64,000 bases of DNA from Bacillota bacterium (GTDB taxonomy: Bacteria > Bacillota > SHA-98 > UBA4971), in assembly GCA_050949175.1 (NCBI GenBank), contig JBMNFG010000011.1:329549-393548 (forward strand). The letters are read 5' to 3'. The notes below the pieces were generated by a model, which was not told the origin of the DNA, did no database searches, and was given only the letters and a program-made list of their open reading frames with translations. Of the stretch, positions 1 through 64,000 are shown piece after piece (positions within the stretch are counted from its first letter, which is position 1; every line of letters starts with the position of its first letter). The translations under genes and the position numbers were made by a program.

Positions 1-106
1 TAGAGTGCCTGGAGCTAACCTTCAAACCGGGTTTTAGGCCGGTCAAGATCACGCCGATTACAAGTATGAAAAGTGCAACGGAGAGTTTCAGTGTCTTTTG
101 GGTCAA
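1..106 (-). CDS. 5' part of an exported or membrane protein, running off the window edge
   Basis: AAGGTG RBS then TTG at 106; reads MTQKTLKLSVALFILVIGVILTGLKPG..., a signal-peptide or TM-like N-terminus, open to the edge. Confidence 0.55.
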   Translation of the reverse strand, partial: MTQKTLKLSVALFILVIGVILTGLKPGLKVSSRHS

Positions 107-343
107 CTGCTATTCACCTTAAAGAGGAATTGAGCGACTTTTTGACATGCTAAAGCCTTCGATGAGGAATTCGACAAGAGTACTGAGGTAACCTTGTTTT
201 GCACAGTGTCAATACCTGGTTGTGCTGGGATTTGAGGAAGAATTCCATTGGGTTTATTCTAAATAGACTGCAAACACCTGTACAACAATACAGACATGGC
301 AGAACGCCATGCCCGCAGCCTCCGCCATTAACCTTATCTTACG

Positions 344-1153
344 CTACTTGCCTGCTTTAATAAGAGGCAACATATGCTCGGCAGTTTTTCTAAACGCTTT
401 TTCATAATCAGGCTCATGCAGGATTTCAGCAGATAAATAGCCTTTGTATCCTATGTCTCGTAGCGCACCGACGATTGCCGGAAAGTCGAGACATCCGAAC
501 CCAGGCGCCCATCGGATGTTGTCAGCTATATGCACATGAAAGATGCGGTCGTGGGCTTTGCGAATGGATTCAGTAAGGTTGGGCTCTTCGATATTCATAT
601 GGAAAGTGTCTATGAGAAGGCCTACATTATCGTGGAATTCCTTTGCAACAGCGTATGCATCTCCTATAGAGTTTAACAAATCAATCTCATACCGGTTAAT
701 TGGCTCCAGCAGTATTCTGACGTCCTTCGGTTTGGCATAAGCCGAGATCTCAGCAAGTCCTGACTTAATATGCTTCATTGCTTCATCATACGGAAGGCCG
801 TCTGACATCTTGCCCCGGATCAGCCCGACTATCACGTCAGCTTCGAGGACTGCTGCGAGGTCCACATGGGCCTTCAGCCTCTTCATTGCCCCTTCTCTCC
901 TCCGGATATCCGGATGGGCCATGCTAAGCCCTTCTTTGTAAGCGGCCCCTGTTCCTAAGGCAGGCACTCTCAAATCATATGTTTCTAACAGCTTAGTGAG
1001 ATTAGGCACATCAAGGTCAAGGGGATCGGCAATAGCAAGTTCAACACCGTCAAAACCTGCATCTTTGGCAAGCCGGACAGCATCTTCCAGAGAAATGTCA
1101 GCAGCAAGAGGTGTGGCCTTCGGGGTTGCATTCACGACAATTGCAAGTTTCAT
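344..1153 (-). CDS. Sugar phosphate isomerase/epimerase TIM barrel, IolO (5-keto-L-gluconate epimerase)-like
   Basis: EPINRYE, DTFHMNIEE and HVHIAD motifs of the D-tagatose/psicose 3-epimerase family; resembles Thermotoga TM0416 from memory; start moved to the ATG at 1153 behind AGGAGG. Confidence 0.8.
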   Translation of the reverse strand: MKLAIVVNATPKATPLAADISLEDAVRLAKDAGFDGVELAIADPLDLDVPNLTKLLETYDLRVPALGTGAAYKEGLSMAHPDIRRREGAMKRLKAHVDLAAVLEADVIVGLIRGKMSDGLPYDEAMKHIKSGLAEISAYAKPKDVRILLEPINRYEIDLLNSIGDAYAVAKEFHDNVGLLIDTFHMNIEEPNLTESIRKAHDRIFHVHIADNIRWAPGFGCLDFPAIVGALRDIGYKGYLSAEILHEPDYEKAFRKTAEHMLPLIKAGK

Positions 1154-1274
1154 CTTGCAGCCCTCCTGACAACATCTTATTTCCACAGTAGACGCAAATT
1201 AATATTTCCCCACCGGCCTGTAAATCCCTTCCTTATCAATCACGAAAGATCCATATGTCTGACAAGTGTTCACA

Positions 1275-2162
1275 TCAATTGCCTCTATATCGCATATCAA
1301 TCAGTTCTTCAACCTCTTTCATATCTCGCTTAAAAGGCCCTTCAGCTTCCATCTTCAAGCTGGTTACAGCCGCTGCCCAAATCGTCGCTTCTTCAGGTGG
1401 CCTATTGAGGCGGGCTGCCACATATGATGAAATGCAAGTATCCCCCCGCCCGCTTCGCCCCACCAGTTCCCTGGGATAGAAACCTGCCTCAAAGAAATCG
1501 CCGTCAGCATACACCAACAGCCCGTTTCTGTGCGTCAGAACTATCTCCTCAGGACCCATATCAGACAGAATCCGAGCAGCGGTAAAGATATCTTTATGTC
1601 CGGTAAGGAGTTCCGCCTCAACAGCGTCTGTCTTCAAGACATCTACCTTCTGAAGTATTCGTTCTTTTTCAGGCCAGTCAGCCGGCACCAGCTTGCCGTC
1701 ATGGAGTATCCTGATATACCCCTGGACGTCAAGGGCAACTCGTCCGTTATTGGCCAGGAGGATGTCAATCACCTCTTCAGGGACTTCCCCGCGCATTGAA
1801 GCCCCAACCAGCACTGCCTTGGCAGAGATGTCTTTGACTTCTTCCGGTGTAAAAGGACCTGCTGTGCTTGTAACGTAAATCACTCGTTCATCTACGTTAG
1901 CAGTGGGGTACACCAAACGCAAACAAGTAGATTGCGGAGTGTAAGTTGCGTATAGATCTACACCCAGCTCTTCCAGCTCATCTACAACCGCACGATCTTC
2001 CTTTGCCAATCGAGTGACTGCTGCGACTTTAAGTCCCATTCGAGCTGCAACGTGAGCTCCATAATTGAACGCGCCCCCGTTCACAAGCCTTGTTCCGGAG
2101 GAAGAGACAATAGTATCTTTTGTATAATGTCCTATCAAAGCAACATCATACTGCGTCTTCAT
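1275..2162 (-). CDS. PfkB-family carbohydrate kinase, similar to Thermotoga TM0415 inositol kinase
   Basis: IGHYTKD N-terminus, DVQGYIR, and the GRSGRGDT variant of the PfkB anion-hole motif. Confidence 0.8.
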   Translation of the reverse strand: MKTQYDVALIGHYTKDTIVSSSGTRLVNGGAFNYGAHVAARMGLKVAAVTRLAKEDRAVVDELEELGVDLYATYTPQSTCLRLVYPTANVDERVIYVTSTAGPFTPEEVKDISAKAVLVGASMRGEVPEEVIDILLANNGRVALDVQGYIRILHDGKLVPADWPEKERILQKVDVLKTDAVEAELLTGHKDIFTAARILSDMGPEEIVLTHRNGLLVYADGDFFEAGFYPRELVGRSGRGDTCISSYVAARLNRPPEEATIWAAAVTSLKMEAEGPFKRDMKEVEELIDMRYRGN

Positions 2163-2422
2163 TCTTCGCCTTCACCCTCTCTAACCGGCAAGTTATATAC
2201 TTTACATATCCTTACACATCGGTTTTTCCTCATAATGTCTTAGCCTGAGTAAGCAGATTCCCTCCCCTGCCGTATTGTTTTCTTCTAAGACTACCTCCGT
2301 TTTGTTGAGATTTTTCGTATATAAACCCGCGTACTCACCGACCCTTTGCAGGAATCATAGAGAAAACTACACAATAATCAGTAAAGGAGGAATCGGGTAA
2401 GTCAGGTAGAATCTATAATTGA

Positions 2423-3223
2423 ATGGAAGTCATCAGACATCATTATGTCAATGACAAGAGGAAAGGCGATAAGTGGATGAATATGGATGAGGGCATGTCA
2501 TTAACCTACAAACCCTTGTATGTTCAAGTAAAAGACAGACTACTTGAGATGATAGAAAGAAAAGAACTGAGATTCGGCGAAAAACTCCCTTCTGAGCCGG
2601 ACCTTGCAAAAATGTTTGGGGTCAGTAGATCCACGGTAAGAGAAGCAATAAGAGTCTTAAGCCAGGAGGGTGCAGTAATAGTTAGGCACGGACTTGGTAC
2701 GTTTGTTGCAGGAAGTCAGTTTTATGTAAGAAGCGACCTCAGCACGCTAAGAAGCATCACATGGGCAATAAAGCAGCGCGGATGGACTCCGGGAACAATA
2801 AACGCTGAAATGTACGAGGATGTGGCTGACAGCGAGCTTGCGGAAAAACTGCAGATTGCGCAATCTGCACCTATAATCTGCGTAACCCGAGTCAGAACAG
2901 CAGATTCACACAAGGTGTTCTATTCCGTCCACAAGATGGCTAAAGAGCCTTTAGGCAACAAGATCCTCAAATGGAACATGGACGGTTCTTTCCTGGAATT
3001 CCTAAAATATCAGTGCGATATTGACATCCTATACGCAGTATCTACTGTCCTACCGGTGAAAAAACCTGAAGAAATCACAGAGAAGCTGGGAATTGATCCT
3101 ACCACACCTATACTTCTTCTCGACCAGATTCACTACGATGTAAGCAATAAGCCGATCTTCAGATCATACGATTATTACCGCACTGACATCTTCGAGTTCA
3201 ACGTAGTAAGACGTATTAGATAG
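2423..3223 (+). CDS. GntR-family (HutC/UTRA) transcriptional regulator; true start probably 2477-2495
   Basis: KLPSEPDLAKMFGVSRSTVREA winged HTH plus a UTRA-like C-terminal domain. Confidence 0.9.
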   Translation: MEVIRHHYVNDKRKGDKWMNMDEGMSLTYKPLYVQVKDRLLEMIERKELRFGEKLPSEPDLAKMFGVSRSTVREAIRVLSQEGAVIVRHGLGTFVAGSQFYVRSDLSTLRSITWAIKQRGWTPGTINAEMYEDVADSELAEKLQIAQSAPIICVTRVRTADSHKVFYSVHKMAKEPLGNKILKWNMDGSFLEFLKYQCDIDILYAVSTVLPVKKPEEITEKLGIDPTTPILLLDQIHYDVSNKPIFRSYDYYRTDIFEFNVVRRIR

Positions 3224-3443
3224 TATAGTCGCGGACTTGACAAAACCATTAAGAAAGGGGGAAAGGCCTCTAAACACGCGACACAAATATGCATACTACC
3301 TATCATGACGCAGTAAACACTTCTGCCCCATACTCACTCAAGGCTTGACGAACTTAGGCATCATCAGACCGGGTGTGTTGCTTGTTCGGAAAGAAAAAGA
3401 AAGAGTATTCTCGAGATAACCTACAAGGGGGTTTTGAGCAGTC

Positions 3444-4454
3444 ATGAATAGGCAGCTTGTACGTGCGTTTCTAATCTGTGTCTGTGTGATTCTCACATGT
3501 TCCGTACTAGGCGCGTCCGCGTCTCCCTCAAAGACACTGCACATATTAACAGCACTCGATCCTAATGAGGCTAAGATCTACATTGAAGCATTTGAGAACG
3601 CCACAGGCATTAAAGTCGTTTGGGTTAGGATGTCAGCAGGCGAGTGTCTCGCAAGGCTTAAGGCTGAGGCCAGGAACCCGCAGTTCAGTGTATGGTTAGG
3701 CGGACCGAGTCCCGAATACATAGCAGCAACAAAAGAAGGGCTCCTTGAACCGTATCAGCCAAAGGGATCAGAGTTTATCCTCCCTGAGCATAGAGACAAA
3801 GACTGGCATTGGGTAGGTTTCTACTTCGGAGCTATAGGGTTTGCAAGTAATACTGAATGGTTTGAAAAGAACAACTTGGAGTATCCTACATCCTGGCAAG
3901 ATCTCCTGAAGCCTGAATTCAAAGGACAGATTTCTTTTGCATATCCGTACACCTCCGGCACTGCCTACACTATCCTCGCAACTATTGTCCAGCTAATGGG
4001 TGAAGAAGAAGGCTTCAAATACATGGTTGAGCTTGACAAGAACGTACACCACTACAACACGTCAGGTTCTGCATGCGTCACTCAGGCAGGCCTTGGAGAA
4101 GTCGCCATTGGGATTGCGTTCTCCCACGATGTAATGGCGAAGGGTATTTCCAAAGGATACCCTGTGGTATTGACCATGCCGTCTGAAGGGACAGGTTACG
4201 AGATAGGCGCTATGGCACTGGTTAAAGGCGGGCCTGAACCCGAAGAAGGTAAAGCCTTTATTGACTGGTGCATGACTACAGAGTGCCAGGATCTGTTCCA
4301 GGAATGGTTCCGTATACCTCTCAATCCCGATGCAAAGGTTGCTGAAGGAGCGGTAACCAGGGACGAAGTGAACCTCATTGACTATGACGATGTATGGGCC
4401 GGAGAAAACCAAGAACGTCTTTTGGAGAAGTGGAGAGACTTGACGAACAAGTAA
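3444..4454 (+). CDS. ABC substrate-binding protein, AfuA/FbpA-like (sugar-phosphate or Fe3+ family)
   Basis: Signal peptide; PTSWQDLLKPEFKG, PYTSGTAYT and PSEGTGYEIG motifs. Confidence 0.85.
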   Translation: MNRQLVRAFLICVCVILTCSVLGASASPSKTLHILTALDPNEAKIYIEAFENATGIKVVWVRMSAGECLARLKAEARNPQFSVWLGGPSPEYIAATKEGLLEPYQPKGSEFILPEHRDKDWHWVGFYFGAIGFASNTEWFEKNNLEYPTSWQDLLKPEFKGQISFAYPYTSGTAYTILATIVQLMGEEEGFKYMVELDKNVHHYNTSGSACVTQAGLGEVAIGIAFSHDVMAKGISKGYPVVLTMPSEGTGYEIGAMALVKGGPEPEEGKAFIDWCMTTECQDLFQEWFRIPLNPDAKVAEGAVTRDEVNLIDYDDVWAGENQERLLEKWRDLTNK

Positions 4455-4477
4455 AGCGCGCGGGATGGTGAGGGTGA

Positions 4478-6226
4478 TTGACCGGCTTTGAGGCAGGACT
4501 TAAACGTCCTTTATACAACAGACAAAGGTCGACGGTTTTGCAGGAACCCTTGGTATTGCTTGTCATCTTATTGATTGCAGCATCCCTTTTCCTCTTCGTC
4601 ATCTACCCTTTGTACTCAGTCCTTAAGACCAGCCTCATCCAAAGGGATGGAAGCATTGGCCTGGGAGTTTACAGTGGATTACTGGCAAAAAGCTATAACC
4701 GTCGCCCTCTCATAAACAGCATTCGCTTGGGAGCCATTGTTGCTGTCCTCGGCACGATCATAGGGTTCATATTCGCCTACTGCACTACCAGAGTAAACCT
4801 GCCTTTTACCGGCTTTTTCAGAGCGGTAGCGATGTTTCCTATGATATCGCCGCCTTTTATCATGTCCCTTGCAACGATAATGCTGTTCGGCAATAACGGC
4901 TTTATTACCAAAAAGATTTTGCGCGGAATGGTTAACCTTAAAATATACGGGCTGGGCGGCCTTGTGCTTGTGGAAACCTTGGCTTACTTCCCCACTGCAT
5001 ACCTGGTTCTATCCGGCGTGCTGCAGGCGATTGATCCTTCAATAGAGGATGCTGCCTGTGATCTCGGCGCGTCCTGGTGGCAGGTATTCCGAACTGTTAC
5101 ACTGCCCCTCGCCATCCCGGGGATCGCATCTTCATTACTTTTGATCTTCATTGAATCTCTGGCAGACTTCGGGAACCCGATAATCCTGTCAGGAGATTAC
5201 CAGGTCCTGGCGGTGCAAGCCTACTTACGTATAACAGGCCTTTATGACTTGCCGGGAGGAGCGGCACTGGCAGTCATCTTGCTGGTGCCCTCACTCGTTG
5301 CATTCTTCGTTCAGAAGTACTGGGTAAGCAGGAAATCATACGTGACTGTTACAGGTAAGCCTTCAGGACAGCAAATCAGTAGGAGCGAACCATGGGTGAA
5401 GACTGCAGCGCTCATTGTTTGCTTGGTTCTCACCGGTATTATACTCCTTTTCTATGGGACTGTCCTGGTAGGTTCGTTCATGACCCTCTGGGGTGTCAGT
5501 TACGATTTCACATTGGCCAATTACCGCCATGTCTTCGTTGTCGGCGGCGAACATATTAAAGACACCCTGTTCCTCTCGACTGTGTCTACACCCATAACAG
5601 GAATTCTGGCCATGATAATTGCATTCATAGTCGTAAGGAAGGAGTTCTTCGGAAGACAGGCTTTGGAGCTCACTTCCATGCTTACTTTCGCAGTCCCCGG
5701 GACTGTTGTGGGAATAGGATATATCCTTGCTTTCAACCAACCGCCGATAATGCTTACAGGGACTGCAGCGATCATAATAATCTTATTTGTCTTTAGGAAT
5801 ATGCCTACAGGAATCCAATCGGGCATAGCTGCACTTCAGCAGATAGATCCATCTATTGAGGAAGCTTCGTGTGACCTTGGGGCAGACAGCAGCACTACTT
5901 TCAGGAACATCACATTGCCGCTGATTTCACCTGCCTTCTTCTCCGGACTGGTATTCAGCTTTGTCAGATGCGTCACAGCCATCAGCGCGATTATCTTTGT
6001 AGTGTCAGGCAAGTGGAAACTGATAACTGTTGCAGTGTTAGGCTCTGTTGAGAATTCCGATCTGGCTCAGGCGGCTGCTTTCTGCGTCGTTATCATAGCC
6101 ATGGTCCTCAGTGCAATAGGGATTATCAACCTTCTCGTGTATCAACCCTGGAAACGCGGAGGACAGAAACGCCTCAAAGAACCGACAATTTCGGGAGGAG
6201 CAGAATCATGGATCGGTACAGCGTAG
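4478..6226 (+). CDS. ABC permease with two fused TM domains (AfuB/FbpB-like)
   Basis: Two EAA loops (IEDAACDLGAS, IEEASCDLGAD), highly hydrophobic. Confidence 0.9.
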   Translation: MTGFEAGLKRPLYNRQRSTVLQEPLVLLVILLIAASLFLFVIYPLYSVLKTSLIQRDGSIGLGVYSGLLAKSYNRRPLINSIRLGAIVAVLGTIIGFIFAYCTTRVNLPFTGFFRAVAMFPMISPPFIMSLATIMLFGNNGFITKKILRGMVNLKIYGLGGLVLVETLAYFPTAYLVLSGVLQAIDPSIEDAACDLGASWWQVFRTVTLPLAIPGIASSLLLIFIESLADFGNPIILSGDYQVLAVQAYLRITGLYDLPGGAALAVILLVPSLVAFFVQKYWVSRKSYVTVTGKPSGQQISRSEPWVKTAALIVCLVLTGIILLFYGTVLVGSFMTLWGVSYDFTLANYRHVFVVGGEHIKDTLFLSTVSTPITGILAMIIAFIVVRKEFFGRQALELTSMLTFAVPGTVVGIGYILAFNQPPIMLTGTAAIIIILFVFRNMPTGIQSGIAALQQIDPSIEEASCDLGADSSTTFRNITLPLISPAFFSGLVFSFVRCVTAISAIIFVVSGKWKLITVAVLGSVENSDLAQAAAFCVVIIAMVLSAIGIINLLVYQPWKRGGQKRLKEPTISGGAESWIGTA

Positions 6227-7317
6227 AGCTAATAGACGTTGTGAAGGTCTTCCGCGACAGAAGCGGCGCAAAAGACCACATTGTTGCAGTGGACGGAGTC
6301 TCGCTTAAGCTCATCCAAGGCGAACTCCTGACACTCTTGGGCCCCTCCGGGTGCGGAAAGACAACAACCCTACGGATGGTAGGCGGGTTTGAGATGCCTA
6401 CTTCAGGCAAGGTCGTATTAGACGGCAAGGTAATAAACGACTTTCCGCCGCACAAACGCGATACTGCCATGGTATTTCAGAGCTATGCTCTATTCCCTCA
6501 CCTTACCGTATTTGAAAACGTGGCATATGGGCTTCGCATGAGGAAGATGGAAAAGGATGCAATTGTTGCCAAGGCCCGTCATGCCCTAAGCCTAGTAGGC
6601 CTGGAAGGCCTGGAAGAGAGGCAGCCCGGTTCACTATCAGGCGGACAACAGCAAAGAGTCGCCTTAGCCAGGGCGCTCGTTGTCGAGCCTAAGGTCCTTC
6701 TCTTGGATGAGCCCCTGTCAAATCTCGATGCCAGGCTCAGAGCACAGATGCGCATTGAGATCAGAAAGATCCAGCAGGCCTTAAACATAACCAGTATGTA
6801 TGTGACCCATGACCAGGAAGAAGCCATGAGCCTTTCAGATCGGATTGCAGTAATGAACCATGGCCGAATCGAGCAAATCGGGACACCGCAAGAAGTGTAT
6901 GCAAAGCCTGTGAATCGGTTTGTCGCTGATTTCATGGGACGGAAAACCACATTCCTTGATGGCAAAGTCATGGGCTTTGACGAAAACCTGATGCATGTAA
7001 GCGTAATGGATGCCGTCCTTCCGTTTGAGCGGGTATCAGGCATAAATACAGGAGACGATGTTGAGCTCGTGGTTCGTTCCGAGACTGTTGATATTGTGCC
7101 TCCTGGATGCGGAACTTTTCCAGGCAGGATTATTCACGCAGCATACTTCGGGTCTCAAGTCCTCTACGAAGTAGATCTGCTGGGAACTACCATTACAGCG
7201 GAGATTCCTGATCCTCAAGAGAGGGAGATGTTTACACAGGGGAGCGAAGTGGGAATCAACCTAAAAACCCGCAGTATCCATGTTTTGCCAAGAGCAAATA
7301 ACGGACAGATTACCTGA
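6208..7317 (+). CDS. ABC ATP-binding protein (AfuC/PotA-like)
   Basis: GPSGCGKT, LSGGQQQR, LLLDEPLSNLD, TOBE-like C-terminus. Confidence 0.92.
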   Translation: MDRYSVELIDVVKVFRDRSGAKDHIVAVDGVSLKLIQGELLTLLGPSGCGKTTTLRMVGGFEMPTSGKVVLDGKVINDFPPHKRDTAMVFQSYALFPHLTVFENVAYGLRMRKMEKDAIVAKARHALSLVGLEGLEERQPGSLSGGQQQRVALARALVVEPKVLLLDEPLSNLDARLRAQMRIEIRKIQQALNITSMYVTHDQEEAMSLSDRIAVMNHGRIEQIGTPQEVYAKPVNRFVADFMGRKTTFLDGKVMGFDENLMHVSVMDAVLPFERVSGINTGDDVELVVRSETVDIVPPGCGTFPGRIIHAAYFGSQVLYEVDLLGTTITAEIPDPQEREMFTQGSEVGINLKTRSIHVLPRANNGQIT

Positions 7318-7654
7318 TGACTATGAAGATCGGACACGTAAAGACCGGACACGTTTTGCCGCGAACAATACCTCAAATGTACAGATAACGTACAGACAAC
7401 GTACCGCTAAGCGTCAAAGATCATCTTACCTTAATCAATGTCTGAACCAACATAACAATGGACCTGCCTGACCTCATGTAATCACTCTACGCTCTCAACA
7501 TTTAAACAAGTGACACAATAAGGCATAAGTTGCGACTCTCTTTGGAAAGGAGGAGATGCGGGCTTAGACTTGCCAAAGGGTAGTTGGTTCATTGGTGGAC
7601 ATTCTTCGGACAAATCAAATGAAAATAACCTACTGATTTAAGGAGGGTTTTCTA

Positions 7655-8620
7655 ATGAAGCGGTTTGTCGGACTGCTGCTCGTATTGTCTCTTGTGTTCG
7701 TTCTGGGAGGAATCCCCATATCTGTGGCTGCTGCCGATGAAATGACCTTTTACGTGATTGCTCACACCGGGCCCGGAGACCCGTTCTGGGCTGTAGTCCA
7801 GAAGGGAGTCCAGGATGCAGGCAAGGTCCTTGGCGTCAGGGCGATCTTCCAGGGGCCTGCAGGATACAACGTGCCGGAGCAAGTGAACATGTTCAAAGCA
7901 GCGATGGAAGCCAAGGCTGACGGTATTGCGACATCTATCAGTGATGCCAGGGCATGGGCAGAGCCTATCGCAGAGGCCAGGAGCCGGGGCATCCCTGTAG
8001 TCGCAATCAACTGCCAGGAGCCTGATGAGCTGCGAGGAACCATACCCTACATGGCATATATCGGCATGAACGAATATGAAGCAGGAAAGATGGTAGCATA
8101 CAGACTCCTACCGAAACTCGAAAAAGGCGCCAGAGTAGTCGTGGCAATCCACCAGGCAGGACACGTAGGCCTTGAGGCAAGGGCCAAGGGAATCACCGAG
8201 GTCATAACGGAAGAACTCGGCGGTACAGTAGATAAGCTTGATATCACACAAGACGCCACTCAGGCAATAGGTATCTTAAGGAGCTATCTGAAGGCAAACC
8301 CTGACACAGCTGCGATCTTTACACTAGGGCCGCTTGGCGCAATCCCCACCATCAAGATGATTAAAGACGACGGGCTGAAGGACAAGATCCTCTTTGCGTC
8401 CTTTGACCTTGATTCCAACACAATTCAGGCGATCAAAGAAGGCATTTGCATAGGCACTGTAGACCAGCAGCAGTATCTGCAGGGATTCATGGCCGTTGTA
8501 GAGCTCTATCTGAATGCCAAGTTCAAGCTTGATCCGGCTGACTACGATACAGGACGCGGATGGGTCACACAGGAGACTGCAGAAATCGTAGAGCTCCTTG
8601 TAGAGCAGGGCTACAGATAA
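7655..8620 (+). CDS. Sugar/polyol ABC substrate-binding protein (RbsB-like type I fold)
   Basis: AAGGAGG RBS, signal peptide ending AAA, DPFWAVVQKG and DQQQYLQG motifs. Confidence 0.9.
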   Translation: MKRFVGLLLVLSLVFVLGGIPISVAAADEMTFYVIAHTGPGDPFWAVVQKGVQDAGKVLGVRAIFQGPAGYNVPEQVNMFKAAMEAKADGIATSISDARAWAEPIAEARSRGIPVVAINCQEPDELRGTIPYMAYIGMNEYEAGKMVAYRLLPKLEKGARVVVAIHQAGHVGLEARAKGITEVITEELGGTVDKLDITQDATQAIGILRSYLKANPDTAAIFTLGPLGAIPTIKMIKDDGLKDKILFASFDLDSNTIQAIKEGICIGTVDQQQYLQGFMAVVELYLNAKFKLDPADYDTGRGWVTQETAEIVELLVEQGYR

Positions 8621-8647
8621 GCCGCACAAATGCCTGAGACACTGCAA

Positions 8648-8673
8648 GTGGGTGGGGGAATTCCCCCACCCAC
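8648..8673 (+). terminator. GC-rich hairpin after the binding-protein gene (mRNA stabiliser or attenuator)
   Basis: gtgggtggggga-at-tcccccacccac inverted repeat. Confidence 0.5.
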
Positions 8674-8703
8674 ACCTCGGACTCGGATAAAGGAGGGAAC
8701 ACA

Positions 8704-9738
8704 ATGGATGGGCAAGGGCCCTCACCGGTGTTAGAATCCTGCGCGACACCGGAACCTAATGCATTGCAGAAGCACCCGTTCTGGAGGTCTCTGTTACATC
8801 ACCGTGAGATCGGCGTAGCATGCGCTTTGGTAGTCGTATTCACAGTCTTCTTTTCAATGCAAAGACATTTCTTGAGTGCAGGCACGCTTGGAGATATCGT
8901 GACAGTCGCTGCAGAGCTCGGAGTTGTCGCTGTCGGTGCCAGCTTCCTTATGATTTCAGGAGAGATGGACTTATCCGTGGGTTCAAACTTCGCCTTCAGC
9001 GGTATGCTCTTAGCTATGCTCATTACACAGTACAACTGGAACCCCATCCTTGCCTTCATCGCAGCACTGGCCTGTTCAGCCGGTATAGGTGCCCTTAATG
9101 GCCTAATCACCTTGTCTATAGGGATTCCGTCGTTTATTACGACTCTGGGTGCAATGATGTTTTGGAGAGGGGTCGCGCTTTACCTGACGCAAGGGTGGCC
9201 CATCAGCATATTTGAAGATATCCCACTGCTTAGGTGGTTAGGAGGAAGCAAAGTCTTTGCCACGGTTCATATCTCCGCTGTATGGTGGCTTATTATCGGC
9301 ATCATCTTCTGGATAATACTCCAGAAGACTCCCTACGGCAACTGGGTTTTCGCAACAGGAGGCAAGCGCGGAGCGGCGCGGGCCCTGGGAGTGCCTGACT
9401 TCAAGGTGAAATTGATTAACTTCACTCTCATCGGCCTTTTAGCAGGACTTGGAGGCTGCTTCCAACTGGGGCGAATGGGGTCCATGTCTCCTGTATGGGG
9501 CCAAGATCTTGCCCTTGAAGCGATTGCAGCCTCTGTCGTCGGTGGAAACGCATTGACAGGAGGAGTAGGAACCATACTCGGAACCCTGCTGGGAGCGATC
9601 ACCATGGCATCTATCAGGATAGGATTGGTTATGATCGGTGCTCCTGCATACTGGTACATGTCTTTTGTAGGATTTATCGTTGTCGCAGCGGTTGCCCTCA
9701 ACGTTAAGCTTGGGGAGGTGATCTCATGGAAAAAATGA
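8704..9738 (+). CDS. Sugar ABC permease (RbsC-like)
   Basis: ISGEMDLSVGS, IPSFITTLG, ALEAIAASVVGG motifs. Confidence 0.92.
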   Translation: MDGQGPSPVLESCATPEPNALQKHPFWRSLLHHREIGVACALVVVFTVFFSMQRHFLSAGTLGDIVTVAAELGVVAVGASFLMISGEMDLSVGSNFAFSGMLLAMLITQYNWNPILAFIAALACSAGIGALNGLITLSIGIPSFITTLGAMMFWRGVALYLTQGWPISIFEDIPLLRWLGGSKVFATVHISAVWWLIIGIIFWIILQKTPYGNWVFATGGKRGAARALGVPDFKVKLINFTLIGLLAGLGGCFQLGRMGSMSPVWGQDLALEAIAASVVGGNALTGGVGTILGTLLGAITMASIRIGLVMIGAPAYWYMSFVGFIVVAAVALNVKLGEVISWKK

Positions 9739-10529
9739 CGAGTCCCGCTCCAAGCCATGTGCCGGTCATTGAAGGGATCAAGCTCTGCAAATGGTTCGGC
9801 CGTGTGGCTGCCTTAAAAGATGTTGACATCACAATTGAGCGCGGTAAAGTCGTCGGGCTGGTAGGTGATAACGGGGCAGGAAAATCCACGCTCATCAAGA
9901 TCCTGTCCGGAGTCCACAGGCCGGACTCAGGTGAGCTGTGGTTTGAAGGGAAAAAGGTTGAACTGGATTCACCCAGAGATGCCAGGAAGCTGGGAATAGA
10001 AACTGTATACCAGGACTTAGCCCTTGTAGAGACTATGAGCATCGCAAGGAATTTCTTTCTCGGCGCGGAACCCAAAATAAGGTTCGGCTTCTTCAACCTG
10101 CTCGACGGACGCAAGATGCGCCAGGCAACAGAAAAAATGCTCAGAGATATCGGGATTACTGTGAGATCCGCTCACCAGGAAGTTTCTACTCTTTCAGGCG
10201 GAGAACGCCAGGCAATAGCAATCGGCAGGACAATGCACTTCGGCGGGAAGGTCCTGATTCTTGACGAGCCTACTTCCGCCTTGTCCGTGCATGAGACCAA
10301 CAAAGTCCTAAGTTATATTGACGAAGCCAGAAACAGAGGCCTCTCTGTTATTTTCATAACTCACAATCTGTACCACGTATATCCGGTAGCGGATAAAATC
10401 ATCGTGCTGGAGCACGGAAGGAAAGTTGGAGACTTCCGCAAGGAAGAAACAAGCGTTGAGGAACTTATAGACATAATCGTCCATGGGATTAGGGGAGACA
10501 GAAGAGCTGTCAACAATGCAAGCGGATAG
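9726..10529 (+). CDS. Sugar ABC ATP-binding protein with a single NBD
   Basis: GDNGAGKST, LSGGERQ, ILDEPT. Confidence 0.92.
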   Translation: MEKMTSPAPSHVPVIEGIKLCKWFGRVAALKDVDITIERGKVVGLVGDNGAGKSTLIKILSGVHRPDSGELWFEGKKVELDSPRDARKLGIETVYQDLALVETMSIARNFFLGAEPKIRFGFFNLLDGRKMRQATEKMLRDIGITVRSAHQEVSTLSGGERQAIAIGRTMHFGGKVLILDEPTSALSVHETNKVLSYIDEARNRGLSVIFITHNLYHVYPVADKIIVLEHGRKVGDFRKEETSVEELIDIIVHGIRGDRRAVNNASG

Positions 10530-10564
10530 TCTGAAGCCCACAATTCCGGTGGCAAAACGTAGAG

Positions 10565-10592
10565 TAATCCCGCTTCACAGAAGGCGGGATTA
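10565..10592 (+). terminator. Probable terminator hairpin after the sugar ABC operon
   Basis: taatcccgc-ttcacagaag-gcgggatta inverted repeat. Confidence 0.5.
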
Positions 10593-10760
10593 TTCAGTTT
10601 CCGACCGTTTACTACCTGGCGTTTATGCTTGGCAGTTGCTGCTGTTAATGCTTGTCTTTCCAAAAGCCCAGAATCGTGGGATATGCTTGAAACAACATGA
10701 TGTAGTATAATAATCTTACATTTTCCTGGAATCATTAAGTCAGTATGAGGTGTTTGCAAA

Positions 10761-12149
10761 TTGCCCGGATTCACAATGGACTTCGGAGGCAATAATCTCA
10801 TCGAACTCGAGTTGCCTGACCGGACTTGCTGCCTTGAGATGGCAAAACCTTCACCGATTACTAAGCCTCAAGATGCTATCCTTGAAAGCATACGAAATCC
10901 TATTGAATCACGTGGGCTTGGCGAGATCGTAAGAAACAAAGGAAAGCCGGTCAAAGAATTGACTGTTGCAGTAGTAGTGTCAGACAACACCAGGCCTGTA
11001 CCTTATACCGGTGATTCAGGAATCCTGGTCCCGATAATTGACGAGCTTATCAACCTCGGGATACAGCCTGAGCTCATCACAATTATAGTCGCCACCGGAA
11101 CCCACAGAGAGCTTTCAGAAGATGAACAGAGAGCCATGCTTGACCCTTCTGTGTTTGACAGAAATATACGAATCGTGTGCCATGACTCGAGGGATGAATC
11201 CAACCTCGATTTCTTAGGTGTCACATCCAGAGGAAGTAAGGTATTCATTAACAAGGTATACCTTGAATCAGACGTAAAAATCCTAACCGGCCTCGTTGAA
11301 AGCCATTTCATGGCAGGAGCTTCAGGAGGAAGAAAAGCGGTTTGCCCCGGTCTCATAGGCGAAGACAGCACCTACATATTTCACGGCCCTGAGTTCCTAT
11401 CGTCACCTAACGCTGCTGACCTGGTCTTAGATGGGAACCCTTGCCACGAAGAAGCCGTTGAAGTTGCCAAGATGACAGGGGTTGATTTCATTGTCAATGT
11501 GACTTTAGATGATAGATTCCGGCTTACAGGAGTATACTCAGGGGATCTTGAAGCTGCGCACATGAAAGCTGTGGAGCGGATACGAGAATATGTAACCATA
11601 CCGGTACGCCAAACGTATGACATTGTAGTTACTCATGCGGGCTTTGTCGGAATCAACCACTACCAGGCTGCTAAAGCAGGAGTGGTGGCCATTCCCATCA
11701 TGAAGCCGGGTGCAAAATTGATAATGGCTGCTAATACTGTAGATAAAGATCCTGTAGGAAGCCCTTACTATCGTACACTCATCCACTTATTGACTCTCAA
11801 CGGACCGGAGAGTTTCATGAGGCTGATAACAAGCAAGGATTGGAGCTTCATCCCTGAACAATGGCAGGTTCAGATGTGGTCAAAGGTATTCTCAAGAACG
11901 CCCATGGAAAACTTCACTTTCTGTGCGCCCCACGTTTCGCAAAAGGATGCAAAGATCCTGCCGGGCATTGACGGAAACCTGCTGCTACCGGCAGATCGGC
12001 GGTATTCATCGGATCTTCGTGACGCAAAAGACATGGTGGAACTGGCTGTTGCCAACGCAATACAAGATTACAGGTCAAAAGGAATTGAACCGTCCATAGC
12101 GTTCTTGAAAGACGGTCCGTACGGTATCCCTGTTCCTGTCAAACCTTAG
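10761..12149 (+). CDS. LarA-family nickel-pincer-dependent alpha-hydroxy acid racemase/epimerase
   Basis: VSDNTRP, VATGTH, VESHFMAGASGGRK and YQAAKA motifs. Confidence 0.88.
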   Translation: MPGFTMDFGGNNLIELELPDRTCCLEMAKPSPITKPQDAILESIRNPIESRGLGEIVRNKGKPVKELTVAVVVSDNTRPVPYTGDSGILVPIIDELINLGIQPELITIIVATGTHRELSEDEQRAMLDPSVFDRNIRIVCHDSRDESNLDFLGVTSRGSKVFINKVYLESDVKILTGLVESHFMAGASGGRKAVCPGLIGEDSTYIFHGPEFLSSPNAADLVLDGNPCHEEAVEVAKMTGVDFIVNVTLDDRFRLTGVYSGDLEAAHMKAVERIREYVTIPVRQTYDIVVTHAGFVGINHYQAAKAGVVAIPIMKPGAKLIMAANTVDKDPVGSPYYRTLIHLLTLNGPESFMRLITSKDWSFIPEQWQVQMWSKVFSRTPMENFTFCAPHVSQKDAKILPGIDGNLLLPADRRYSSDLRDAKDMVELAVANAIQDYRSKGIEPSIAFLKDGPYGIPVPVKP

Positions 12150-12165
12150 AGATGGAGGGGTTGCT

Positions 12166-13308
12166 ATGCAATATCGAAAACTGGGAAAGACAGGCCTTAA
12201 TGTTTCCGCTTTGGGGTTTGGCTGTATGAGGCTGCCCCGCTCTGAATCCGGCAACTCCGGGGCCGATACTGAAGAAGCTGTCCGCATGATACGATATGCC
12301 ATAGATAACGGCGTAAACTACATAGACACTGCGTATAACTATCACAGCCGCCAAGGGGAAAACATCGTAGGCAAGGCTTTGGCAGACGGATACCGGGAAA
12401 GAGTTTATCTTGCTACCAAATGTCCTGTCTGGCTCCTGGAATCTCCGGATGACGTCGATAAGTACCTAACTGAACAGCTGGAGAAGCTTGCCACAGATCA
12501 CGTGGATTTCTACCTTTTGCACTCTATTAACAGGCATTCATGGGATAAAGCAAAGAAACTCAGAGTCCTGGATTCCATGGAAAAGGCCAGAGACCGCGGG
12601 CTCATCAAGTACATCGGTTTTTCGTTCCATGATACTGTTGATGTGTTCCGTGAGATCGTCGACTCATATGACTGGGCTCTTACACTGATCCACTTGAATT
12701 ATGTAGACGATTACTATCAGGCAGGCCTTACCGGCATGAAATATGCAGCTTCAAAAGGCATTGGAATCGTAGTCATGGAGCCTCTCCGCGGTGGGAAGCT
12801 GGCACAGAATGTACCCCCTGATGTACAGGCTGTGTGGGACAAAGCAAAGACTAAACGAACTCCTGCAGAATGGGGGCTTAAATGGGTCTTGCACCATCCT
12901 GAGGTATCTTGTGTCCTCAGCGGAATGAGTTCTATGGACCAGGTGATTGAGAACTTGCGCATAGCCGGTGATGCCCTACCTAACTCATTAACCGATGAAG
13001 ACCTGGCATTGATCAGCGAGGCAAAAGCCTTGTACAAAGATCGCATAAAAATACCGTGCACTGAATGTAACTACTGTCTCCCCTGCCCCAACAATGTGGC
13101 CATTACCGATGTTTTCTCACTCTATAATGATTACTTCGTATACGGAGCCGGGGATGCTTCAAGAGGATTCTATGCATTCCTTAAGAAAGCAAATGCAGAC
13201 CCATCAGCATGCACAGAATGCAAGGAGTGCGAAGGCCTGTGCCCGCAACACCTGCCCATTACCGATTTCCTCAAGAAAGCAAAAGCACTTTTTGGCGAGA
13301 CAGATTGA
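12166..13308 (+). CDS. Aldo/keto reductase with a C-terminal 4Fe-4S dicluster domain
   Basis: GFGCMRLP, IDTAYNY, LATK; C-terminal CTECNYCLPCP and CTECKECEGLCP. Confidence 0.9.
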   Translation: MQYRKLGKTGLNVSALGFGCMRLPRSESGNSGADTEEAVRMIRYAIDNGVNYIDTAYNYHSRQGENIVGKALADGYRERVYLATKCPVWLLESPDDVDKYLTEQLEKLATDHVDFYLLHSINRHSWDKAKKLRVLDSMEKARDRGLIKYIGFSFHDTVDVFREIVDSYDWALTLIHLNYVDDYYQAGLTGMKYAASKGIGIVVMEPLRGGKLAQNVPPDVQAVWDKAKTKRTPAEWGLKWVLHHPEVSCVLSGMSSMDQVIENLRIAGDALPNSLTDEDLALISEAKALYKDRIKIPCTECNYCLPCPNNVAITDVFSLYNDYFVYGAGDASRGFYAFLKKANADPSACTECKECEGLCPQHLPITDFLKKAKALFGETD

Positions 13309-13320
13309 TAAAGGTGGACT

Positions 13321-13368
13321 TGGGGCAGATACGCGCCGGACAAACCTCAGCCGGGTCTATCTGCCCCA
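13321..13368. terminator. Long hairpin between convergent genes
   Basis: tggggcagata ... tatctgcccca inverted repeat. Confidence 0.55.
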
Positions 13369-13382
13369 GCAGCTCCCGAAGA

Positions 13383-13844
13383 CTAGTCTTCAACTTCAGC
13401 GATCATTTCAACTTCTACTGCAGCATCTAAAGGAAGTTCATTACACGCCAATGCGCATCTTGAGTGTTTGCCCTTTTCTCCAAAGACCTCAACCAGGAAA
13501 TCTGAAGCCCCGTTGATGACCATTGGCTGATTCACGAAGCCCTTTGCACTGTTGACATAGCCGTGTATGTTTACGATTTTCTTGACCTTATCCAAATCAC
13601 CGATTGCACTTTTCAGGATAGCCACAAGATTGATTGCGCAAATCCTTGCAGCGTCATATGCCTCTTCTTCACTGACATCCTCGCCAACTTTACCTTTATA
13701 TTTCAACTCACCCTCAACAGTGCAAAGCTGGCCTGAGATGTAAATGAGGTTACCGGTTCTGGCGTAAGGAATATAGGACGCTAACGGTTTTGCAGGTTCC
13801 GGCAACTCAACACCGAGCTCTTTAAGTCTTTCTTCAACTTTCAC
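13383..13844 (-). CDS. RidA/YjgF/Rid1-type protein
   Basis: GTG start at 13844 after AAGGAGG; IYISGQL, INGASD, GKHSRCA and AVEVE motifs. Confidence 0.88.
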   Translation of the reverse strand: MKVEERLKELGVELPEPAKPLASYIPYARTGNLIYISGQLCTVEGELKYKGKVGEDVSEEEAYDAARICAINLVAILKSAIGDLDKVKKIVNIHGYVNSAKGFVNQPMVINGASDFLVEVFGEKGKHSRCALACNELPLDAAVEVEMIAEVED

Positions 13845-14423
13845 GTATTCATTCCTCCTTCTTCCAACAACAGTTATAGGGCTTCTTTGTATAGGTTGTG
13901 TAGTTATACCTTTTGCAAGTATCTTGAAAACCCTTCTTGCAAGAGGCAAATCCAGGCGGCCAATTGTGTTATATCCCCTGGAATTGCGCAGCTTTCCATG
14001 TCTTGCTAAAATAGCCCCAAGGGACAGACGGCCTTATTTCGGCTGCTGCTCGCATAACAATGATCTGCATCTTTTGGGGTTACATGACCGGCGCTAAAGC
14101 TGTCTACACAATGCCATCGCAGTTCGTGAAAAAAACTTTCTTCAGGAGAAGGATTGAGAGGCTCTTCGTAGAAGTACTAATCAAACTTAGGTTATTTGCC
14201 TTGAAAATTGTCTACATTGGCACATCTGAGAAAGCGTCCGATTCCATTAAGCAGCGAAATGGTCTATGGTATTAATAGACGGTTTTCGTCTGTACTCAGG
14301 TTTTGAGGCCTGTCTTAACACGCTTTCCGACGCGTAAGTCATACACAGTGAAAAACAGTGGTTGACAGAGAGCACCACTGATCAGGATTAGGACCTATTC
14401 TTGTAAAGGAGGATACAGAGTCA

Positions 14424-15638
14424 ATGAAGACAATTAAAATCGGATTGATTGGCAGTGGTTTTGTTACCCACCTACACTTGAACGCATTTCGCCAGGTAGT
14501 AGGGATACCGGTACAGGTAGTTGCAGTTGCGTCTCTGGACGACGACCTTGACCGGTTCGCCAAGAAGTTCAATATCCCCCACTACTATTCAGACTACAGA
14601 AAAGTGTTGCAACACGACGAAATAGACATGATCGATGTCTGTGTTCCCAATGTCCTTCACAAACGGGTATGTATAGATGCTGCCGAAGCAGGCAAGCACA
14701 TCATCTGCGAGAAGCCGCTGACAGGCTATTTCGGAGAAGATCTTGAGGATAAAACAGTAGCTGTCGGCGAAACCTCTAAACTTGAGATGTACAAGAAGGC
14801 AGTCAAGAACGCAGATGAGATTATGGACGCAGTACAACGAAACAATGTTAAACTCTGCTATGCAGAGGATTTTGTATATGCTCCTCCTGTAACTAAAGCA
14901 AAGAGGCTTCTCGAAGCTGCAGGTGGAACAATCCTGGAACTCCGTTCAGAAGAAAGCCACAGTGGCTCCCATGCCGCTTATTCCCGTGAATGGAGACTGT
15001 CAGGCGGAGGTTCCCTAATGAGACTCGGTTCCCATCCCCTCGGGCTGGTAATCCACCTGAAGAATTTCGAAGGAAAGATGAAATACGGTAAGCCTATTAA
15101 GGTAAAATCACTCACCGCAGAAGTAGGAAATCTCACCCGCGTCTCCGCGTTCCAAAAGGAAGAGAAGAAGTGGATGGTTGACCGGTGGAAGGACGTTGAG
15201 GACTGGGCAGCAGTCTTCCTTACCTTTGAAGATGGGACCAAGGGAGTAGTATTCTCCAACGACATTACTCTCGGAGGAATAGTCAACACCCTTGCAATCT
15301 ATTCATCCAATGCAGTAATCAAAGTCGACATGGCAGCCAACGATGCCATTAAGGCGTATGCGCCTGCCCATGAAATATTCGGAGACGAATACATATCCGA
15401 AAAGATAGAAACCAAGGCAGGATGGACCTTCCCCTCACCTGATGAGGACTGGATGCGCGGCTATCCTCAAGAGATGCAAGATTTCGTAGAAGCCGTCTAC
15501 TACGGCCGCGATCCTGTATCTGACGGAGAACTGGGAAGGCAAGTAGTAGAAGTTACCTACGCAGCTTATCTCTCTGCTGAGGAAGGGCGCAGGATCGACT
15601 TGGACGAGCTAAACAAGGAAATAGGAAGAAACCGGTAA
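14424..15638 (+). CDS. Gfo/Idh/MocA-family oxidoreductase
   Basis: IGLIGSG Rossmann motif, AGKHIICEKP, SGGGSL. Confidence 0.9.
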   Translation: MKTIKIGLIGSGFVTHLHLNAFRQVVGIPVQVVAVASLDDDLDRFAKKFNIPHYYSDYRKVLQHDEIDMIDVCVPNVLHKRVCIDAAEAGKHIICEKPLTGYFGEDLEDKTVAVGETSKLEMYKKAVKNADEIMDAVQRNNVKLCYAEDFVYAPPVTKAKRLLEAAGGTILELRSEESHSGSHAAYSREWRLSGGGSLMRLGSHPLGLVIHLKNFEGKMKYGKPIKVKSLTAEVGNLTRVSAFQKEEKKWMVDRWKDVEDWAAVFLTFEDGTKGVVFSNDITLGGIVNTLAIYSSNAVIKVDMAANDAIKAYAPAHEIFGDEYISEKIETKAGWTFPSPDEDWMRGYPQEMQDFVEAVYYGRDPVSDGELGRQVVEVTYAAYLSAEEGRRIDLDELNKEIGRNR

Positions 15639-15671
15639 GCAACAGCAAAACCTAATAAGGAGGCAGAGCAG

Positions 15672-16718
15672 ATGAAAATGAAAGCTGCTGTCAAGGTCGA
15701 TGAACGGCCGTTATATATAATGCAAGAAGTTGATATCCCCGAGATCAAGCCTGACGAGGCGCTGGTTAGGGTGAAAACAGTAGGCCTTTGCGGGACAGAC
15801 GTAGCCATAAGGAACAACACATTCATGGGTCGCCACGGACCGGTCAAACTCCCGATTATAGCAGGGCATGAGTTCTGCGGTGAAATCGTTGAGGTTGGGA
15901 GCCAGGTCAGCAAATTTAGGGTAGGCGACAGGGTAACCACCAGCACCATCAAGGGGTGCGGAAAGTGCTATGCCTGTAAGGTAGGTATCTTTAACAGGTG
16001 CAGGTACTGGATTCACCTGGGGATCGACATCCCCGGTTGTTTTGCGGAATATGTTGCTGTGCCTGAGGAGATCCTCTTCCCGGTACCGGAGTTCATTTCA
16101 GACGAAGAGGTAGCACTGCTGGAACCTATCACTACTGCGGTTAGGGCGTTTAGAACCAATCACATCCCTCCCGGAGGTTTCGTTGTAGTCTTAGGGCCTG
16201 GTCCTTTCGGATTATTCCTCCAACAGGTGGCTAAGCTTTCCAGCCCGCGCAAACTGGTAATGGTAGGGTTAAGCAGAGACAAAGCACGATTGGAACTTGC
16301 CAAGAAGCTTGGAGCAGATGAGATAATAATAAGCGACCAGGAAGACCCGGTGGAAAAAATAGCGGAAATGACAGACGGCTGGGGCGCTGACTTAGTGCTG
16401 GAAGCCACAGGCAATGTGGAAGCCGTAACACAGGCTCTCGAGATTACTTGCCCAGGCGGACTCTTCCTGATGGGCGGCAGTGGATTCGGCGGTAAAGAGG
16501 TAAGGTTCAAGCCTTGGAACGTGGTACGTGACGAAAAACGAATGAAAGGCTTGCAAGGGTTTACATGGCCTGACTATCTGCTGGCTCTTGAGTTTATTAA
16601 GAATGGATCCGTTAAAGTAAAGCCCATGCTGAGCCACGTTCTTCCCTTGGAAGAGATAAACCATGCTTGCGATCTTGTAGAAAACAAAGAAGCACTGAAG
16701 ATCGTGCTCACTGTGTAA
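15672..16718 (+). CDS. Zn-dependent (MDR) polyol/sugar dehydrogenase
   Basis: GLCGTD, GHEFCG, CGKCYAC...C structural Zn site, GPGPFG. Confidence 0.9.
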   Translation: MKMKAAVKVDERPLYIMQEVDIPEIKPDEALVRVKTVGLCGTDVAIRNNTFMGRHGPVKLPIIAGHEFCGEIVEVGSQVSKFRVGDRVTTSTIKGCGKCYACKVGIFNRCRYWIHLGIDIPGCFAEYVAVPEEILFPVPEFISDEEVALLEPITTAVRAFRTNHIPPGGFVVVLGPGPFGLFLQQVAKLSSPRKLVMVGLSRDKARLELAKKLGADEIIISDQEDPVEKIAEMTDGWGADLVLEATGNVEAVTQALEITCPGGLFLMGGSGFGGKEVRFKPWNVVRDEKRMKGLQGFTWPDYLLALEFIKNGSVKVKPMLSHVLPLEEINHACDLVENKEALKIVLTV

Positions 16719-16748
16719 AAGCTGTCAAGTCAAATATGAGGTGGTACA

Positions 16749-17600
16749 ATGTTGAAAGCAGATTCAATTTTAGAAAAAATCCGAGAAGAACGTCATGCCT
16801 TCCGGCAATCGGAACAAAAAGTTGCTGAGTATATACTCACCCACCCACGAGAGGTAATCGGTTCGCCCATAACTGAACTCGCTGAGGTAATAGGGGTGAG
16901 TGAAGCAACTATTGTCCGGATGTGCAAGAAAATCGGGTTCAAAGGCTTTCATGAGCTGAAGATTAGCCTGGCGGCACAAAATGTCCAGCCTCTGCAAACA
17001 GTTCACGAACAGATTCAAGACGGCGACGACATGGAAACCATCGTAAAGAAGGTGTTCGCCGCTAATATTCAAACCATGAATTCTACACTGAACGTATTAC
17101 CTGTGCGCGACCTAAAACAAGCTGTGGATGCCCTTGCTACAGCGAATCAAATCCATTTCTACGGTGTGGGAGGCTCAGGCTCCATAGCGCAAGATGCAGC
17201 TCACAAGTTTATGAAAACAGGGAAACCTGTTGCCGCGTACATCGATACTCATATGCAGGTCATGGCGGCTTCTCTCCTAGGAAAGGGCGATGTCGTAGTG
17301 GGTATCTCTCACTCCGGCAGTAGTCGCGATATTATCGAAGCCTTAGAACTGGCCAGAAAGAAAGGTGCGACTACCATCGGCCTTACCCACTATGCCAAGT
17401 CGCCCATAGACAAGGTCCTTGATATTAAGCTGTGCACCGCCTCTAACGAGACTTTCTATAGAACTGAAAGCACATCATCACGTATTGCTCAGTTGTCCAT
17501 AATCGACGCTTTGTTTATCGGGGTTTCTCTGCGCGACCCGGAGAAAGCAATTGAAAACATTCAGTTAACAAGGGAAGCAATAGCCAGCAAACGGTTCTAG
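16749..17600 (+). CDS. RpiR/MurR-family regulator (HTH plus SIS domain)
   Basis: VSEATIVRMCKKIGFKGF, YGVGGS, ISHSG, SSRIAQL. Confidence 0.92.
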   Translation: MLKADSILEKIREERHAFRQSEQKVAEYILTHPREVIGSPITELAEVIGVSEATIVRMCKKIGFKGFHELKISLAAQNVQPLQTVHEQIQDGDDMETIVKKVFAANIQTMNSTLNVLPVRDLKQAVDALATANQIHFYGVGGSGSIAQDAAHKFMKTGKPVAAYIDTHMQVMAASLLGKGDVVVGISHSGSSRDIIEALELARKKGATTIGLTHYAKSPIDKVLDIKLCTASNETFYRTESTSSRIAQLSIIDALFIGVSLRDPEKAIENIQLTREAIASKRF

Positions 17601-17641
17601 CTTATTCCTATGGACTCTACTGTAGCTGGGAGGTTCACACG

Positions 17642-18643
17642 TTGAGCTGTAAAATCCTGATCACCCCGCGAACGTTCGGAAAAACGGATCCAGTGCCCAT
17701 AGCCATTATGGAAGAAGCCGGTTATGAAGTGATCCTCAATCCGTTCGGAAGGCCCCTTACACAAGACGAGCTTATCCCACTCGTCAAAGAAGTAGACGGT
17801 ATAATAGTAGGACTCGATGAGATAGACGAAAGAGTCATGTCTCACGCCCCGAAACTGCGAGTTATCTCGAAATACGGTTCCGGGGTTAATAATATAGATC
17901 TTGAGTCCGCCACAGAAAAAGGCATTATAGTCACTAATACTCCCGGGGTCAACAGTTCCGCAGTGGCGGAGTTGACTATCGGGCTGATGTTGGATGTCGC
18001 AAGACATATCTCGGATTCAGATCGCAAGATGAGACAGGGCAAATGGGGAAAGTACATGGGGTTTGAACTCCGGGGAAAAACCCTGGGTATTGTCGGCACC
18101 GGCCAGATCGGTAAGATGCTGGTTTCAAAGGTCCAGGGGTTTGGGATGACAATAATCGCTCACGACATTGAGCCTGACTACGAATGGTCAAAGAGAATGG
18201 GCGTTTCATACGTTGGTTTCCGTGACCTGATTAAGAATGCCGATATTGTCACCCTCCATCTGCCATTAACTGAGGACACTTATCATCTGATCGGAGCAGA
18301 TGAACTTGCTATGTTTAAACCAACAGCCATCCTGATCAATACGTCCCGGGGCGAAATGATAGATGAGAACGCCCTGTATACTGCCTTAAAAGAGAGGCGA
18401 ATATGGGGTGCAGGATTGGATGTCTACGAGGATGAACCGCTTAAGGACTCCCTGCTCACAACCATTGATAACGTAGTCTTAACATCGCACATCGGTGCAC
18501 ATACTGACGAAGCAGTGAAAGCCATGGGGCGCATGGCAGTTTCAAATCTTATGAAAGCCCTAAATGGCGAACTGCCTGAACACATTGTCAACAATGAAGT
18601 CGACAGCCTGGCTCTGAAAGGGATGAAAGACTGTGTTAACTAA
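17642..18643 (+). CDS. D-isomer-specific 2-hydroxyacid dehydrogenase (short phosphoglycerate dehydrogenase-like)
   Basis: GKTLGIVGTGQIG, INTSRG, LDVYEDEP, SHIG. Confidence 0.88.
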   Translation: MSCKILITPRTFGKTDPVPIAIMEEAGYEVILNPFGRPLTQDELIPLVKEVDGIIVGLDEIDERVMSHAPKLRVISKYGSGVNNIDLESATEKGIIVTNTPGVNSSAVAELTIGLMLDVARHISDSDRKMRQGKWGKYMGFELRGKTLGIVGTGQIGKMLVSKVQGFGMTIIAHDIEPDYEWSKRMGVSYVGFRDLIKNADIVTLHLPLTEDTYHLIGADELAMFKPTAILINTSRGEMIDENALYTALKERRIWGAGLDVYEDEPLKDSLLTTIDNVVLTSHIGAHTDEAVKAMGRMAVSNLMKALNGELPEHIVNNEVDSLALKGMKDCVN

Positions 18644-19286
18644 GGAAGAATGCACTCAGATACTGATGGATACCGGCGTAGTCGCAGTTATTAGAGTGGA
18701 TTCTGGCTCGGAGTTAGTGGACATAATGCGGGCCTTGAAAAAAGGAGGGGTTTTAGCTCTTGAGGTCACAATGACCTCTCCCGGGGCGCTGGAAGCAATA
18801 CGCGAGGCGTCTTCTATTTTCAAGGATGAAGCCGTTATCGGCGCAGGTACGGTTCTTGATCCTGAGACAGCCGAAGCTGCTATCAGAGCAGGCGCCAACT
18901 TTATTGTCAGTCCTGTAACCAATTTCGACCTGATTAAGCTCTGTCGAAGGTACAGTGTAATGTGCATTCCAGGCGCGTTTACTCCTACGGAAATCCTGGC
19001 AGCCTGGGAAGCAGGCGCGGACTTTGTCAAGGTTTTTCCTTCAAGCAGCGTAGGTCCGTCATATCTGAAGGATATCTTAGGACCGCTACCGCAGGTGCGC
19101 CTTACCCCGACAGGAGGCGTTAATCTCCAAAACGCCGGAGACTTTATCAGAGCCGGAGCATCTTTTGTCGGTGCCGGCTCATCACTGGTTAAGAAAGACT
19201 TCGTCAAGGAAAAAAGGTGGGACGACTTAGCTGAACTGGCCTCGAAGTTTATTCAAGAAGTGAAAGCAGCTCGAACACGCAAATAG
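18633..19286 (+). CDS. eda: KDPG/KHG aldolase
   Basis: VAVIR, LEVT, GAGTVL, TPTEI, VKVFP, PTGGV. Confidence 0.9.
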   Translation: MLTKEECTQILMDTGVVAVIRVDSGSELVDIMRALKKGGVLALEVTMTSPGALEAIREASSIFKDEAVIGAGTVLDPETAEAAIRAGANFIVSPVTNFDLIKLCRRYSVMCIPGAFTPTEILAAWEAGADFVKVFPSSSVGPSYLKDILGPLPQVRLTPTGGVNLQNAGDFIRAGASFVGAGSSLVKKDFVKEKRWDDLAELASKFIQEVKAARTRK

Positions 19287-19335
19287 AATAGGAATCCAAG
19301 TATCAAATGTATCGAGTGCATCAGCATCCATTGCA

Positions 19336-20622
19336 CTAAACGATCAAGGTTTTCAAAATGAATGGCATGCGCTCCATGGGAAAAACCCTCAGGTCATCTG
19401 CATTGCCCAGGCAGACTTCTGCCTGGCGTAATCCATCAATATGGATTTCTCCGTACTTATTTGCCATGTTTAGCAATGCAACATAAGCTACGTTATTACT
19501 TCTCCAGGTAAGCTTAATAATACCCTCCGCCGGCTCCTCAACAGAAAACTTGTCGCAGCCGGCCTTGATGTCTTTGGCAAGCCCTAACACCTTCTGCATA
19601 AAAGACATAAGCTCAACGTCTGCATCTTCCAAGTTTATCGGGCCCTTCTCATAAAGGCTTGGAGTCGTCTCTGCGCCGATTTCCTGGCCTGTATAAACAA
19701 GAGTTGCTCCCGGGAGTAACGTATAGAAGACGAGCCAGTTGAGTAAAGAGTCTCTACTCCTTATAAAATCTGCTGCTCGTGGAGTCCGGTAGTCTTCCAA
19801 GAATCTAAGCTTTGCTGCGTTCTCAGGGTAAAGCGTCTCCTGGATGTGCAAATAGTTGAGATAGTCTCTGAGTGGGCGCTTGCCGTGGAAGTAATCTGTA
19901 ATGTACTCAAACCCATCGTAGTCGCATGTCAGATCAAAGGCTTCGTGAAGTTCCGGATCGGAGTAGGCCTTATAGCCTCTATCTCGGATGTATTTGACGA
20001 AAGACTTTTCTATACTCCCTGCAATCCAAAGGATTTCTCTATCGCTTTTTCGTTTTAGCCTCTCGCGGGCGGCCAGCCAGAAGTCCAGCGGAACAAGGGA
20101 TGCCAAATCGCAACGAAATCCATCCACGCCAAACTCAGCCCACTGCTCAAGGGTTTCTATTTGATACTCCCAAAGGTCAGATGACCGGTAGTCCAGGTCG
20201 TACACATCTGTCCGGTCAGGCACCTTGGTAAAGAACTCCCCTTTCGGATCTTTAAGAAACCATTCAGGATGTTCGGTGAAGAGAACACTGTCTTTGGATG
20301 TGTGGTTGTACACGATGTCAATAATTACCTTCATGTCCAGATAGTGAGCCTTGTCTATTACCATCTTCAAAGCTCGCGGGTCTCCGAGTTCAGGGTTGAC
20401 AGCACGGTAGTTTCGGACAGCATACGGATTGCCCAGGGTCCCTTGGCGGTCGACGATACCTATAGGATAGACAGGCATCAGCCATAGAACATCCGTATAC
20501 AGGCTTTTAATCCTTTCGAGATCACTGAAAATGTCCATAAACGTGCCGTCGGCAGAATGGTTTCTGGGATAAACCCCATAAATGACGGCATTTTTCACCC
20601 ATTTGGGAGTATCAACAGCCAC
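19336..20622 (-). CDS. GH13 alpha-amylase-family protein, predicted catalytically impaired
   Basis: DIVYNHT and DGFRCD present; region III reads WIAGS and region IV reads FLEDYR. Confidence 0.85.
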   Translation of the reverse strand: MAVDTPKWVKNAVIYGVYPRNHSADGTFMDIFSDLERIKSLYTDVLWLMPVYPIGIVDRQGTLGNPYAVRNYRAVNPELGDPRALKMVIDKAHYLDMKVIIDIVYNHTSKDSVLFTEHPEWFLKDPKGEFFTKVPDRTDVYDLDYRSSDLWEYQIETLEQWAEFGVDGFRCDLASLVPLDFWLAARERLKRKSDREILWIAGSIEKSFVKYIRDRGYKAYSDPELHEAFDLTCDYDGFEYITDYFHGKRPLRDYLNYLHIQETLYPENAAKLRFLEDYRTPRAADFIRSRDSLLNWLVFYTLLPGATLVYTGQEIGAETTPSLYEKGPINLEDADVELMSFMQKVLGLAKDIKAGCDKFSVEEPAEGIIKLTWRSNNVAYVALLNMANKYGEIHIDGLRQAEVCLGNADDLRVFPMERMPFILKTLIV

Positions 20623-21104
20623 TATGATAACCCCCTATCCCTCTCGCAACAAAACATACGGATTCCCGATTTCAATGGCGATCGATGACGCTTCCCTGAA
20701 GAACCTCGATATGTGTCGAAAAATGTGACCAATTGTCTCTTGAGAAACATATTCCTTACAAACCTTAAGAATCCTTCTTAACCGGCTTTATAACACTTCA
20801 GACACGTTTTCACCACAACGGCCTCCTCCCCGCACCATCCACTCCTTTCTATGCTCTCCGGCAAACCGTCCCTATTGGTGAAGAAACCCGGCGGATTCTG
20901 TCGCATTCTGTCGTAATGGCCGATACATTCTCGCCCACCGTTTTGTCGTTCTAAACTGAGCAGGGTTTAAGGCTTAAAGTGTAAGGTTTGAGATTTGAGC
21001 CTTAAGCGGATCAAGACTTCCAACAAAAACACAAAAACACACGTTTTCTTAAGTTGTAGCTATTCAGTAATGACAATAAGTTGAGAAATCCTACCCCTGT
21101 TAAG

Positions 21105-21129
21105 TAAAAAAGCGCCCGAAATCGGACGC
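21105..21129 (-). terminator. Intrinsic terminator downstream of ssrA
   Basis: Minus strand gcgtccga-tt-tcgggcgc followed by tttttt. Confidence 0.7.
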
Positions 21130-21180
21130 AACATCTTGACAGAATCTACCTTCGATTAAGTTACGAAATCTATGAAAAAC

Positions 21181-21540
21181 TGGTGGAGGCGGCGGGAATC
21201 GAACCCGCGTCCGAAAAGCCAACTCGAAGAGCTTCTACGAGCGTAGCGTAGGGTTTAAGTTTCGCCAAGGAAGCTCTCCTACGCGAGTTCCTCCAGGGCT
21301 ATCCCGTTAAAGTCTTAGCTCAAATCCTCCGAGAACAGAATTTGAACGCATCCTGGTTTATTTGACGCCCGCACCGGCCTCCCAGGAAAAGTCCGGATTG
21401 GACGGCTGCTTTATTTCTTAAGCAGCGTAAGCGTAATTGTTGTTGGCACTTATTGTGCGTTCCACCGTTTTACGAGGTTGGCGGAATCTCGGCTCGCTAC
21501 TCTTGTCGTTGCAACTCCCCGTCGAAACCATAACGCCCCC
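21181..21540 (-). ncRNA. ssrA: tmRNA; tag peptide ANNNYAYAA* at 21447-21418
   Basis: 5' GGGGGCG...TTCGACGGGG; 3' T-arm GGTTCGATTCCCG and CGCCTCCACCA; lies directly downstream of smpB. Confidence 0.97.
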
Positions 21541-21642
21541 ATAAACCTTATGATATCTTAAACCGCGAAGCTTAATGTTCCTTTCTTAAACCTCGAAGCT
21601 TATATTTCCTTGAAAACGTTGTCGAGCTTAGAACGGTCTCCC

Positions 21643-22101
21643 TCAGTATGATCCCCTGTCCTTAATAGCTCGATCTACTTGTCTCCTGATATCCCGCTTC
21701 TTAATGTCTTCTCTCTTATCGTAAAGCCGCTTGCCTCGTGCAAGAGCAAGCTCCACCTTAGCCCAACCATTCTTCAAGTAGACTTTCAGCGGAACTAGTG
21801 TAAACCCTTTCTCTTGCGTTTTTGTGGCAAGTTTTCGTATCTCAGACTTATTAAGAAGTAGCTTCCTTGTGCGCCTGGGTTCATGGTTGAACCTGTTGCC
21901 GGCATCATAAGGGCTTACATTCATATTATATAGGAAAACTTCGCCGTTCTCCACTCTGGCGAAACTGTCGCGAAGACTCACCATTCCTTGCCTGACAGAC
22001 TTAATCTCTGTACCGGTAAGGACGATTCCTGCTTCATATGTCTCGCCTATATGATAGTCGTGATAGGCTTTTCTATTTGTTGCAACAACTTTATTTGCCA
22101 A
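21643..22101 (-). CDS. smpB: SsrA-binding protein
   Basis: [35 protein letters not shown]. Confidence 0.98.
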
Positions 22102-22175
22102 CCTGTCTCACCTGCACGCCAATTATAGCACGGAGGATCAGGCGGTTCAAGCAACCCTGAACACGGGCTTTGGCC

Positions 22176-22733
22176 TCACAAACCCAGCTCAGAGGATATG
22201 GACTGCATTGCCTCAAGACCGATCTTTATGAATTCTTCGAGACTAAGTCCTAGTTCACAGCAAGACTTCATCTGTTCCCTGTTCGCCCCTCGGGCAAATG
22301 AAGGCTCCTTGAATCTGTTCAGCACAAAGCCTACATCTATAGCATTCAGCTTTTTCTCAGGGTGGATCAATGCAGCAGCCACCAAAAGCCCGGTTAAAGG
22401 ATCAACCGCCCACAGGGCTTTGTCCAGAAGCGACTCTCGCGGAAGCCCGTGGCATTCATTGTGAGCCTTAACTGCATAGACTATATCCTCATCGACCCCC
22501 AGCTCTTCGAGGAGTTTGCCTCCGACCAAGCTGTGGCGCTCAGGTTCATCTGAAGTCTCGTCATAGTCGACGTCATGCAGCAGTCCGGCAAGTGCCCATT
22601 TCTCTTCATTTTCACCAAGATGTCTTGCTAAAGCCGCCATAACAACTTCTGCCGCAAGCATGTGCTTTACCAAATTCCTCGTCTTCACGTGCTTCTTCAC
22701 AAGCCTCAACGCATCTTCTCTCTTCATCATCAC
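22176..22733 (-). CDS. HD/HDIG-domain metal-dependent phosphohydrolase
   Basis: KHMLA, GLLHDVDY, KAHN, VDPLTG. Confidence 0.88.
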   Translation of the reverse strand: MMMKREDALRLVKKHVKTRNLVKHMLAAEVVMAALARHLGENEEKWALAGLLHDVDYDETSDEPERHSLVGGKLLEELGVDEDIVYAVKAHNECHGLPRESLLDKALWAVDPLTGLLVAAALIHPEKKLNAIDVGFVLNRFKEPSFARGANREQMKSCCELGLSLEEFIKIGLEAMQSISSELGL

Positions 22734-22820
22734 TGCCTCCTCATTTGCTGCTCAATACTGCCCACCTAACACTAAGGCCAGTTTCATCACAGTGGATCTC
22801 ACTATAGGCGCTTCACGCGC

Positions 22821-23047
22821 AATTCCGTGGCCAGCTGATTATGACAGATTCATTATGCTCGATTTGGTGGCCGATCCACTACAGCCGTTTCTATTTCCGA
22901 TTCTATGACCGATCCACTACAGCCAATTCTGTGTCCTATTCATTACGGCGGGTTCATTATGCTCGATTCCGTGGCTGACCCGTTAGGACTGATTCTGTAA
23001 CAGATTCCTTAAAACGGGTTCATTATGGCCGACTTTATGACAGTTTC
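22821..23047. repeat. Degenerate minisatellite of interleaved 12- and 14-bp units (GATTCCGTGGCC / GATTCATTATGGCC)
   Basis: About 17 units read directly, e.g. gatccactacagcc twice and ttcattatgctcgatt twice. Confidence 0.7.
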
Positions 23048-23107
23048 AGCGCCTTCTCCCGCGACCGTTTCCATGGGCCGTCTCGCACTCTCACGATCTC
23101 CGAGTAC

Positions 23108-23687
23108 GTGGTTCGATTTCCGGCACCGCCCTAGGAAGCGATAGTCTGTATGGTCGAATTCCTACCACCGTAAGGCTTTTCTGTGGAAGGTTTTCTACCA
23201 CAGTTTTGGGCGTACGCTCTAAAATGGTAGATTCTCGCCCACAAGGAGGCCTAAAGGTGGAAGGTTTTCTACCACGATCAGGCGTCCAGGTGGTAGAATA
23301 TCGACCACCGCGCCTCCCACAAGGTGGAAAATCGCGGTTTGGTAGTCGAAACTCGCCCACATTTTCTGAAAAAGTGGGCGAAAAACTGCCACGTTTTTAA
23401 AAAAAGTGGTAGAGAATCTACCACCTGAGCCCCAAAAAGCTCCAAAAACCGGGTTGCAACCTGAAAATGTGGTCGATTCTCTACCACCTGAGGCGCTTTG
23501 GGTGGTTCAGAATCGCCCATTTATGAACATTTGCTCGGAAAAATCCGAAAGGGTGGTCGAGATTGAACCACTTCTCTAAGGAAAGGTGGTTGAAAACCGA
23601 CCACTTATGAGCGTTTGCTCAAAAAAACCATTAAGGGTGGCCTCGGTCAACCATCTAATTGGTAAAATGTGGCCGGAAACCGACCAC
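23108..23687. repeat. Phased palindrome array, copy 1: 15 units of about 19 bp GTGGTcGA-N3-TCgACCAC
   Basis: Units start at 23108, 23150, 23183, 23224, 23257, 23290, 23342, 23374, 23406, 23469, 23502, 23553, 23586, 23637 and 23669. Confidence 0.9.
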
Positions 23688-23693
23688 ACTGAT

Positions 23694-23880
23694 AATAGTC
23701 AGAACAACCCTATAATCGGATTCAATAGTTCGAACAACGTATGAGTTGATTTACCAGTTCGAACAACCTCACAAGTTCACTTAATAGCTATAACAACCCT
23801 ACGAGTTCATTCAACAGTCCCGACAGCCCTATAGGTTCATTTGACAGTTTGACAGTTAGAACAACCCTATAAGCTCATTC
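23694..23880. repeat. 30-bp tandem repeat (5 copies plus the gene copy) matching the 3' end of hppA
   Basis: Units such as aatagctataacaaccctacgagttcattc match the gene end gacagttagaacaaccctataagctcattc. Confidence 0.85.
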
Positions 23881-25893
23881 AAATGTACAATCAACGGAGC
23901 GAAAACAAGGGCTACAACAGTCATCAACTTAATCAGGATGTTCATAGCCGGTGCGGCAGCATCCTTAAAGGGGTCTCCTACCGTATCACCGATCACTGCA
24001 GCCGCGTGTACAGGAGTTCCCTTGCCTCCAAGGTTTCCGGCTTCCACGTGTTTCTTGGCATTATCCCAGGCGCCGCCTGCATTGGCAAGCTGGATAGCCA
24101 AGGGCACACCGCTTGTCAATGACCCTGCCAGGACACCTCCCAGAGTTTCAGGGCCCAGAAATACCCCTACAGCAAGCGGAAGGAACACTGCCACAAGTCC
24201 GGGGGCCACCATTTCTCGAAGAGCAGCAGCAGTAGTTATGTCTACACACTTGGCATAATCCGCTCTCCCGGTACCGTCCATAAGACCGGGAATCTCGGCA
24301 AACTGCCTTCTGACTTCTTCAACTACCTTAAACGCAGCACGCCCCACAGCGCTCATGACTTCGGAAGCGAATATGTAAGGTACCATTGCACCTATCAGAA
24401 CCCCTGCCACAACTTTAGCGCTTAGCAGGTTTATAGCTTGAAGCTGCACTGCATGCACATATGCAAAGAACAGAGCAAGTGCTGTCAGGGCAGCGGACCC
24501 GATTGCAAAACCCTTGGCAATAGCTGCAGTAGTATTTCCCGCAGCATCCAGAGAGTCAGTCACTTCCCGAACTTGCGACGGCATATGACCCATCTCAGCA
24601 ATTCCGCCTGCATTATCTGATATAGGTCCGTACGCATCCACAGCTACAGTCATGCCTGTGGTAGAAAGCATTCCCACAGCTGCAATGGCTATGCCGTAGA
24701 AACCTGCTGTGTAATAGGAGATCAATGTTGAAAGAGCGATAAAGATAAGAGGAACTACCGTGCTCCGCATACTCAAAGCAAACCCGCTGATAATATTCGT
24801 AGCAGGCCCGGTAAGGCAAGTCTCAGCTAAATCCTCCACTGCCTTTCCGGATGTATACTTTTCAGCAATCCCTCCGATAACCATCCCTGCCAGGAGGCCG
24901 AAGAAGGCTGCCCAAAATACGCTGAGTTCACCGTAGTAATACTTGCTCAGGAAGAAAGCGCCGACAACAACTAATCCTGCGCTGACAAGCGTGCCATTGC
25001 GCAAAGCGCCTCCCGGATCTCCTTCGGTTTTTCCGGTTCTTACAAAGAATGTTCCGATGATCGATGAGATAATGCCGATCCCTGCCAAACAGAGGGCAAA
25101 TATGATCTTCTTGAAGCCGTCAGGAGCGTTGAGGCTGGTTGCCGTAGCAATAACAAGCGCAGATACAATCGCCCCAATATAAGACTCGTAAAGGTCGGCT
25201 CCCATTCCTGCTACGTCCCCTACATTATCACCTACAAGGTCAGCGATGACCGCAGGGTTTCTAGGGTCATCTTCAGGAATGCCTTTCTCTACTTTACCGA
25301 CGAGGTCTGCACCGACATCTGCCGCTTTTGTGTATATGCCCCCTGCAACCCTTGCGAACAACGCCACAAGGCTCGCGCCCATACTGAACCCTGATATCAA
25401 ATCTGTCGCAGAGAACACATCTCCGCCAGGCAAGACCGACAATATGTAGTACACAATAGACAAAGAAAACAGCCCTATGCTGGCTACATACATTCCCATA
25501 ACCGCGCCGCCGGGAAAGGCCACTCTAAGGGCTTCATTGAAACCGTCTGCTGCAGCGTGGGCAGTCCTGCTGTTAGCAGCTGTAGCTATCTTCATCCCCA
25601 CATATCCTGCAGAAACAGACGTTAATCCTCCTATTAAGAAAGCAATCGCGGTATGTACATTAATCGCAAACACTATAAGCAAGAAGATAACACCGATGAA
25701 AACCAGAACGACTCTGTACTCCCGCCTCAAGAAGGCCATTGCACCTTCATGTATGGCTCCTGATAATTCTTGTATTCTTGCACTGCCAGGATCTTTCTTT
25801 AGACACATACTGCACAAGATAGGCGACAAAAAGGAGCCCTAAACCGCCTGCTAAGGCCGCGTACAAAATAGAAGACGCACCGATGGATGTCAT
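23856..25893 (-). CDS. hppA: Membrane-bound K+-dependent (probably Na+-pumping) pyrophosphatase, with one extra base near codon 31
   Basis: [42 protein letters not shown]; an upstream ATG at 25893 with RBS encodes TM1 in a different frame. Confidence 0.88.
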
Positions 25894-26039
25894 ACACTAC
25901 TCACCTCTAAAATTATTAGACCGTAACGGAAGATATGGCGAACTATATTACAAAGATTGCATCGTACCCGTCCTTAAGAGACAACATCTGCTGCATCTAT
26001 TTTTTTCTTTTCCTTGCACGTCAAATAGGCGAGCAATAT

Positions 26040-26261
26040 TTATCTTATGATACTCAGCAACACTGAGGACATCAAGAAAAGTACGGCTACGACAGAAGTC
26101 ATCTTGCTCAAAAACTCTTCCATTTTTTTGTTCTTGGAGAAAAATAACCGTCCCCCACCGCCGATGGACCCTAGTCCTTCGCCTTTACTTGGTTGAAGGA
26201 GCACTACAGCGATAAGAGCTATGGATATGACGAATTGAAATACTATAAGACCTGTGCGCAA
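26040..26261 (-). CDS. secG: Preprotein translocase subunit SecG
   Basis: VLLQPSKGEGLGSIGGG flanked by two TM helices; lies downstream of eno. Confidence 0.93.
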   Translation of the reverse strand: MRTGLIVFQFVISIALIAVVLLQPSKGEGLGSIGGGGRLFFSKNKKMEEFLSKMTSVVAVLFLMSSVLLSIIR

Positions 26262-26593
26262 TGAAGCTTCACCCCCAATACTTTCAACTCAGCAAGAAAA
26301 CCCTTCAGCAAACTATCATAGATTCTAGCACACGCCGCCAAACTCAGCAAGGCACTGTCGGGACTACCATGTAGTACACTTCAAAATATTAGGAGGTTGC
26401 CCTTATGGAGATTATATCACAAAAGCAGGGGAAAAAGCAGTCATTTAAGTGGAACGAAGCTAAAGAATTAGACGATTTTGACATATGTAACCATACTACA
26501 AAACCACGGAGTGTAGAGGAAAAACAGCAAGGCGCTGCCTACTTTAGCTAGCTTAAAGAGACAGCGCCGGAGTCGGTGCCGTGATTTGTTTGT

Positions 26594-26637
26594 AACCTAC
26601 AAAAGAGATCTTCGCAACCTACAAAAGAGATCTTCGC
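26594..26637. repeat. Perfect 22-bp tandem duplication
   Basis: aacctacaaaagagatcttcgc twice. Confidence 0.85.
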
Positions 26638-26723
26638 CCGATCTATAACCAATCTTCTTTTAGAATTCGCCTAAGAAAAAGACAGCAAATCCACGTACAA
26701 CTTATTGGAAACACAGCCTAAAT

Positions 26724-28022
<1,299 letters not shown>

Positions 28023-28772
28023 CTAAGCTTTGACTATAGCCGCAAAATCAGATGCACTTAGACTGGCGCCTCCTACAAGGGCCCCATCTATGTCTGACTG
28101 ACTGAACAGTTCTCCTGCGTTATTAGGCTTCACACTTCCGCCGTACTGAATCCTCATCTCATGGGCAATCTTGGGGTCAAATATTTCAGCTACAACACTT
28201 CGGATAATCCGGATCACCCTGTTTGCCTCTTCAGCCGACGCAGTGCGCCCTGTCCCTATTGCCCAGACAGGCTCATAAGCTATGACAATACCTTCTGCCT
28301 GAGCAGCATCTATGCCGTCCAGCGCTCCTTTTGTCTGTCTTGTCACAACTTCCTCGGTCTTGCCTTCCTCCCGCACTTCCAAAGTCTCTCCGACGCAGAT
28401 AATGGGCAGAAGGCCACCGGCTAGAGCTGCTTTCACCTTTTTGTTTACAATCTCATCAGTTTCGCCGAAGTAAGCTCTTCTTTCAGAGTGTCCCAGGATC
28501 ACGTACGTGCATCCCAGATCCTTCAGCATGACAGGAGATACTTCCCCTGTATACGCCCCTTCATTCTCCCAATGCATATTCTGGGCTGCAAGCCTGATGT
28601 TACTACCTTGAATCGCATCGGCAACTGCACTAAGAGCGGTAAACGCAGGGCATACCACTATCTCTACATGGCTCACATCCTTTACCCGGCTCTTCAAGTC
28701 ATTAACCAGAGCAGTGGCTTCATCGACAGTCTTGTGCATTTTCCAGTTTCCTGCAACTATACGCTTGCGCAA
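28023..28772 (-). CDS. tpiA: Triosephosphate isomerase
   Basis: AGNWKM, GHSERR, AYEPVWAIGTG, YGGSVK. Confidence 0.99.
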   Translation of the reverse strand: MRKRIVAGNWKMHKTVDEATALVNDLKSRVKDVSHVEIVVCPAFTALSAVADAIQGSNIRLAAQNMHWENEGAYTGEVSPVMLKDLGCTYVILGHSERRAYFGETDEIVNKKVKAALAGGLLPIICVGETLEVREEGKTEEVVTRQTKGALDGIDAAQAEGIVIAYEPVWAIGTGRTASAEEANRVIRIIRSVVAEIFDPKIAHEMRIQYGGSVKPNNAGELFSQSDIDGALVGGASLSASDFAAIVKA

Positions 28773-28789
28773 ATGTCTCTCACCTCTAC

Positions 28790-29974
28790 CTATTTATCTT
28801 TCAGCGCAGCAACACCGGGAAGGACTTTGCCCTCAAGGAATTCCAAAGATGCGCCTCCTCCTGTGGAAACATGGGTCATTTTGTCTCCAAATCCCATTTC
28901 GGAGACAGCAGCAACTGAATCTCCACCGCCGACTATCGTCACTGCCTCCGATTCTGCGAGTGCCCTGGCAATCCGCCTGGTTCCTTCTGCGAACGGCTTC
29001 ATCTCGAAGACGCCCATTGGACCGTTCCATACCACTGTCTTGGCATCCGCGATCTCCCGGGCAAACAGGTCTCGCGTCTTCGGGCCGATATCCAGAGCTT
29101 GCCAGGAGGGAGGAATCTCGTCTATATCAACGACCTTAGTGTTTGCATCTTCTGCAAACTTGTCTGCTATCACTACGTCAACAGGCAGGAGGAATCTTAT
29201 CCCTTTAGTCTTTGCCTTCTCCATAAGCTCCCCGGCCAAACCTAAGCTGGCATCATCAACAATAGAATCGCCGATCTCAAGGCCTTTTGCCTTCAAGAAG
29301 GTATAAGCCATACCTCCGCCGATTATCAGCGAATCCACTTTTTCCATGAGATTTGAGATAACGCCTACCTTATCTTTGACCTTGGCACCACCTAGGATCG
29401 CAACGAAAGGCCTCTCAGGTTGAGACAGCGCCTTCCCCATGACTTCAATCTCTTTCTCCATAAGAAACCCGGCGACTCCGTCAACAAACTCTGCGACTCC
29501 GGCGGTGGATGCATGGGCACGGTGAGCAGTCCCGAATGCGTCATTTACATATATATCAGCCAAAGAGGCCAAAGCCCTGGCAAATGCCTCGTCATTGGCT
29601 TCTTCTTCCTTGTAGAACCTGAGATTCTCAAGGAGGATTACATCTCCGTCTTTCATAGCCAGGACCTCTGCTTCGACCTCCGCGCCAATGCAATCATCGA
29701 GCTTCTTGACTGGTTTCCCAAGCAGTTCTTCAAGCCTTTTTGCAACAGGAGCAAGGCTGAACTCTTCCTTCCGCTGTCCCTTCGGACGTCCAAGGTGGGA
29801 TGCAAGGATCACCCTTGCACCGCGCTCCAAAAGGTATTCAATGGTTGGAAGAGCAGATCTGATGCGCGTATCATCTGTAATGTTCCTTTCAGCATCTAAA
29901 GGGACATTAAAGTCTACTCTTACAAGTACACGCTTTCCCTTTACATCGATATCCCTTACCGTGGCCTTTGCCAT
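28790..29974 (-). CDS. pgk: Phosphoglycerate kinase
   Basis: [27 protein letters not shown]; start set at the ATG behind AGGAG. Confidence 0.98.
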
Positions 29975-30035
29975 AAACGCATCACACTCCTCGAGCACAT
30001 ATGGCTTAGACGACTGACATTATCAACAGCCCAGC

Positions 30036-32077
<2,042 letters not shown>

Positions 32078-32173
32078 TCATACAAACCTCTTTCGCACGA
32101 GCTAAAATGACATCCATCGAACCATTTAAACTGACACCCATCGAAAAATAGACAAAAACTGGGTTATTAGTGG

Positions 32174-32209
32174 GTCGCGATACGTCCCGCCATAGCTTAT
32201 ATTGTCCCG
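32174..32209 (-). promoter_or_regulatory. CggR operator
   Basis: Two direct CGGGAC repeats 20 bp apart upstream of cggR, matching the B. subtilis CGGGAC-N6-TGTC-N4-CGGGAC layout; the TGTC halves are divergent. Confidence 0.7.
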
Positions 32210-32281
32210 CTTCAGTCAAAATAAAAAGTGCCATATCTTCCTATAGTGTATTCGTTCCGGCACCTAAAATTCCTTCTGTTG

Positions 32282-33727
32282 CTAAGAAAATCTTTTTCTA
32301 AGTGTAGACGGAGCTATCCGCTCCTCTTCGCGATATTTCGCCACTGTCCTGCGGGAAATCATAATCCCTTTCTCCCGCAACATTTCGCTGATAGCCCTAT
32401 CGCTAAGGGGCTTATTTGGATCCTCGCCTTCAATTATCTCGCGGATCATCTTTTTCACGCTCTCGCTGGATGCCCCTTTACCGTATACTGTCGGGATCCC
32501 GCTTGTGAAGAAGAACTTCAACTCAAACATGCCCCTTGGAGTTGCAACATACTTTCCTTGAGTAGCCCTGCTTACCGTAGATTCATGGACTCCAATCTCG
32601 CGGGCCACGTCCTCCAATGTCAGAGGCTTAAGATGCTTGACTCCTTTGTCAAAGAAGTCCCGCTGGAACTTGACAATGGATTCTATGACTTTTTGCAGGG
32701 TCTGCCTGCGCTGTTCTATGCTTCGTATAAGCCACAGAGCCGAATTAAGCTTGGATTTCAGGTAATCTACAGCACCGTCCTGTTGTGGATCCACTTGCCC
32801 CAGAATTTTGCGGTAGACCGGGTTTATGCTAAGGCGCGGAGCGGACACATCGTGAACAGTGACAACATATTCATCTCCGACTCTCTCAATACTTGCATCA
32901 GGTTCAATATATGCAGGCCCACGTCCGCCTGAATACTGCCGTCCCGGCTTCGGGTCGAGAGTCTTTATTAAATCGCACGCCTCCTGAACTTCAACAACAT
33001 CGACTCCCAAAGCCTCGGCAATCTTAACAAAACCGCCCTGCGCTATATCGTCCAGGTGTTCCTTAATCAATCTCTCTGCCAGTTCCAACTTATCACAGGA
33101 AATGCCGGTGCTCCTTAAAGACTCCAACTGGATTAGGAGACACTCCTCAAGGGTCCTGGCACCGACACCGGTGGGGTCAAACTGCTGGATTATGCTGAGG
33201 ACCTTTGCTGCTTCTTCAGGAGAAACGCCTGCCATATCTGCAATTTCAGAAATGTCCATCCGCAGGTAACCGTCGTCATCGATCCCGCCGATGATCAGAG
33301 CGCCTATTCTCATCCGGTCCTCGTCAAGGGGTGAAATACGCAGCTGAAACGTGAGATAATCATGGAATGTCGACTCGGAGCCTATGAAAGATTCATATGA
33401 TGGCTCAGGCTGATTCCGGTTTACCCGTGAACCTATGTACCCGATATCACTGGCATCTTCAAAATAGAGTTGCCAGTCTATATCATGACGCGCTTCTTCT
33501 GCTTCATTGGCAGACAACCCGGCCTCTTCACGGACGTCAGATAAATCCTGGCCTGCCGGCTCGACTTTGTCTCCGAGCTCCAGAAACGGGTTTTCCATTA
33601 CCTCTTCAGATATGTACTGTTCCAGCTCGATCCAGGGCAACTGAAGAATGGTTATGGCCTGACGAAGCTCAGGAGTAATAACAAGCTTCTGAACTTGCTT
33701 AAGGCTCATCTCATAACCAAGCTTCAC
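32282..33727 (-). CDS. rpoN: RNA polymerase sigma-54 factor
   Basis: ITPELRQAITILQL, HESTVSRA, RpoN box SRRTVAKYRE. Confidence 0.98.
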   Translation of the reverse strand: MKLGYEMSLKQVQKLVITPELRQAITILQLPWIELEQYISEEVMENPFLELGDKVEPAGQDLSDVREEAGLSANEAEEARHDIDWQLYFEDASDIGYIGSRVNRNQPEPSYESFIGSESTFHDYLTFQLRISPLDEDRMRIGALIIGGIDDDGYLRMDISEIADMAGVSPEEAAKVLSIIQQFDPTGVGARTLEECLLIQLESLRSTGISCDKLELAERLIKEHLDDIAQGGFVKIAEALGVDVVEVQEACDLIKTLDPKPGRQYSGGRGPAYIEPDASIERVGDEYVVTVHDVSAPRLSINPVYRKILGQVDPQQDGAVDYLKSKLNSALWLIRSIEQRRQTLQKVIESIVKFQRDFFDKGVKHLKPLTLEDVAREIGVHESTVSRATQGKYVATPRGMFELKFFFTSGIPTVYGKGASSESVKKMIREIIEGEDPNKPLSDRAISEMLREKGIMISRRTVAKYREEERIAPSTLRKRFS

Positions 33728-33800
33728 TGAATGTCACCCCTTTACGTTACAATATTCGAGAAGACCGAAGGATTTCCTTTGTAGAATCCTCCTAGGAAAT

Positions 33801-34748
33801 CTATCCCATTTTACCGTTTAAGCTGTTTGCTATATGGATAAGCCTCCTCATCCTGTGATTTACAGCAGATTTACTGATCGGGGGAGATAACAACTGACCC
33901 AGTTCCCTGAGGGTCATCTCAGGATTGGCTAACCTGAGTTCCGCTATCTCCTGAAGTCCCGGAGCAAGGGACTTTAGCCCAATGATCCGCTCAATTCTCT
34001 GTATGGCATCTATCTGGGAAAGACCTGCATTCACTGCCTTTGTGACATTTGCGGTCTCGCAGTTTACAACTCGGTTCACATCGCCGCGCACACCCCTCAG
34101 CACCCTCACACTTTCCAGCGTAAGCACTGCGGAGTGGGCTCCCATAACACGAAGCAGCTGAGCTACATCGTCCCCTCCCTTGACATAGACCATGTACCCC
34201 TTCTTGCGTGGCGCGACCTTAGGCGTTACGTTAAAGGATTCTGCTAGCTGCACTATTCCTTTTGCATGCTCTGAGCTATCTGTCATAAACTCCATATGGT
34301 ACTCTTTTTCAGGGTTTTGCACATATCCCCTTCCGAGAAAAACCCCTCGAAGGTAGGCTCTCCGGCAACACTGCCTGGATAGAAGGTGCCACGGGATACC
34401 GTTTTCCATAGAAATGCCGGAACCGCTCTCAGACATCACGCCAAGCCCTTTCAGTGTCTCCAGGGTCTTCTTACCAAGCAGCAGTTGGATGATATACTGG
34501 TTCCTTGAGCGTCCACCTTTTCCATGGATAAGTCTCATTCTTGGTTTGAAACCGAAGATAACGTTGACAAAAGACATTATCTTCCGGGCAGATGCAGCGT
34601 TTTCAGTTCGGATTTCAAAAACCGGCATCTCCAACCTGCCCAGACTCCTGGCAATTGCCGAAAACTCTGAGAGCTTACAACATTTGCTTTCAGGCATCGT
34701 GCGTGCAAGCTCGCCTTTTGTCTCTGTATAGAACATTCCTGGCACCAC
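33801..34748 (-). CDS. whiA: DNA-binding protein WhiA
   Basis: RAYLRGVF, NRVVNCETAN, ISKSAVNHRMRRL. Confidence 0.95.
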   Translation of the reverse strand: MVPGMFYTETKGELARTMPESKCCKLSEFSAIARSLGRLEMPVFEIRTENAASARKIMSFVNVIFGFKPRMRLIHGKGGRSRNQYIIQLLLGKKTLETLKGLGVMSESGSGISMENGIPWHLLSRQCCRRAYLRGVFLGRGYVQNPEKEYHMEFMTDSSEHAKGIVQLAESFNVTPKVAPRKKGYMVYVKGGDDVAQLLRVMGAHSAVLTLESVRVLRGVRGDVNRVVNCETANVTKAVNAGLSQIDAIQRIERIIGLKSLAPGLQEIAELRLANPEMTLRELGQLLSPPISKSAVNHRMRRLIHIANSLNGKMG

Positions 34749-34896
34749 CTAAGCTAATTCTATCACACGGCAACGGATCTCTTATATAGTCATAATCTGC
34801 CTCGCCTTCGGAATATAGGTATGTACGATGCAGCCTGTACAAGGCTTTGCTGGTTGGATACCTACGAATCAGCTAGGCTATCTCGCTTAATGGAGG

Positions 34897-35481
34897 ATGT
34901 CTAAAATGGTAAACAGCATTTGGCTGGCATTGATCGTCCTTGGTGTTGTTACGGGGATCCTGAGCGGCACATCCGCTCAAGTAACAAGAGGCATTATTGA
35001 AGGTGCAAACCAGGCAGTAAACATATGTCTCGGGTTTATCGGGATCATGACTCTTTGGAGCGGCCTTATGCGGATCGCAGAATCCGCAGGCCTCACTCGG
35101 ACTCTTGCCAGGTTCTTTGCGCCTTTGGCAAGGTGGCTGTTCCCTTCAGTACCTGACGATCATCCCGCCCTTTGTGCCATCACCATGAGCCTGGTTGCGA
35201 ATCTCCTCGGTATGGGGAACGCTGCGACCCCTTTGGGCATAAAAGCCATGGAAGAGCTGGCATCCCTCAATGAGGGAAGAGATGCGGCCAGCGATGCAAT
35301 GTGCACCTTTGTGGCAATATCAACTGCAGGAATCACCCTCATTCCTACGACGGTGATTGCCATTCGAACACACTACCGTTCTCTGAATCCGGCAGAAGTC
35401 GTCATACCTATTGTCCTCATGAACATCCTTGCCACCTCAGTTGCATTACTTGCCGACAGGTTTTTCAGGGATATAACTTGA
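34897..35481 (+). CDS. spmA: Spore maturation protein A
   Basis: LWSGLMRIAE, ANLLGMGNAATPLGIKAM. Confidence 0.95.
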   Translation: MSKMVNSIWLALIVLGVVTGILSGTSAQVTRGIIEGANQAVNICLGFIGIMTLWSGLMRIAESAGLTRTLARFFAPLARWLFPSVPDDHPALCAITMSLVANLLGMGNAATPLGIKAMEELASLNEGRDAASDAMCTFVAISTAGITLIPTTVIAIRTHYRSLNPAEVVIPIVLMNILATSVALLADRFFRDIT

Positions 35482-35509
35482 GGATCATCAATCAAAGGAG
35501 AGAGAGATT

Positions 35510-36052
35510 ATGCTGCTTAAGGCTGTTGCCGCTCTCTCAAATCTTGTCGTTCCCCTTATGATTGCAGTTATCTGCATTGCAGGATACGCGAAGAAGGTCA
35601 GGGTATACGAGACATTCATAGAAGGCGCAAAGGACGGGTTTGCCATTGCAATAAGGTTAGTCCCTTTTCTGGTAGGTATGTTTGTGGCAATAGGGATCTT
35701 TCGAGAATCCGGCGCTTTAGCTTTACTGACGCGGATTCTCTCCCCACTGACACAAACGATAGGCATGCCTTCAGAACTGCTACCTCTGGCGCTGATACGG
35801 CCTTTGTCCGGAACAGGCGCATTGGAAGTCACAGTGGATCTTGTCCGGAAATTCGGGCCGGATTCCCTAATCGGCAGAATTGCCTCTACAATGCAAGCAA
35901 GCTCTGAGACTACGATTTACATCATTACAGTTTACTTTGGCGCAGTCGGAATAAGGAAAACCAGGCATTCGCTGGCAGCAGGCTTAATTGCAGATTTCGC
36001 CGCGTTTCTCTCTTCAGTGGCAATATGGCGTCTTATCTTGACTTTTGACTGA
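35510..36052 (+). CDS. spmB: Spore maturation protein B
   Basis: VYETFIEGAKDG, IRPLSG, SETTIYIITVYFGAVGI. Confidence 0.95.
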   Translation: MLLKAVAALSNLVVPLMIAVICIAGYAKKVRVYETFIEGAKDGFAIAIRLVPFLVGMFVAIGIFRESGALALLTRILSPLTQTIGMPSELLPLALIRPLSGTGALEVTVDLVRKFGPDSLIGRIASTMQASSETTIYIITVYFGAVGIRKTRHSLAAGLIADFAAFLSSVAIWRLILTFD

Positions 36053-37292
36053 TCCAAATCGCCCTCTTTTTCTGCGATTTCTCGTCCTCTGAAATAATAC
36101 GGAGCAACGTTTCAGCAACGCGCATAGAATCGTGTCTGGCGTAGTTTGCGGTAGACATTAAGTCTTCTTCTACGATCCTGATTCCAAACCGCCTTAGCCT
36201 GTCTCTGTCAACTTTGACCGGATACGCGCCTTCAACGCTGTACTTCTCAGCCAGCTTCGGTGGAACACGGCTTCGGTTTACCACAACATAGTCGATGAAT
36301 CCGTTCCCTGCGTGATCTATAATAGCCTCCACATGGTCTGCGGCAGTAAATCCGTCGGTTTCTCCGGGCTGGGTCATTACATTACACACGTATATCCTGG
36401 GTGCATTGCTCTTCAGGATCGCTTCTTTAATCCCTTCCACAAGCAGATTAGGAATTACACTGGTAAACAGGCTCCCCGGACCCAGCACAATGGCATCTGC
36501 ATCAGCAATGCTTTCAAGAGCCTCAGGAAGCGCCTTTGCATTCTCCGGCAGGAGGGATACCTTCTCTATGCGCACCCCGCACTTCCCAATAGTCGATTCA
36601 CCATATACCACATTTCCCCCTTGACAATGGGCGACAAGGACCACATCGTCTAGAGTTGAGGGAAGCACCCGGCCTCTTACCGCTAACACCCTGCTGGATT
36701 CCTTCACCGCCTCTTCAAAATCGCCGGTAATCGCAGACATTGTTGCGATAAACAGGTTCCCGAAGTTATGCCCTCCCAGCCCTGAGGAGTTGCCTTCAGG
36801 GAACCTATATTCAAAAAGACGAGCCATAAGAGGCTCGGAATCAGCAAGCGCCACAAGGCAGTTACGGATATCGCCCGGGGGAAGCACTCCCATTTCCTTT
36901 CTGAGTCTCCCTGAACTCCCTCCGTCATCAGCCACTGTGACTATGGCTGTCAGATTTCCCGTGAACTCCTTTAATCCTCTAAGCAGTGTAGATAAACCGG
37001 TGCCACCGCCTACAACGACTATCTTAGGGCCAAGCACAAGCTCATACCTCTTGTGGAGGACCTCTACAACATTTTCACCGTAATCCGGTGTAAGGGCTTT
37101 GATGACTAGTCTAACCACCACCACGGCGGAAAAGACAGTCATGACAACGCCTACGAGCCCCATGACAAGGCCAGGCATCCATCTGTATGAAAGAGATATG
37201 ATGCCTGCTATTGTCAGTCCTACTCCAACTGCAAACACCAAAGACCATTTCTTCAAGTCAAGGTGAGGATAAAGCTTCCTAACAGACTTCAT
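36033..37292 (-). CDS. yvcK: YvcK/GlmR UDP-GlcNAc-binding protein with N-terminal TM helices
   Basis: GGGTGL, ADDGGSSGRLR, GPGSLFTS, NVMTQPGET; start set at the ATG at 37292. Confidence 0.93.
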   Translation of the reverse strand: MKSVRKLYPHLDLKKWSLVFAVGVGLTIAGIISLSYRWMPGLVMGLVGVVMTVFSAVVVVRLVIKALTPDYGENVVEVLHKRYELVLGPKIVVVGGGTGLSTLLRGLKEFTGNLTAIVTVADDGGSSGRLRKEMGVLPPGDIRNCLVALADSEPLMARLFEYRFPEGNSSGLGGHNFGNLFIATMSAITGDFEEAVKESSRVLAVRGRVLPSTLDDVVLVAHCQGGNVVYGESTIGKCGVRIEKVSLLPENAKALPEALESIADADAIVLGPGSLFTSVIPNLLVEGIKEAILKSNAPRIYVCNVMTQPGETDGFTAADHVEAIIDHAGNGFIDYVVVNRSRVPPKLAEKYSVEGAYPVKVDRDRLRRFGIRIVEEDLMSTANYARHDSMRVAETLLRIISEDEKSQKKRAIWISQKSR

Positions 37293-37305
37293 TATAGTGA
37301 CTCTC

Positions 37306-38187
37306 CTACTCAGCCAGTCTCTCCGGGATGTCTTTATCCCTGTGTTCCACTGTGACATTGTATCCTTGTTCCTTCAAGAAACCAGCCAGGCGATTTGCAA
37401 TCGCAACAGAACGGTGCCTCCCTCCGGTGCATCCTATCCCGATTATGAGTTGAGTCTTCCCCTCCTTCGTGTATTGTGGCAAGAGAAACCCCATAAGTTC
37501 AAACAGCTTATCAAGGAAGGACTTCGTCACCTTGGAACGGAACACATAGTCTCTGACTGCATCAGATTCTCCCGTAAGCGGGCGCAAAGCGTCCACATAA
37601 TGGGGATTCGGCAGAAACCTTACATCAAAAACAAGATCCGCATCCATAGGTATTCCATGCTTGAATCCAAAGGACACTATGATCACGTCAATTCCCTTGC
37701 TGGGACTCTTTTGGGAAAAACTGGATGCGATTCGCTCGCGAAGTTGTTTAGGGGTAATATTTGATGTATCTATGATGCGAGAAGCTTTCTCGCGGACCTG
37801 TTCAAGCTTTCTGCGCTCTTCGCTGAGACCCTCAACAATACCGCCTTCTGCGGAAAGAGGATGACGTCTCCTGGTCTCTTTAAACCTCCGTACAAGAGCT
37901 TCATCAGACGCCTCAAGGAACAGAATCTCGTAATTGACTCCCATTTCCTCGAGGTCATCTAGCACATAAAACAGCTTATCGAAGAACTCGCGGCTCCTTA
38001 TATCCACCACTAAGGCTATTCTATCAATCTTGCCTTCGGATTGTGACGCGAGTTCAGCAAATTTCGGGATCAGTGTAGGCGGAAGATTATCAACACAAAA
38101 GAAACCGAGATCTTCAAGTGCACGCACAGCCTCACTCTTGCCTGCACCTGAAAGCCCTGTGATTATTATGAATCGCCCTTCATGCAA
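37306..38187 (-). CDS. rapZ: RapZ/YvcJ P-loop protein
   Basis: TGLSGAGKS, CVDNLPP, SFGFKHG, GCTGGRHRSV. Confidence 0.96.
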   Translation of the reverse strand: MHEGRFIIITGLSGAGKSEAVRALEDLGFFCVDNLPPTLIPKFAELASQSEGKIDRIALVVDIRSREFFDKLFYVLDDLEEMGVNYEILFLEASDEALVRRFKETRRRHPLSAEGGIVEGLSEERRKLEQVREKASRIIDTSNITPKQLRERIASSFSQKSPSKGIDVIIVSFGFKHGIPMDADLVFDVRFLPNPHYVDALRPLTGESDAVRDYVFRSKVTKSFLDKLFELMGFLLPQYTKEGKTQLIIGIGCTGGRHRSVAIANRLAGFLKEQGYNVTVEHRDKDIPERLAE

Positions 38188-38272
38188 AGCCAGATCCCTC
38201 CGCCTGTTGCCGGCATTCAGTCGGTCACAATCGACAACACGAGTCCCGGTCGAACAGTGTAGTTTAACACTT

Positions 38273-39055
38273 TCAGTATACCATACTCATTATGCCGGGT
38301 CCCTGGACAACATCATCAGATGGCGGCTTTAGCTCGGATGCAGCATCCCTATCCAAGAAAACGGTGCAATCCGGGTGAAGCTGCAGGACTGAACTGGGAA
38401 CCATATCTGTTACAGGCCCATGTATAGTCTGATAGATGGCACCGGACTTCTCAGGGCCGTTGGCAAGTAGAATAATCTTGCGTGAATTCATTATCGTCTT
38501 GATTCCCATGGAAATCGCTTGCCGCGGCACAGCGTCAGGATCATCATCAAAAAACCTTGCGTTAGCTTCAATAGTCCTTTTTGCAAGGTAGATCGGACGA
38601 GTAAGCGAACCGAATTCCGTCTTCGGCTCATTAAAACCGATATGCCCGTTACGCCCTATACCGAGTACAGCCAGGTCAATCCCGCCTGCCTTCTTGATCT
38701 CGCGTTCGTACGCGGCTGCTTCCTCGTGAGGATCCTCTGCAAGCCCACGAGGAATATGTACCCTATCTCGGTTTACGTTAACATCATTGAAGAAGTTGTC
38801 ATACATGTAAAAGGCATAGCTGGATTTGTGAGTTTCAGGAAGCCCCAGGTACTCATCGAGATTGAATGTAGTGACACGGGAAAAATCCAAGCCTTCCTCT
38901 TTATGCATCCTGACCAGTTCCGCGTAAAAGCCGAGGGGGGTTCCGCCTGTAGGCAGTGCAAGGACACAGTCAGGGTTCTTTTCTATTTCGGCAGCTACAA
39001 CCTTAGCCGCCTCTCTACTCATAATCTCATAGTCATCGGCAATAATTACTTTCAT
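38273..39055 (-). CDS. nagB: Glucosamine-6-phosphate deaminase
   Basis: LPTGGTP, TFNLDEY, GRNGHIGFNEP. Confidence 0.96.
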   Translation of the reverse strand: MKVIIADDYEIMSREAAKVVAAEIEKNPDCVLALPTGGTPLGFYAELVRMHKEEGLDFSRVTTFNLDEYLGLPETHKSSYAFYMYDNFFNDVNVNRDRVHIPRGLAEDPHEEAAAYEREIKKAGGIDLAVLGIGRNGHIGFNEPKTEFGSLTRPIYLAKRTIEANARFFDDDPDAVPRQAISMGIKTIMNSRKIILLANGPEKSGAIYQTIHGPVTDMVPSSVLQLHPDCTVFLDRDAASELKPPSDDVVQGPGIMSMVY

Positions 39056-39112
39056 GCTGTCGCCTCCTATCGAAGCTTCAAGCCAGATTCCGTGGAAAAC
39101 TCAAACGTCACT

Positions 39113-40309
39113 TTACCGGAGGACGCCTTCTTGCACATACACCGGATCACCGCACACAAATGTCGCCTTAACTTGCAGATCCTTATCCAACAGAACAAGG
39201 TCTGCGTCTTTCCCCACTTCCACACTGCCTTTCTTTTTGTCTAGACCCAAAATCCGGGCAGGAGTTTGAGATGCCATCTTAACAGCATCGCTCAGGGAGC
39301 ATCCGAGTTCCAGTACCAGATATCTGACTGCCTTATCCATGGTAAGTGCAGAACCGGCAAGGGTTCCGTCAGGAAGCCTGACTGCTCCGTCTTTGTGAAT
39401 AACTTTTTGTCCGCCCAGCTCATACTCGCCTTCCGGCATGCCTGCAGCCATTGTAGCATCTGTTATCAATGCAACATTATCCTTGCCTTTGCACTTCAGA
39501 AGTATTTTGGCAGCAGCACGATGGATGTGAAATCCGTCGAGGATCACATCTACTGTCAGCCTGTCACAGGAAAGCATTGCCCCGACCATCCCGGGGTTTC
39601 TGTGGTGCAGACCGCTCATGGCGTTGTAAGCATGTGTTATGTGGGTTGCTCCTTTATCCACCGCAGCAAGAACCTGGTCATACGTGGCAGATGAATGTCC
39701 GAGAGAGACTATGAGCCCGGAATCCTTTGCATGCCGAATAAGGTCCAATGCCCCAGGCATTTCAGGTGCAAGAGTAACCATCCTGATATTACCGGACGAT
39801 GCATCGATAAGCCGGTCCAGCTCGTCTATGGAAGGCCTTCTTATACCTGATAAGGGTTGAGCGCCTTTCATTTTAGGATTAAGCCATGGCCCTTCAAGGT
39901 GGATCCCCAGGACCTCAGCGCCACGAGAGGTAGGCCTACCTGTATAACTCCTGAACAGCCCGGCGACTTCCAGAAGCAGGCCTCGAGGAGGCGACGTAGT
40001 GGCAGGGAGGATTCCCGTGGTACCGTGGGCTGCATGGGTAATGCACATCTTCTCCAAAGATTCGAAATTGCCGTCTTCGATGTCGCATCCTCCGCCGCCA
40101 TGGGCATGAATATCTATAAACCCGGGAACCACTGTCAAACCTGTCGCATCAATCACGCTGTGTTCGTCTACACATCCGCATGTCCGTCCGGCACCTTCGC
40201 ATCCGCACTCCGGAGGGCTGATTCTCGTTATAATACCGTCTTTAATCTCGATAATTCCTGATTCTATTATGCCTTGGGGAGTCAAAATGTCTGCGCCTTT
40301 TATTATCAT
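39113..40309 (-). CDS. nagA: N-acetylglucosamine-6-phosphate deacetylase
   Basis: PGFIDIHAHG, HLEGP, THAYNAM, LAGS. Confidence 0.95.
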   Translation of the reverse strand: MIIKGADILTPQGIIESGIIEIKDGIITRISPPECGCEGAGRTCGCVDEHSVIDATGLTVVPGFIDIHAHGGGGCDIEDGNFESLEKMCITHAAHGTTGILPATTSPPRGLLLEVAGLFRSYTGRPTSRGAEVLGIHLEGPWLNPKMKGAQPLSGIRRPSIDELDRLIDASSGNIRMVTLAPEMPGALDLIRHAKDSGLIVSLGHSSATYDQVLAAVDKGATHITHAYNAMSGLHHRNPGMVGAMLSCDRLTVDVILDGFHIHRAAAKILLKCKGKDNVALITDATMAAGMPEGEYELGGQKVIHKDGAVRLPDGTLAGSALTMDKAVRYLVLELGCSLSDAVKMASQTPARILGLDKKKGSVEVGKDADLVLLDKDLQVKATFVCGDPVYVQEGVLR

Positions 40310-40321
40310 ACGCGACCTCCT

Positions 40322-41314
40322 TCAGACACCGACAGAAGGTTCGAGCCTTGCCAGCGACCTCCTTACGCGCTCCACCACATCCTCATTAACGGAGACCCCA
40401 AGTTCCTGTAGGGCCAGGAAATATGCGCCGGCTACAGGAGGGAATTGAGGTTGAGTGAGTATTGCTCCGGGAGCCGCCTTCATCAATTCACGCATAAGAG
40501 CGTCAGTAACCCGCCTGCCTGACTTGAAAACCCCGCCTGTAGTGACACATGGAAACCGCGTATCTTCCATATTCAGCGCCTTTGCCACAGCGCAGGCTGC
40601 AATCCCCAGTTCAGTGCCGGCCAGGTCAAGGATCTCAGAAGCTACTTCGTCTCCTTTATCAGCTGCTTCCGCCACAATGGGAGATAAATTCGCAATTTCA
40701 ATTCTACCTAATCTCCCGCCATACGCCAATCCCACAAGATCATCTACACTGTTTATTTTAAAATGGCTAATGATTGCTTGAGACAAGACAGTCGGTTTGT
40801 TGCGGCCGTCTTTAGCTTGGGTTACAGCATTAAGAGCCTTGTGGCCTATGTAGTATGCGCTGCCTTCATCCCCCAGGATATATCCCCAGCCTCCTGACCT
40901 TGCTCGCTTCCCTTCTTCATTAACGCCAAACGCCAATGAACCTGTGCCTGCAATTACAACGATTCCGGGACCTCCCATTGTTCCGCTGGCAAGTGCTACT
41001 ACACCGTCATTATCTATAACGACCCTCTTTGCCACTTGCATATCTCGAATAGGTGCTGCAAGCTGCTCCCTCTCTCCTGGACGATCCAAACCTGCAATAC
41101 CCATCCACATCAATTCAAACGTAGGTTTTTCATGTATCAGGCACTTGTCCGCCTCTCGAAGCAGCCGGCGTATGGTACTTGTGACACCGTCTATTCCAAC
41201 CAAGTGGTAATTGGCAGGGCCGGCAGCCAGCTTTGCCAGGATCTCCCCGTCTGTCTTCCCGATGAGGCAGTCAGTTCTCGTGCCCCCTGCATCCAGTGCA
41301 ACAATAAGCCCCAT
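40322..41314 (-). CDS. BadF/BadG/BcrA/BcrD-type N-acetylglucosamine (or MurNAc) kinase
   Basis: DAGGT, IAGTGS, GGWGYILGDEGSA; adjacent to nagA. Confidence 0.85.
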   Translation of the reverse strand: MGLIVALDAGGTRTDCLIGKTDGEILAKLAAGPANYHLVGIDGVTSTIRRLLREADKCLIHEKPTFELMWMGIAGLDRPGEREQLAAPIRDMQVAKRVVIDNDGVVALASGTMGGPGIVVIAGTGSLAFGVNEEGKRARSGGWGYILGDEGSAYYIGHKALNAVTQAKDGRNKPTVLSQAIISHFKINSVDDLVGLAYGGRLGRIEIANLSPIVAEAADKGDEVASEILDLAGTELGIAACAVAKALNMEDTRFPCVTTGGVFKSGRRVTDALMRELMKAAPGAILTQPQFPPVAGAYFLALQELGVSVNEDVVERVRRSLARLEPSVGV

Positions 41315-41316
41315 CC

Positions 41317-42051
41317 CTACTTCCGCACCTTTCCTCTCTTCCCTCTATCAGCCAAGAACTCGCGTATCTTATTGACATCAGTGTTTAGCACCAACTCACT
41401 GTCAAACCCTACTGATTTTACAAGTTCTACGGCCTTATCAAAATCACCTACCAAAGAGGTATGATGAGCGTCGCTGCAGATCACTATCGTTGCGCCGTAT
41501 TCAGCTGCCTTCTCAACGAACTTGACACAGTTTTCCCAACTGCCCCACCTGGCGACAGTAAGAGATGCATTATTGATCTCTATGAGCTTGCCAAGGTCTT
41601 TAGCTGCTCTGACTACTTCATCGATATCCACCGGATACGTGGGGTTCCCGGGGTGGACGATACCGTCTACGTGTGGGTTTTCCATAGTCCTTATCAGCGC
41701 ATGGGTGTTCTTCACGATTCCGCTGTCATCATAACCTGTATGAGTGTGGAATCCGGCAAATACAATATCCAGTTCGGAAAGAGGAAGATCAGGAAGATCA
41801 AGCTCTCCGCCAGGTCCTGCTATGTTCGCTTCAACGCCTTTTAGCACCCTGACGCCGGCTATGACAGACGGGACTACATGAATACTACCGAAGTGGTATA
41901 GATGGGGCCCGCCAGGCATATTGGGTCCGTGATCAGTTATGGCGATCATTTCCAGACCAACATCGGCAGCAGCCTGAGCCATTTCATTGACAGAGCAATA
42001 AGCATGTCCGCTGGCTACAGTATGAGTGTGAAGATCAGCTACAAGCTTCAT
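41317..42051 (-). CDS. PHP-domain phosphatase (YcdX-like)
   Basis: DLHTHT, ITDHGP, HPGNP, SDAH. Confidence 0.9.
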   Translation of the reverse strand: MKLVADLHTHTVASGHAYCSVNEMAQAAADVGLEMIAITDHGPNMPGGPHLYHFGSIHVVPSVIAGVRVLKGVEANIAGPGGELDLPDLPLSELDIVFAGFHTHTGYDDSGIVKNTHALIRTMENPHVDGIVHPGNPTYPVDIDEVVRAAKDLGKLIEINNASLTVARWGSWENCVKFVEKAAEYGATIVICSDAHHTSLVGDFDKAVELVKSVGFDSELVLNTDVNKIREFLADRGKRGKVRK

Positions 42052-42158
42052 TCAGTTACTATCCTCCTCGACCCGGGGTAATGCGCCTGGGCCGGCGCTT
42101 GGCCCGGGAACACCATCCCAGGCGAAGAGATTCAACACTTCGTCCGGAATCCCTGCCA

Positions 42159-43805
42159 CTACATGAACAGGGTAAAATCAATGTCGGGGAACACGGCATC
42201 AATAGACTCGACTTGCTCTAAGTAGTCAATGATGTCAGGCGATATCACATCCTTGGACAATGCATGGGCCAATCGTTCGAATCTGTGCCTGTGTTCGAGG
42301 AATCTCCGCTCTCCGTAGTCTCTTGCTTGTCGAGTGGTGACAAGGAAAGGCCAATCACTGCTTTGAAGGAGCATGGCCTCACGGGCAGCCTGCTTCAAGA
42401 GCCTGTTTCTCAAAGCCGCGTCATCGGTGTCCTGCTCTTGCCCGTGCCTACTGCTTATTTGCGATGCAGCGCTGCAAATCTCCTTTTCTACATTGTGAAT
42501 CTCCTGCCACATCCAGCCGGTCAAATCATTGTCCCAGATATAGTGGCCCCCACCTAAGCCCCATGAGCTTTCAAACAAATCGATCTCCTGATGCGGCACG
42601 TGTTTTTTCAGGCAACTTGAAGCAGACAAGACCTCTACATGGGGGCTCTTACCGAGGCTTTCCAATGTCCACCTTAGCCAATCAAGGCCTTCCAGCCACC
42701 AATGGCCGAAAAGCTCCATATCGAAGGGAGCTACAATAACCCCCTGATTCCCGGTTTCTCTGTTGAAATCCAAGAGAAGCCGTTCCACTAAGCCGGCAAA
42801 GTGATCTGCATGCTCCTTTGCTCGCCGAAGAGCGGCATCGGGATCATATACTTCCTTAGCAGAGAGATCCACTAATCGACTGGTAACTTTCCAGTAACCG
42901 AAACCGGAAACAGGATCACGCCTGTGGAATTCCCGGTAGTTCCCGTCACCTGGGTAGCCCCATTCTGAAGACCATACTTGCAAGGCGGTACGCTGGTTTC
43001 TCCCGAGGACTGCGATTCCGCTTCCTGAAAGCAGGTACGGAAGATACGAGGTATAATCTTGTGTTCGTTTTCGGATAGCAGGTTTCACCTCAGGCTTTCT
43101 CAGCGATCTATCTGAGTACACGCTTATCGGAGCCCCGCCTTCGATTGCATGGGCATCAACAAAAAAGTAAGTATATCCTAAATCCTTGAGCACCCTATCA
43201 ACACTGGTCGTCTCTGACGGCGGGCGATACCCGCATTCAGGCAGCCAAATCCCTTCCGGAGGACGCCCGAAGCTCTCTGTATATACATCACGCCCGAGTT
43301 TTAGCTGGGAATAGACAGAGTTCTCAGTGGAGAGAAGCGGCAAGTATGCATGGGTAGCCGCTCCGGCCACGATCTGAACCAATCCCCTGTCTTGAAGTGC
43401 CCGAAATGCACTCACCAGGTCTCTGTCGTACCGAAGATGAAAACTGCTCTTTACTTTTTCATACCGTTCCCTGTAGAACTTGGCCAGCTCTTGAAAGCTC
43501 CATTCCCTCTCAGCCTTGAATCGTGCAATGTCAGCCTCTGCTGCAGCGATCTTAGCGTCTAAGTACTCGTCGAACCGGAGGAGCATATACGGATCTTGCA
43601 ATTGATCGAGCAGCACAGGTGTAAATCCTATTGTAAAACTGCCAAAGGCGTCAGTGTCAGCCAGAGAATTGATAATATCCAAAAGCGGTATGTACGTTTC
43701 CGCCATAGCCTCAAAAACCCACTCCTCACCGAAAGGCCATACCCCTGCCTTTCTACAGTACGGCAGGTGGCTGTGGAGAACGAGTACAAGCGACCCGATT
43801 GACAT
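42159..43805 (-). CDS. GH57 1,4-alpha-glucan branching enzyme-like (DUF1957), paralogue 1
   Basis: LHSHLPY, WLPECG, APFDMELFGHWW, LLQSSDWPF. Confidence 0.9.
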   Translation of the reverse strand: MSIGSLVLVLHSHLPYCRKAGVWPFGEEWVFEAMAETYIPLLDIINSLADTDAFGSFTIGFTPVLLDQLQDPYMLLRFDEYLDAKIAAAEADIARFKAEREWSFQELAKFYRERYEKVKSSFHLRYDRDLVSAFRALQDRGLVQIVAGAATHAYLPLLSTENSVYSQLKLGRDVYTESFGRPPEGIWLPECGYRPPSETTSVDRVLKDLGYTYFFVDAHAIEGGAPISVYSDRSLRKPEVKPAIRKRTQDYTSYLPYLLSGSGIAVLGRNQRTALQVWSSEWGYPGDGNYREFHRRDPVSGFGYWKVTSRLVDLSAKEVYDPDAALRRAKEHADHFAGLVERLLLDFNRETGNQGVIVAPFDMELFGHWWLEGLDWLRWTLESLGKSPHVEVLSASSCLKKHVPHQEIDLFESSWGLGGGHYIWDNDLTGWMWQEIHNVEKEICSAASQISSRHGQEQDTDDAALRNRLLKQAAREAMLLQSSDWPFLVTTRQARDYGERRFLEHRHRFERLAHALSKDVISPDIIDYLEQVESIDAVFPDIDFTLFM

Positions 43806-43958
43806 TTTTTTGTCCTCCTTTCCAGAATGGAACATATTTAGTGTAAGTCATAAGCCCAGACAGTATTCCGATGGTATAAACCTGCACAGCAGTAGAGATA
43901 TTATTACAGAGGTGTCCGCTTAGAAATGTCCACACAATTCAGTGGGGAGGTAACCTGA

Positions 43959-44918
43959 TTGCCGAAATTGGAAAACACAAGTGAAAATAGCCTCAGCCAA
44001 GGCACCGGCCCCTCTGAGCCGGTGGAAATCAGCATCTCACAGACTATCCCTGAGATTGAAGTCATTGAGCCTCGCGAATTACACGTCGGAGAACCCCCTA
44101 TCGAATTCCGCGGAACCCCGGAAGACAAGTGGGAGAGTCACTATGAGCTTCCCATTGGGTATGGTTCTACCAGGCTTGTTTTGATGGTCCGTGACCCTTA
44201 TTGGATCCACGCGTATTGGGAGATCGCTGAAGATATTTCAGATATCGTAACGACGGAATTGGGGCCGCAAGGATGGTCTACTTCCAGACGAGTCCTTCGA
44301 GTGCATGATGTGACCGATATTGAATTTGACGGCAACAACTCCCACAGATGTATGGATATTGACATCGGAGATGTCGCCACAAACTGGTACATAAACGTTG
44401 ACCGGCCTAACCGATCATACTGTGCAGAACTGGGACTCATGGGGCCCGACGGCAGATTTGTATGCTTGTCCAGGTCTAACACAGTCAGGACTCCCAGGGC
44501 AGGCGTTTCAGAAATCATTGATGAAGAGTGGATGACGATCTCAGCCATAGAAAGGTACTATTCCAAACCTACCGCAAGCCCGGCATCACCTGAAATAATC
44601 TCTGCCATATCTGAAAGAATGCACCTGGACGTAGGCTCAGAATTTGTCAGTGAGATTTCCAGCCCGGGAATGGCAAAGCAGCCGCCGGCAAAGGAGTTTT
44701 GGCTGAATGCACTTGTAGAAGTGATAATCTACGGCTCCACTCAGCCTGACGCACATCTTACGGTTGGAGGACAACCTGTCAAGCTTCGCCCGGACGGATC
44801 TTTCCATGTCAGATACGCCCTGCCTGACGGGGAGAAAATCATAGATATCAAGGCAGTATCGAAAGATGCCTCCATGAATCGGTCGATTACTACAAGACTC
44901 ACCCGTAGTACATGGTAA
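43959..44918 (+). CDS. DUF4912-domain protein
   Basis: ELPIGYG, LMVRDPYWIHAYWE, SNTVRTP; C-terminal IYGSTQPDA beta domain. Confidence 0.85.
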   Translation: MPKLENTSENSLSQGTGPSEPVEISISQTIPEIEVIEPRELHVGEPPIEFRGTPEDKWESHYELPIGYGSTRLVLMVRDPYWIHAYWEIAEDISDIVTTELGPQGWSTSRRVLRVHDVTDIEFDGNNSHRCMDIDIGDVATNWYINVDRPNRSYCAELGLMGPDGRFVCLSRSNTVRTPRAGVSEIIDEEWMTISAIERYYSKPTASPASPEIISAISERMHLDVGSEFVSEISSPGMAKQPPAKEFWLNALVEVIIYGSTQPDAHLTVGGQPVKLRPDGSFHVRYALPDGEKIIDIKAVSKDASMNRSITTRLTRSTW

Positions 44919-44990
44919 AACCGGAACAGCACCTGGTAATTCCAACCTGTTATTCACCGGTATTCAGAAATAAGGAGATGGATCTGGAAG

Positions 44991-46583
44991 ATGGGATGCG
45001 AAAAAGGTTACCTTGCTATTGTCCTTCACGCCCACTTGCCGTTTATAAGACACCCGGAGCATCCGGATTTTTTTGAGGAGACCTGGCTTTATGAAGCCAT
45101 TACAGAGACGTACATTCCGCTTATAAAGGTCTTTAAGCGCCTGGCTGACGAAGGGATAAGATATCGAATAACAATGTCTCTTACTCCGCCGCTAGCATGT
45201 ATGCTCCAGGACAGCCTTCTACAGGAGCGGTACCTTCGCCATATAGAACGCCTTATTGAGCTTGCAGAAAAGGAAATCGAACGCACCCGCTGGCTCCCGG
45301 AGTTTCATAAGAATGCCGTTATGTACCTGGAGAAATTCCGCGAAGCCAGGCGTGTATTCTTAGATGAATATCAATGCAACCTGGTGACCGCATTTGCTGA
45401 ACTACAGGACAGGGGTTGCCTGGAGCTTATCACTTCGTGTGCAACCCACGGCTATCTTCCTCTTATGGAAATATGCCGCGAAGCAGTGCGTGCTCAGATA
45501 AAGATAGCAGTTGACTACTACAGAAAGCGCTTTAACCGTGATTCGCCCGGTTTCTGGCTTCCTGAATGCGGCTTTAACCCCGGTGATGATGAGCACTTGA
45601 AACAGGAAGGCATAAGGTATTTCATACTGGACTCTCACGGAGTGCTGTTCGCGTCCCCTCAGCCAAAGTACGGGGTGTTTGCACCTGTATACTGCAGGTC
45701 CGGAGTGGCTGCCTTCGGCAGGGATATGGAATCATCGAAGCAGGTTTGGAGCGCACGGGAAGGATATCCGGGAGACTATGATTACAGGGAGTTTTACCGG
45801 GACATCGGATATGATCTGGACTACGAATACATAAAACCGTATATCCACTCGAGCGGAGCTCGGATCAGCACAGGAATAAAGTATTACAGGATCACCGGAA
45901 AGACCCATGACAAACAGCCTTACGACAGGGAACGCGCACTGAGAAAAGCCGCGATCCATGCCGGGAACTTTATGTTCAACAGAGAAAGGCAGATTGAGTA
46001 TCTCGCATCTGTAATGGACAGAAAGCCAATCGTGGTCGCACCGTACGACGCAGAGCTCTTCGGGCACTGGTGGTTTGAAGGGCCTGAGTGGCTCGATTAC
46101 CTGATACGAAAAGTCACCTATGACCAGAATATATTCAAGTTGATTACGCCAGGAGATTACTTGGACATATATAAGCGCAACCAGGTATCGACACCGTCCT
46201 TGTCCAGCTGGGGGTATAAGGGCTATAATGAGGTCTGGCTGGAAGGTTCCAACGACTGGATCTATCCTCACCTTCATAAAGCAGCTGAAAGAATGGTGGA
46301 GCTGGCCAAAGCCTATCCTTCAACAGACGGCCTGAGGAGGCGCGCCTTAAACCAGGCAGCCAGGGAGCTGCTGCTTGCTCAGAGCAGCGATTGGGCTTTC
46401 ATCATGAAGACAGGGACTGTGGTCCCGTATGCGGTAAGGCGCACCAAAGAGCACCTGTGGCGCTTTACAAAGCTCTATGAAGATATCCGGCGGGATTCCA
46501 TTGACGAAGGCTGGCTTTCGGAGATGGAATACAGAAACAACATCTTTCCTGAGATAGACTACAGTGTCTATGCTAAAGCTTAA
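44991..46583 (+). CDS. GH57 1,4-alpha-glucan branching enzyme-like (DUF1957), paralogue 2
   Basis: LHAHLPF, WLPECG, APYDAELFGHWWFEG, AQSSDWAF. Confidence 0.92.
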   Translation: MGCEKGYLAIVLHAHLPFIRHPEHPDFFEETWLYEAITETYIPLIKVFKRLADEGIRYRITMSLTPPLACMLQDSLLQERYLRHIERLIELAEKEIERTRWLPEFHKNAVMYLEKFREARRVFLDEYQCNLVTAFAELQDRGCLELITSCATHGYLPLMEICREAVRAQIKIAVDYYRKRFNRDSPGFWLPECGFNPGDDEHLKQEGIRYFILDSHGVLFASPQPKYGVFAPVYCRSGVAAFGRDMESSKQVWSAREGYPGDYDYREFYRDIGYDLDYEYIKPYIHSSGARISTGIKYYRITGKTHDKQPYDRERALRKAAIHAGNFMFNRERQIEYLASVMDRKPIVVAPYDAELFGHWWFEGPEWLDYLIRKVTYDQNIFKLITPGDYLDIYKRNQVSTPSLSSWGYKGYNEVWLEGSNDWIYPHLHKAAERMVELAKAYPSTDGLRRRALNQAARELLLAQSSDWAFIMKTGTVVPYAVRRTKEHLWRFTKLYEDIRRDSIDEGWLSEMEYRNNIFPEIDYSVYAKA

Positions 46584-46660
46584 GCACTGTGAGCGCTCGA
46601 TGTCTATACAAGGGCTTTAAGCACTGTAATCGATCTATGTCTATGCCAAGACTTGAGCAC
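46565..46660. repeat. Three copies (36-37 bp period) of the GH57 stop-codon region
   Basis: tgtctatgctaaagcttaagcac at 46565, variants at 46601 and 46638. Confidence 0.8.
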
Positions 46661-46731
46661 AAAAGACGACCGCGGAATGCCACAAGACCCAGTAAAGTCT
46701 CCGGTACGTGCCGCTCTGTTCTTATCTTCGA

Positions 46732-49212
46732 TTAGATCGTCCCGATCTCCATAATACGGTTCATGTAAGCTTCTCGCAGCGCTTCTGCCTCGTCCGGACT
46801 GGAAGCCTCACTGTAGATGTGGAAGAGCGGCTCTTCCGAATCAGGCAGAACCAATGCCCAGCCTTTTTCGTGGTAAACCTTAATACCGTCTATAAGCTCC
46901 ACTTGCTTGGTGCGGGTCTCATTAATGAGAGTCCTCATTACCTTGCCTTTAGCTTCCCAGGGACATTCCACGCTGCGCTTGCTGATATAAAATTCAGGAA
47001 CCATGGAAACCAATTCTGAAAGCCTGATGCTGTCCCGTGCCATGGTCTCCAGGATCTTTCCAAGAGAAAAGAGGGCGTCAAAAGGCGCCTGAAATCCCGG
47101 GAGGCCTTTTTCTCCTATGAAGATCTTTTCTTCAATAGCCTTCTCCATAACTGACCTGGGATTGGCTCGGGTGCGGACTACGCGTCCCCGGTATCTTCTG
47201 GCCATTTCCTCGATAATTCGCGAAGCTGTAACAGGCACTGCCACAGTAGCGCCTTCCCTGGATTTCAGGACAAGAAGGGACATTAAGGCTGTGAACAGGT
47301 CCTCAGACACCCTGTTGCCTTTTTCATCAACCAGGAGAAGCCTTTCTGCATTGCTGTCAACGATTATTCCGAGATCCGCCTGCTGAACAACGACGGACTT
47401 TGCAAGAAACGATAGAGAATCCAGCATATCCAGGAGGTGTCTTGGCCCTTGTTCTGCATTGCTTTCCCTGTCTGACGTAGATACAGTGCAACCCAGCGCA
47501 GAAAGGAAAGACGGCAGGAGCAAAGAGAGGTTGCCGGGGTCGTAATCTACAACGACTTTAAACTGCTTCTCTCTTATCACATCTACGGAGATGGTCTCGA
47601 GGAGACAGTCTAAGTACTCTTCCATAAGGCGGGTTAGAAAAGCCACTTCCCCGATATCGTCCGGGCTTACCCTGGTAAAGTCCTCGCTGAAGAAGGCATT
47701 CTCGATTCTTCGTTCAGTGGCTTTATCGATATTCATGCCTTTATCGTCAAGGAATTCGATTAAGGCGATATCCGGGTCATAGGGAGAAAGCCGCACGTGC
47801 AGGCCCCCTGCAACTCCCAGGGCTGTAACGGCGTACCGAGTCACAGGTGTGGTGGTACGGCCAACATCGTAGACAGCTGCACCGCCTGAGAGAAGGCCTG
47901 ATGTCAGTGCCCGCTTTATCATCCGGGAAGGCTTGTACGCATCTGAGCTTATAACCACCTGACGCCTCTCTTTGAAGCATGAGCTGTAAGCTGCCCCTAA
48001 TTTGGCTGCGATTTCGGGAGTAAGCTCCACGTTGACAAGGCCTGAGACTCCATACGTCCCGAACAACCGCTTGGACCATTTAGCCCCCCACACCAAGCTT
48101 GTGGTAATGGTTGTGCCTGCGTCAATAACCTTTTCAGGCCATATCTTTACGCCGGGCTTGATAACGGAGCTGCCGCCTACTACAGAGCGAGACCCAATGA
48201 TAGATCCTTCAAATACCGCTGTCTTTGCCTTGAGGCTTACTTTGCTGCAGACGATAGCCCCCCTTAGTTCAGTGTCCTTCCCGAAGAAGGAGTCATCCCA
48301 GAGCACGCTGCGTTTTGCGGAAGCACCGTCGTTTAGGATATTATTGTGTCCGATGACCGTGCTTGAGCCGATCTCCACACCTCGCCTGATACGGCAGAAA
48401 TCTCCGATTATAACAGGGGCATCAAGCTTTGCGCTTGGATGGATTTCAGTGCCTCTTCCTATGTAGATGCCTTTTGCGATTTCTTCTCCCGGAATTCTGA
48501 CGCGTACTAATCCTTGGAGGATATCATAATGGGTCTGGCGGTACTGGTCGATATTACCCACATCACTCCAGTAGCCCTGGGCTACATATCCAAAGAGAGG
48601 CAGGCCTTTCTTTAGAATAAGCGGAAACAGGTTCTTGCTGAAGTCAAACTCAACGCCCGGGTCAAAGAGACGCAACACATCCGGTTCCAGCACATAGATG
48701 CCGGTATTCACCGTATCGCTGAATACCTCGCTCCAACTGGGCTTCTCAAGGAACCTTGTAATGCGGCCGTCATCGTCGGTGATTACGACCCCGTATTCCA
48801 GCGGGCTTGTAACGCGAGTCAGGACGATTGTGGCGATTGCCCCTTTAGCTTTGTGAAACTCCACAGCTTCAGTTAAGTTGATATCTGTCAGCGCATCTCC
48901 TGAGATCACGAGGAAGGTTGAATCCAGCAGGTGTTCACATGCTTTGACACTTCCTGCTGTGCCAAGGGGTGTATCTTCAACAGCGTAATCCATGGAGACT
49001 CCGAATCTTTCTCCTTGGCCGAAGTAGTCCATGATTACTTCCGGCATGTAGTAAAGTGTGGCGAGGATATCGCAGAACCCGTGAAGTTTCAGAAGGTCAA
49101 TGACATGCTCCAGCATGGGGCGGTTCACCACCGGCACCATGGGCTTCGGCCTGTCACATGTAAGAGGTCTAAGCCTTGTCCCTTTTCCGCCTGCCATCAC
49201 TACCGCCTTCAA
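46732..49212 (-). CDS. Sugar-1-phosphate nucleotidyltransferase + hexapeptide (LbH) + phosphomannomutase-like fusion
   Basis: MAGGKGTRLRPLT, FLEKP, YWSDVG, hexapeptide repeats, then an LFGTYG PGM/PMM-type domain. Confidence 0.9.
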   Translation of the reverse strand: MKAVVMAGGKGTRLRPLTCDRPKPMVPVVNRPMLEHVIDLLKLHGFCDILATLYYMPEVIMDYFGQGERFGVSMDYAVEDTPLGTAGSVKACEHLLDSTFLVISGDALTDINLTEAVEFHKAKGAIATIVLTRVTSPLEYGVVITDDDGRITRFLEKPSWSEVFSDTVNTGIYVLEPDVLRLFDPGVEFDFSKNLFPLILKKGLPLFGYVAQGYWSDVGNIDQYRQTHYDILQGLVRVRIPGEEIAKGIYIGRGTEIHPSAKLDAPVIIGDFCRIRRGVEIGSSTVIGHNNILNDGASAKRSVLWDDSFFGKDTELRGAIVCSKVSLKAKTAVFEGSIIGSRSVVGGSSVIKPGVKIWPEKVIDAGTTITTSLVWGAKWSKRLFGTYGVSGLVNVELTPEIAAKLGAAYSSCFKERRQVVISSDAYKPSRMIKRALTSGLLSGGAAVYDVGRTTTPVTRYAVTALGVAGGLHVRLSPYDPDIALIEFLDDKGMNIDKATERRIENAFFSEDFTRVSPDDIGEVAFLTRLMEEYLDCLLETISVDVIREKQFKVVVDYDPGNLSLLLPSFLSALGCTVSTSDRESNAEQGPRHLLDMLDSLSFLAKSVVVQQADLGIIVDSNAERLLLVDEKGNRVSEDLFTALMSLLVLKSREGATVAVPVTASRIIEEMARRYRGRVVRTRANPRSVMEKAIEEKIFIGEKGLPGFQAPFDALFSLGKILETMARDSIRLSELVSMVPEFYISKRSVECPWEAKGKVMRTLINETRTKQVELIDGIKVYHEKGWALVLPDSEEPLFHIYSEASSPDEAEALREAYMNRIMEIGTI

Positions 49213-49285
49213 AGGAATCCTGCCTCCTTTTCTCTGCGCTGCCTCGTTGATAGTGTGTCGCTCGCTCGTGTCGCAGTCGCACTAA

Positions 49286-50569
49286 CTAGCCGCTGTTGTG
49301 CGCAAAGTATCGGGAATACTCGCGAGAATACTCGTGCGGGACAGCCTCCTGCGCCTGAAAGATCCACCTCGGCCTAGTTACCGCCCACGGACTTGCCCTG
49401 TATGCCTTAAGGACTTCGTCGTAAACCCGAGACGTGGATTCAGCTATTATGTCCCAGTTAAACTTAGTTAGAACATCATGTGTTGCATTGGCACGGATTT
49501 CGTCGCACAAGCGCTTGTCTGCAAGGAGGGTTAGGATATTATCCGCAAGTGAACTGGGGTTACCGGGGTAGCATTTCATGCCTGTAACCCCGTGTCTGAC
49601 TACTTCTCCTAACCCTCCTACATCTGAAACCACAACCGGAGTCCCTGATGCCATGGCCTCCAGCGCAGTTATGCCAAAGGGTTCATAGAGGCTGGGCACA
49701 CAGGCCACGTCTGCACACTTATAGAGCTTATTGCGAGTTGGATCATCGACAAACCCTGCGAAGTAAACCCTGTTGTAGATGCCCAGATTGCCGGCATATT
49801 CTTTTAGATATGCATCAGCAGGGCCTTTGCCCGCGACAACCAGTTTAACCTTGTCCCTGTAAGCAAGGACTTTGCAGAACGCATCGAGAAGGACATGGAC
49901 CCCTTTCTCATGCACCAGCCTGCCTATGAAGAAGATCATCTGCTCATCAGGTGCAGCCCATCTTGAACGAAAAGCAACAAGGTCCTCGCCTTCAGGCACT
50001 TGAAACCTGGTTGGGTCTACCCCGTTGGGGATTTGGCGCAGTTTATCTCCGGGAAGCTGAAAGATCCATGATAACTCGCGGCGCATGTGCTCACTGCAGC
50101 ATATGACACGCCACGATTCGAACCCCAGCCACCACTCGACATTACTGATGTAGCGCTGCAGATCATTGTGAAGGCCCCAATTCCGGCCGTATTCCGTGGC
50201 ATGAATTGTACCGACTAAAGGAATGTTAAAAGCATGTTTCAATGCTTTCCCGGCGTAGGCAACTATCCAATCATGTGCGTGCACAAGATCCGCACCCATA
50301 GCAGCCCGTTCAATCCCGCGCTCCATAAGGTTCAGGTTCATCTGCATGACCCAGGTGAGAAAGTCAGGAGGAGAAGGATTGTGAAAAGGAACTCTGAACA
50401 CCCGGACCCCTTCGTCATCCTCTTCTTCGCAGGCATTACTGTGGCCGCAGGTGATAACATCAACATCCACTCCCTGCTTAACCAGGGCTTTCGAAAGGTC
50501 CTCCACATGCCTGGCTATTCCCCCGACCACCCTCGGCGGATACTCCCAGGAAAGCATAATCACGTGCAC
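49286..50569 (-). CDS. GT4-family glycosyltransferase
   Basis: SWEYPPRVVGG, HAHDW, GRLVHEKG, YEPFGITALEAMA. Confidence 0.92.
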   Translation of the reverse strand: MHVIMLSWEYPPRVVGGIARHVEDLSKALVKQGVDVDVITCGHSNACEEEDDEGVRVFRVPFHNPSPPDFLTWVMQMNLNLMERGIERAAMGADLVHAHDWIVAYAGKALKHAFNIPLVGTIHATEYGRNWGLHNDLQRYISNVEWWLGFESWRVICCSEHMRRELSWIFQLPGDKLRQIPNGVDPTRFQVPEGEDLVAFRSRWAAPDEQMIFFIGRLVHEKGVHVLLDAFCKVLAYRDKVKLVVAGKGPADAYLKEYAGNLGIYNRVYFAGFVDDPTRNKLYKCADVACVPSLYEPFGITALEAMASGTPVVVSDVGGLGEVVRHGVTGMKCYPGNPSSLADNILTLLADKRLCDEIRANATHDVLTKFNWDIIAESTSRVYDEVLKAYRASPWAVTRPRWIFQAQEAVPHEYSREYSRYFAHNSG

Positions 50570-50584
50570 TGTATCTCCTCCTTT

Positions 50585-51395
50585 AATGAGCCGCTACGCC
50601 GCTAATAGCCCGCTAATACGCTGCTAATAGCCAGCTGGTTAACTGCGAATAGAGTGCCAAAGATTGCTGTAGACTGCTAGCTGCTAACAGACCGGTAATA
50701 GACGGCTAACAAACCGCTGTTAAACTGCTAACCGACTGCTGACAGATGGCTAACGGACTGCAAAAAGACTGCTAATCGCCCAGTAATGGCCTACCAATAG
50801 GCCTCTTGTGGCCTCTAGCAGGCCGGTAACGGACTGCTGACAGACCGCTAACGGACTGCTGACAGACTGCTAACGGACTGCTGATACCCTACTAATAGGC
50901 GCCTAATGAACCGCCGGCAGACCGGTGACAAGCCGCTGTTAGACTGCTAACGGCAACCTGAGAGACTGCTATCGGACTGCTAATAGCCTACTCATAGGCC
51001 ACTAATGTCCTCCAGCAGGCCGGTAACCGACTGCTGACGAACTGCTAACGACCTGATGATAGACTGCTCATAGCCTACTGATAGTCTCCTAATGAGCCTC
51101 TAGTAGACGGTCAACAGACTGGTGACACATTGCTAACGACCTGCTAATAGATTGCTAACAGGCTCCTAATCAGCGGCTAGCGAACCGGTAATGGACTGCT
51201 GACAGATTGCTAATGGCCTGCTAATGGCCTGCTGCCAGACTGTTAACGACCTGCTAATAGACTACTCATAGCATACCAATAGGCTCCTAATCAGTCGGCA
51301 GTAGGCCGGCAATGAACTGCTGATAGACTCCTTATACACTCAAGGTAAACCGGTAGGGAACCGGTCATAGGCCTCCAATCGACTGCTCATAGACT
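50585..51395. repeat. About 800 bp 11-bp-period minisatellite (GACTGCTAAYR) with higher-order blocks
   Basis: Example run gactgctgaca-gaccgctaacg-gactgctgaca-gactgctaacg; no ORF of 60 aa or more in the track. Confidence 0.88.
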
Positions 51396-51701
51396 ACAAG
51401 ATGTTTTCTGGCCTCAACGGATACCGACACCCGACATCTTTGCAAACTAAGGAAATCTCATAATACCGACTACTACGGCAGATACAAATCGATGCCTTGA
51501 CCTCGGTATGCATTGCCACCTATCCTACGGTCCTTACCACCTCCGGCACCTTCGACAGCGCAGACCATACCTGTTAACTCCCAGCAAGGATAGATGCATC
51601 TCCTGCTTTGTCCAGGTGTACAGATACCCTAGGTGGCTCTGGAAGAGCACGCCTGTTCTTAGGATTTACTCCAAGTCAGGAATTATTCGTAAGTCAGCCC
51701 T

Positions 51702-52240
51702 GTGGTCGAGAATCGCCCACCATTTGGCTGTTTGATGGCAGTTTTTCTACCACAGTTTTGAGCGTAAGCTCTAAAATGGTAGAGTCTCGCCCACCAAGAG
51801 GCTCAAGGGTGGAAGGTTTTCTACCATGATCAGGCGTTAAGGTGGTAGGATATCGACCACCACGCCTCCCAAAATCTTACACATCACGGTTTGGTGGTCG
51901 AAACTCGCCCACATTTTCTGAAAAAGTGGGCGAAAAACTGCCACATTTTCCAAAAACGTGGTAGGAATTCTACCACCTGAGCCTCAAAAAGCTCCCAAAA
52001 CCGGGCTCCAACCTGAAAATGTGGTCGATTCTCTACCGCCTGAGGCAGTTTGGGTGGTTCAAAATCGTCCATTTATGAACGTTTGCTCGAAAAAATCCAA
52101 AAGGGTGGTCGAAATTGAACCACCTTTTTAAGGAAATGTGGCTCAAAATCGCCCATTTATGAGCGTTTGCTCAAAAAAACCGCAAAGAGTAGCCGAAATT
52201 GGTCCACGTTGTCTGCAAACGGTGGTTCAATTTCGATAAC
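51702..52240. repeat. Phased palindrome array, copy 2: 14 units, same orientation as copy 1
   Basis: Units start at 51702, 51735, 51776, 51809, 51842, 51894, 51926, 51958, 52021, 52054, 52105, 52138, 52189 and 52222; spacers align with copy 1. Confidence 0.9.
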
Positions 52241-52284
52241 CGTTCTTAGCTAGATTTGTTTTTGAACGGTTGAGTCAGAGTCCG

Positions 52285-52620
52285 GGTAAAAAAAGCAGCA
52301 AAATCAACAGGAAAGACAGCACAAAATGGAATATCAGAATGCCACAGAACAGACCTCAAAAGAGGCAACAGAAGAAGCAAAAGAAAGAAGCAGGACAGGC
52401 GCCGGAAGATAGAATATGAGAACGCCACCGAAGAGCCAGCAGACGAGATCTTAGAAGAAGCAACAGGAGAAAGAGCAGAAGATAGGAGCAGGAAAGGCTC
52501 TGGAAGATAGAGTACAAGAACGCACAGAACAGGCACCGAAAGAAGGAGCGAAAGAAAGAACAGAAGACAGAGCAGCAGAAAGAACTGAAGGAAGAGCAGG
52601 CGAAAGAAGGGAAACCGTCA
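52285..52620. repeat. Purine-rich (A/G) low-complexity tract with roughly 12-bp periodicity
   Basis: aagaacagaagacagagcagcagaaagaactgaagg-like runs; very few T on the + strand. Confidence 0.6.
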
Positions 52621-52720
52621 GCTAGTCGTAAAGATGGCCGACTAGTCGTAAAGATGGCCAACTAGACGTAAAGATAGCCAACCGGCCGTAAAGATAGCCA
52701 ACTAGGTGTATAGATGGCAG
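52621..52720. repeat. 20-bp tandem repeat (4 copies plus the gene copy) matching the 3' end of oppD
   Basis: actagtcgtaaagatggcca-type units followed in register by actaggtgtatagatggcag, which contains the stop codon. Confidence 0.85.
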
Positions 52721-53778
52721 CGGACTTTGCGTCCGTCATCCATTGTGACAAAAGGCGGCTCAATATTGAAGCACACAGAGTGAGCATCCTTGCAGCGCGG
52801 TGTAAAGCTGCACCCAGGAGGAAGATTGGTAAGGTCGGGAACCTCGCCTTCTACAGGAACAAGTTCGCGCCTCTGGCCTATCTGGGGAATCGATCTTAGA
52901 AGGCCTTGAGTATAAGGATGAAGCGGCGAAGTAAGCACATCGTCGATATCTCCCGACTCTACGATTTGGCCTGCGTACATCACGGCAGCTTTGTGACAGA
53001 ATTCCGCTGCAACGCCCAGGTCATGGGTGACAAGGATTATCGCTGTCCCAAGCTCTTCATTAATCTCACGCATCAAATCCAGCACCTGCGCCTGAACTGT
53101 GACGTCCAAAGCAGTGGTGGGTTCGTCGGCCAGTATAACCTTAGGCCTGCACGCAAGGGCAATAGCAATGAGGATGCGCTGCTGCATCCCACCGCTGAAC
53201 TGATGGGGATACTCCAGATGCCTGTGCTCCGGAGAAGGTATCCCCACCTGCCTTAGAAGGTTCACCACCAGTTCCCGCTCTTTCTCGCGCTCATCACGCC
53301 GAAGGCGCCTGAGAAACCCCGGCAGCAGCCCGTGAACACGAAGAGACTCCGAAATCTGCTCCCCCACTCGGTAAGCAGGGTTCAGGGTCGTCATAGGATC
53401 CTGGAAAACCATTGCGATATCTTTTCCTCGCACGTCCCGCATTTCTGCTTCAGACAGAGTCAGAAGTTCCCTTCCTTCAAACTTAACAGACCCGTTGACA
53501 ATCCGCCCCGGACGAGGGACAAGCCGCATTATCGAAAGCAGGCATGCGCTCTTACCGCAGCCTGATTCTCCCACAATCGCCAGGATGTCGCCTTTCGCTA
53601 ACACAAGGTCGACATTACGCACAGCGCGGACAGTCCCTCGAGGAGTTGGATACTCGGTAGACAGCCCGGAGACCTCAAGGACCCAAGGAGTTTCAGGAGA
53701 CTGTTCATTGTGAGTTGATTTCCCAGATTCAGCTCCGATCAAAGCTCGATGTTTAGTTCGTTTGTTTAGGGTGTCCAT
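52702..53778 (-). CDS. oppD: Oligopeptide/dipeptide ABC ATP-binding protein (OppD/DppD)
   Basis: [31 protein letters not shown]-terminal Cys motif. Confidence 0.92.
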   Translation of the reverse strand: MDTLNKRTKHRALIGAESGKSTHNEQSPETPWVLEVSGLSTEYPTPRGTVRAVRNVDLVLAKGDILAIVGESGCGKSACLLSIMRLVPRPGRIVNGSVKFEGRELLTLSEAEMRDVRGKDIAMVFQDPMTTLNPAYRVGEQISESLRVHGLLPGFLRRLRRDEREKERELVVNLLRQVGIPSPEHRHLEYPHQFSGGMQQRILIAIALACRPKVILADEPTTALDVTVQAQVLDLMREINEELGTAIILVTHDLGVAAEFCHKAAVMYAGQIVESGDIDDVLTSPLHPYTQGLLRSIPQIGQRRELVPVEGEVPDLTNLPPGCSFTPRCKDAHSVCFNIEPPFVTMDDGRKVRCHLYT

Positions 53779-53784
53779 CTGATA

Positions 53785-54003
53785 ACCTCCCTGTTAACCC
53801 TCCTGTTAACGGTCCTGTTGTCCCTCCCGTTAACCGTCCTGTTAACGCTCCTATTAACTCTCCCGCTGACTGTCCGGTTAACCGTCCTGTTAACTGTCAC
53901 TGTCCGTTAACCGCCCTGTTGACCCTCCTGTCAACCGTCCTGTTAATCCTTCTGTTAACCCGCGTGTTGATCCTCCTGTTAACCCTCGCGCTAACCCTCC
54001 TGC
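53785..54003. repeat. 12-bp tandem repeat (about 18 copies), minus strand CAGGAGGGTTAA, matching the oppC end
   Basis: cctgttaaccct units run from the oppC stop (CAG GAG GGT TAG) to the oppD RBS. Confidence 0.88.
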
Positions 54004-54950
54004 AACTTGGGATCCAAGACATCCCTAAGGCCTTCACCTATAAGGTTAATGGCAAGCACCAGAATGACAAGGGCAAGCCCTGGCAGAGTCGCCACCCACC
54101 AGGCATTCAGCATGTAGCGACGCCCATCTGACACCATAGAGCCCCATGCAGGGATCCTAGGCGGGATACCAAGACCAAGGAAGCTCAAAGACGACTCCAT
54201 GACTATCATGTTCCCCATGCGCAGTGTCCCCAGCACCAAGATGGAATGGATTATGTTGGGAAGGATCTCGGAAACCATGATAGCCCAGTCAGATCTACCT
54301 AGCGAACGGGCTGCCTCTACATATTCACATGTCTTCTGCGACATCACCTCAGCCCTGGTCAGCCTGTAAAACTCCACCCAACCTTTAAAGCAAAGTGCAA
54401 AGATGAGATTCCAGAATCCAGGGCCTAACACCGACATCATCCCTATGACAAATATCAGGTATGGGAAGGCCAGCAGAAGATCGGTAAACCTTGACATAAT
54501 CTTGTCAAACGCACCTCGGAAATATCCTGCTATTAGCCCTAACCCTACACCTATCGCCATAGAAATCGCTATCGTCAATACTCCTACAAGAATCGAGACA
54601 CGGGCACCGTACATGATCCTTGTGAGTATATCCCTTCCAAGCTGGTCAGTACCAAGAGGATGCGCACCCGCCAAAGACGGAGCCACGAATCTCTTGGTAA
54701 GAGCGACTTGGTCCGGGCTGTACGGTGCTATGTAAGGTGCCAACACCGCGCAAACGACGTAGATCAGGACCACAATCCCTCCTACGACCGCACCGCGATG
54801 GCTCTTCAGTTTCAGTAGTACGTCCCATATGCTTTGAAGCCTAGACCACGGACGCCTGTATGTCCTGACAAAAGGCCTTTCAAGAGGATAAGCTTCAGAC
54901 CCCCAGGCGTGTGTCTTGATGTCTTCAGCGCGTTCAATGTTTACTGACAT
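53991..54950 (-). CDS. oppC: Peptide ABC permease (OppC/DppC)
   Basis: HPLGTDQLGRD, EYVEAARSLG, ESSLSFLGLG. Confidence 0.93.
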   Translation of the reverse strand: MSVNIERAEDIKTHAWGSEAYPLERPFVRTYRRPWSRLQSIWDVLLKLKSHRGAVVGGIVVLIYVVCAVLAPYIAPYSPDQVALTKRFVAPSLAGAHPLGTDQLGRDILTRIMYGARVSILVGVLTIAISMAIGVGLGLIAGYFRGAFDKIMSRFTDLLLAFPYLIFVIGMMSVLGPGFWNLIFALCFKGWVEFYRLTRAEVMSQKTCEYVEAARSLGRSDWAIMVSEILPNIIHSILVLGTLRMGNMIVMESSLSFLGLGIPPRIPAWGSMVSDGRRYMLNAWWVATLPGLALVILVLAINLIGEGLRDVLDPKLQEG

Positions 54951-55141
54951 GTTATAGGCACCCTCCTTTCGCTAAAATGTAACCTTTCGATTCACACGAC
55001 TATGTCTTGCTAAGTGTCTTACTGACTCCGTTTAGCATCATCTCCGGCCGTTCAAAGCCTGCTTGGCCCGCTTAGACTGCTTAGACTAATGGACCTCTGT
55101 CCTGTGTTTTTTCAGTAATCTCTCCCCGTGCACCCCCTACC

Positions 55142-56158
55142 CTACAGGGTTAGCTTTGGATTGAGATAAGTGTAAATAATATCCGTGGTAAGATTCATCA
55201 AAACGAATGTCATGGCGTAAATCATAACCGCCGCTTGAACCACCGGATAATCCCTGGCAAATATCGCATCTACGACCACGCGTCCCAGGCCGGGCCATCC
55301 GAAGATGGTCTCTACAATCATGTTTCCTCCAAGCAGCGTCCCCACCTGGAGCCCGACGACTGTCACCGTTGGAATGAGCGCATTTCGCAACGCATGCTTT
55401 ACTACAATGACAAACTCGGGCACACCTTTAGCCTTGGCGAACAGGACGTAGTCGGTCTTTAACGCTTCAAGCATGCTGGATCTCGTAACTCTGGCAACGA
55501 TAGCTGCCACACCCGCTCCCAAAGTGATGGTGGGAAGTGCTAGATGCCTCAACGCATCTTTCAGCGCCTGAATATCCCCGGCAATCAAAGCGTCAAGCGT
55601 CAAAAGCCCGGTTACAGCAGCCGGCTCCATTCCATAGGTAATCCTGCCTGATGTCGGAAACCAGCCGAGCCTTAAAGAGAACACGATAATCCCGATTATG
55701 CCCAGCCAGAAAGCGGGCATGGATATCCCCAGGAACGATGCGGTCATTCCGACACGATCAATGACCGAGTTCTGGTGCCTCGCAGAGGCGATTCCCAGGG
55801 GAATACCTACTACAAGGGCGAAAAGCAGCGCAAACATTGCCAGCTCAATAGTGGCTGGGATGGCTTCGAAAATAATCTCTCTCACAGGACGGGATCTCTG
55901 AATCGAGTACCCCATATCGCCTCGAACAAGCCTTCCCAGATACCTTGTGAGCTGCACATGAATGGGTTTATCCAGGTCAAACTCGGCTCTCAGAGACTCG
56001 ATCTCCTCAAGAGTCACTCCGCCTGCTTCGCCCATCATGATGTCTACAGGATCCCCTGGGATCATTCGCATGAAAAGAAATGCGCATATTACAACACCAA
56101 GCATTATGGGGATTGCAGCGATTATGCGTTCTAGTATCTGTACCTGTGTTCGGGTCAT
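55142..56158 (-). CDS. oppB: Peptide ABC permease (OppB/DppB)
   Basis: IPGDP, PATIEL, DYVLFAKAKG, FGWPGLG, RDYP. Confidence 0.93.
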   Translation of the reverse strand: MTRTQVQILERIIAAIPIMLGVVICAFLFMRMIPGDPVDIMMGEAGGVTLEEIESLRAEFDLDKPIHVQLTRYLGRLVRGDMGYSIQRSRPVREIIFEAIPATIELAMFALLFALVVGIPLGIASARHQNSVIDRVGMTASFLGISMPAFWLGIIGIIVFSLRLGWFPTSGRITYGMEPAAVTGLLTLDALIAGDIQALKDALRHLALPTITLGAGVAAIVARVTRSSMLEALKTDYVLFAKAKGVPEFVIVVKHALRNALIPTVTVVGLQVGTLLGGNMIVETIFGWPGLGRVVVDAIFARDYPVVQAAVMIYAMTFVLMNLTTDIIYTYLNPKLTL

Positions 56159-56189
56159 TCCAACCTCCTACATTCGTAAGATGTCTCAG

Positions 56190-57770
56190 TTACCTCACAG
56201 AATAGCCTGCTTCGCGCAATAGGGCCTTAGCCTGTTCAGGATCATACGGATAAGGCTCAAGGCTTGGATCAAATCCGAACCCGCTGGGCAAGAACGCAGA
56301 TGCCAATCTGATACCGTTCCCGCCGTAGATAGACGTAAGGATTGCATCCCAGTCCACCGCGTAATTCAGTGCGCGCCGCACCCTGACATCGTCAAAAGGA
56401 GGCTTCCGGCAGTTCATTTCTACGATATATACACGCGTTCCGTCTACATTCTTTACCTGAATATTTCTGTCTGCAGCAAGGGCACTTGCAAGATCCGGCG
56501 GAACTTGCTGGATAATGTGGACTTCGCCTGCTTTCAAAGCAGCCACACGCACTGTCGGCTCAGGCATCATCCGGAAGATCACCTGTCTTGCAGGTGCGGC
56601 CCCTACCGGAGGGATCTCCGGCGAACCACCGTAGTATTCGTCGAACCTTTCCAACACTATTTGATCGTCAAGCCGTCCTTCCTTAAACTTGAAAGGGCCT
56701 GCGCCAACCGGTTTCGCCGCAAACTCAAGATCCCCGACTTCTTCGATATAGTCCTTGGGTACAATCTGGAAATGCACCAGCGCTTGCGGGAATATCGGGA
56801 ACGGGTTGGCAAGGGTGAACTTGACCGTATATTGGTCAACCTTTTCTACCTTCTCCAGCGGGCCGAGGAGCCCCTTACGCGGTGATGATTGCCCTGCAAT
56901 CGCTCCATCTTCGAGGATCCGCCGAAACGTAAACACTACATCATCTGCATCAAGCGGTTCACCGTTATGGAACTTCACGCCTTCGCGGATCTTGAAGATA
57001 TAGACGTCGCCAGATGGAACAGTCCATGACTCAGCTATTTCAGGAACCACCTCACCGTCCCAGGTCCGAGTTACAAGCCCGTCAAATATGTTGCGAATAA
57101 CGGTTTCCGTGTCTCTGTCTCGATACGCACCGGGATCCAGTGTTAAGATCTTGTCTGCCCTCATTCCTACAACGATAGTATCGCCCCGAGTAATGCCAAC
57201 ATCATGAAGATTTATTCTGGAATCCATTGAAGGCTGCCAGTCTGTGATCTCGACTCTCGCAGCTTCGGTTTCTTTCAACATGTACCCGAAAATCCACGGC
57301 GCATCATCATAGATAATCCTCTGAGCCTTGAAATAGGCCTCCTTGCGCTGCTCCTGGTCTGCAGTCATCTGAACCAGCGTAAGGAGCTCATCCAGTTCAG
57401 GATTGCTGTACCCTGAATAGTTGCCTCTGTCTGCTGTGGCAAGTTTAGGTATTACGAGGTCAAAGGGATCAAAGTATGCGCTACCCCAGTCGCTGAGCCA
57501 TATCTGCCGTTCACCTTCAAGAGCACGCTCTCTTAGAGCACTCCACTCCCATATGCGGACTTCGGCCTCTACTCCGATTTCACGCAGATATGCAGCGATT
57601 ATTTCTGCCTCATCAGCGCGATCAGCTTGAGCATCGATTATTAAGGAAAGGGTCTTCCCTGCCGCCTGGACAGAGTGATCAATTGCAACCCCTGCAGAAA
57701 CCAGGAAAACGCACACGACAGCCAGGGCTGCAAAACGCCTCAATACGGCATAACCTCTCCTAGATCCCAT
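56190..57770 (-). CDS. Family-5 peptide/nickel ABC substrate-binding protein, circularly permuted
   Basis: FDGLV...PEIAESW, REGVKFHNG, PVGAGPF, VRRALNYAVD, YDPEQAKALL and GNYSGYSNPELD are all present, but in permuted order. Confidence 0.9.
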   Translation of the reverse strand: MGSRRGYAVLRRFAALAVVCVFLVSAGVAIDHSVQAAGKTLSLIIDAQADRADEAEIIAAYLREIGVEAEVRIWEWSALRERALEGERQIWLSDWGSAYFDPFDLVIPKLATADRGNYSGYSNPELDELLTLVQMTADQEQRKEAYFKAQRIIYDDAPWIFGYMLKETEAARVEITDWQPSMDSRINLHDVGITRGDTIVVGMRADKILTLDPGAYRDRDTETVIRNIFDGLVTRTWDGEVVPEIAESWTVPSGDVYIFKIREGVKFHNGEPLDADDVVFTFRRILEDGAIAGQSSPRKGLLGPLEKVEKVDQYTVKFTLANPFPIFPQALVHFQIVPKDYIEEVGDLEFAAKPVGAGPFKFKEGRLDDQIVLERFDEYYGGSPEIPPVGAAPARQVIFRMMPEPTVRVAALKAGEVHIIQQVPPDLASALAADRNIQVKNVDGTRVYIVEMNCRKPPFDDVRVRRALNYAVDWDAILTSIYGGNGIRLASAFLPSGFGFDPSLEPYPYDPEQAKALLREAGYSVR

Positions 57771-57798
57771 GTCATCAGCCTCCTTACCCTAAGTTATC

Positions 57799-57984
57799 TC
57801 ACAGATCCTCGAGTCTTTCATGCGGACATCGCATGGAGAGCTCTCTTATGAAGGCCATGTGTGAATGTCTGATACGCCCGTTCCGTGTGATCAGCTTGTG
57901 CAAGCTGTCAACTGAACCATCCCATGGCATCTCTTGTTGATGACTTGTGCGAAAGCCTAATAAGCTCCGGTTTGAACGCTTCAC
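57799..57984 (-). CDS. Possible 61-aa small protein in the riboswitch leader
   Basis: AGGAGG 5 nt before GTG; stop 28 nt before the binding-protein start; no recognisable family. Confidence 0.35.
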   Translation of the reverse strand: MKRSNRSLLGFRTSHQQEMPWDGSVDSLHKLITRNGRIRHSHMAFIRELSMRCPHERLEDL

Positions 57985-58201
57985 GTTGCCCTCCTAATAC
58001 GAACGTCCATTAGCATTTGGATACGGAGATCCATGAATCATTACAGAATGCTTCAGGGCATCCCGTCAGAGAGCGAATAATTCGGAAGCTCGGCAAGACC
58101 CGCTCCAAGAAGGCCGTCATTCTAAAACGTGTTCCGATAATGTCCGCCTTGTAGCGTACGGTGGGGGATTGTAGCGATCACCAGGGAGAAAAAGCGATCG
58201 C

Positions 58202-58236
58202 AAAACTAAATTACCCAAGGGGCCTCCTTGGGTAAA
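58202..58236 (-). terminator. Intrinsic terminator serving as the riboswitch expression platform
   Basis: Minus strand ttacccaagg-aggcc-ccttgggtaa followed by tttagtttt. Confidence 0.8.
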
Positions 58237-58246
58237 AGTTGGCGCC

Positions 58247-58383
58247 CCCCTCTCAACGCTTACGAGGTTAGCTGACGGACTCGGGCCGAAGGAGCTAGCC
58301 CTACCTGCCTTACCGGCAGGATTCGCCCCCTTACTGGGACTTCGGTTCCCCCGCTCTTCCTTACGGAAGATTCAGCGGCTGCG
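58247..58383 (-). ncRNA. c-di-AMP (ydaO/yuaA) riboswitch
   Basis: Minus strand GCTGAATC...GGGGGAACC...GGGGCGAATCC...GTAGGG...CCCGAGTCCGTCAGCTAACCTCGTAAGCG, the conserved ydaO segments, with GTAA-capped stems. Confidence 0.93.
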
Positions 58384-58480
58384 TTTGTCCCTTAAGTGTC
58401 CCTTAAGGTGAATCGCAGCATCAACAGCGCATATGACCTGTTATTCATGCACGTCACGCTATACTACTGTTGCATTATTT

Positions 58481-58509
58481 ATATTAACGCTGGAACTTAC
58501 ATGTGTCAA
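58481..58509 (-). promoter_or_regulatory. Sigma-A promoter for the riboswitch-opp transcript
   Basis: TTGACA-17 bp-TAATAT on the minus strand. Confidence 0.65.
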
Positions 58510-58607
58510 TAGAAGTTTTTTGCACACTTCCGGTAGACATTCCCTCTTTCCCCAGGATGATTACGTTTTTTGTCCAGTTTATCCCATGTTTTTCCATTGA
58601 TCCTGAG

Positions 58608-58616
58608 TGTTATAAT
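58608..58616 (+). promoter_or_regulatory. Extended -10 promoter for the divergent oppF
   Basis: TGTTATAAT. Confidence 0.5.
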
Positions 58617-58684
58617 GTTTTGGAAGAGTAACTACACACTCACTATGAATGGGGAGAACTCCACTTGATGGGAGGTTCAACACG

Positions 58685-59743
58685 ATGCAGAAACCCCTTG
58701 TCGCCACAGATAATCTCAAAAAGCACTTCGTGATTGAAGAAAGCCTGCTTGCCCGCTACCTTGCCGGTGCAAAAAACCGCGTCGTCAAGGCGGTGGACGG
58801 CGTAAGCATTGAGATACTTCCCGGAGAAACCCTGGGCCTCGTAGGGGAATCAGGATGCGGCAAAAGCACCCTTGGCAGGACAATAGTAGGGCTCTACGAG
58901 CCTACCGAAGGTGATGTGCAGTTTCAAGGCAAATCTCTCTTCGGTGATGACTCGATACCTGAGAGGGACTTAAGAAAGCAAGCGCAGATAATATTCCAAA
59001 ACCCATACAGCTCGCTGAATCCAAGACACACAGTGCGCCAGATAATCGGTGTGGCTCTGGCTCTTAGAGGTGTACCTCCGCATGACAGGGAAGAGGAGAC
59101 TGTCAGCTTGCTGATGCGAGTTGGATTAAGCCACGACCATATAGACAGGTATCCCCACCAGTTCAGCGGAGGACAGCGTCAGCGTATAGGCATTGCACGG
59201 GCACTTGCCACAAATCCCAAGTTCATTGTGGCAGATGAGCCCCTGTCATCACTGGACGTTTCCGTACAGGCACAGATAATCAACCTCCTGCAAGAGCTTC
59301 AGGAGGATTATGGTCTCACTTATCTTTTTATCACGCACGATCTCCGTGTCGCGTACCATATGAGCCACAGGATAGCCGTAATGTACTTAGGACAGGTGGT
59401 TGAGATGGCAGACACCGACGCACTCTATGAGAATCCTTTGCACCCTTATACACAGGCGCTCCTATCTGCAATCCCTTCTGTTGAGCCGTCTCGCAGAAGA
59501 AACAGGATTCTTCTTGAAGGGACGGTTCCGACGCCAATCGATCCTCCGAAAGGATGCCGCTTCCATCCGCGATGCAGGCACCGTATGCCCATCTGCGAAC
59601 AAGAGGAACCGGAGCTTCTAATTGTCCCAAGCCCTGTGGAGAACGGGAACTCAGAGACCGGCCCGGCACAGAGACACAGTGAAAAGAGGGAGGATCGATT
59701 ACGAACCGGACACTTAGTCCGCTGTCACTTGCATTTTGGTTAG
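58685..59743 (+). CDS. oppF: Oligopeptide ABC ATP-binding protein (OppF/DppF)
   Basis: [46 protein letters not shown]; start at the ATG behind GGGAGG. Confidence 0.92.
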
Positions 59744-59850
59744 AAAACGGCGTGGCTTTAACGAAAGCTAGAGAGTAGCCAGAGGGTAGCCCGGTTTTTA
59801 CCGGAACGATTTCTCCAACACTGAGAGACGTAGTGTAAGAGTATCATCCC

Positions 59851-59880
59851 GGCAGGTGGTCACCACCTGCCTTGTTTTTA
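59851..59880 (+). terminator. Intrinsic terminator between convergent oppF and the methyltransferase
   Basis: ggcaggtgg-tca-ccacctgcc followed by ttgttttta. Confidence 0.75.
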
Positions 59881-59909
59881 TATTGTGTTTGTAGAACCCT
59901 ATCTTCCTG

Positions 59910-60875
59910 CTAACTGTCTTTCATCGTGGTTTTGTCTGCCTCAGATCCTGCTCTTCTATAAGCCTCATCAAAGTAAACAGCGTCAATCTCGAATCCCACA
60001 AACGAGACTCCCAACCTGGCGCAGGCAATTGCTGTATTACCTAAACCCATAAAAGGGTCGAGGACAAGCCCTGTCTTGTCCAGGCCATGGAGCCGGATAC
60101 ACATTTCAGGAAGGCGAGGCGGAAAAGTCGCAGGGTGAGGACGTTCCTTAATCCGGCTCTGGATAGTCTCATACGGAATGAACCAGGTGTTGCCGCGGCA
60201 TCTGAGGTCTCTCTTCGCAGCCTTCCACCGCTTTACATTGGATTTATCTTGATATGGGACGCCGATGGCGAGCCGGTTCAATGGCACATTCCCGGACTTT
60301 GTAAAGTGAAATATGTATTCGTGACAATCATTGACAAAGCGGTTGCTGTTTATCGGCTTATAGTGGCCTATTGCCACATCGGATACAATAGCGCCGTAGT
60401 CACCGACATCCTCTTTCGCAACTGCAATGGATTTAATCCAGTGGATGACATTTTGCAACTTGAATATGGGCCTTAGGACTGTTGCCACCTCAAAAGGAAC
60501 CCACGGGTCAGTGGGTTTTGAGCCGATGTTGAGGAAAAACGATCCCTCGTCAGACATGGCATCTTTCACAGCCTCAGCCCACTTGACTGTCCATGCCAGG
60601 TACTTATCCCTAGCAACCGTATCATCGTATGCCCCGTACTCGATCCCGAGGTTATAGGGAGGCGACGTAACAACTACATCGACGCTCCCAGGTTTAACAA
60701 ACTTCTTTATGCCAGGGATGCAGTCTCCCAGCACAAAATCGAGCACCACGTCGGACCCGGGATCAGATCCAACTTGTCCTCTTGGCTCCACACCTGATGT
60801 ACAGCCTCCTGTACTGGCTGAGGCCCGTGATGTGTCCGGTATTCTTATGGATTTTCGTACGACATCCTTCGGCAT
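59910..60875 (-). CDS. Beta-class amino-DNA methyltransferase (probably N4-cytosine), orphan
   Basis: Motif IV VVTSPPY precedes HPATFP and motif I LDPFMGLG. Confidence 0.9.
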
Positions 60876-61001
60876 TCTTTATTTCATCTCTTTGCCGGAC
60901 CCTGTTTTCCGGAAAGTGTCATCTACTATAAGAAGACTTAACCATAAAAAGATCTAACCACAAAAAGGTTTAACCGCTCACCGGCACCATGCATCTTAAT
61001 C

Positions 61002-63803
61002 TTATCCTGCATCCAAGACTTCGTGCCCGCCGGTGGACAGCCCCTTCCATACCAGCTTCAAGACTTCTGCAGTGATGGTAGGAATGAAGCCTGCCATGAT
61101 AACCAGCCTCCACTCTCTCGCTCCAAGGGATACCGTATCAAGGAACTGGGAGAGCCAAGGCATCTCTATGCTGGCAATAAGCAGCACAGCCGAAACGGCC
61201 ACTGCAGCAAGAAGCTGCGGATTCTCGTTGGGCTTCGCGTGCCATATTGGCCGCCTTTCTGACCGGGAACTCAAAGCTCTTAGCAGCTCAGACAGGCCAA
61301 GCGCCGCAAAGGCTGAAGTGCGAGCCAGCTCCCACGAAGCACCTGCTCTAAGCAGTGTCACATAAGGCCACAGCACAGCAACGACTATCGACATGCCGAC
61401 TATCAGCATTCTAATGATAATCGGTTTCGATAGGATGCCTTCTTTTGTATCCCTCGGCGGCATCTCCATGATACCTTCCTCTGATGGGTCCATTCCAAGG
61501 GCCAGCGCGGGCAGCCCGTCTGTGACCAGGTTTATCATGAGGATTTGGACAGGCGCCAGCGGATTTCCGAGCTTGGCCAGGATCGCCACGAGGAATATCA
61601 GGAGTTCCCCGATGTTACAGGACAAAAGATAGATGATGGATTTTCGTATGTTCTCAAAGATGATCCTGCCTTGTTCTATTGCTGCGACTACACTTGCGAA
61701 GTTGTCGTCAGTCAGCACCATGTCAGATGCGCTTTTTGCAACCTCGGTGCCTGTCAGGCCCATAGCAACTCCGATATCAGCGGCGCCAAGGGCAGGAGCG
61801 TCATTCACCCCGTCTCCCAGCATAGCGACGATTTCGTCATGCTTCTTCAAGGCGTGGACGAGCCTAAGCTTGTGCTCAGGAGATACTCTTGCATAAACCC
61901 TGACACCCTTTGCAATTGCCTCAAGCTCAGCCTGATCCATCTTGTCAAGTTCACTTCCGGTGACAATCCTCGCACCCTCCTCGAACATGCCGAGCTCCTC
62001 AGCGATTGCCTTGGCAGTGTGGGGATAATCACCTGTCACCATAACCGGAGTGACACCGGCTTTCTTTGATATCTTTATCGCTTCTACAACCTCCGGACGG
62101 ACCGGGTCGATCATGCCGACCATGCCTATGAAGATCAGATCATTCTCTATCTCCTCCGGGGATGGTTTCGAAGGGACGCGCTCCACTCTCTTTGTGGCAA
62201 ATCCCAGAGTCCTCAGGCCTCGCTTTGCCATTTCATCTACAAGGTCAAGCATGGATTTGACCCTGTCATCTGAGAGCGGACGAATCTCGGTGCCGTCAAA
62301 GTATGACCTGCTCAAAGAGAGCAAAATGTCAGGTGCACCTTTAACAAAGGCTACAGTATCTCCTTTTGCGCAAGGGCCCCACTCCACATCGGGACAGTGC
62401 AAGGTGGTCATGCACTTCCTGGCTGAGTCAAACGGGATTTCTCCTACACGTGGAAAGAGTGATTCGACAGTAGCCTTATCTCTGCTTCCTTTAGCTGCAA
62501 GGGTCACAAGCGCACCTTCAGTAGGATCCCCTACAACAGACCATATAGTCGTTACTCCGCCTGCTGTCTGCCCTTCTTCTTCAATAATGGAAGCATCGTT
62601 ACAACCTGCAGCAACATCCAGCAGCCTCAAGAGTTCGACATCAGCTTCCACCTTATCCTCATTTTCAATAAACTCGCCGTAAGGCGCATAGCCTGTTCCG
62701 GTTACCTGGATATGTCGCCCGGAGGCCAGATAGACCTCTCTTACAGTCATCTTGTTCTCCGTCAATGTCCCGGTCTTGTCAGAGCAAATGTAGGTGACAC
62801 ACCCAAGAGTCTCAACAGCAGGCAGTCTGCGGATAATCGCGTTGACTGCGATCATCCGCTGCACACCGATGGCAAGCACTATAGTGACTACAGCAGGCAA
62901 TCCCTCAGGTATGGCAGCCACTGCCAGGCTAACCGCTGTCATGAACATGTTGAATACAGGCTCGCCGCTCATCCAGCCCAGTACAAATACCAGACCGCAA
63001 ATGCCCAGCGCCCCAAAGCCCAAGAACTTTCCGAATTCCGCCAGCTTCTTTTGGAGCGGAGTATCTTCTTGGATCTGGGATGAGACCATCTCTGCGATTT
63101 TCCCGATTTCAGTTGCCATTCCCGTGGACGTAACAACCCCGGCACCACGTCCGTAGGTAACAATTGTTCCGAGGTACGCCAAGTTTGCCCTGTCACCCAG
63201 AGATGTCTCGCTGTCAAAGACGCGTGATGCGTCCTTCTCTACAGGGACAGACTCCCCAGTCAATGCAGATTCGTCTATCTGCGTATTCACAGTCTCAATA
63301 AGCCTTAAGTCAGCAGGGACGAAATCACCTGCCTGAAGAAGCACCACATCCCCTGGGACCAGTTCTTCTGACGAAATCTTCTGGACCCGGCCTTCCCGTA
63401 TTACAGTTGCCACCGGAACTGCCATCTTCTTCAGGGCTGCAAGGGCTTTACCTGCCCGCCCTTCCTGCACAACACCCATGATCGCATTGAGAATCAGAAT
63501 CGCCAGGATTACGCAGGCATCGACCCACTCTCCCATAACCGCTGCAATAACCGTTGAACCAACCAGTATGAGAACAAGGAAGTCCTTAAACTGATCAATG
63601 AACATCTGAAGCAAGGTCTTGGGCTCTTCTTCTGCAAGGGCATTGGGACCGTAGCGTTCCAGCCTGGCTGAGGCCTCAGAGCTCGTGAGGCCTTCCTTTC
63701 CGTCAGTCTCCAGGGCCTTAAGAGCCTCGTCTATATTCATCCTGTGCCATTCGTGACCGATGTCACCGTCTGAATTGTTATCCAAAGGCGTCACCGCCCC
63801 CAT
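61002..63803 (-). CDS. Type IIA (SERCA/YloB-like) Ca2+-transporting P-type ATPase
   Basis: [39 protein letters not shown]. Confidence 0.95.
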
Positions 63804-64000
63804 AACAACAACCTCCCCGATATACCTTCATTGCTTTGCATCTAATGTAACCGTCTTTCCGTCAGCGTCTGCTTCTCGATTCTACCTTTCATTCGTCGAA
63901 GGAGCGCCCAATTCCTCTAACTCCGTGTTAATACTGTAACCATTGTGCTCATGATAATGGCGGGCTGCCCAAAGAAAAAATGTCTGCTTTCCTACCACAT

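What the first reader, a model, noticed from the sequence alone, without database searches (positions are those of the whole stretch)
23108..23687. Array of 19-bp palindromes spaced at whole helical turns: a candidate uncharacterised nucleoprotein (centromere- or origin-like) element
Seen: 15 imperfect palindromes GTGGTcGA-N3-TCgACCAC (e.g. gtggtagaatatcgaccac, gtggtcgattctctaccac). Start-to-start spacings are 42,33,41,33,33,52,32,32,63,33,51,33,51,32 bp, i.e. only 3, 4, 5 or 6 helical turns (561 bp over 53 turns, about 10.6 bp per turn). The spacers carry A/T tracts. Spacings of 32, 41 and 52 are not multiples of 3, which argues against coding. Arm substitutions are mostly non-compensatory, which argues against RNA hairpins. 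Established: the motif is not parS, Noc NBS, RacA ram, matS, SlmA or a LexA box. Inference: many dimers of one protein bind on a single face of bent DNA, as in a partition, anchoring or nucleoid-organising complex. No cognate protein is evident in the window.
Basis: partly seen in the sequence, partly recalled or inferred. Interest (0 to 1): 0.9.

Follow-up and report, generated by a model that had tools for sequence, protein, structure and literature searches.

The report
Dispersed curved arrays of phased palindromes
The palindrome array is real and strikingly phased with the DNA helix, but it is one of about twenty near-identical half-kilobase copies scattered between genes of an uncultured digester bacterium, most likely repeated docking platforms for an unknown DNA-binding protein rather than a centromere or origin.

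Summary
Window 23150-23687 carries 13-14 imperfect 19-bp dyads (GTGGTNGA-N3-TCNACCAC) spaced 33,41,33,33,52,32,32,63,33,51,33 bp. The element is not unique. A second copy lies at window 51702-52240, and the 2.0-Mb genome holds 22 copies (about 20 distinct loci), 79-88% identical to the window copy, all intergenic. Related copies (67-75% identical) occur only in congeners.

The arms do not covary: 73.9% of cells pair against 73.5% when shuffled, and some mismatches are conserved. The element is non-coding, has no Rfam match and gives a weak consensus fold, so an RNA or hairpin reading is unsupported.

DNA-level signals are strong:
- Dyad centres fit a 10.6-bp period (R 0.91).
- AA/TT dinucleotides recur every 10.5-10.6 bp in all six species, in register with the dyads.
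- GTGG/CCAC is 85% conserved between species, against 57% for spacers.
- The motif is almost confined to the elements (166 sites inside, 8 outside).

Copies sit at orthologous loci across species, yet all G000 copies form one clade. That indicates concerted evolution, alongside gains and empty sites.

Best reading: a dispersed family of curved arrays that bind dimers of an unidentified protein on one helical face. The single centromere or origin reading is not supported.

The parts
23150..23604 (+). Copy A, conserved core of the repeat unit. It holds twelve 19-bp dyads P1-P12 starting at 23150, 23183, 23224, 23257, 23290, 23342, 23374, 23406, 23469, 23502, 23553 and 23586.
   Evidence: Pattern hits. 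Aligned with 19 other genomic copies and 26 congener copies. The left edge of family similarity is at P1.
23605..23687 (+). Copy A, an extra partial 84-bp tandem unit (about 8 helical turns) with a degenerate dyad near 23637 and a dyad at 23669. The number of such units varies between copies.
   Evidence: the repeat finder families D1 and D8, spacing 84. TRF period 83-84 with 1.9-3.5 copies in 7 of the 19 IGRs analysed. Secondary blastn hits of query 401-540.
23108..23126 (.). It lies outside the conserved unit and is probably a chance or decayed site.
   Evidence: It is not among the <=3-mismatch hits. The flank left of 23150 is not conserved among copies.
51702..52240 (+). Copy B of the same element in the same window. 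Dyads start at 51702, 51735, 51776, 51809, 51842, 51894, 51926, 51958, 52021, 52054, 52105 and 52222, with the same spacing pattern.
   Evidence: mean column identity 85% over the whole 719-column alignment, flanks included. blastn hit at C11:381265-381742, 86.4% identical.
22820..23007 (.). Locus-specific degenerate direct repeats left of copy A (units of 38 and 104 bp). They are not shared with other copies.
   Evidence: the repeat finder families D4, D6 and D7. The flank all-against-all comparison shows no sharing.
23697..23896 (.). About 30-bp degenerate tandem copies of the last codons and stop of the H+-pyrophosphatase gene (gene 23856-25829, minus strand), lying between that gene and copy A.
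   Evidence: the repeat finder family D3. Comparison with the gene end in four congeners.
52622..52718 (.). A 20-bp unit in 4.8 copies, which are copies of the 3' end and stop codon of the ABC-ATPase gene (52702-53778, minus strand), right of copy B.
   Evidence: TRF period 20, 84% matches. Sequence read. Gene identified.
50595..51263 (.). 11/22/33/88-bp degenerate tandem repeats in the 2.1-kb intergenic region left of copy B.
   Evidence: TRF rows for C11_380057. Sequence read.

Best explanation
The array is one copy of a genus-specific, dispersed, non-coding repeat of about 0.5 kb. There are about 20 loci per genome, all intergenic. Each copy is a stretch of intrinsically curved DNA with 12 or more dyad-symmetric 19-bp sites (half-site GTGGTNGA, A/T-rich centre). 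The site centres, and the A/T tracts between them, recur every 10.6 bp, so every half-site lies on the same face of the helix. Inferred mechanism: dimers of one sequence-specific DNA-binding protein, not yet identified, occupy the sites cooperatively, and the DNA bends or wraps around the resulting oligomer. This would give about 20 large nucleoprotein particles per chromosome. The copies are kept alike within a genome by gene conversion, or by replacement at resident sites, and are occasionally gained or lost. The role is more likely chromosome-architectural, topological or replication-related than segregation or initiation. Shown: repeat family, phasing, curvature signal, half-site conservation, absence of pairing covariation, positional orthology with concerted evolution. 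Inferred: protein binding, wrapping and role.
For: - Copy number and location: 22 blastn copies of at least 200 bp, 79-88% identical to the window copy, all intergenic in gaps of 634-2381 bp.
- Spacing: the pattern is identical to +/-1 bp at almost every gap (one 2-bp departure in the G006 copy) in the 10 copies printed, which cover 5 of the 6 species; the median best period over all 46 copies of 6 species is 10.6 bp. Rayleigh R is 0.91 at 10.6 bp; 0.0002 to 0.019 of random spacing sets reach it.
- A/T tracts: the AA/TT period is 10.5 bp in 20 of 20 G000 copies, with power 3.3-5.1 against 0.37 +/- 0.18 for shuffles. In congeners the period is 10.5-10.6 bp. AA/TT frequency is 0.29-0.50 in the four phase bins in register with dyad centres and 0.03-0.16 elsewhere.
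- Independent half-sites: own-partner complementarity is 0.70 and 0.67, against 0.73 and 0.68 for other arms. 73.9% of cells pair against 73.5 +/- 0.2% when shuffled. Pairs with a change on both sides number 23 against 20.3 +/- 2.4. Some mismatches are conserved, unpaired in 44-45 of 46 sequences.
- Graded conservation between G000 and G004/G007: GTGG/CCAC 0.85, inner arm 0.65, centre 0.69, spacer 0.57, flank 0.21.
- Motif distribution: with up to 2 mismatches there are 166 sites inside elements and 8 outside in the genome. With up to 1 mismatch, G004 has 91, G007 has 112, G001 has 0, G002 has 2 and another genus has 0.
- Positional orthology: of 29 congener loci, 6 have both flanks and 3 have one flank mapping next to G000 copies. 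Yet the 20 G000 copies form one clade with 100/100 support.
- Unit structure: copy-number changes come in 32-bp and 84-bp units, that is 3 and 8 helical turns.
Against: - No binding protein was found. There is no isolated operator next to a candidate gene, and the neighbours of the few copies in G005 and G006 gave nothing.
- Phasing and motif sharing partly reflect descent from tandemly duplicated 32-bp and 84-bp units. The conservative spacing test gives only 0.019.
- Concerted evolution could preserve similarity without any host function.
- A small spacer palindrome (GAGC-N4-GCTC in G000; CGGC-N5-GCCG or CAGC-N5-GCTG in congeners) changes in a compensatory way, which hints at some single-strand or cruciform constraint.
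- Contigs from RNA libraries of 4 studies run into the element, so transcription is not excluded.
- 15 of 19 copies share one orientation relative to GC skew (my tally, binomial about 0.02). A purely symmetric binding array does not predict this.
Confidence: 0.5

Rival explanations
1. A non-autonomous mobile element (MITE- or BIME-like). On this reading the dyads are binding sites for a transposase or recombinase encoded elsewhere or now lost. The family persists selfishly by transposition into, or homing onto, particular intergenic sites.
For: - It is multi-copy, intergenic and genus-restricted.
- The PPase-HD gap is 1122 bp with the element in G000 but 110-205 bp without it in 4 congeners.
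- G007 copies have empty counterparts in G000: L013 and L026 with a gap of 20-40 bp, L030 with about 155 bp.
- It has a mosaic build, with variable 84-bp units and an extra 134-bp left module in one subfamily.
- There is an orientation bias relative to replication (15 of 19).
- 5 of 17 copies lie within 3 kb of a tRNA or tmRNA gene, against 1.6 expected, p 0.013.
Against: - No Y1/RAYT transposase (PF01797) and no TnpB (PF07282) were found in the 92%-complete genome.
- No recurrent gene lies next to the copies.
- No target-site duplication or clean insertion edge could be defined.
- Many copies are old residents at orthologous loci.
- Transposase binding does not explain twelve internal sites phased over 50 helical turns with phased A-tracts.
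Confidence: 0.2
2. Protein-independent structural or 'satellite' DNA. On this reading, tandem amplification of a 32/84-bp unit produced a curved block, in a genome prone to tandem duplication. The block spread and is homogenised by gene conversion, with no specific ligand or with only generic binders of curved DNA.
For: - The genome holds 144 tandem-repeat regions. 24 of the 120 non-element regions lie within 1.5 kb of elements, and 96 lie elsewhere.
- The element has internal 32-bp and 84-bp periodicities.
- Concerted evolution is seen.
- No cognate protein was found.
Against: - GTGG/CCAC is conserved at 0.85 between species, against 0.57 for spacers.
- The spacing pattern is conserved to within 1-2 bp across the six species sampled despite about 30% divergence.
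- The motif is excluded from the rest of the genome.
All three argue for sequence-specific constraint.
Confidence: 0.17
3. A multi-copy structured non-coding RNA gene (or a single-stranded DNA structure) of about 0.5 kb made of many hairpins.
For: - The fold energies of the 20 G000 copies are low on both strands: alifold -249.6 on the plus strand and -231.5 on the minus strand.
- In G000 some arms pair perfectly with neighbouring arms.
- One small spacer stem shows compensatory change between species.
- Contigs from RNA libraries of 4 of 4 runs from 4 studies extend from both flanking genes into the element.
Against: - Rfam at E<=1 finds only tmRNA in window 20000-27000.
- RNAalifold on 46 sequences gives only -20.1 kcal/mol and 48 pairs.
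- The dyad 'stems' show no covariation and carry conserved mismatches.
- G.T and A.C mismatches are not skewed: 149 to 91 in G000 and 104 to 151 in G004/G007/G003, and 'other' mismatches are more numerous.
- The arm-to-arm pairings seen in G000 are not kept in G004/G007.
- Orientation relative to neighbouring genes is random.
- An RNA gives no reason for 10.6-bp phasing.
- Promoter- and terminator-like sites are at chance level.
Confidence: 0.08
4. A single-locus partition centromere or replication-origin iteron block.
For: The anatomy (an array of dyads on one face of bent DNA) resembles plasmid centromeres and iteron blocks. This resemblance is recalled, not tested.
Against: - There are 22 copies on 8 contigs.
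- dnaA is at C7:52853-53335 with the skew switch there, on a different contig from the window.
- The neighbours are housekeeping genes.
- There is no match in 72,556 plasmid records or 50,697 phage records.
- The same locus is empty in 4 congeners.
Confidence: 0.03

Closest known systems
REP/BIME elements of enterobacteria (palindromic units in mosaic arrays)
   Same: - Both are extragenic, interspersed arrays of regularly spaced imperfect palindromes that serve as protein-binding sites (abstract of PMC2817692, seen in the search listing).
- Species-specific sequence at sometimes shared intergenic positions, i.e. concerted evolution, is recalled from the older BIME literature and was not checked here.
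- Mosaic build with variable modules.
   Different: - No RAYT/Y1 transposase is present.
- The dyads occur only inside one conserved 0.5-kb array, not as singletons.
- The arms do not behave as stems.
- There is strict 10.6-bp phasing with phased A-tracts over about 50 turns.
- There are about 20 arrays rather than hundreds of units.
Plasmid partition centromeres built of repeated dyads or iterons (F sopC, R1 parC; recalled)
   Same: Both are an array of a dozen repeated sites at whole helical turns, bound cooperatively by dimers to give a wrapped or higher-order complex.
   Different: - Those are one locus per replicon, next to the par operon.
- Here there are about 20 chromosomal copies with housekeeping neighbours, no plasmid or phage match and no linked par genes.
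Phased multi-site operators wrapped by Lrp/AsnC-type oligomers (pap, ilvIH; recalled)
   Same: Both have dyad sites with A/T-rich centres spaced about 3 helical turns (32-33 bp) apart on one face, with the DNA wrapped around a protein disc.
   Different: - Those are promoter-specific regulatory regions of about 100-200 bp, not a dispersed 0.5-kb repeat family.
- The motif here is different.
- No Lrp-type protein was linked to the arrays here (not tested).
BOX and other modular intergenic repeats of Gram-positive bacteria (recalled)
   Same: Both are non-coding and intergenic, with tens of copies or more, and are built of modules with a variable number of an internal unit.
   Different: - Those are shorter, are thought to act as RNA or stem-loop elements, and are not known for helical phasing.

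Membership tests
REP/BIME (RAYT-associated palindromic repeats) | A cognate Y1 (RAYT) transposase gene is present in the genome | tested here: not met
   PF01797 gave 0 matches in G000 (92% complete). The control search found it in 6 of 14 reference genomes.
REP/BIME (RAYT-associated palindromic repeats) | Imperfect palindromes that form stem-loops, with the arms constrained to pair | tested here: not met
   73.9% of cells pair against 73.5% when shuffled, and some mismatches are conserved. An arm's own partner is no better a match than other arms.
REP/BIME (RAYT-associated palindromic repeats) | Extragenic, interspersed and regularly spaced in mosaic arrays | tested here: met
MITE | Terminal inverted repeats plus target-site duplication at the insertion edges | tested here: inconclusive
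   Occupied and empty sites were compared. The edges are blurred by non-homologous flank sequence of 200-500 bp, and no duplication could be identified. The end dyads are trivially inverted repeats of each other.
Partition centromere (parS / sopC / parC type) | One or a few loci per replicon, linked to parAB-type genes or clustered near the origin | tested here: not met
   There are 22 copies on 8 contigs, the neighbours are housekeeping genes, and dnaA is on another contig.
Replication origin or iteron block | Adjacent to an initiator gene or skew switch; unique | tested here: not met
   The window contig has uniform negative skew, and the element is multi-copy.
Structured non-coding RNA family | Conserved secondary structure supported by covariation, or a match to a curated family | tested here: not met
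   Only tmRNA matched in Rfam. The consensus fold on 46 sequences is -20.1 kcal/mol. There is no covariation in the dyads.
CRISPR array | Identical repeats separated by unique spacers | tested here: not met
   The spacers are conserved between copies, 0.85 within G000.
Protein-coding gene | An open frame kept across copies | tested here: not met
   The longest recurrent frame (62 aa, minus strand) has an internal stop in 10 of 20 G000 copies and is broken by stops or frameshifting length changes in most of the 26 congener copies.
Array of dimer-binding DNA sites on one helical face (functional class, not a named family) | Half-site core more conserved than spacers; centres at whole helical turns; demonstrated binding | tested here: inconclusive
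   The first two features are met. Binding is not testable with these tools, and no cognate protein was found.

The most novel reading that the evidence does not exclude
A lineage-specific bacterial 'chromatin' device. About 20 dispersed 0.5-kb curved arrays would each load a dozen or more dimers of a still unknown protein into a wrapped particle. The arrays would co-evolve with that protein (the half-site shifts to GTGC or GTGAC in the most divergent congeners). They would be homogenised across the chromosome by gene conversion and oriented with respect to replication. Their role would be as fork, topological or domain barriers, and fork stalling at them might seed the unusual tandem duplications of neighbouring gene ends.
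Probability: 0.2. Interest if true: 0.85.

Novelty: new variant of a known kind. Interest (0 to 1): 0.6.

Why it matters
Interspersed palindromic repeats are known mainly from proteobacteria, where they are tied to RAYT transposases and stem-loops. Here a Bacillota lineage that is common in anaerobic digesters carries a repeat family with a double-strand, one-face, nucleosome-like signature. It has a 10.6-bp phasing of sites and A-tracts over about 50 turns. The copies stay at the same chromosomal positions across species while evolving in concert. If a cognate protein exists, this would be a tractable case of sequence-programmed higher-order nucleoprotein particles on a bacterial chromosome. 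It would also be a natural system for studying gene conversion among dispersed repeats. If no such protein exists, it is still a clean example of intrinsically curved satellite-like DNA in a small bacterial genome.

Tried and rejected
**Inter-palindrome hairpins (my own idea, note).** In G000 some right arms pair perfectly with the next left arm, and one stem has a GNRA-like loop. I rejected this. The pairings are not kept in G004/G007. The global consensus fold is weak. The strand comparison is not decisive: -249.6 against -231.5.

**Naive search for covarying helices.** It was dominated by A/T-rich noise because I had allowed A.C as pairable, and it was not used.

**Coding.** The recurrent 62-aa frame is broken in many copies.

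**Transposases.** Neither Y1_Tnp nor TnpB was found in G000. Other transposase families were not searched.

**Promoter and terminator scan.** Results were at chance level. One terminator-like dyad plus T-run lies on the minus strand (23426-23404).

**Cognate protein.**
- No isolated operator was found. The 8 motif hits outside my element intervals are truncated copies at contig ends, one site beside the C4 copy, two mini-arrays (C11:~90780-90870 and C9:~470900-471020, upstream of rpsB) and two lone weak hits (C2:3740, C9:87671).
- Neighbours of the few copies in G005 and G006 were a helicase, an ABC permease, a symporter and a 365-aa protein with a weak MarR-like hit. That last protein has no counterpart in G000, and its locus is partly masked.

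**Viral collection.** Of two pattern scans, one found nothing. The other found one 5.4-kb contig that is the G000-type C9:638-kb locus next to a tRNA gene, so it adds nothing. Plasmids and phages gave no match.

**Expression.**
- The look-up of sequencing runs listed 24 runs. Twenty hold at least half of the sampled words, from 17 studies of digester, biogas, manure, landfill and sludge samples, and 6 are RNA libraries.
- Contigs of 4 RNA runs were laid. They run from both flanking genes into the element and break inside it.
- Contigs cannot show strand, ends or level, and DNA carry-over is possible. This neither shows nor excludes transcription. One bin without cover in one run is not a finding.

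**Literature.** One search with 6 terms on phased palindromic intergenic repeats listed 4 of 7 papers. I saw only the listing and the abstract starts, and none describes this element. A search for a MAG name taken from a record title found 0 papers. Supplementary files were not consulted.

The metagenome-contig scan, the protein searches and the structure tools were not used, because there was no protein to test.

Full report
**What is there.**
Window 22734-23855 is a 1.1-kb non-coding gap. It lies between an HD-domain gene (22176-22733, minus strand) and an H+-pyrophosphatase gene (23856-25829, minus strand). SmpB and tmRNA lie just upstream.

The degenerate dyad GTGGTNGANNNTCNACCAC, with up to 3 mismatches, matches 27 times in the window. 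Shuffles give 2.19 +/- 1.32. Thirteen matches lie in 23150-23687, with start-to-start spacings of 33,41,33,33,52,32,32,63,33,51,33 bp and two further sites beyond. The other 12 array matches form a second copy at 51702-52240 with the same spacings. That copy is 86% identical to the first by blastn, spacers included.

**It is a dispersed repeat family.**
- blastn against the window's own 2.0-Mb, 14-contig assembly finds 22 copies of the roughly 480-500-bp unit, 79-88% identical to the window copy.
- Two of these look like assembly or segmental duplicates, with flanks 99-99.8% identical. That leaves about 20 distinct loci.
- All copies lie in intergenic gaps of 634-2381 bp, in either orientation relative to their neighbours.
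- The left edge of similarity is the first dyad. The right end carries a variable number of 84-bp units.
- One subfamily has an extra 134-bp repeated module on the left.

Among 41 genomes searched, matches occur only in the same genus: 5 of 7 congeners, 0 of 10 genomes of other genera of the family, and 0 of 23 more distant genomes. A pattern scan of one genome per species across the whole prokaryote collection hit 24 stretches in 4 assemblies. Their record titles call them uncultured Bacillota/Firmicutes MAGs. Public runs that hold the locus come from digesters, biogas reactors, manure, landfill and sludge. Plasmid and phage collections give no match.

**Not coding, not a recognisable RNA, and not hairpins.**
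- *Coding.* The only recurrent open frame (62 aa, minus strand) has an internal stop in 10 of 20 copies here and is broken by stops or frameshifting length changes in most of the 26 congener copies.
- *Known RNA families.* Rfam at E<=1 finds only tmRNA in window 20000-27000.
- *My hairpin idea.* I first thought neighbouring arms might form long hairpins. With 26 congener copies added (alignment A2, 46 sequences), RNAalifold gives only -20.1 kcal/mol.
- *Formal count on the twelve dyads.* 73.9% of cells pair, against 73.5 +/- 0.2% after shuffling partners. 23 pairs change on both sides, against 20.3 +/- 2.4. Several positions are unpaired in 44-45 of 46 sequences.
- *Arm complementarity.* An arm matches its own partner no better (0.70; 0.67 in G004/G007) than it matches arms of other dyads (0.73; 0.68).
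- *Mismatch types.* G.T and A.C mismatches are not skewed to one strand.

The arms are therefore independent copies of a half-site, not co-evolving stems.

**Strong double-strand DNA signals.**
- In the 10 copies printed, from 5 of the 6 species, the spacing pattern is kept to +/-1 bp at almost every gap despite about 30% sequence divergence; over all 46 copies of six species the median best-fit period is 10.6 bp.
- Dyad centres fit a 10.6-bp period with Rayleigh R 0.91. The fraction of random spacing sets reaching this is 0.0002 with eleven free spacings, and 0.019 if only the five distinct spacing classes count as free.
- AA/TT dinucleotides show a sharp 10.5-bp peak in 20 of 20 copies, with power 3.3-5.1 against 0.37 +/- 0.18 for shuffles. 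The same 10.5-10.6-bp peak appears in every congener.
- AA/TT frequency is 0.29-0.50 in the four phase bins in register with dyad centres and 0.03-0.16 elsewhere.
- Copy-number variation comes in 32-bp and 84-bp units, that is 3 and 8 helical turns.
- Between G000 and G004/G007 the outer GTGG/CCAC positions are 0.85 conserved, inner arm 0.65, centre 0.69, spacers 0.57 and flanks 0.21.
- The motif is nearly absent outside the elements: 166 sites inside against 8 outside with up to 2 mismatches. Most of the 8 are truncated copies or two mini-arrays.
- Within the genus the motif is abundant only where the element is: 91 and 112 sites in G004 and G007, 0 in G001, 2 in G002 and 0 in another genus.

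**Evolutionary behaviour.**
I used tblastx of the flanks of 29 congener loci against this genome. Six congener copies have both flanks, and three have one flank, mapping next to G000 copies. Examples are C11:255 kb, C11:234 kb, C11:381 kb (the window's copy B), C9:264 kb, C9:638 kb and C7:24 kb. Yet in a maximum-likelihood tree all 20 G000 copies form one clade (100/100, stem 0.37 changes per site), apart from their positional orthologues. This indicates concerted evolution, or repeated replacement at resident sites.

Gains and losses also occur. The pyrophosphatase-HD gap is 110-205 bp without an element in 4 congeners. Several G007 copies have empty counterparts here, for example L013 against C10:74.3 kb, with a gap of about 1.17 kb against about 40 bp.

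Two weaker patterns stand out:
- 15 of 19 copies on contigs with clear GC skew have the same strand on the lagging side (my tally, binomial about 0.02).
- 5 of 17 copies lie within 3 kb of a tRNA or tmRNA gene, against 1.6 expected, p 0.013.

**Interpretation.**
It does not fit the reading as a centromere or origin. There are about 20 dispersed copies. dnaA and the skew switch are on another contig. The neighbours are housekeeping genes. The site is empty in relatives.

I rank the readings as follows:
- Protein-binding, wrapped-array reading: about 0.5.
- Transposase-driven mobile element: about 0.2. No RAYT or TnpB was found, no target duplication could be defined, and the internal phasing would be unexplained.
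- Ligand-free curved satellite DNA kept by gene conversion: about 0.17.
- Structured RNA: about 0.08.
- Centromere or origin: about 0.03.

Binding, wrapping and function are inferred. No cognate protein was found.

**Comparison with what is known.**
The nearest described kind is the REP/BIME type of interspersed palindromic array. For this I saw only the abstract of PMC2817692 in the listing; the species-specificity of such repeats is recalled. This family differs from it in five ways:
- It lacks a RAYT.
- Its arms are not stems.
- Its dyads are confined to one conserved 0.5-kb unit.
- It has strict 10.6-bp phasing with phased A-tracts.
- It has few, long arrays.

Its anatomy also recalls plasmid centromere arrays and Lrp-type phased operators (recalled), but it meets the defining context of neither. 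I therefore file it as a new variant of a known kind. It is of moderate to high interest, limited by the lack of a ligand and by the organism being uncultured.

**Limits.**
- The assembly is 92% complete, and repeats break contigs, so copy number and chromosomal layout are lower bounds.
- Copies are related, so counts across them are not independent events.
- The RNA-library data are contigs only.

Noticed in passing
window 23697-23896 and 52622-52718: The short tandem repeats flanking both copies are diverged copies of the last 20-30 nt, stop codon included, of the adjacent genes (H+-PPase and an ABC ATPase). The gene ends have been duplicated outward 5-6 times. I know of no standard mechanism for this.
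   Followed up: partly
whole genome G000 (e.g. window 50595-51263; C11:202.4-203.8 kb; C9:263.3-263.8 kb): The genome is unusually rich in locus-specific degenerate tandem repeats in intergenic regions: 144 regions and 20 kb in total (TRF score >=80, period >=9). 24 of the 120 regions that are not part of an element lie within 1.5 kb of an element copy, which is roughly six-fold enrichment by my estimate.
   Followed up: partly
window 52260-52620: A purine-rich, low-complexity stretch of about 360 bp with 12/24-bp periodicity lies between copy B and the ABC-ATPase gene. The 101-aa ORF listed there (52356-52661, minus strand) is probably spurious.
   Followed up: no
G000 C9:277.6-278.0 kb, C9:289.4-289.7 kb, C9:264.4-264.7 kb, C8:49.3-49.7 kb, C9:355.1-355.3 kb: A second repeat module of about 134 bp, present in 2-3 tandem copies, is attached to the left end of a subfamily of five or six element copies.
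   Followed up: partly
G000 C11:~90780-90870 and C9:~470900-471020: Two short, degenerate mini-arrays of 3-4 dyads lie outside full elements. The second is upstream of the ribosomal protein S2 gene. They may be decayed copies or minimal functional units.
   Followed up: partly
A2 alignment, rows G005_L006, G005_L010 and G006_L005 (columns ~205-292): In the most divergent congeners several dyads have changed in the same way on both arms (GTGG/CCAC to GTGC/GCAC in G006; a GTGAC...GGCAC form repeated in three neighbouring sites in G005). This would be expected if the sites track a changed binding specificity, or are homogenised within an array.
   Followed up: partly
L083 (viral-collection contig, 5407 bp), positions 4790-4885 and 5055-5407: A contig filed as viral ends in a G000-type element copy next to a tRNA gene. 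It matches the C9:638-kb locus, so it is probably host DNA or a prophage border rather than a phage-borne element.
   Followed up: partly
window 21181-21540: A tmRNA gene (Rfam 203.6 bits) with smpB immediately upstream (21643-22101). Copy A lies 1.6 kb from it.
   Followed up: yes

Follow-up and report, generated by a model that had tools for sequence, protein, structure and literature searches.

Tandem arrays at gene ends in this genome are probably locus-specific minisatellites that derive from ordinary local tandem duplication and survive where they are harmless. In the window, a stretch of 64,000 nucleotides, four such arrays consist of copies of the 3′ end of the neighboring gene, stop codon included. 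Duplications seem to be tolerated at stop codons with no need for targeting, as follows from the counts under a uniform-seed model, the uniform placement of the stop within the unit, and the predominance of periods divisible by three in arrays inside genes. The pattern is neat and real, and its cause is mostly ordinary.

Gene ends as the source of four arrays

A sequence-only reading of the window had described tandem repeats after hppA, a GH57 gene, oppD, and oppC, and had proposed that one terminal unit of each array is the real gene end, with degenerate copies downstream. All four arrays are present with those periods and in those places (Table 1), next to genes identified by Pfam profiles. 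Autocorrelation at the proposed lag reached 0.51 for hppA (lag 30), 0.48 for GH57 (lag 37), 0.79 for oppD (lag 20), and 0.67 for oppC (lag 12), values that were attained by 0 of 500 shuffles in each case. The second part of the proposal also holds, as the stop codons lie within the gene-proximal units and these units are the native gene ends, kept in 3–6 congeners. Congeners that have no array still conserve the proximal unit, which makes the gene end the source of the array.

Table 1. Genes, tandem arrays, and element copies discussed here, by position in the window
Feature	Position	Strand	Remarks
Two small spacer arrays after ABC ATPase gene	7326..7404	+	7326-7354 (15 bp x 1.9), 7379-7404 (11 bp x 2.4)
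~470-nt dispersed element copy	23184..23642	+	Adjoins hppA array; G000:C11:352732-353190; 87% identity to 51720-52200 copy
hppA array, ~6 units x 30 bp	23694..23885	-	Gene-proximal unit is last ~8 codons + stop of hppA
hppA (H+-pyrophosphatase)	23856..25829	-	Pfam H_PPase, E 1.3e-258; stop 23856-58
GH57 / branching-enzyme gene	44991..46583	+	Pfam Glyco_hydro_57 + BE_C; stop 46581-83
GH57 array, ~2.7 units x 36-37 bp	46566..46660	+	First unit is last 5 codons + stop + next 18 nt
Long 11-bp array, higher orders 22, 33, 88 bp	50595..51400	.	TRF rows 50595-51263; upstream of glycosyltransferase start at 50569
~470-nt dispersed element copy	51720..52200	+	Terminator-like hairpins on minus strand
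Purine-rich degenerate repeats	52250..52610	.	TRF 12/24 bp, ~80-100 bp by eye; between 20-bp array and element
oppD array, 5 units x 20 bp	52622..52721	-	Gene-proximal unit is last 4-5 codons + TAG of oppD
oppD-like ABC ATPase	52702..53778	-	Pfam ABC_tran + oligo_HPY; stop 52702-04
oppC array, 18 units x 12 bp (higher order 48 bp)	53779..54002	-	Fills entire oppC-oppD spacer
oppC-like permease	53991..54950	-	Pfam BPD_transp_1 + OppC_N; stop 53991-93

The hppA protein ends in HLNELIGLF and a stop, of which HLN..G.F and the stop are kept in 5 congeners and also conserved in L001. Downstream copies of its gene-end 30-mer match at 21, 24, 23, and 25 of 30 positions, and the array is absent in 5 congeners. 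In the GH57 protein, the BE_C profile is matched to its end (101 of 101) at residue 527 of 530, the terminal VYAKA and stop are kept in congeners G007, G002, and G005, and the array is absent in 7 relatives. The oppD product ends in GRKVRCHLYT and a stop, with the same residues in G004 and G005, and its array is placed by TRF at 52622–52718 (20 bp × 4.8, 84%). The oppC product ends in LQEG here versus LQEGQ in G004 and G005, each followed by the stop. Its array, reported by TRF as 12 bp × 18.2 and also as 48 bp × 4.6, is built of a unit that comprises the last codons of oppC with the stop, plus the Shine–Dalgarno motif of oppD. No spacer separates the oppC stop from the oppD start codon in G004 and G005, and thus the 212 nt between the two genes represent an insertion. 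The spacer 3′ of oppD has been enlarged (68 versus 2132 nt) without a new gene; its purine-rich repeats match only themselves in the genome, and contig depth rises 30–60 fold across 51680–52247. Matches to the long 11-bp array are confined to the same contig, C11. TRF at score 30 found the oppD and oppC arrays but not those of hppA and GH57, which have decayed further. A weaker 11-bp case that had been claimed after an ABC ATPase gene near 7300–7410 has to be withdrawn, since the stop of that gene (7315–17) lies outside the two small arrays, which begin 9 and 62 nt past it and contain no gene-end copies.

Contigs from three DNA runs of three studies, which drop rare variants, were compared over 46000–54500 and reproduce the GH57, 11-bp, oppD, and oppC arrays with 0–4 differences and no indels; all three runs span the GH57 array (0–1 differences), the 11-bp array, and, in contigs 52112–53277/53364, the oppD array (1–4 differences). 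No copy-number variation was seen among the three metagenomes in this range. Assembly artefact, which the sequence-only reading had named as a possible undoing of the pattern, is therefore an exceedingly improbable explanation, and so is its variant in which open reading frames ran into pre-existing arrays until the first stop. TAA/TAG-rich units would indeed halt any entering frame; however, independent contigs carry the arrays, and the proximal units encode native C-termini that congeners without arrays have conserved, which refutes this explanation for the four focal genes.

Arrays across the genome

The host bacterium is a digester organism, and TRF was run over its whole genome (2.01 Mb) against our own gene calls. 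The ORF caller, also our own, chose the longest start without a ribosome-binding-site model, and the seed-model expectation given below depends on it. Contigs C10/C14 and C5/C8 have duplicated stretches in common, so that a few arrays entered the count twice. The search returned 375 arrays, among which 47 span a stop and 13 a start (44 stop only, 10 start only, and 3 both), and 213 touch no gene end. A test independent of TRF, in which the stop-end 18-mer had to be echoed at 13 or more of 18 positions within 150 nt downstream, was positive for 33 of 1438 genes versus 9.8 expected from permuted gene pairs, and the matching test for start ends gave 18 versus 7.4.

The enrichment at stops relative to starts that the sequence-only reading suggested looking for is thus present, but the count at stops lies within the neutral range. 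In a uniform-seed model, tolerance of starts leads to 35.3 expected stop-spanning arrays and an intolerant zone of 40–80 nt before starts to 48–54 (maximum 53.6), against 47 observed; this expectation hinges on the size of the intolerant zone as a free parameter. Moreover, the stop is uniformly positioned inside the unit (KS p = 0.32, n = 44). Hence, of the two possibilities raised in that reading, the data favor tolerance at stops over a focus on them. Array edges are underrepresented in the ~40 nt that precede starts, and this deficit is the main cause of the stop/start asymmetry. Inside genes, the period is divisible by 3 in 82 of 105 arrays versus 83 of 213 in spacers, where the lack of 3-periodicity (83/61/69) rules out a coding or translated origin. 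One detail counts against plain uniform seeding, namely a small excess of edges 0–5 nt before the stop, where 18 arrays begin (2.5 per kb of available positions); in the first 5 nt past the stop, only 2 do so (0.31 per kb), and edge density is ~1.0–1.3 per kb 5–40 nt downstream.

The units, 10–140 bp long, are arranged head to tail with no spacers between copies, and 42 arrays have nested higher-order periods. The ages of the arrays are graded, with 34 arrays matching at ≥95% and 16 at <70%; as copy number is invariant in the three metagenomes, it is these graded ages that point to ongoing slippage. The earlier suggestion of a sequence-independent local process is supported, since no match elsewhere in the genome exists for 214 of 270 non-genic arrays (for the stop-spanning ones, 43 of 47) and no strong k-mer signature is seen in the units. 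Shine–Dalgarno-like 4-mers are depleted in the units, and a motif or restriction-site trigger was discarded, with just a weak excess of CTAG (26 versus 13.4 expected). No Rfam family matches the arrays, and the only Rfam hits within the window, tmRNA and a c-di-AMP riboswitch, do not overlap any array.

Several known routes to repeated DNA were considered and rejected. CRISPR arrays have identical repeats with unique spacers, whereas these units abut and are degenerate; att-site duplication by an integrase does not agree with contiguous copies, 3–18 in number, with no DNA between them; and in a dispersed MIRU-like family many loci would share one family of units, whereas here the units differ by locus. 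The mismatch-repair, NHEJ, and reverse-transcriptase inventory, which the sequence-only reading suggested inspecting, gave no support for such routes either: MutS (two copies), MutL, RecJ, and XseA are present, which speaks against a mismatch-repair defect, and neither Ku nor a reverse transcriptase (RVT_1) was found in the gene set of the 92% complete genome, which speaks against NHEJ or retro-element insertion.

Regional clustering, the dispersed element, and rival explanations

Arrays cluster in hot regions (index of dispersion 4.1 in 20-kb bins), and bins with 19% of the genes contain 23 of the 42 stop-spanning arrays (p = 3e-7). This clustering is not predicted by a plain uniform process and counts against the neutral explanation. 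The two element copies of Table 1 belong to a genus-specific family of ~470 nt with imperfect palindromic 20-mers and an 83/84-bp periodicity, about 21–22 full copies of which occur in the genome at 83–92% identity, often 3′ of gene ends. The palindromes of the copy examined are mostly imperfect, with only one perfect 7-nt stem, and hairpin plus T-run sites are present. By eye, ~12–13 of 21 copies share one orientation with respect to the gene upstream, which is no clear bias.

It is rather unlikely that this element drives local duplication, with hairpins stalling replication forks or mobilization damaging the flanks, and that arrays at stops are a by-product of elements lying after genes. 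Such a role would agree with the array density outside the element in the 19 element spacers (2.10 per kb versus 0.75 elsewhere), with stop-spanning arrays in 6 of these 19 versus 40 of 1632 others (Fisher p = 7e-6), with the arrays and elements per 20-kb bin (Spearman 0.59), and with the TRF arrays that adjoin 19 of 21 full copies, a 20th adjoining the hppA array missed by TRF. It would also fit congener G004, in which the element occupies the orthologous site downstream of oppD and the oppD stop bears an array, whereas G005 and G001 have neither. Nevertheless, most arrays (207 of 243; for stop-spanning ones, 40 of 46) are located in spacers without the element, including those of GH57 and oppC, and leaving out the spacers that bear it does not abolish the clustering (dispersion 2.57). 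In addition, a 269-kb sample of G004 has just 12 arrays (4.5 per 100 kb) despite 23 element matches, with 1 at a stop and 1 at a start, few for a comparison of the two. Both kinds of repeat could gather where selection for compactness is weak, and no Y1/RAYT transposase (PF01797) was found in the 92% complete genome. Array densities per 100 kb of 4.2 in G005 and 5.0 in G006, versus 18.7 in the genome studied here (G000), are indicative only, with samples of 72–80 kb from fragmented MAGs. G004 has gene-end arrays of its own, with unrelated units, at oppB (31 bp × 5) and oppD (66 bp × 4.2). Homology between the G004 and G000 arrays after oppD was rejected (local alignment score 23 versus a shuffle maximum of 28), and the two appear to be either independent or decayed beyond recognition. 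Similarly doubtful is the broader proposal that minisatellite birth in the genus is regional and element-linked, in which the element or its mobilizer would destabilize replication or repair of its flanks and turn compact spacers of 0–200 nt into "repeat jungles" of 1–2 kb; the first array would come from the nearest gene end, and therefore independent arrays would recur at the same ends across species, as at oppD in G000 and G004.

A mutational focus at stops, through ribosome release, RNA polymerase uncoupling, R-loops, or fork stalling just past the stop, is very improbable. The peak of array edges just before the stop and the 113 arrays closer to the stop versus 65 closer to the start in co-directional spacers could be read in its favor; however, the total equals the neutral expectation, the uniform position of the stop in the unit and the 213 arrays away from gene ends do not fit, and the asymmetry is accounted for by the deficit at starts. 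Replication–transcription conflict was likewise rejected, as genes with arrays are no more frequent on the lagging than on the leading strand (lagging 22 of 271, 8.1%; leading 88 of 1265, 7.0%; p = 0.52), and their codon score is no different. Selection for a function, in which the arrays would act within 3′ UTRs or between cistrons on mRNA stability, termination, or translational coupling, is also very improbable. The 18 units between oppC and oppD, each with a stop and a Shine–Dalgarno-like GGAGG/GAGGG motif, would suit such a function, as would the constant copy number in three metagenomes and the RNA-library contigs that cover GH57 with its array (46000–46789) and the oppD array (52088–52739), although the latter do not prove transcription, strand, or level. 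Against it, units are unrelated between loci and decay to 60–80% identity, congeners lack arrays at these genes, no Rfam family matches, and spacer arrays have no reading-frame periodicity.

Ordinary local duplication, the preferred explanation, would begin with the doubling of a 10–140 bp segment through replication slippage or unequal exchange, which we infer to be the molecular route. Continued slippage between copies, in part over several units at once, would amplify the array, and point mutations would then decay it. Seeds would be blind to sequence and translation signals, with survival decided by selection, so that mostly in-frame units would stay in genes and those upstream of starts would be purged. 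A segment duplicated across a stop would do no harm, since the gene stays complete in the first copy and all further copies fall beyond its stop. Given a compact genome, a sizeable share of tolerated seeds would therefore span a stop, which would produce the apparent rule. At the oppC–oppD junction, the first unit would retain the oppC stop and the last unit the oppD ribosome-binding site.

Significance and comparison with known systems

These arrays offer a worked example of how selection sets where duplications persist, with stops as safe harbors, starts protected, and mostly in-frame units inside genes. The geometric null model can serve as a yardstick for claims that repeats are targeted to gene ends. 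Annotators may note that repeat units after a gene can resemble alternative gene ends, and that spacers can grow ten-fold without a new gene. The hot regions, together with the link to a dispersed palindromic element, could lead to new insight into what sets off minisatellite birth in bacteria.

REP/BIME sequences of enterobacteria are dispersed clusters of extragenic palindromes with a cognate RAYT (Y1 transposase). The element, not the arrays, resembles them in its dispersed, extragenic, imperfect palindromes with an ~84-bp period, often after gene ends; however, it occurs in a genome where no RAYT/Y1 was found, and at gathering score no Rfam family matches it. MIRUs form a single dispersed and apparently mobile family whose insertions lie at start codons, whereas in the arrays described here the unit changes from locus to locus and comes from the end of the local gene. 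Classical VNTRs, formed by slipped-strand mispairing and unequal exchange, are known by copy-number variation between strains. With bacterial minisatellites of this kind the arrays share head-to-tail units of 10–140 bp, locus-specific sequence, higher-order periods, and a location mostly in spacers; they differ in that no copy-number variation was seen in three metagenomes and most arrays are old and decayed.

According to the portion of the source available, mycobacterial MIRUs are minisatellite-like intercistronic units that preserve the operon coupling of flanking ORFs (PMC12548453), a likeness found in the oppC–oppD array, in which each unit has a stop and a Shine–Dalgarno motif. Word searches of open-access texts found no paper on gene-end-derived tandem arrays in prokaryotes. 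A survey of 5374 prokaryotic genomes, in the part available, finds that tandem repeats are commoner before starts and past stops than in genes (PMC12418385, NAR 2025), and that part describes no units copied from gene ends with the stop, no neutral seed model, and no regional clustering. In Beggiatoaceae, intergenic TAACTGA direct repeats, a unit with stop triplets, are abundant (PMC4679880); in the portion of that work available, a single heptamer recurs genome-wide, whereas the units here are locus-specific. What sets these arrays apart from VNTRs is, in addition, that their seeding from gene 3′ ends is documented as a genome-wide pattern.

Gene ends and the arrays beside them

Spacer tandem repeats in the window had been described, in a sequence-only reading, as amplified copies of the stop-codon end of the neighbouring gene. 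This anatomy is present at hppA, GH57, oppD, and oppC, where head-to-tail degenerate copies extend past the stop and the first copy consists of the last codons and the stop itself. Autocorrelation at the unit lag exceeds that of 500 of 500 shuffles for each of the four arrays, and the 30-mer at the hppA end recurs with 21-25 of 30 matches. Tandem Repeats Finder (TRF) picks up only the oppD and oppC arrays among the four, because those of hppA and GH57 are too decayed. A further 11-bp case near 7300-7410 does not belong here, since it comprises two small arrays that start 9 and 62 nt past the stop, which lies outside both. The same anatomy, with the gene end as first copy, is found at dozens of genes of the source genome (G000), where the units range from 10 to 141 bp in length. 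The largest array of the window, of ~800 nt, lies immediately upstream of a glycosyltransferase start (50569) and is linked to no stop. The window also holds a tmRNA gene that directly follows smpB, with a two-copy repeat between them.

Features of the window and properties of their repeats
Feature	Position	Strand	Basis	Repeat unit	Copies	Lag autocorrelation
hppA	23856-25829	-	Pfam	30 bp	~6	0.51
GH57/branching-enzyme gene	44991-46583	+	Pfam	36-37 bp	~2.7	0.48
oppD-like ATPase	52702-53778	-	Pfam	20 bp	5	0.79
oppC-like permease	53991-54950	-	Pfam	12 bp (48-bp higher order)	18	0.67
Largest array	50595-51400			11 bp (22-, 33-, 88-bp higher orders)
~470-nt element, copy	51720-52200
~470-nt element, copy	23184-23642
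tmRNA	21181-21540	-
Repeat between tmRNA and smpB	21556-21611			28 bp	2
smpB	21643-22101
Duplication past enolase stop	26594-26637			22 bp, perfect	2.0
c-di-AMP riboswitch	58243-58387	-

An open reading frame that entered an older array rich in TAA or TAG would likewise end in the first unit, and orthologues were therefore compared, the relatives being fragmented metagenome-assembled genomes (MAGs) sampled in part. The oppD end (..GRKVRCHLYT before the stop) is identical in G000 and in two congeners, G004 and G005, that lack the 20-bp array. The oppC protein ends in ..LQEG in G000 and in ..LQEGQ in the same two congeners, where no nucleotides separate its stop from the oppD start codon; thus, the 212-nt array of G000 is an insertion made from the last codons of oppC, which double as the carrier of the Shine-Dalgarno motif of oppD. 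Moreover, the GH57 end (..VYAKA) is present in G007, G002, and G005 in an almost unchanged nucleotide sequence that no array follows, and the hppA tail (HLN..G.F) is kept in five congeners and in a relative's locus, L001, none of which has the array. As the sequence-only reading proposed, the terminal unit is a real gene end at all four genes, and the conservation of these ends in array-free relatives shows that each array was built from its gene end, and not the other way round. The opp operon of G004 has two gene-end arrays of its own, at 3589-3746 and 1153-1427 of locus L082 (contig C118), with no detectable homology to those of G000. The oppB array (31 bp x 5) begins within the native ..NPKMTL end, and that of oppD (66 bp x 4.2) spans the stop with its first unit, which is diverged (alignment score of 29 versus a maximum of 26 in 300 shuffles).

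Census and authenticity of the arrays

The source genome (2.01 Mb in 14 contigs, ~49.5% G+C, 92% complete), in which the window occupies C11:329549-393548, yields 512 TRF rows with a score of at least 40, which merge into 375 arrays covering 29.8 kb. Genes (1665, 84% coding) were called with a home-made ORF caller based on codon log-odds, greedy selection, and the longest start, so that start positions are approximate and the start-overlap count can only be inflated. The arrays are classified as intergenic (213), in-gene (105), stop-spanning (44), start-spanning (10), or both (3), which gives 47 arrays overlapping stops versus 13 overlapping starts. In co-directional spacers, 113 arrays lie closer to the stop versus 65 closer to the start. 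A test that does without TRF agrees: 33 of 1438 genes repeat the 18-mer around their stop (at least 13/18 matches) in the following 150 nt, versus 9.8 for permuted pairs, and the corresponding start test gives 18 versus 7.4. Most non-genic arrays (214 of 270) have sequences unique to their locus. Identical arrays on contig pairs (C10:3017-10739 and C14:48948-56670; C5:22074/42813 and C8:926/8632) reveal duplicated stretches of several kb, real repeats or redundancy of the assembly, and therefore some arrays are counted twice in these totals.

DNA near-identical to the window occurs in 14 DNA runs of at least seven studies, from anaerobic digesters and sludge; the closest named relative of its hppA, 77% identical, comes from the MAG of an uncultured member of the Bacillota. 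Contigs from three DNA runs of three studies were aligned to 46000-54500, where the arrays covered are old ones only. They bridge the GH57, 11-bp, and oppD arrays with 0-4 differences, and overlapping ones together span the oppC array, with no insertions or deletions reported, which argues against an assembly artefact. One of the runs may be the source sample, leaving at least two independent confirmations. Variation in copy number was not seen in these contigs for the old arrays of this region. The 5' part of oppD (53554-53812) exists in all three runs as two versions, 19-21 positions apart and of roughly equal depth, only one of which is in the assembly; the other could represent another strain living alongside or a second copy missing from the assembly.

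Tolerance or targeting at stop codons

The sequence-only reading allowed for a process either focused at translation stops or only tolerated there. In a model of seeds, the initial local duplications that start an array, each array collapsed to one unit is dropped uniformly with its own period, and seeds wholly within a gene are discarded. The enolase duplication, 87 nt past the stop, is an example of such a young seed. When starts are tolerated, 35.3 stop-spanning and as many start-spanning arrays are expected; when the 40 to 80 nt before starts are intolerant, 48.4 to 53.6 stop-spanning ones are expected, versus the 47 observed. Array-edge density is low on the start side up to ~40 nt upstream. 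Moreover, the coding fraction of the unit is uniform in stop-spanning arrays (KS p 0.32, n = 44), as random seeding predicts. Selection is visible in periods divisible by three (82 of 105 in-gene arrays versus 83 of 213 spacer arrays) and in the depletion of Shine-Dalgarno-like 4-mers in units. These points, together with the locus-specific sequences of most non-genic arrays, support tolerance. Thus, tolerance suffices and a mechanism focused on stops is not required. A residual excess of array edges 0-5 nt before the stop (18, 2.5 per kb) versus the 5 nt after it (2, 0.31 per kb) gives slight room to the rival of a mutational process focused on stops.

The pattern is real and tidy, and its most likely reading is that minisatellites are born here in the ordinary way and then filtered by selection. 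Arrays would arise through repeated slippage or unequal exchange and then decay, which fits their graded ages (at least 95% matches in 34 arrays, below 70% in 16) and the nested higher-order periods of 42 arrays. In the repair and reverse-transcriptase inventory suggested for inspection, two MutS genes, MutL, RecJ, and XseA are present, and Ku and RVT_1 were not found in the 92% complete genome. Array frequency does not differ between leading- and lagging-strand genes (p 0.52), nor does codon score differ for array-bearing genes.

Hot regions, a palindromic element, and known repeats

Arrays are strongly clustered (index of dispersion 4.1 in 20-kb bins, p 2e-36). Of 93 bins, 20 are hot when purely intergenic arrays alone are counted, and these bins, with only 19% of genes, contain 23 of 42 stop-spanning arrays (p 3e-7). 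The richest spacers also contain a dispersed non-coding element of ~470 nt, with imperfect palindromic 20-mers, an 83/84-bp period, and terminator-like hairpins. G000 has ~22 full copies (83-92% identity) among 30 matches. G004 has 23 matches and G007 has 40, whereas four other congeners have 0-3 and 13 genomes from other genera have none, a distribution that marks the element as genus-specific. It has no match in Rfam, and no Y1 transposase was found in the 92% complete G000. Contig depth in 51680-52247, around one of the two copies in the window, is 30-60x that of the flanks.

Array density is 2.10 per kb in element spacers versus 0.75 elsewhere, and stop-spanning arrays occur in 6 of 19 element spacers versus 40 of 1632 others (p 7e-6). 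Both element spacers of the window run from gene stop through gene-end array, element, and further arrays to the next gene. The spacer after oppD has grown from ~68 nt, as in G005, to 2132 nt in G000, and that between hppA and an HD gene (22734-23856), short in congeners, has grown to 1122 nt. Five congeners conserve a terminator hairpin and T-run ~60 nt past the hppA stop, which was not found in this G000 spacer. Nevertheless, most arrays (207 of 243) are in spacers that lack the element, and they remain clustered when element spacers are removed (dispersion 2.57); thus, the element is at most a contributor.

Why arrays concentrate in certain regions and next to a palindromic element specific to this genus is a question worth following. 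Literature word searches turned up no account of arrays that are copies of gene ends. A 2025 survey of 5374 prokaryotic genomes (PMC12418385) already reports that tandem repeats are enriched in the immediate surroundings of coding regions. MIRUs (PMC12548453) are intercistronic repeats that keep coupling, but they constitute one mobile family.

What the first reader, a model, noticed from the sequence alone, without database searches (positions are those of the whole stretch)
51702..52240. Second copy of the palindrome array 28.5 kb away, with the spacing pattern preserved
Seen: 14 units with spacings 33,41,33,33,52,32,32,63,33,51,33,51,33, matching copy 1 unit for unit (only the last differs, by 1 bp). 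There are many substitutions, including a largely replaced 52-bp-interval spacer (acaaggtggaaaatcgc vs aaaatcttacacatcac) of unchanged length. I found no terminal inverted repeats, target duplication or transposase. Inference: the element spreads as a whole unit and selection acts on spacer length rather than spacer sequence, which points to a function that depends on geometry.
Basis: partly seen in the sequence, partly recalled or inferred. Interest (0 to 1): 0.82.

Follow-up and report, generated by a model that had tools for sequence, protein, structure and literature searches.

The report
Dispersed, helically phased palindrome arrays
This is one of about twenty copies of a half-kilobase non-coding array of protein-binding-type palindromes, spaced in whole turns of the DNA helix, which is unusual and points to an unknown DNA-binding protein that marks fixed places on the chromosome.

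Summary
Window 51702-52240 and 23151-23690 are two of 21 full-length copies, plus one cut by a contig end, of a ~0.5-kb intergenic element in this 2.0-Mb uncultured Bacillota genome. Across 210 copy pairs I counted 11,739 substitutions and no indel in the 466-column core.

Each copy is an array of 12-14 units of 19 nt (GTGG-N11-CCAC). 160 of 161 strict units in the genome lie inside arrays. The unit spacings (32/33, 41, 51/52, 63) are whole helical turns, with a best period of 10.5-10.65 bp. This also holds in a sister genus and in a second family of the same class, where only the half-sites TGGTCG/CGACCA and the spacings are shared.

The arms are conserved as sequence, not as base pairs. In one congener the half-site has drifted to TGC/GCA, independently in the two arms.

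Arrays sit at orthologous spacers in different species but group by genome, which indicates concerted evolution. The hppA site is filled only in this genome.

Best reading: phased operator arrays for an unidentified dimeric DNA-binding protein that builds a one-faced nucleoprotein complex. Rivals are a selfish BIME-like element and a structured RNA. The protein and the function are inferred, not shown.

The parts
51702..52240 (+). Copy 2 of the palindrome array (the finding). It has 14 units of 19 nt (GTGG-N11-CCAC type), the first at 51702-51720, and its 3' part is made of 84-nt two-unit modules.
23151..23690 (+). Copy 1 of the array. It has the same orientation and unit spacing as copy 2 and is about 85% identical to it.
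51650..51701 (+). Weakly conserved 5' leader of the element, a degenerate 'unit 0' region. The 5' boundary of the element is not sharp.
50595..51390 (.). Locus-specific tandem repeats (periods 11/22/33/88) filling the spacer between GT4 and copy 2. They are not part of the conserved element.
   Evidence: D1
52246..52718 (.). Locus-specific purine-rich and 20-nt tandem repeats between copy 2 and oppD. The 20-nt repeat (52622-52718) is a fourfold echo of the last 20 nt of oppD, including its stop codon.
23697..23896 (.). About 30-nt degenerate tandem repeats between copy 1 and hppA. They are echoes of the last about 30 nt of the hppA coding sequence and are absent from five congeners.
   Evidence: (D5)
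22820..23007 (.). A second locus-specific repeat (84 nt, two copies), on the 5' side of copy 1.
   Evidence: D6
23856..25829 (-). hppA (H+-pyrophosphatase), the flank of copy 1. In congeners it is followed after 115-246 nt by the HD-domain gene, with no array between them.
22176..22733 (-). HD-domain gene, the other flank of copy 1. smpB (21643-22101) and tmRNA (21181-21540) follow it.
49286..50569 (-). GT4 glycosyltransferase gene, a flank of copy 2.
52702..53778 (-). oppD-type ABC ATPase gene, a flank of copy 2.

Best explanation
The element is a non-coding, double-stranded-DNA feature. It is an array of 12-14 operator-like inverted repeats with the core TGGNNG-N5-CNNCCA (ancestrally TGGTCG-N5-CGACCA). 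The repeats are spaced in whole helical turns, so all sites face one side of the helix.

I infer that a dimeric, sequence-specific DNA-binding protein, encoded elsewhere and conserved in this bacterial class, binds each unit. I further infer that neighbouring dimers interact, so that about 0.5 kb of DNA is built into one ordered nucleoprotein complex. About twenty such complexes would then sit at fixed intergenic places on the chromosome, as architectural landmarks, a titration sink or transcription/replication roadblocks.

The copies are kept alike within a genome by gene conversion and are occasionally seeded into new spacers.

Shown here: the anatomy, the length constraint, the phasing, the independence of the two arms, the shared sites between species and the grouping of copies by genome. 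Inferred: the protein, the cooperativity and the cellular role.
For: (1) Length is fixed. In 210 pairs of the 21 copies there are 11,739 substitutions and 0 gap events in 466 columns. Copies from other species span 486-495 nt over 491 model positions at about 65% identity.

(2) The units are helically phased. The best period is 10.5-10.65 bp, with resultant 0.88-0.96, in 7 arrays from 5 genomes. Random spacings of 30-65 nt reach this in 0-2 of 2000 trials. In the sister genus the spacings cycle 32,32,41 (=105, ten turns) or 32,32,52.

(3) Across genera only the half-sites and the spacings are kept. The unit centres follow the genome's G+C content.

(4) The arms are conserved as sequence, not as pairs. 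TGG/CCA never vary, and 69.8% of cells are paired against 69.1% in shuffles. In congener G006 the 47 units of 4 arrays read TGC..GCA 15, TGC..CCA 8, TGG..GCA 6 and TGG..CCA 2, with the other 16 of the 47 carrying A or T at one of the two positions (Fisher odds ratio 0.63, p=1). In G000, 244 of 250 units are TGG..CCA. A genome-wide shift of the half-site is what co-evolution with a trans-acting protein predicts.

(5) The element is non-coding. There are stops in all six frames and no period-3 signal.

(6) The same spacers hold arrays in different species. Of 21 array loci from congeners that I could place in G000, 10 lie next to 6 of G000's arrays, and 4 of those 6 sites match on both flanks.

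(7) The element is restricted to one class. The two-unit pattern was found in 5 of the 400 other genomes scanned in the phylum, all five in this class; G000 itself does not match this strict pattern, though the tool's tally counts it as scanned. The reversed-pattern control gave 1 hit.
Against: No binding protein was identified, so the central actor is hypothetical.

Some small hairpins in the spacers change on both sides between species, which suggests a single-stranded form. G000 has GAGC-GTAA-GCTC and GAGC-GTTT-GCTC, against different but still self-complementary sequences in G004 and G007 (read).

Single strands fold far better than shuffles, with z -8.96 and -7.59. The stretch is present in six RNA libraries.

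The covariation score of the unit stems is slightly above its shuffles (0.082 against 0.076, reached by 5 of 500 shuffles).

New sites do arise (the hppA site) and copy number differs greatly between genera. A purely host-serving landmark does not need either.

The orientation bias relative to GC skew (15 of 19 copies) is weak and unexplained.
Confidence: 0.5

Rival explanations
1. A selfish, non-autonomous mobile element, BIME-, BOX- or MITE-like. On this reading the palindromes are binding sites of the recombinase or transposase that moves it. Conservation would reflect the need to be recognised by that enzyme, not a service to the host.
For: The hppA-HD spacer holds an array in G000 only. 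Five congeners have a 115-246-nt spacer with a terminator and no array.

Two arrays of G007 correspond to intact 98- and 75-nt spacers in G000.

There are more than 20 copies per genome in this genus, against hits at only a few places per genome in the sister genus. The array positions in the sister genus are empty in G000.

Both ends carry variable numbers of modules. One copy lies on a contig filed as viral.
Against: No target duplication was found: the longest word shared by the two flanks is 4-8 nt, against a shuffled mean of 5.2-6.0, in 20 of 20 copies. There are no terminal inverted repeats.

No Y1/RAYT transposase is in the genome, which is 92% complete. The neighbours are housekeeping genes.

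At least 6 sites are shared between species.

Fourteen sites in strict helical phase, kept across a class, is more than any known transposon end needs.

This reading is compatible with the best explanation if the binding protein is the mobilising enzyme.
Confidence: 0.25
2. A structured RNA: either a family of about 500-nt non-coding RNAs, or 3'-UTR or terminator-like hairpin arrays acting on neighbouring transcripts.
For: The stretch is held by 6 metatranscriptome runs. RNA contigs of 4 studies cover it, and two bridge from the array into oppD (records 5 and 16).

The minimum-free-energy z-scores are -8.96 and -7.59. Spacer hairpins change on both sides between species. The linkers on one strand are A-rich.
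Against: Rfam gives no match, either at gathering scores or at E up to 1.

The consensus fold is weak, at -28 kcal/mol for 508 columns. The unit stems show no real covariation, and in G006 the arms vary independently.

Helical phasing has no meaning for RNA. Both strands fold about equally well, as expected of DNA-level inverted repeats.

Orientation is not tied to the flanking genes. Of 11 copies lying between two co-directional genes, 5 point the same way as the genes and 6 the opposite way (my tally from the table).

The RNA-library depth over the array, about 5-80 times that of the flanks, is compatible with 21 collapsed copies and gives no strand.
Confidence: 0.12
3. A functionless satellite: a tandem duplication product copied around by recombination and not yet decayed.
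For: The genome is rich in intergenic tandem repeats, with 197 merged TRF loci totalling 24.5 kb. 9 of 21 arrays have one within 500 nt.
Against: There are no indels in 11,739 pairwise substitutions. The half-sites and the phasing are kept across genera whose spacers are otherwise unalignable. The periods of the genome's other tandem repeats are not phased, with resultant 0.13 at 10.5.
Confidence: 0.05

Closest known systems
BIME / REP arrays of enterobacteria (bacterial interspersed mosaic elements; recalled, not tested by sequence)
   Same: Both are dispersed intergenic arrays of short palindromic units in both orientations. The inter-unit pieces have fixed length, the number of units varies, and the sequences are species-specific.
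   Different: REPs also occur singly or in pairs, are stable G+C-rich hairpins, and are linked to RAYT (Y1) transposases. Here the units occur only in arrays (160 of 161) and the stems are 4-6 bp around an 11-nt centre. No Y1 transposase was found, and the spacing is in whole helical turns.
Plasmid F centromere sopC (12 direct repeats of 43 bp, each with a 16-bp inverted repeat bound by SopB; abstract of PMC3177203 seen in the listing)
   Same: Both are about 0.5 kb of tandem modules, each module carrying one palindromic site for a dimeric protein, and the whole builds one large nucleoprotein complex.
   Different: sopC is one locus beside its sopAB genes, and its modules are near-identical. 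Here there are 21 loci beside housekeeping genes, and the modules are diverged with several spacings. The genome already has canonical parS sites and two ParB-type genes at the origin.
Iteron or incA-type arrays, and DnaA-titrating loci such as datA (recalled)
   Same: In both, repeated protein sites lie in helical phase on one face of the DNA and act by cooperative binding or titration.
   Different: Those are direct repeats at or near an origin, present in one or a few copies. The arrays here are inverted repeats dispersed over the chromosome. dnaA lies at C7:53 kb and the nearest array is about 30 kb from it.
Pneumococcal BOX elements (modular boxA-boxB(n)-boxC; recalled)
   Same: Both occur in Firmicutes, are intergenic and are modular with variable module numbers. 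Neither has a known transposase, and both are present in many copies.
   Different: BOX elements are under 0.3 kb and are thought to act as RNA. They are not reported to have helically phased operator-type sites. No sequence relation could be tested with the tools at hand.
Chromosome landmark motifs with conserved positions (parS/ParB, matS/MatP, RefZ-binding motifs of Bacillus; recalled)
   Same: Both are tens of sites at conserved intergenic or genic positions, recognised by a dedicated protein.
   Different: Those are single 13-20-bp palindromes, not 0.5-kb arrays of 14 sites. They do not show concerted evolution of long flanking sequence.

Membership tests
REP/BIME (RAYT-associated) | A RAYT (Y1/IS200-like transposase) gene in the genome | tested here: not met
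   PF01797 gave 0 matches in G000, which is 92% complete; the control genomes did give hits.
REP/BIME (RAYT-associated) | Units also occur singly or as inverted pairs (REPINs) throughout the genome | tested here: not met
   160 of 161 strict units and 328 of 356 GTGG-N11-CCAC lie inside the arrays. The only other cluster is a short degenerate mini-array at G000 C11:90.8 kb.
MITE / non-autonomous IS derivative | Target-site duplication flanking each copy | tested here: not met
   The longest word shared by the two flanks is 4-8 nt, against a shuffled mean of 5.2-6.0, in 20 of 20 copies. No duplication is visible at the hppA filled and empty sites or at the two G007-only sites.
MITE / non-autonomous IS derivative | Terminal inverted repeats matching an autonomous element with a transposase | tested here: not met
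   Both ends are fuzzy and carry variable modules. The flanking ORFs are housekeeping genes. No full-length parent was seen in the genome BLAST.
CRISPR array | Identical direct repeats separated by unique spacers of similar length | tested here: not met
   The units differ from one another, some are inverted, the periods are 32-63 nt, and the 'spacers' are conserved between the 21 copies.
Plasmid-type centromere (sopC/parC-like) | Tandem modules each with a site for a centromere-binding protein | tested here: inconclusive
   The geometry fits: 84-nt two-unit modules in phase. No binding protein is known.
Plasmid-type centromere (sopC/parC-like) | A single locus next to its parA/parB-type genes | tested here: not met
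   There are 21 loci next to unrelated genes. The ParB-type genes lie at C7:61.8 and 63.5 kb, near canonical parS sites.
Any Rfam RNA family | A covariance-model match | tested here: not met
   There was no match over the array at gathering scores or at E up to 1 on 51500-52400.
Protein-coding repeat | An open frame and period-3 substitution | tested here: not met
   There are 4-9 stops in each of the six frames, and the power at period 3 is 0.98 times the mean. The long ORFs across the G+C-rich arrays of the sister genus translate to junk.

The most novel reading that the evidence does not exclude
The arrays are the cis sites of a previously unrecognised chromosome-organising system of one Bacillota class. 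A class-specific DNA-binding protein would assemble on about 20 helically phased, 0.5-kb 'super-operators' at conserved intergenic positions. This would be a chromosomal counterpart of plasmid centromere arrays, with the sites kept uniform by gene conversion and co-evolving with the protein (TGG changing to TGC in one species).
Probability: 0.3. Interest if true: 0.85.

Novelty: new variant of a known kind. Interest (0 to 1): 0.68.

Why it matters
Bacterial interspersed repeats are usually read as RNA hairpins or transposon relics. This family carries a different signature, one of a DNA-protein machine. It shows no indels over thousands of substitutions. Its spacings come in whole helical turns and are conserved across genera that share little else. 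Its half-site has drifted genome-wide in one species.

If the reading is right, the sequence predicts an unknown DNA-binding protein, its operator, and a set of about 20 fixed chromosomal landmarks in an uncultured lineage common in anaerobic digesters. It also gives a clean natural case of concerted evolution of dispersed non-coding DNA.

All of this is testable with DNA-affinity or DAP-seq experiments and with metagenomic Hi-C.

Tried and rejected
Ideas tested and dropped:

- Rfam, over the whole window at gathering scores and over the array at E up to 1: only the tmRNA and a c-di-AMP riboswitch elsewhere in the window.
- BLASTN of the array against the plasmid and phage collections: no match.
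- RNAalifold on 45 copies, globally and with a 34-nt span limit: weak and inconsistent structures, because GTGG and CCAC can pair in many ways.
- Protein-coding reading: rejected.
- REP/RAYT: no Y1 transposase.
- The idea that all tandem repeats of this genome are helically phased: rejected, resultant 0.13.
- The idea that tandem repeats generally start at gene 3' ends: only a weak excess, 20 of 95 against 14.1 +/- 3.1.
- My first rough count of about 12 of 21 arrays with a nearby tandem repeat was replaced by the proper count of 9 of 21.
- The isolated two-unit cluster at G000 C11:90.8 kb was checked as a possible autoregulated gene for the binding protein. It is a degenerate mini-array downstream of a 327-aa ORF, not a promoter.
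- Neighbours of the sister-genus arrays were checked for a shared gene: none. The pairs are polysaccharide deacetylase with RecD2, and Ogt with CtsR.
- The third, weak ParB_N-like ORF at G000 C11:429.7 kb was not followed up.
- Viral-contig scan: 17 stretches, of which 16 are single matches without an array.
- Three literature searches found no description of this element. Only listings and abstracts were seen and no paper was opened, so 'not in print' rests on those three searches alone.

RNA evidence: contigs of four RNA runs cover the array, at depths of 68-700 over its core against 2-70 on the flanks. With 21 collapsed copies and no strand information, this neither shows nor excludes a specific transcript.

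Parts without cover in some runs are not used as evidence.

The four-gamete test (1269 of 2556 site pairs incompatible; 37.5% for sites under 20 nt apart; permutation 32 of 500) supports mosaic exchange between copies. It does not exclude recurrent mutation between two tolerated states.

Supplementary files were not needed.

Full report
**What is there**

Window 51702-52240 and window 23151-23690 hold two copies of one element. They lie in the same orientation, 28,552 nt apart. They align without a gap for about 500 columns at about 85% identity.

- hppA, then copy 1, then an HD-domain gene, smpB and tmRNA;
- a GT4 glycosyltransferase, then copy 2, then oppD.

**Copy number and constraint**

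The window is G000:C11:329549-393548 of a 2.01-Mb, 14-contig genome of about 49.5% G+C.

BLASTN finds 21 full-length copies, 82-91% identical to copy 2 and nearly all gap-free. It also finds a 22nd copy cut by a contig end, whose upstream flank equals that of the C8:10.9-kb copy.

All copies are intergenic.

In the 466-column core, the 210 pairs of the 21 copies show 11,739 substitutions and 0 gap events. Identity averages 87.8% and ranges from 79.5% to 99.6%.

There are stops in all six frames and no period-3 signal.

The 3' end is built of 84-nt two-unit modules whose number varies between copies. The 5' end fades into a degenerate unit, and six copies carry extra 5' modules.

**Anatomy**

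The core contains 12 units of exactly 19 nt, of the type GTGG-N11-CCAC. Two more degenerate units lie in the 3' modules.

The strict form GTGGT[CA]GA-N6-8-CCAC occurs 161 times in the genome, 160 of them inside copies.

The element is clearly built from about 84-nt modules of two units, spaced 33 + 51 nt. Units 1-2 are homologous to units 3-4 (read).

**DNA or RNA?**

I counted pairing for all twelve unit stems on 45 copies from several genomes. The result was 69.8% of cells paired, against 69.1% in shuffles. The three core pairs (TGG/CCA) never vary, and the inner positions are often unpaired.

RNAalifold gives only -28 kcal/mol for 508 columns.

Single strands do fold better than shuffles, but about equally on both strands (z -8.96 and -7.59). 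That is what DNA-level inverted repeats give.

The decisive observation comes from congener G006. Its arrays, found at seven or more places, carry the half-site TGCTCG/CGAGCA. Among 47 units of four arrays I counted:

| Left arm .. right arm | Units |
|---|---|
| TGC..GCA | 15 |
| TGC..CCA | 8 |
| TGG..GCA | 6 |
| TGG..CCA | 2 |

The remaining 16 of the 47 units carry A or T at one of the two positions. On the four G/C classes, Fisher's odds ratio is 0.63 with p=1, so the two arms change independently. In G000, by contrast, 244 of 250 units are TGG..CCA.

So the arms are two half-sites read as sequence, not partners in a helix. The preferred half-site has shifted genome-wide in one species, which is the mark of a trans-acting protein.

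**Geometry**

The unit spacings fall into the classes 32/33, 41, 51/52 and 63-65 nt, that is 3, 4, 5 and 6 helical turns.

A phase analysis gives a best period of 10.5-10.65 bp with resultant 0.88-0.96 in seven arrays of five genomes. Random spacings between 30 and 65 nt reach this in 0-2 of 2000 trials.

The genome's many other tandem repeats show no such phasing (resultant 0.13).

**Taxonomic range**

By BLAST the element is found in 6 of 7 congeners and in 0 of 33 genomes outside the genus. Copies from other species are about 65-70% identical and of the same length.

A sequence-independent two-unit pattern then found arrays in the sister genus: 21, 16, 17 and 10 units in loci L110, L104, L103 and L102. 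It also found a short array in a second family of the same class (L100). In all of these, only TGGTCG-N5-CGACCA and the spacings (cycles of 32,32,41 or 32,32,52) are shared, and the unit centres are G+C-rich like those genomes.

A scan of 401 genomes of the phylum (the tool's count, which includes G000) found the strict pattern in 5 genomes, all of this class. G000's own units do not fit this strict form, and the reversed-pattern control gave 1 hit.

These exact patterns need two good units side by side, so 'not found' does not mean absent.

Records returned by the genome-contig scan are titled as uncultured Bacillota/Firmicutes MAGs. One 1.1-kb contig is filed under Chloroflexota.

**History**

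In five congeners, hppA is followed after 115-246 nt by the HD-domain gene, with a conserved terminator hairpin and no array. In G000 the spacer is 1122 nt, made of the array plus locus-specific repeats, and the terminator is gone.

Conversely, two G007 arrays correspond to intact 98- and 75-nt spacers in G000.

Many sites are nevertheless shared between species. I could place 21 array loci from congeners in G000:
- 10 lie next to 6 of G000's arrays, and 4 of those 6 sites match on both flanks;
- 2 are ambiguous;
- 9 map to regions of G000 without an array.

In a tree, all G000 copies form one clade apart from all G004 and G007 copies. Copies at the same locus in G004 and G007 are not sisters.

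Among the G000 copies, 1269 of 2556 pairs of informative sites fail the four-gamete test, and fewer fail at short distance.

Together this indicates old residency with homogenisation between copies, plus occasional seeding of new sites.

The spacers that hold arrays in the sister genus (ogt-ctsR, and deacetylase-recD2) are empty in G000.

No target duplication, terminal inverted repeat or transposase was found.

**Other evidence**

The stretch with both junctions of copy 2 is held at 0.89-0.91 of its sampled words by 14 DNA runs of 10 studies, from digesters, sludge, landfill and other sources. The copy is therefore not an assembly artefact.

Six RNA runs hold part of the stretch. Contigs of four of them cover the array at depths compatible with 21 collapsed copies, and two bridge into oppD. 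No strand or transcript ends can be read from contigs.

Orientation follows GC skew in 15 of 19 copies, with the top strand opposite to the leading strand. Orientation does not follow the flanking genes: of 11 copies between co-directional genes, 5 point the same way and 6 the opposite way (my tally from the table).

dnaA, two ParB-type genes and three canonical parS sites lie together on contig C7. The ordinary partition system is therefore present and distinct from the arrays.

**Verdict**

The best-supported mechanism is a phased array of operator-type sites for an unidentified dimeric DNA-binding protein of this class. The protein would build an ordered, one-faced nucleoprotein complex at about 20 intergenic places. 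Gene conversion would keep the copies uniform within a genome (confidence 0.5).

A selfish BIME-like element bound by its mobilising enzyme (0.25) is compatible with much of the data and could be the same protein. A structured RNA (0.12) and a functionless satellite (0.05) are disfavoured.

What remains unexplained:
- the small self-complementary motifs in the 51-nt spacers, which change on both sides between species;
- the way new sites are seeded;
- the weak orientation bias;
- the association with locus-specific tandem repeats.

Noticed in passing
window 23697-23896; 52622-52718; 53779-54002: Three genes in the window are followed by tandem 'echoes' of their own last codons. hppA has about 30 nt repeated 5-6 times, absent in five congeners. 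oppD has its last 20 nt, including the stop codon, repeated 4 times. oppC has its last 12 nt repeated about 18 times, filling the oppC-oppD spacer. Genome-wide, 20 of 95 tandem-repeat loci touch a gene's 3' end, against 14.1 +/- 3.1 expected.
   Followed up: partly
whole genome G000; window 50595-51390: The genome is unusually rich in degenerate intergenic tandem repeats with locus-specific units: 197 merged TRF loci totalling 24.5 kb. One example is about 800 nt of an 11-nt period upstream of copy 2. 9 of 21 arrays have such a repeat within 500 nt, against 33 of 321 other spacers of 300 nt or more.
   Followed up: partly
G000 C11:90760-90870 (L087 2250-2370): A short, degenerate mini-array of 2 good and 2 decayed units, spaced about 31-33 nt, lies outside the 0.5-kb family, downstream of a 327-aa ORF. 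It is either a decayed copy or a seed.
   Followed up: partly
L122 (viral contigs) 5026-5406: A 5.4-kb contig filed as viral ends in a G000-type array of 9 units with the same spacings. Its last 220 nt before the array match the flank of the G000 C9:638-kb copy at 78%. The other 4.8 kb has no match in G000. Its genes were not examined.
   Followed up: partly
window about 51915-51935, between units 6 and 7; same place in all copies: The 13-nt spacer between units 6 and 7 is itself a T-run/A-run palindrome, conserved in G000 and slightly shifted in congeners. With the flanking arms it forms a 12-of-13-bp alternative inverted repeat. It may be a site for a second factor (read).
   Followed up: no
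window 58243-58387 (-) and 21181-21540 (-): A c-di-AMP riboswitch (89.5 bits) and the tmRNA gene (tag peptide ANNNYAYAA) lie in the window. Both are ordinary.
   Followed up: no
G000 C7:161469-161759 and C9:390931-391221: Two identical-scoring IstB-like (DnaA-domain) ORFs of 256 aa suggest IS21-family copies. They are not near arrays.
   Followed up: no

What the first reader, a model, noticed from the sequence alone, without database searches (positions are those of the whole stretch)
56190..57770. Circularly permuted family-5 (OppA/DppA) substrate-binding protein
Seen: after the signal peptide, residues about 39-193 (AEIIAAYLREIGVEAEV...DWGSAYFDP...GNYSGYSNPELDELL...RKEAYFKAQRIIYDDAPWIF) come first. 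They are followed at about nt 57185 by GDTIVVG...TLDP...NIFDGLV...PEIAESW, and the protein ends at YDPEQAKALLREAGY. Established: in OppA/DppA/NikA the first block is the C-terminal third, the TLVVG...LDP block is the N-terminus, and YDPEKAKxLLxEAG lies internally. The ORF is intact, full length and in its operon. Inference: a natural circular permutation that places the new termini in the other lobe, possibly altering docking or ligand gating.
Basis: partly seen in the sequence, partly recalled or inferred. Interest (0 to 1): 0.82.

Follow-up and report, generated by a model that had tools for sequence, protein, structure and literature searches.

The report
Circularly permuted OppA/DppA-type binding protein
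This gene encodes a working-looking nutrient-capturing protein of an ABC importer whose chain order is naturally rotated relative to all solved relatives, a conserved and apparently undescribed variant that here sits behind a c-di-AMP-sensing RNA switch.

Summary
ORF 56190..57770(-), 526 aa, is a family-5 (SBP_bac_5, cluster C) substrate-binding protein. Its residues 54-161 align to DppA 364-474 and its residues 238-523 to DppA 43-340, so the order is swapped.

It is not an artefact. 118 of 120 listed homologues are colinear over at least 92% of the query, and all 121 proteins classify as permuted. 80 loci from GTDB species genomes match colinearly. Contigs from four runs cover the gene with 0 differences. 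dN/dS is about 0.10, including the junction. The AF2 model has pLDDT 91.4.

The permuted proteins form one clade (99*) beside canonical relatives of 42-50% identity, and a single origin is not rejected. The junction is an almost linker-free fusion of the old C- and N-termini. The new termini fall in the short loop after "…AGY".

The operon (SBP, two permeases, ATPase, and a divergent second ATPase) lies behind the genome's only c-di-AMP riboswitch. 31 of 80 related loci share that link.

A second family-5 SBP in the same genome is permuted at a different site and is also conserved.

I found no solved structure or paper describing either form. The ligand is unknown.

The parts
58481..58509 (-). 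sigma-70-like promoter (TTGACA, 17 nt spacer, TAATAT)
   Evidence: Consensus scan, 10 of 12 matches. This is a consensus match only.
58243..58387 (-). c-di-AMP riboswitch aptamer (RF00379, ydaO type)
   Evidence: 89.5 bits against a gathering score of 38, full model 1-134. It is the only copy in the 2.0 Mb genome.
58201..58235 (-). terminator-like hairpin plus T-run directly after the aptamer; putative OFF-switch expression platform
   Evidence: 10-pair stem, 5 G-C pairs, T-rich tail. Function is inferred.
56190..57770 (-). circularly permuted family-5 substrate-binding protein, 526 aa plus stop
57660..57770 (-). signal peptide, residues 1 to about 37 (basic n-region, hydrophobic core, 'VQA|AG')
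   Evidence: By inspection. AF2 gives helix 7-26 followed by low pLDDT at 27-35. No signal-peptide predictor was run.
57183..57656 (-). piece A, residues 39-196: equivalent of the canonical C-terminal third (DppA about 345-507)
   Evidence: Query 54-161 aligns to DppA 364-474. It aligns to the C-terminal parts of canonical relatives. Folded alone, it gives weak fold matches to the C-terminal thirds of family-5 chains.
57171..57212 (-). junction, residues 187-200 ('...INLHDVGITR-GDTIVVG...'): old C-terminus fused to old mature N-terminus
   Evidence: Canonical relatives end about 4-6 residues after the 'LHDV' motif and begin their mature chain at 'GGTLVVG'. pLDDT here is 89-96. dN/dS is 0.12-0.17.
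56193..57182 (-). piece B, residues 197-526: equivalent of the canonical N-terminal two thirds (DppA 1-343)
   Evidence: VIA-align: model 197..526 to 1dpe 1..343, Z 26.1, rmsd 2.6 over 321; 1uqw_A Z 27.6, rmsd 1.7 over 318.
55142..56158 (-). DppB/OppB-type permease
   Evidence: BPD_transp_1 plus BPD_transp_1_N.
53991..54950 (-). DppC/OppC-type permease
   Evidence: OppC_N plus BPD_transp_1.
52702..53778 (-). DppD/OppD-type ATPase
   Evidence: ABC_tran plus oligo_HPY.
58649..59743 (+). second Dpp/Opp-type ATPase, encoded divergently upstream of the riboswitch
   Evidence: ABC_tran plus oligo_HPY. 9 minus-strand ORFs of the ATPase cluster lie upstream in related loci, e.g. L004, L006, L007, L010.

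Best explanation
The gene encodes a functional, secreted substrate-binding protein of a Dpp/Opp-type ABC importer whose OppA/DppA (cluster C) fold is circularly permuted. The chain starts, after a signal peptide, with what is normally the last third of the protein (the second half of the far lobe plus the C-terminal tail). It runs straight through a nearly linker-free fusion of the old C-terminus to the old mature N-terminus. It ends in the short loop after the conserved 'YDPxxAxxLLxEAGY' helix. The rearrangement happened once in an ancestor whose closest surviving relatives are canonical SBPs of 42-50% identity. The most likely route is tandem duplication and in-frame fusion, followed by loss of the outer parts (inferred). 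It has been kept under purifying selection in many Bacillota and in Deinococcota, Desulfobacterota and Armatimonadota. The chain should still cross between the two lobes twice, so the protein most likely works as an ordinary Venus-flytrap binding protein that delivers its ligand to the two permeases (inferred). In this genome and its closer relatives, transcription of the operon is controlled by a c-di-AMP riboswitch followed by a terminator. High c-di-AMP should therefore switch uptake off, as for other osmolyte and potassium importers, so the substrate is probably a small peptide-like or gamma-glutamyl-type solute that contributes to turgor (inferred, weak).
For: Swapped order: (every NCBIfam and PDB match places residues about 190-524 on the start of the reference).

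Real and conserved: 118 of 120 listed homologues cover at least 92% of the query colinearly at 55-100% identity, and the identical protein was seen on 16 contigs. 121 of 121 proteins classify as permuted by the order of the two pieces. 152 stretches in GTDB species genomes encode a relative, and the best 80 were kept, all colinear. 19 runs from 11 studies hold the junction stretch. 4 of 4 laid runs cover 56100-57900 in one contig with 0 differences.

Selection: dN/dS 0.10 overall, 0.12-0.17 at the junction, 0.05-0.09 at the new termini.

Fold: AF2 mean pLDDT 91.4, pTM 0.85. Residues 195-526 superpose on residues 1 to about 343 of solved SBPs at Z 24-27.6.

Breakpoints.

Single clade: 33 of 34 permuted rows together (98*, FastTree); 11 of 12 together (99*, IQ-TREE). 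Holding all 12 together gives a log-likelihood 12.28 higher, p-AU 0.80.

Transporter context.

Riboswitch; 31 of 80 related loci.

c-di-AMP riboswitches control osmolyte transporters, and Opp-mediated peptide uptake affects turgor in Listeria (PMC10117814, passages read).

Peptidase_C26 genes lie next to the operon in 20 of 80 loci.
Against: No experiment or solved structure exists, and the fold of piece A within the whole protein rests on AF2 confidence. No permutation-aware superposition could be run. Folded alone, piece A reached only pTM 0.50 and Z 8.2 or less.

The ligand is unknown. No NCBIfam equivalog comes near its cut-off (DppA 170.8 bits against 1005). The DppA aspartate mutated in 8z1z (D436, precursor numbering) aligns to Ala98, so classical peptide binding is doubtful.

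The riboswitch is absent from 49 of 80 related loci, including all Deinococcota and Desulfobacterota members, so it does not define the family. At least two of those loci (L048, L078) have no upstream sequence at all.

472 nt lie between the aptamer and the start codon, and I cannot account for them.

No close tandem-duplicate intermediate was found, so the duplication route is a model.

The distant member P0181 sat apart in free tree searches.
Confidence: 0.85

Rival explanations
1. Assembly or binning artefact: two SBP gene fragments were joined wrongly, so the swapped order does not exist in any cell.
For: The window comes from a 14-contig, 92% complete genome of metagenomic type. The contigs laid are near-identical and may include this DNA's source.
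Against: The same order is found in 80 loci from different species genomes. These include a complete MAG chromosome (L014) and an isolate draft genome (Moorella mulderi DSM 14980, L047). It is also found in Thermaerobacter and Carboxydochorda isolate proteins. 11 studies hold the junction stretch, and 5 of those runs (2 studies) are not flagged as a possible source. The junction sequence is among the best conserved parts of the family.
Confidence: 0.01
2. A decaying fusion pseudogene: the 3' part of one SBP gene fused to the 5' part of the next after a deletion in a tandem pair, translated but not functional.
For: Tandem multi-SBP fusions do exist in the databases (P0160 of 1016 aa with two copies, P0165, and P0185 with four copies). 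That shows such gene arrangements occur.
Against: dN/dS is about 0.10 in every part, including the junction. The frames are intact in the 80 loci down to 49% identity. The protein always has a signal peptide or lipobox in front. It is always followed by permease genes: 73 and 70 of 80 loci. The AF2 model is confident as a single body.
Confidence: 0.03
3. Primarily a sensor module, not a transport protein: the permuted form exists because it leaves a free C-terminus in the far lobe for fusion to, or docking on, signalling proteins. The operon copy would then signal ligand presence instead of, or as well as, feeding the transporter.
For: Three long proteins (P0123, P0272, P0273; 1763-1892 aa) carry the permuted module colinearly (94-96% coverage) at the N-terminus of hybrid histidine kinases, together with SBP_bac_3, HisKA, HATPase_c and receiver domains.
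Against: These are 3 clusters, against more than 120 stand-alone forms. The window's copy is the first gene of a complete ABC importer operon. Canonical SBPs are also known to serve sensors (title and abstract of PMC8050422 as listed; not read further), so permutation is not needed for that role.
Confidence: 0.08

Closest known systems
E. coli DppA and other solved cluster C (family 5) SBPs: OppA, NikA, GsiB/YliB, AppA, MppA, AccA
   Same: Same Pfam family (299 bits) and about 25-32% identity. Residues 195-526 superpose on residues 1 to about 343 at Z 24-27.6. Same type of permease and ATPase partners, with the oligo_HPY domain.
   Different: The chain order is rotated. The part equal to DppA 364-474 comes first, and the old termini are fused. 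None of the 60 best PDB sequences listed in either search is colinear with it. The DppA ligand-contact aspartate position holds alanine. No NCBIfam equivalog is reached.
Treponema pallidum Tp0684 (MglB-2), the 'Cluster Bc' circularly permuted glucose-binding protein (PMC4990184; abstract and passages read)
   Same: A natural circular permutation of an ABC substrate-binding protein that keeps the bilobed fold and ligand binding. It forms a family found in spirochaetes and Gram-positive bacteria, and its authors discussed a link to membrane tethering.
   Different: It belongs to a different structural cluster (B, type I sugar binders), not cluster C, and has different cut sites. It is solved and biochemically characterised, whereas this family is not. 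Direct sequence comparison with it was not run here.
Closest canonical relatives in metagenomes (P0124, P0125, P0127, P0128, P0131)
   Same: 42-50% identity over both pieces. They share the 'INLHDV' C-terminal motif, the 'GGTLVVG' N-terminal motif and the 'AGY' loop.
   Different: They have the canonical order: two alignment stretches against the query. They are unnamed proteins of unknown ligand.
c-di-AMP (ydaO) riboswitch regulon
   Same: A full-length aptamer above the gathering score, followed by a terminator-like hairpin, upstream of a transporter operon. The class is described as controlling osmolyte transporter genes (PMC10117814, passage read).
   Different: The controlled gene is a permuted family-5 SBP operon. 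My two searches on the riboswitch together with peptide or oligopeptide transporters turned up no paper describing that pairing. Block et al. 2010 and Nelson et al. 2013 were seen only as references and not read.

Membership tests
SBP_bac_5 (PF00496) / cluster C substrate-binding proteins | Significant match to the family profile | tested here: met
   299.3 bits against a cut-off of 32.4, E 5.6e-89.
SBP_bac_5 (PF00496) / cluster C substrate-binding proteins | Sequence colinear with the family profile and with solved members | tested here: not met
   Two stretches in inverted order: residues 240-524 to profile positions 1-279, and residues 54-161 to DppA 364-474.
SBP_bac_5 (PF00496) / cluster C substrate-binding proteins | Cluster C fold, N-terminal two thirds of the canonical chain | tested here: met
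   Model 195-526 against 1uqw_A gives Z 27.6, rmsd 1.7 over 318; against 1dpe, Z 26.1. Model pLDDT is 91.4.
SBP_bac_5 (PF00496) / cluster C substrate-binding proteins | Cluster C fold, C-terminal third in its proper place in the whole body | tested here: inconclusive
   The sequential aligners cover only residues 190-526. The piece folded alone gives pTM 0.50 and Z 8.2 or less, though its family-5 matches fall in the C-terminal thirds of those chains. The whole-model pTM of 0.85 supports correct placement. No permutation-aware aligner was available.
SBP_bac_5 (PF00496) / cluster C substrate-binding proteins | Encoded with Dpp/Opp-type permeases and oligo_HPY ATPases | tested here: met
   Permease clusters are present in 73 and 70 of 80 related loci.
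SBP_bac_5 (PF00496) / cluster C substrate-binding proteins | Export signal (signal peptide or lipobox) | tested here: met
   By inspection only: a basic and then hydrophobic N-terminus ending 'VQA|AG'. A lipobox-like motif occurs in 37 of 119 full-length homologues by a simple regular expression. No dedicated predictor was run.
Peptide-binding DppA/OppA subgroup | Aspartate that binds the peptide's amino terminus (DppA D408 mature, D436 precursor; its role is recalled, and the position is the one mutated in entry 8z1z) | tested here: not met
   That position aligns to Ala98. The family motif is DWGS[AS][YTF]F[DS]P.
Peptide-binding DppA/OppA subgroup | Score above an NCBIfam equivalog cut-off (DppA, OppA, NikA, GsiB, SapA) | tested here: not met
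   The best is DppA at 170.8 bits against a cut-off of 1005. All 11 models listed are far below their cut-offs.
c-di-AMP riboswitch (RF00379) | Covariance-model score above the gathering score over the full model | tested here: met
   89.5 bits against 38, model positions 1-134.
c-di-AMP riboswitch (RF00379) | Binds c-di-AMP and terminates transcription | not testable with these tools
   Only a terminator-like hairpin next to the aptamer was seen.
Circularly permuted SBPs of the TpMglB-2 type ('Cluster Bc') | Cluster B (type I) sugar-binding fold with the permuted strand order described for Tp0684 | not tested
   All strong matches of this protein are to cluster C chains. No direct comparison with Tp0684 was run. 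I treat it as an analogy and not as membership.

The most novel reading that the evidence does not exclude
The OppA/DppA fold has been circularly permuted at least twice independently in Limnochordia-like Bacillota, at two different loops. Both forms became stable, widespread families; two of the three family-5 SBPs in this genome are permutants. Type 1 is the binding protein of the only c-di-AMP-riboswitch-controlled operon in this genome: an importer of an unidentified peptide-like or gamma-glutamyl osmolyte that the cell shuts off when c-di-AMP is high. Moving the N-terminal tether and the free C-terminus to another part of the fold would be adaptive, for membrane anchoring or for fusion to sensor kinases, and not neutral.
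Probability: 0.3. Interest if true: 0.78.

Novelty: new variant of a known kind. Interest (0 to 1): 0.64.

Why it matters
Cluster C binding proteins (OppA, DppA, NikA and relatives) are among the best-studied bacterial uptake receptors. Every solved member listed in my searches has the same chain order.

- **Fold tolerance.** A large, conserved, naturally permuted clade, plus a second one cut elsewhere, shows which loops of this three-domain fold tolerate new termini. That is directly useful for engineering binding-protein biosensors, where circular permutants are made by design.
- **Evolution.** The clade is a clean natural case for studying how permutations arise, because canonical sisters at 42-50% identity are available for comparison.
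- **Annotation.** Domain-order-blind annotation currently hides these proteins under 'peptide ABC transporter substrate-binding protein'.
- **Physiology.** The tight link to a c-di-AMP riboswitch (31 of 80 loci, and the sole riboswitch of that class in this genome) gives a testable lead to a new c-di-AMP-controlled solute importer in poorly studied thermophilic and anaerobic-digester Bacillota.

Tried and rejected
**Permutation-aware structural alignment.** This was not possible. Model coordinates are not exposed, and both aligners are sequential. Foldseek covered 341-396 of 526 columns at TMq 0.42-0.56. VIA-align covered only residues 190-526.

**Folding piece A alone.** The model was mediocre (pLDDT 83.2, pTM 0.50). 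Its matches had Z of 8.2 or less, which the tool itself rates as middling. I use it only as weak agreement.

**Search for a tandem-duplicate intermediate.** The 'longer' search gave 88 hits. Only the three sensor-kinase fusions were colinear. The tandem multi-SBP proteins P0160, P0165 and P0185 are only 29-32% identical, so they show that such fusions occur but are not ancestors.

**P0181 as an independent origin.** The free trees put it apart from the main clade. It has the same two breakpoints and the junction motif, and the AU test favours one clade. I therefore rejected a separate origin as the preferred reading.

**Naming the ligand by homology.** This failed. The Peptidase_C26, GntR/UTRA and AtuA neighbours were typed from only 2, 2 and 1 representatives of BLAST clusters found in 20, 13 and 10 of 80 loci, so they are hints only.

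**ORFs between the riboswitch and the start codon.** Only short ORFs of 61 aa or less were found, and I did not pursue them.

**Rfam on the type-2 and canonical SBP loci.** No match at the gathering score.

**Plasmid search for the ORF-free repeat region.** No match.

**Literature.** Searches found no paper on a natural circular permutation in family 5, cluster C, OppA, DppA or NikA.

**Not used.** Complex prediction, the protein-atlas search and the listing of cluster members.
Full report
**1. The observation**

ORF 56190..57770 on the minus strand encodes 526 residues without interruption. Pfam assigns it to SBP_bac_5 (E 5.6e-89), but in two stretches. The stronger one places residues 240-524 on profile positions 1-279 of 368.

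Against solved structures the pattern is explicit. For E. coli DppA (1dpp_A), query 238-523 aligns to chain 43-340 and query 54-161 to chain 364-474. A profile built from 56 family members gives the same picture: none of the 60 best PDB sequences listed is colinear. All 11 NCBIfam matches place residues about 194-524 on the start of the model.

'GDTIVVG' begins at residue 197 (nt 57182), and the protein ends '...YDPEQAKALLREAGYSVR'.

**2. It is real**

The best 120 database relatives are 55-100% identical. 118 of them cover at least 92% of the query in one local alignment; the other two are shorter partial proteins. The identical protein was seen on 16 contigs. Classifying by the order of the two pieces, all 121 proteins P0001-P0121 are permuted. 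Named sources include Thermaerobacter subterraneus DSM 13965, T. marianensis and Carboxydochorda subterranea.

In one genome per GTDB species, 152 stretches encode a relative. The best 80 were kept, and all match colinearly at 49-83% identity. They come from Bacillota (Limnochordales, Fermentithermobacillaceae, Thermaerobacter, Moorella mulderi DSM 14980, Symbiobacterium), Deinococcota, Desulfobacterota, Armatimonadota and others.

The 801 bases across the junction are held by 19 runs from 11 studies, from digester, biogas, bioreactor and sludge metagenomes. 14 runs are flagged as possible sources and 5 are not. In 4 of 4 runs laid, one contig covers 56100-57900 with 0 differences and 0 gaps. 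These are contigs, and they are near-identical, so they may include the source.

Against two orthologues of 83% identity, dN/dS is 0.10 overall, 0.13-0.15 in piece A, 0.08-0.09 in piece B, 0.12-0.17 across the junction, and 0.05-0.09 at the new termini. A third comparison was saturated at synonymous sites.

**3. Anatomy**

Aligned with the closest canonical relatives, the two breakpoints are sharp.

- **New termini.** Canonical proteins read '...YDPxKAxxLLxxAGY', then a loop that is 2-4 residues in four of the seven relatives aligned, then a strand 'GF-x-F-x-LD'. The permuted proteins stop 1-4 residues after 'AGY', and their mature chain starts at that next strand ('GKTLSLIID').
- **Junction.** Canonical proteins end about 4-6 residues after '...INLHDV', and their mature chain starts '...GGTLVVG'. 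The permuted junction reads '...INLHDVGITR-GDTIVVG...', a head-to-tail fusion with essentially no added linker.

The N-terminal 37 or so residues look like a Sec signal peptide (by inspection). 37 of 119 full-length homologues have a lipobox-like motif by a simple pattern.

**4. Fold**

AlphaFold2 with a 56-sequence alignment gives mean pLDDT 91.4 and pTM 0.85. Low confidence is confined to residues 1-4 and 27-35.

VIA-align puts model 197..526 on 1dpe 1..343 (Z 26.1, rmsd 2.6 Å over 321) and model 195..526 on YliB/GsiB 3..323 (Z 27.6, rmsd 1.7 Å over 318). All 50 rows cover only residues 190-526. Foldseek covers 341-396 columns at TMq 0.42-0.56. That is the expected behaviour of sequential aligners on a permutant.

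Folded alone, piece A is less confident (pLDDT 83.2, pTM 0.50). Its matches are weak (Z 8.2 or less). Where family-5 chains are hit, the match falls in their C-terminal thirds, for example 5u4o 424-483, MppA 377-434 and DppE 364-423.

By the published DppA domain boundaries, which I recall and did not test, the new termini lie in the lobe that does not hold the canonical termini, and the chain still crosses between the lobes twice. An ordinary open-and-close mechanism is therefore expected (inference).

**5. Origin**

The library clustered at 50% identity gave 78,044 hits at E up to 0.001. Among the best 150:

- 5 are permuted like the query (P0122, P0123, P0126, P0134, P0181);
- 2 are fragments that start with piece A;
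- 6 show piece B only;
- 137 are canonical, the best at 42-50% identity.

For the trees, permuted rows were put back into canonical order inside the script. The FastTree run used 34 permuted rows: P0001, every fourth of P0002-P0121 of 480-580 aa, and four representatives. It used 127 canonical rows; 10 of the 137 were dropped by a 470-600 aa filter. It puts 33 of the 34 permuted rows in one clade (98*).

IQ-TREE (LG+C20, quick search) on 12 permuted rows plus the 34 best canonical rows puts 11 in one clade (99*). P0181 sits on a 2.5-unit branch of unresolved position. Holding all 12 together gives a log-likelihood 12.28 higher than the free search, with p-AU 0.80. P0181 has the same breakpoints and junction motif. 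One origin is the simplest reading.

The root is not inferred. I take the canonical order as ancestral because it is the order in all solved members listed and in the great majority of relatives.

The route is a model. Tandem duplication, in-frame fusion and loss of the outer parts is the classical path. Multi-SBP fusions do exist (P0160, P0165, P0185), but no close intermediate was found.

**6. Context and likely role**

Downstream on the same strand lie two Dpp/Opp-type permeases and an oligo_HPY ATPase. A second such ATPase is encoded divergently upstream, and that arrangement recurs in related loci: 9 minus-strand ORFs in the ATPase cluster.

Upstream of the SBP, on its strand, there are in order:

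- a promoter-like site at 58509..58481;
- a full-length c-di-AMP riboswitch aptamer at 58387..58243 (89.5 bits against 38);
- a terminator-like hairpin with a T-run at 58235..58211.

It is the only RF00379 match in the 2.0 Mb, 92% complete genome.

Across the 80 related loci, 31 carry the aptamer upstream on the same strand: 17 of 17, 11 of 17, 3 of 18, 0 of 18 and 0 of 10. All 31 are relatives of at least 59% identity. Some negative loci have little or no upstream sequence; L048 and L078 have none.

c-di-AMP riboswitches are described as controlling osmolyte transporter genes, and in Listeria c-di-AMP is needed to restrain Opp-mediated oligopeptide uptake, which affects turgor (PMC10117814, passages read). 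I therefore infer that high c-di-AMP switches this importer off and that its substrate adds to the cell's solute pool.

The substrate cannot be named. No equivalog model is approached. The DppA aspartate mutated in 8z1z aligns to alanine. In the riboswitch-less relatives the operon is often accompanied by a Peptidase_C26 (gamma-glutamyl hydrolase family) gene in 20 of 80 loci, a GntR/UTRA regulator in 13, and an AtuA-family gene in 10. These were typed from a few representatives only. That is a weak pointer to gamma-glutamyl or peptide-like compounds.

Three hybrid histidine kinases carry the permuted module at their N-terminus.

**7. A second permutant in the same genome**

A tblastn survey with the two pieces found two other family-5 loci in the genome.

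One (contig C5, 509 aa) is canonical: a single Pfam stretch, residues 74-429 on profile positions 2-366.

The other (contig C9:361288-362976, equal to L082:2789-4477, 562 aa with a clear signal peptide) is permuted at a different place. By the numbering of the 545-aa reading used, residues 18-315 align to AppA 212-503 in one stretch, and residues 351-541 align to DppA 38-234 in precursor numbering. Pfam places residues 16-245 on profile positions 144-365. Its mature chain starts at the canonical segment after the 'YWG' turn and ends '...NPIYWRLPAN'. Two permease genes follow it.

It is also a conserved family. Of 120 listed relatives, 113 cover at least 92% colinearly at 41-99% identity, and 7 are shorter partial proteins. 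They are mostly Bacillota and Limnochordia.

Type 1 and type 2 share only 25-30% identity, whereas type 1 has canonical relatives at 42-50%. The two permutations are therefore most likely independent (inference; no joint tree was built).

**8. Comparison with what is known, and novelty**

A natural circular permutation of an ABC binding protein has been described for T. pallidum MglB-2, where the authors proposed a 'Cluster Bc' subclass (PMC4990184; abstract and passages read). That is a different structural cluster.

Five full-text searches found nothing on a permuted family-5 or cluster C protein, and no solved structure listed is colinear with it. Databases name these proteins as plain 'peptide ABC transporter substrate-binding protein'.

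I therefore rate it a new variant of a known kind: a 'cluster C, permuted' subclass. It is real and widespread but, as far as I could find, undescribed. The caveats are that the paper library omits most subscription journals and that supplements were closed.

**9. Verdict**

The idea of altered docking or gating is untested and not favoured. The added findings raise the value of the case beyond a single odd gene: a single ancient origin, strong selection, riboswitch control, sensor-kinase fusions and a second independent permutant. Interest is 0.64. Confidence is 0.85 that this is a functional, naturally permuted binding protein of a riboswitch-controlled ABC importer. The ligand remains open.

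Noticed in passing
own genome, contig C9:361288-362976 (+), equal to L082:2789-4477: A second family-5 SBP (562 aa, with a signal peptide) is circularly permuted at a different site. It starts at canonical residue about 205, runs to the old C-terminus, and then continues with the old N-terminal 200 or so residues. Two permease genes follow it. 113 of 120 listed homologues are colinear at 41-99% identity. No Rfam element is nearby.
   Followed up: partly
P0123, P0272, P0273 (database proteins, 1763-1892 aa): Hybrid sensor histidine kinases whose N-terminal domain is the type-1 permuted SBP module. It is followed by SBP_bac_3 domains, HisKA, HATPase_c and a receiver domain. One comes from a 6.9 Mb contig whose source name begins 'Des' and is cut off in the listing.
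   Followed up: partly
window 50570-52700: A 2.1 kb stretch with no ORF of 110 aa or more. It contains about 800 nt with strict 11-nt periodicity (50590-51390), a series of roughly 23-nt palindromic GGTGG...CCACC units (51700-52240), purine-rich degenerate repeats, and three 20-nt tandem units next to the operon's ATPase gene. No Rfam or plasmid match was found. It is unexplained.
   Followed up: partly
window 57771-58210: About 440 nt lie between the riboswitch terminator and the SBP start codon. They contain only short ORFs (61 aa or less) and a second, weaker promoter-like site at 58146..58119. The purpose of this long leader is unknown.
   Followed up: no
window 21181-21540 (-): tmRNA gene (RF00023, 203.6 bits).
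   Followed up: no
window 46732-50569 (-): A fused NTP_transferase and phosphomannomutase/phosphoglucomutase gene (826 aa) lies next to a GT4 glycosyltransferase (427 aa). This could be sugar-nucleotide or glycoside (possibly compatible-solute) synthesis. No link to the transporter was shown.
   Followed up: no
window 59910-63803 (-): An N6/N4 DNA methylase (321 aa) and a P-type cation-transporting ATPase (933 aa) lie beyond the divergent ABC ATPase.
   Followed up: no
L037-L080 (riboswitch-less type-1 loci): Recurrent neighbours of the permuted SBP operon are Peptidase_C26 (20 of 80 loci), a GntR/UTRA regulator (13 of 80) and an AtuA-family protein (10 of 80). A tRNA gene lies just upstream on the opposite strand in several Deinococcota loci: L067, L068, L069, L077.
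   Followed up: partly
L006 (record titled Betaproteobacteria MAG): This locus carries a 73%-identical type-1 SBP together with a c-di-AMP riboswitch, just like the Bacillota loci. That suggests a mis-binned or mislabelled contig, or a recent transfer.
   Followed up: no
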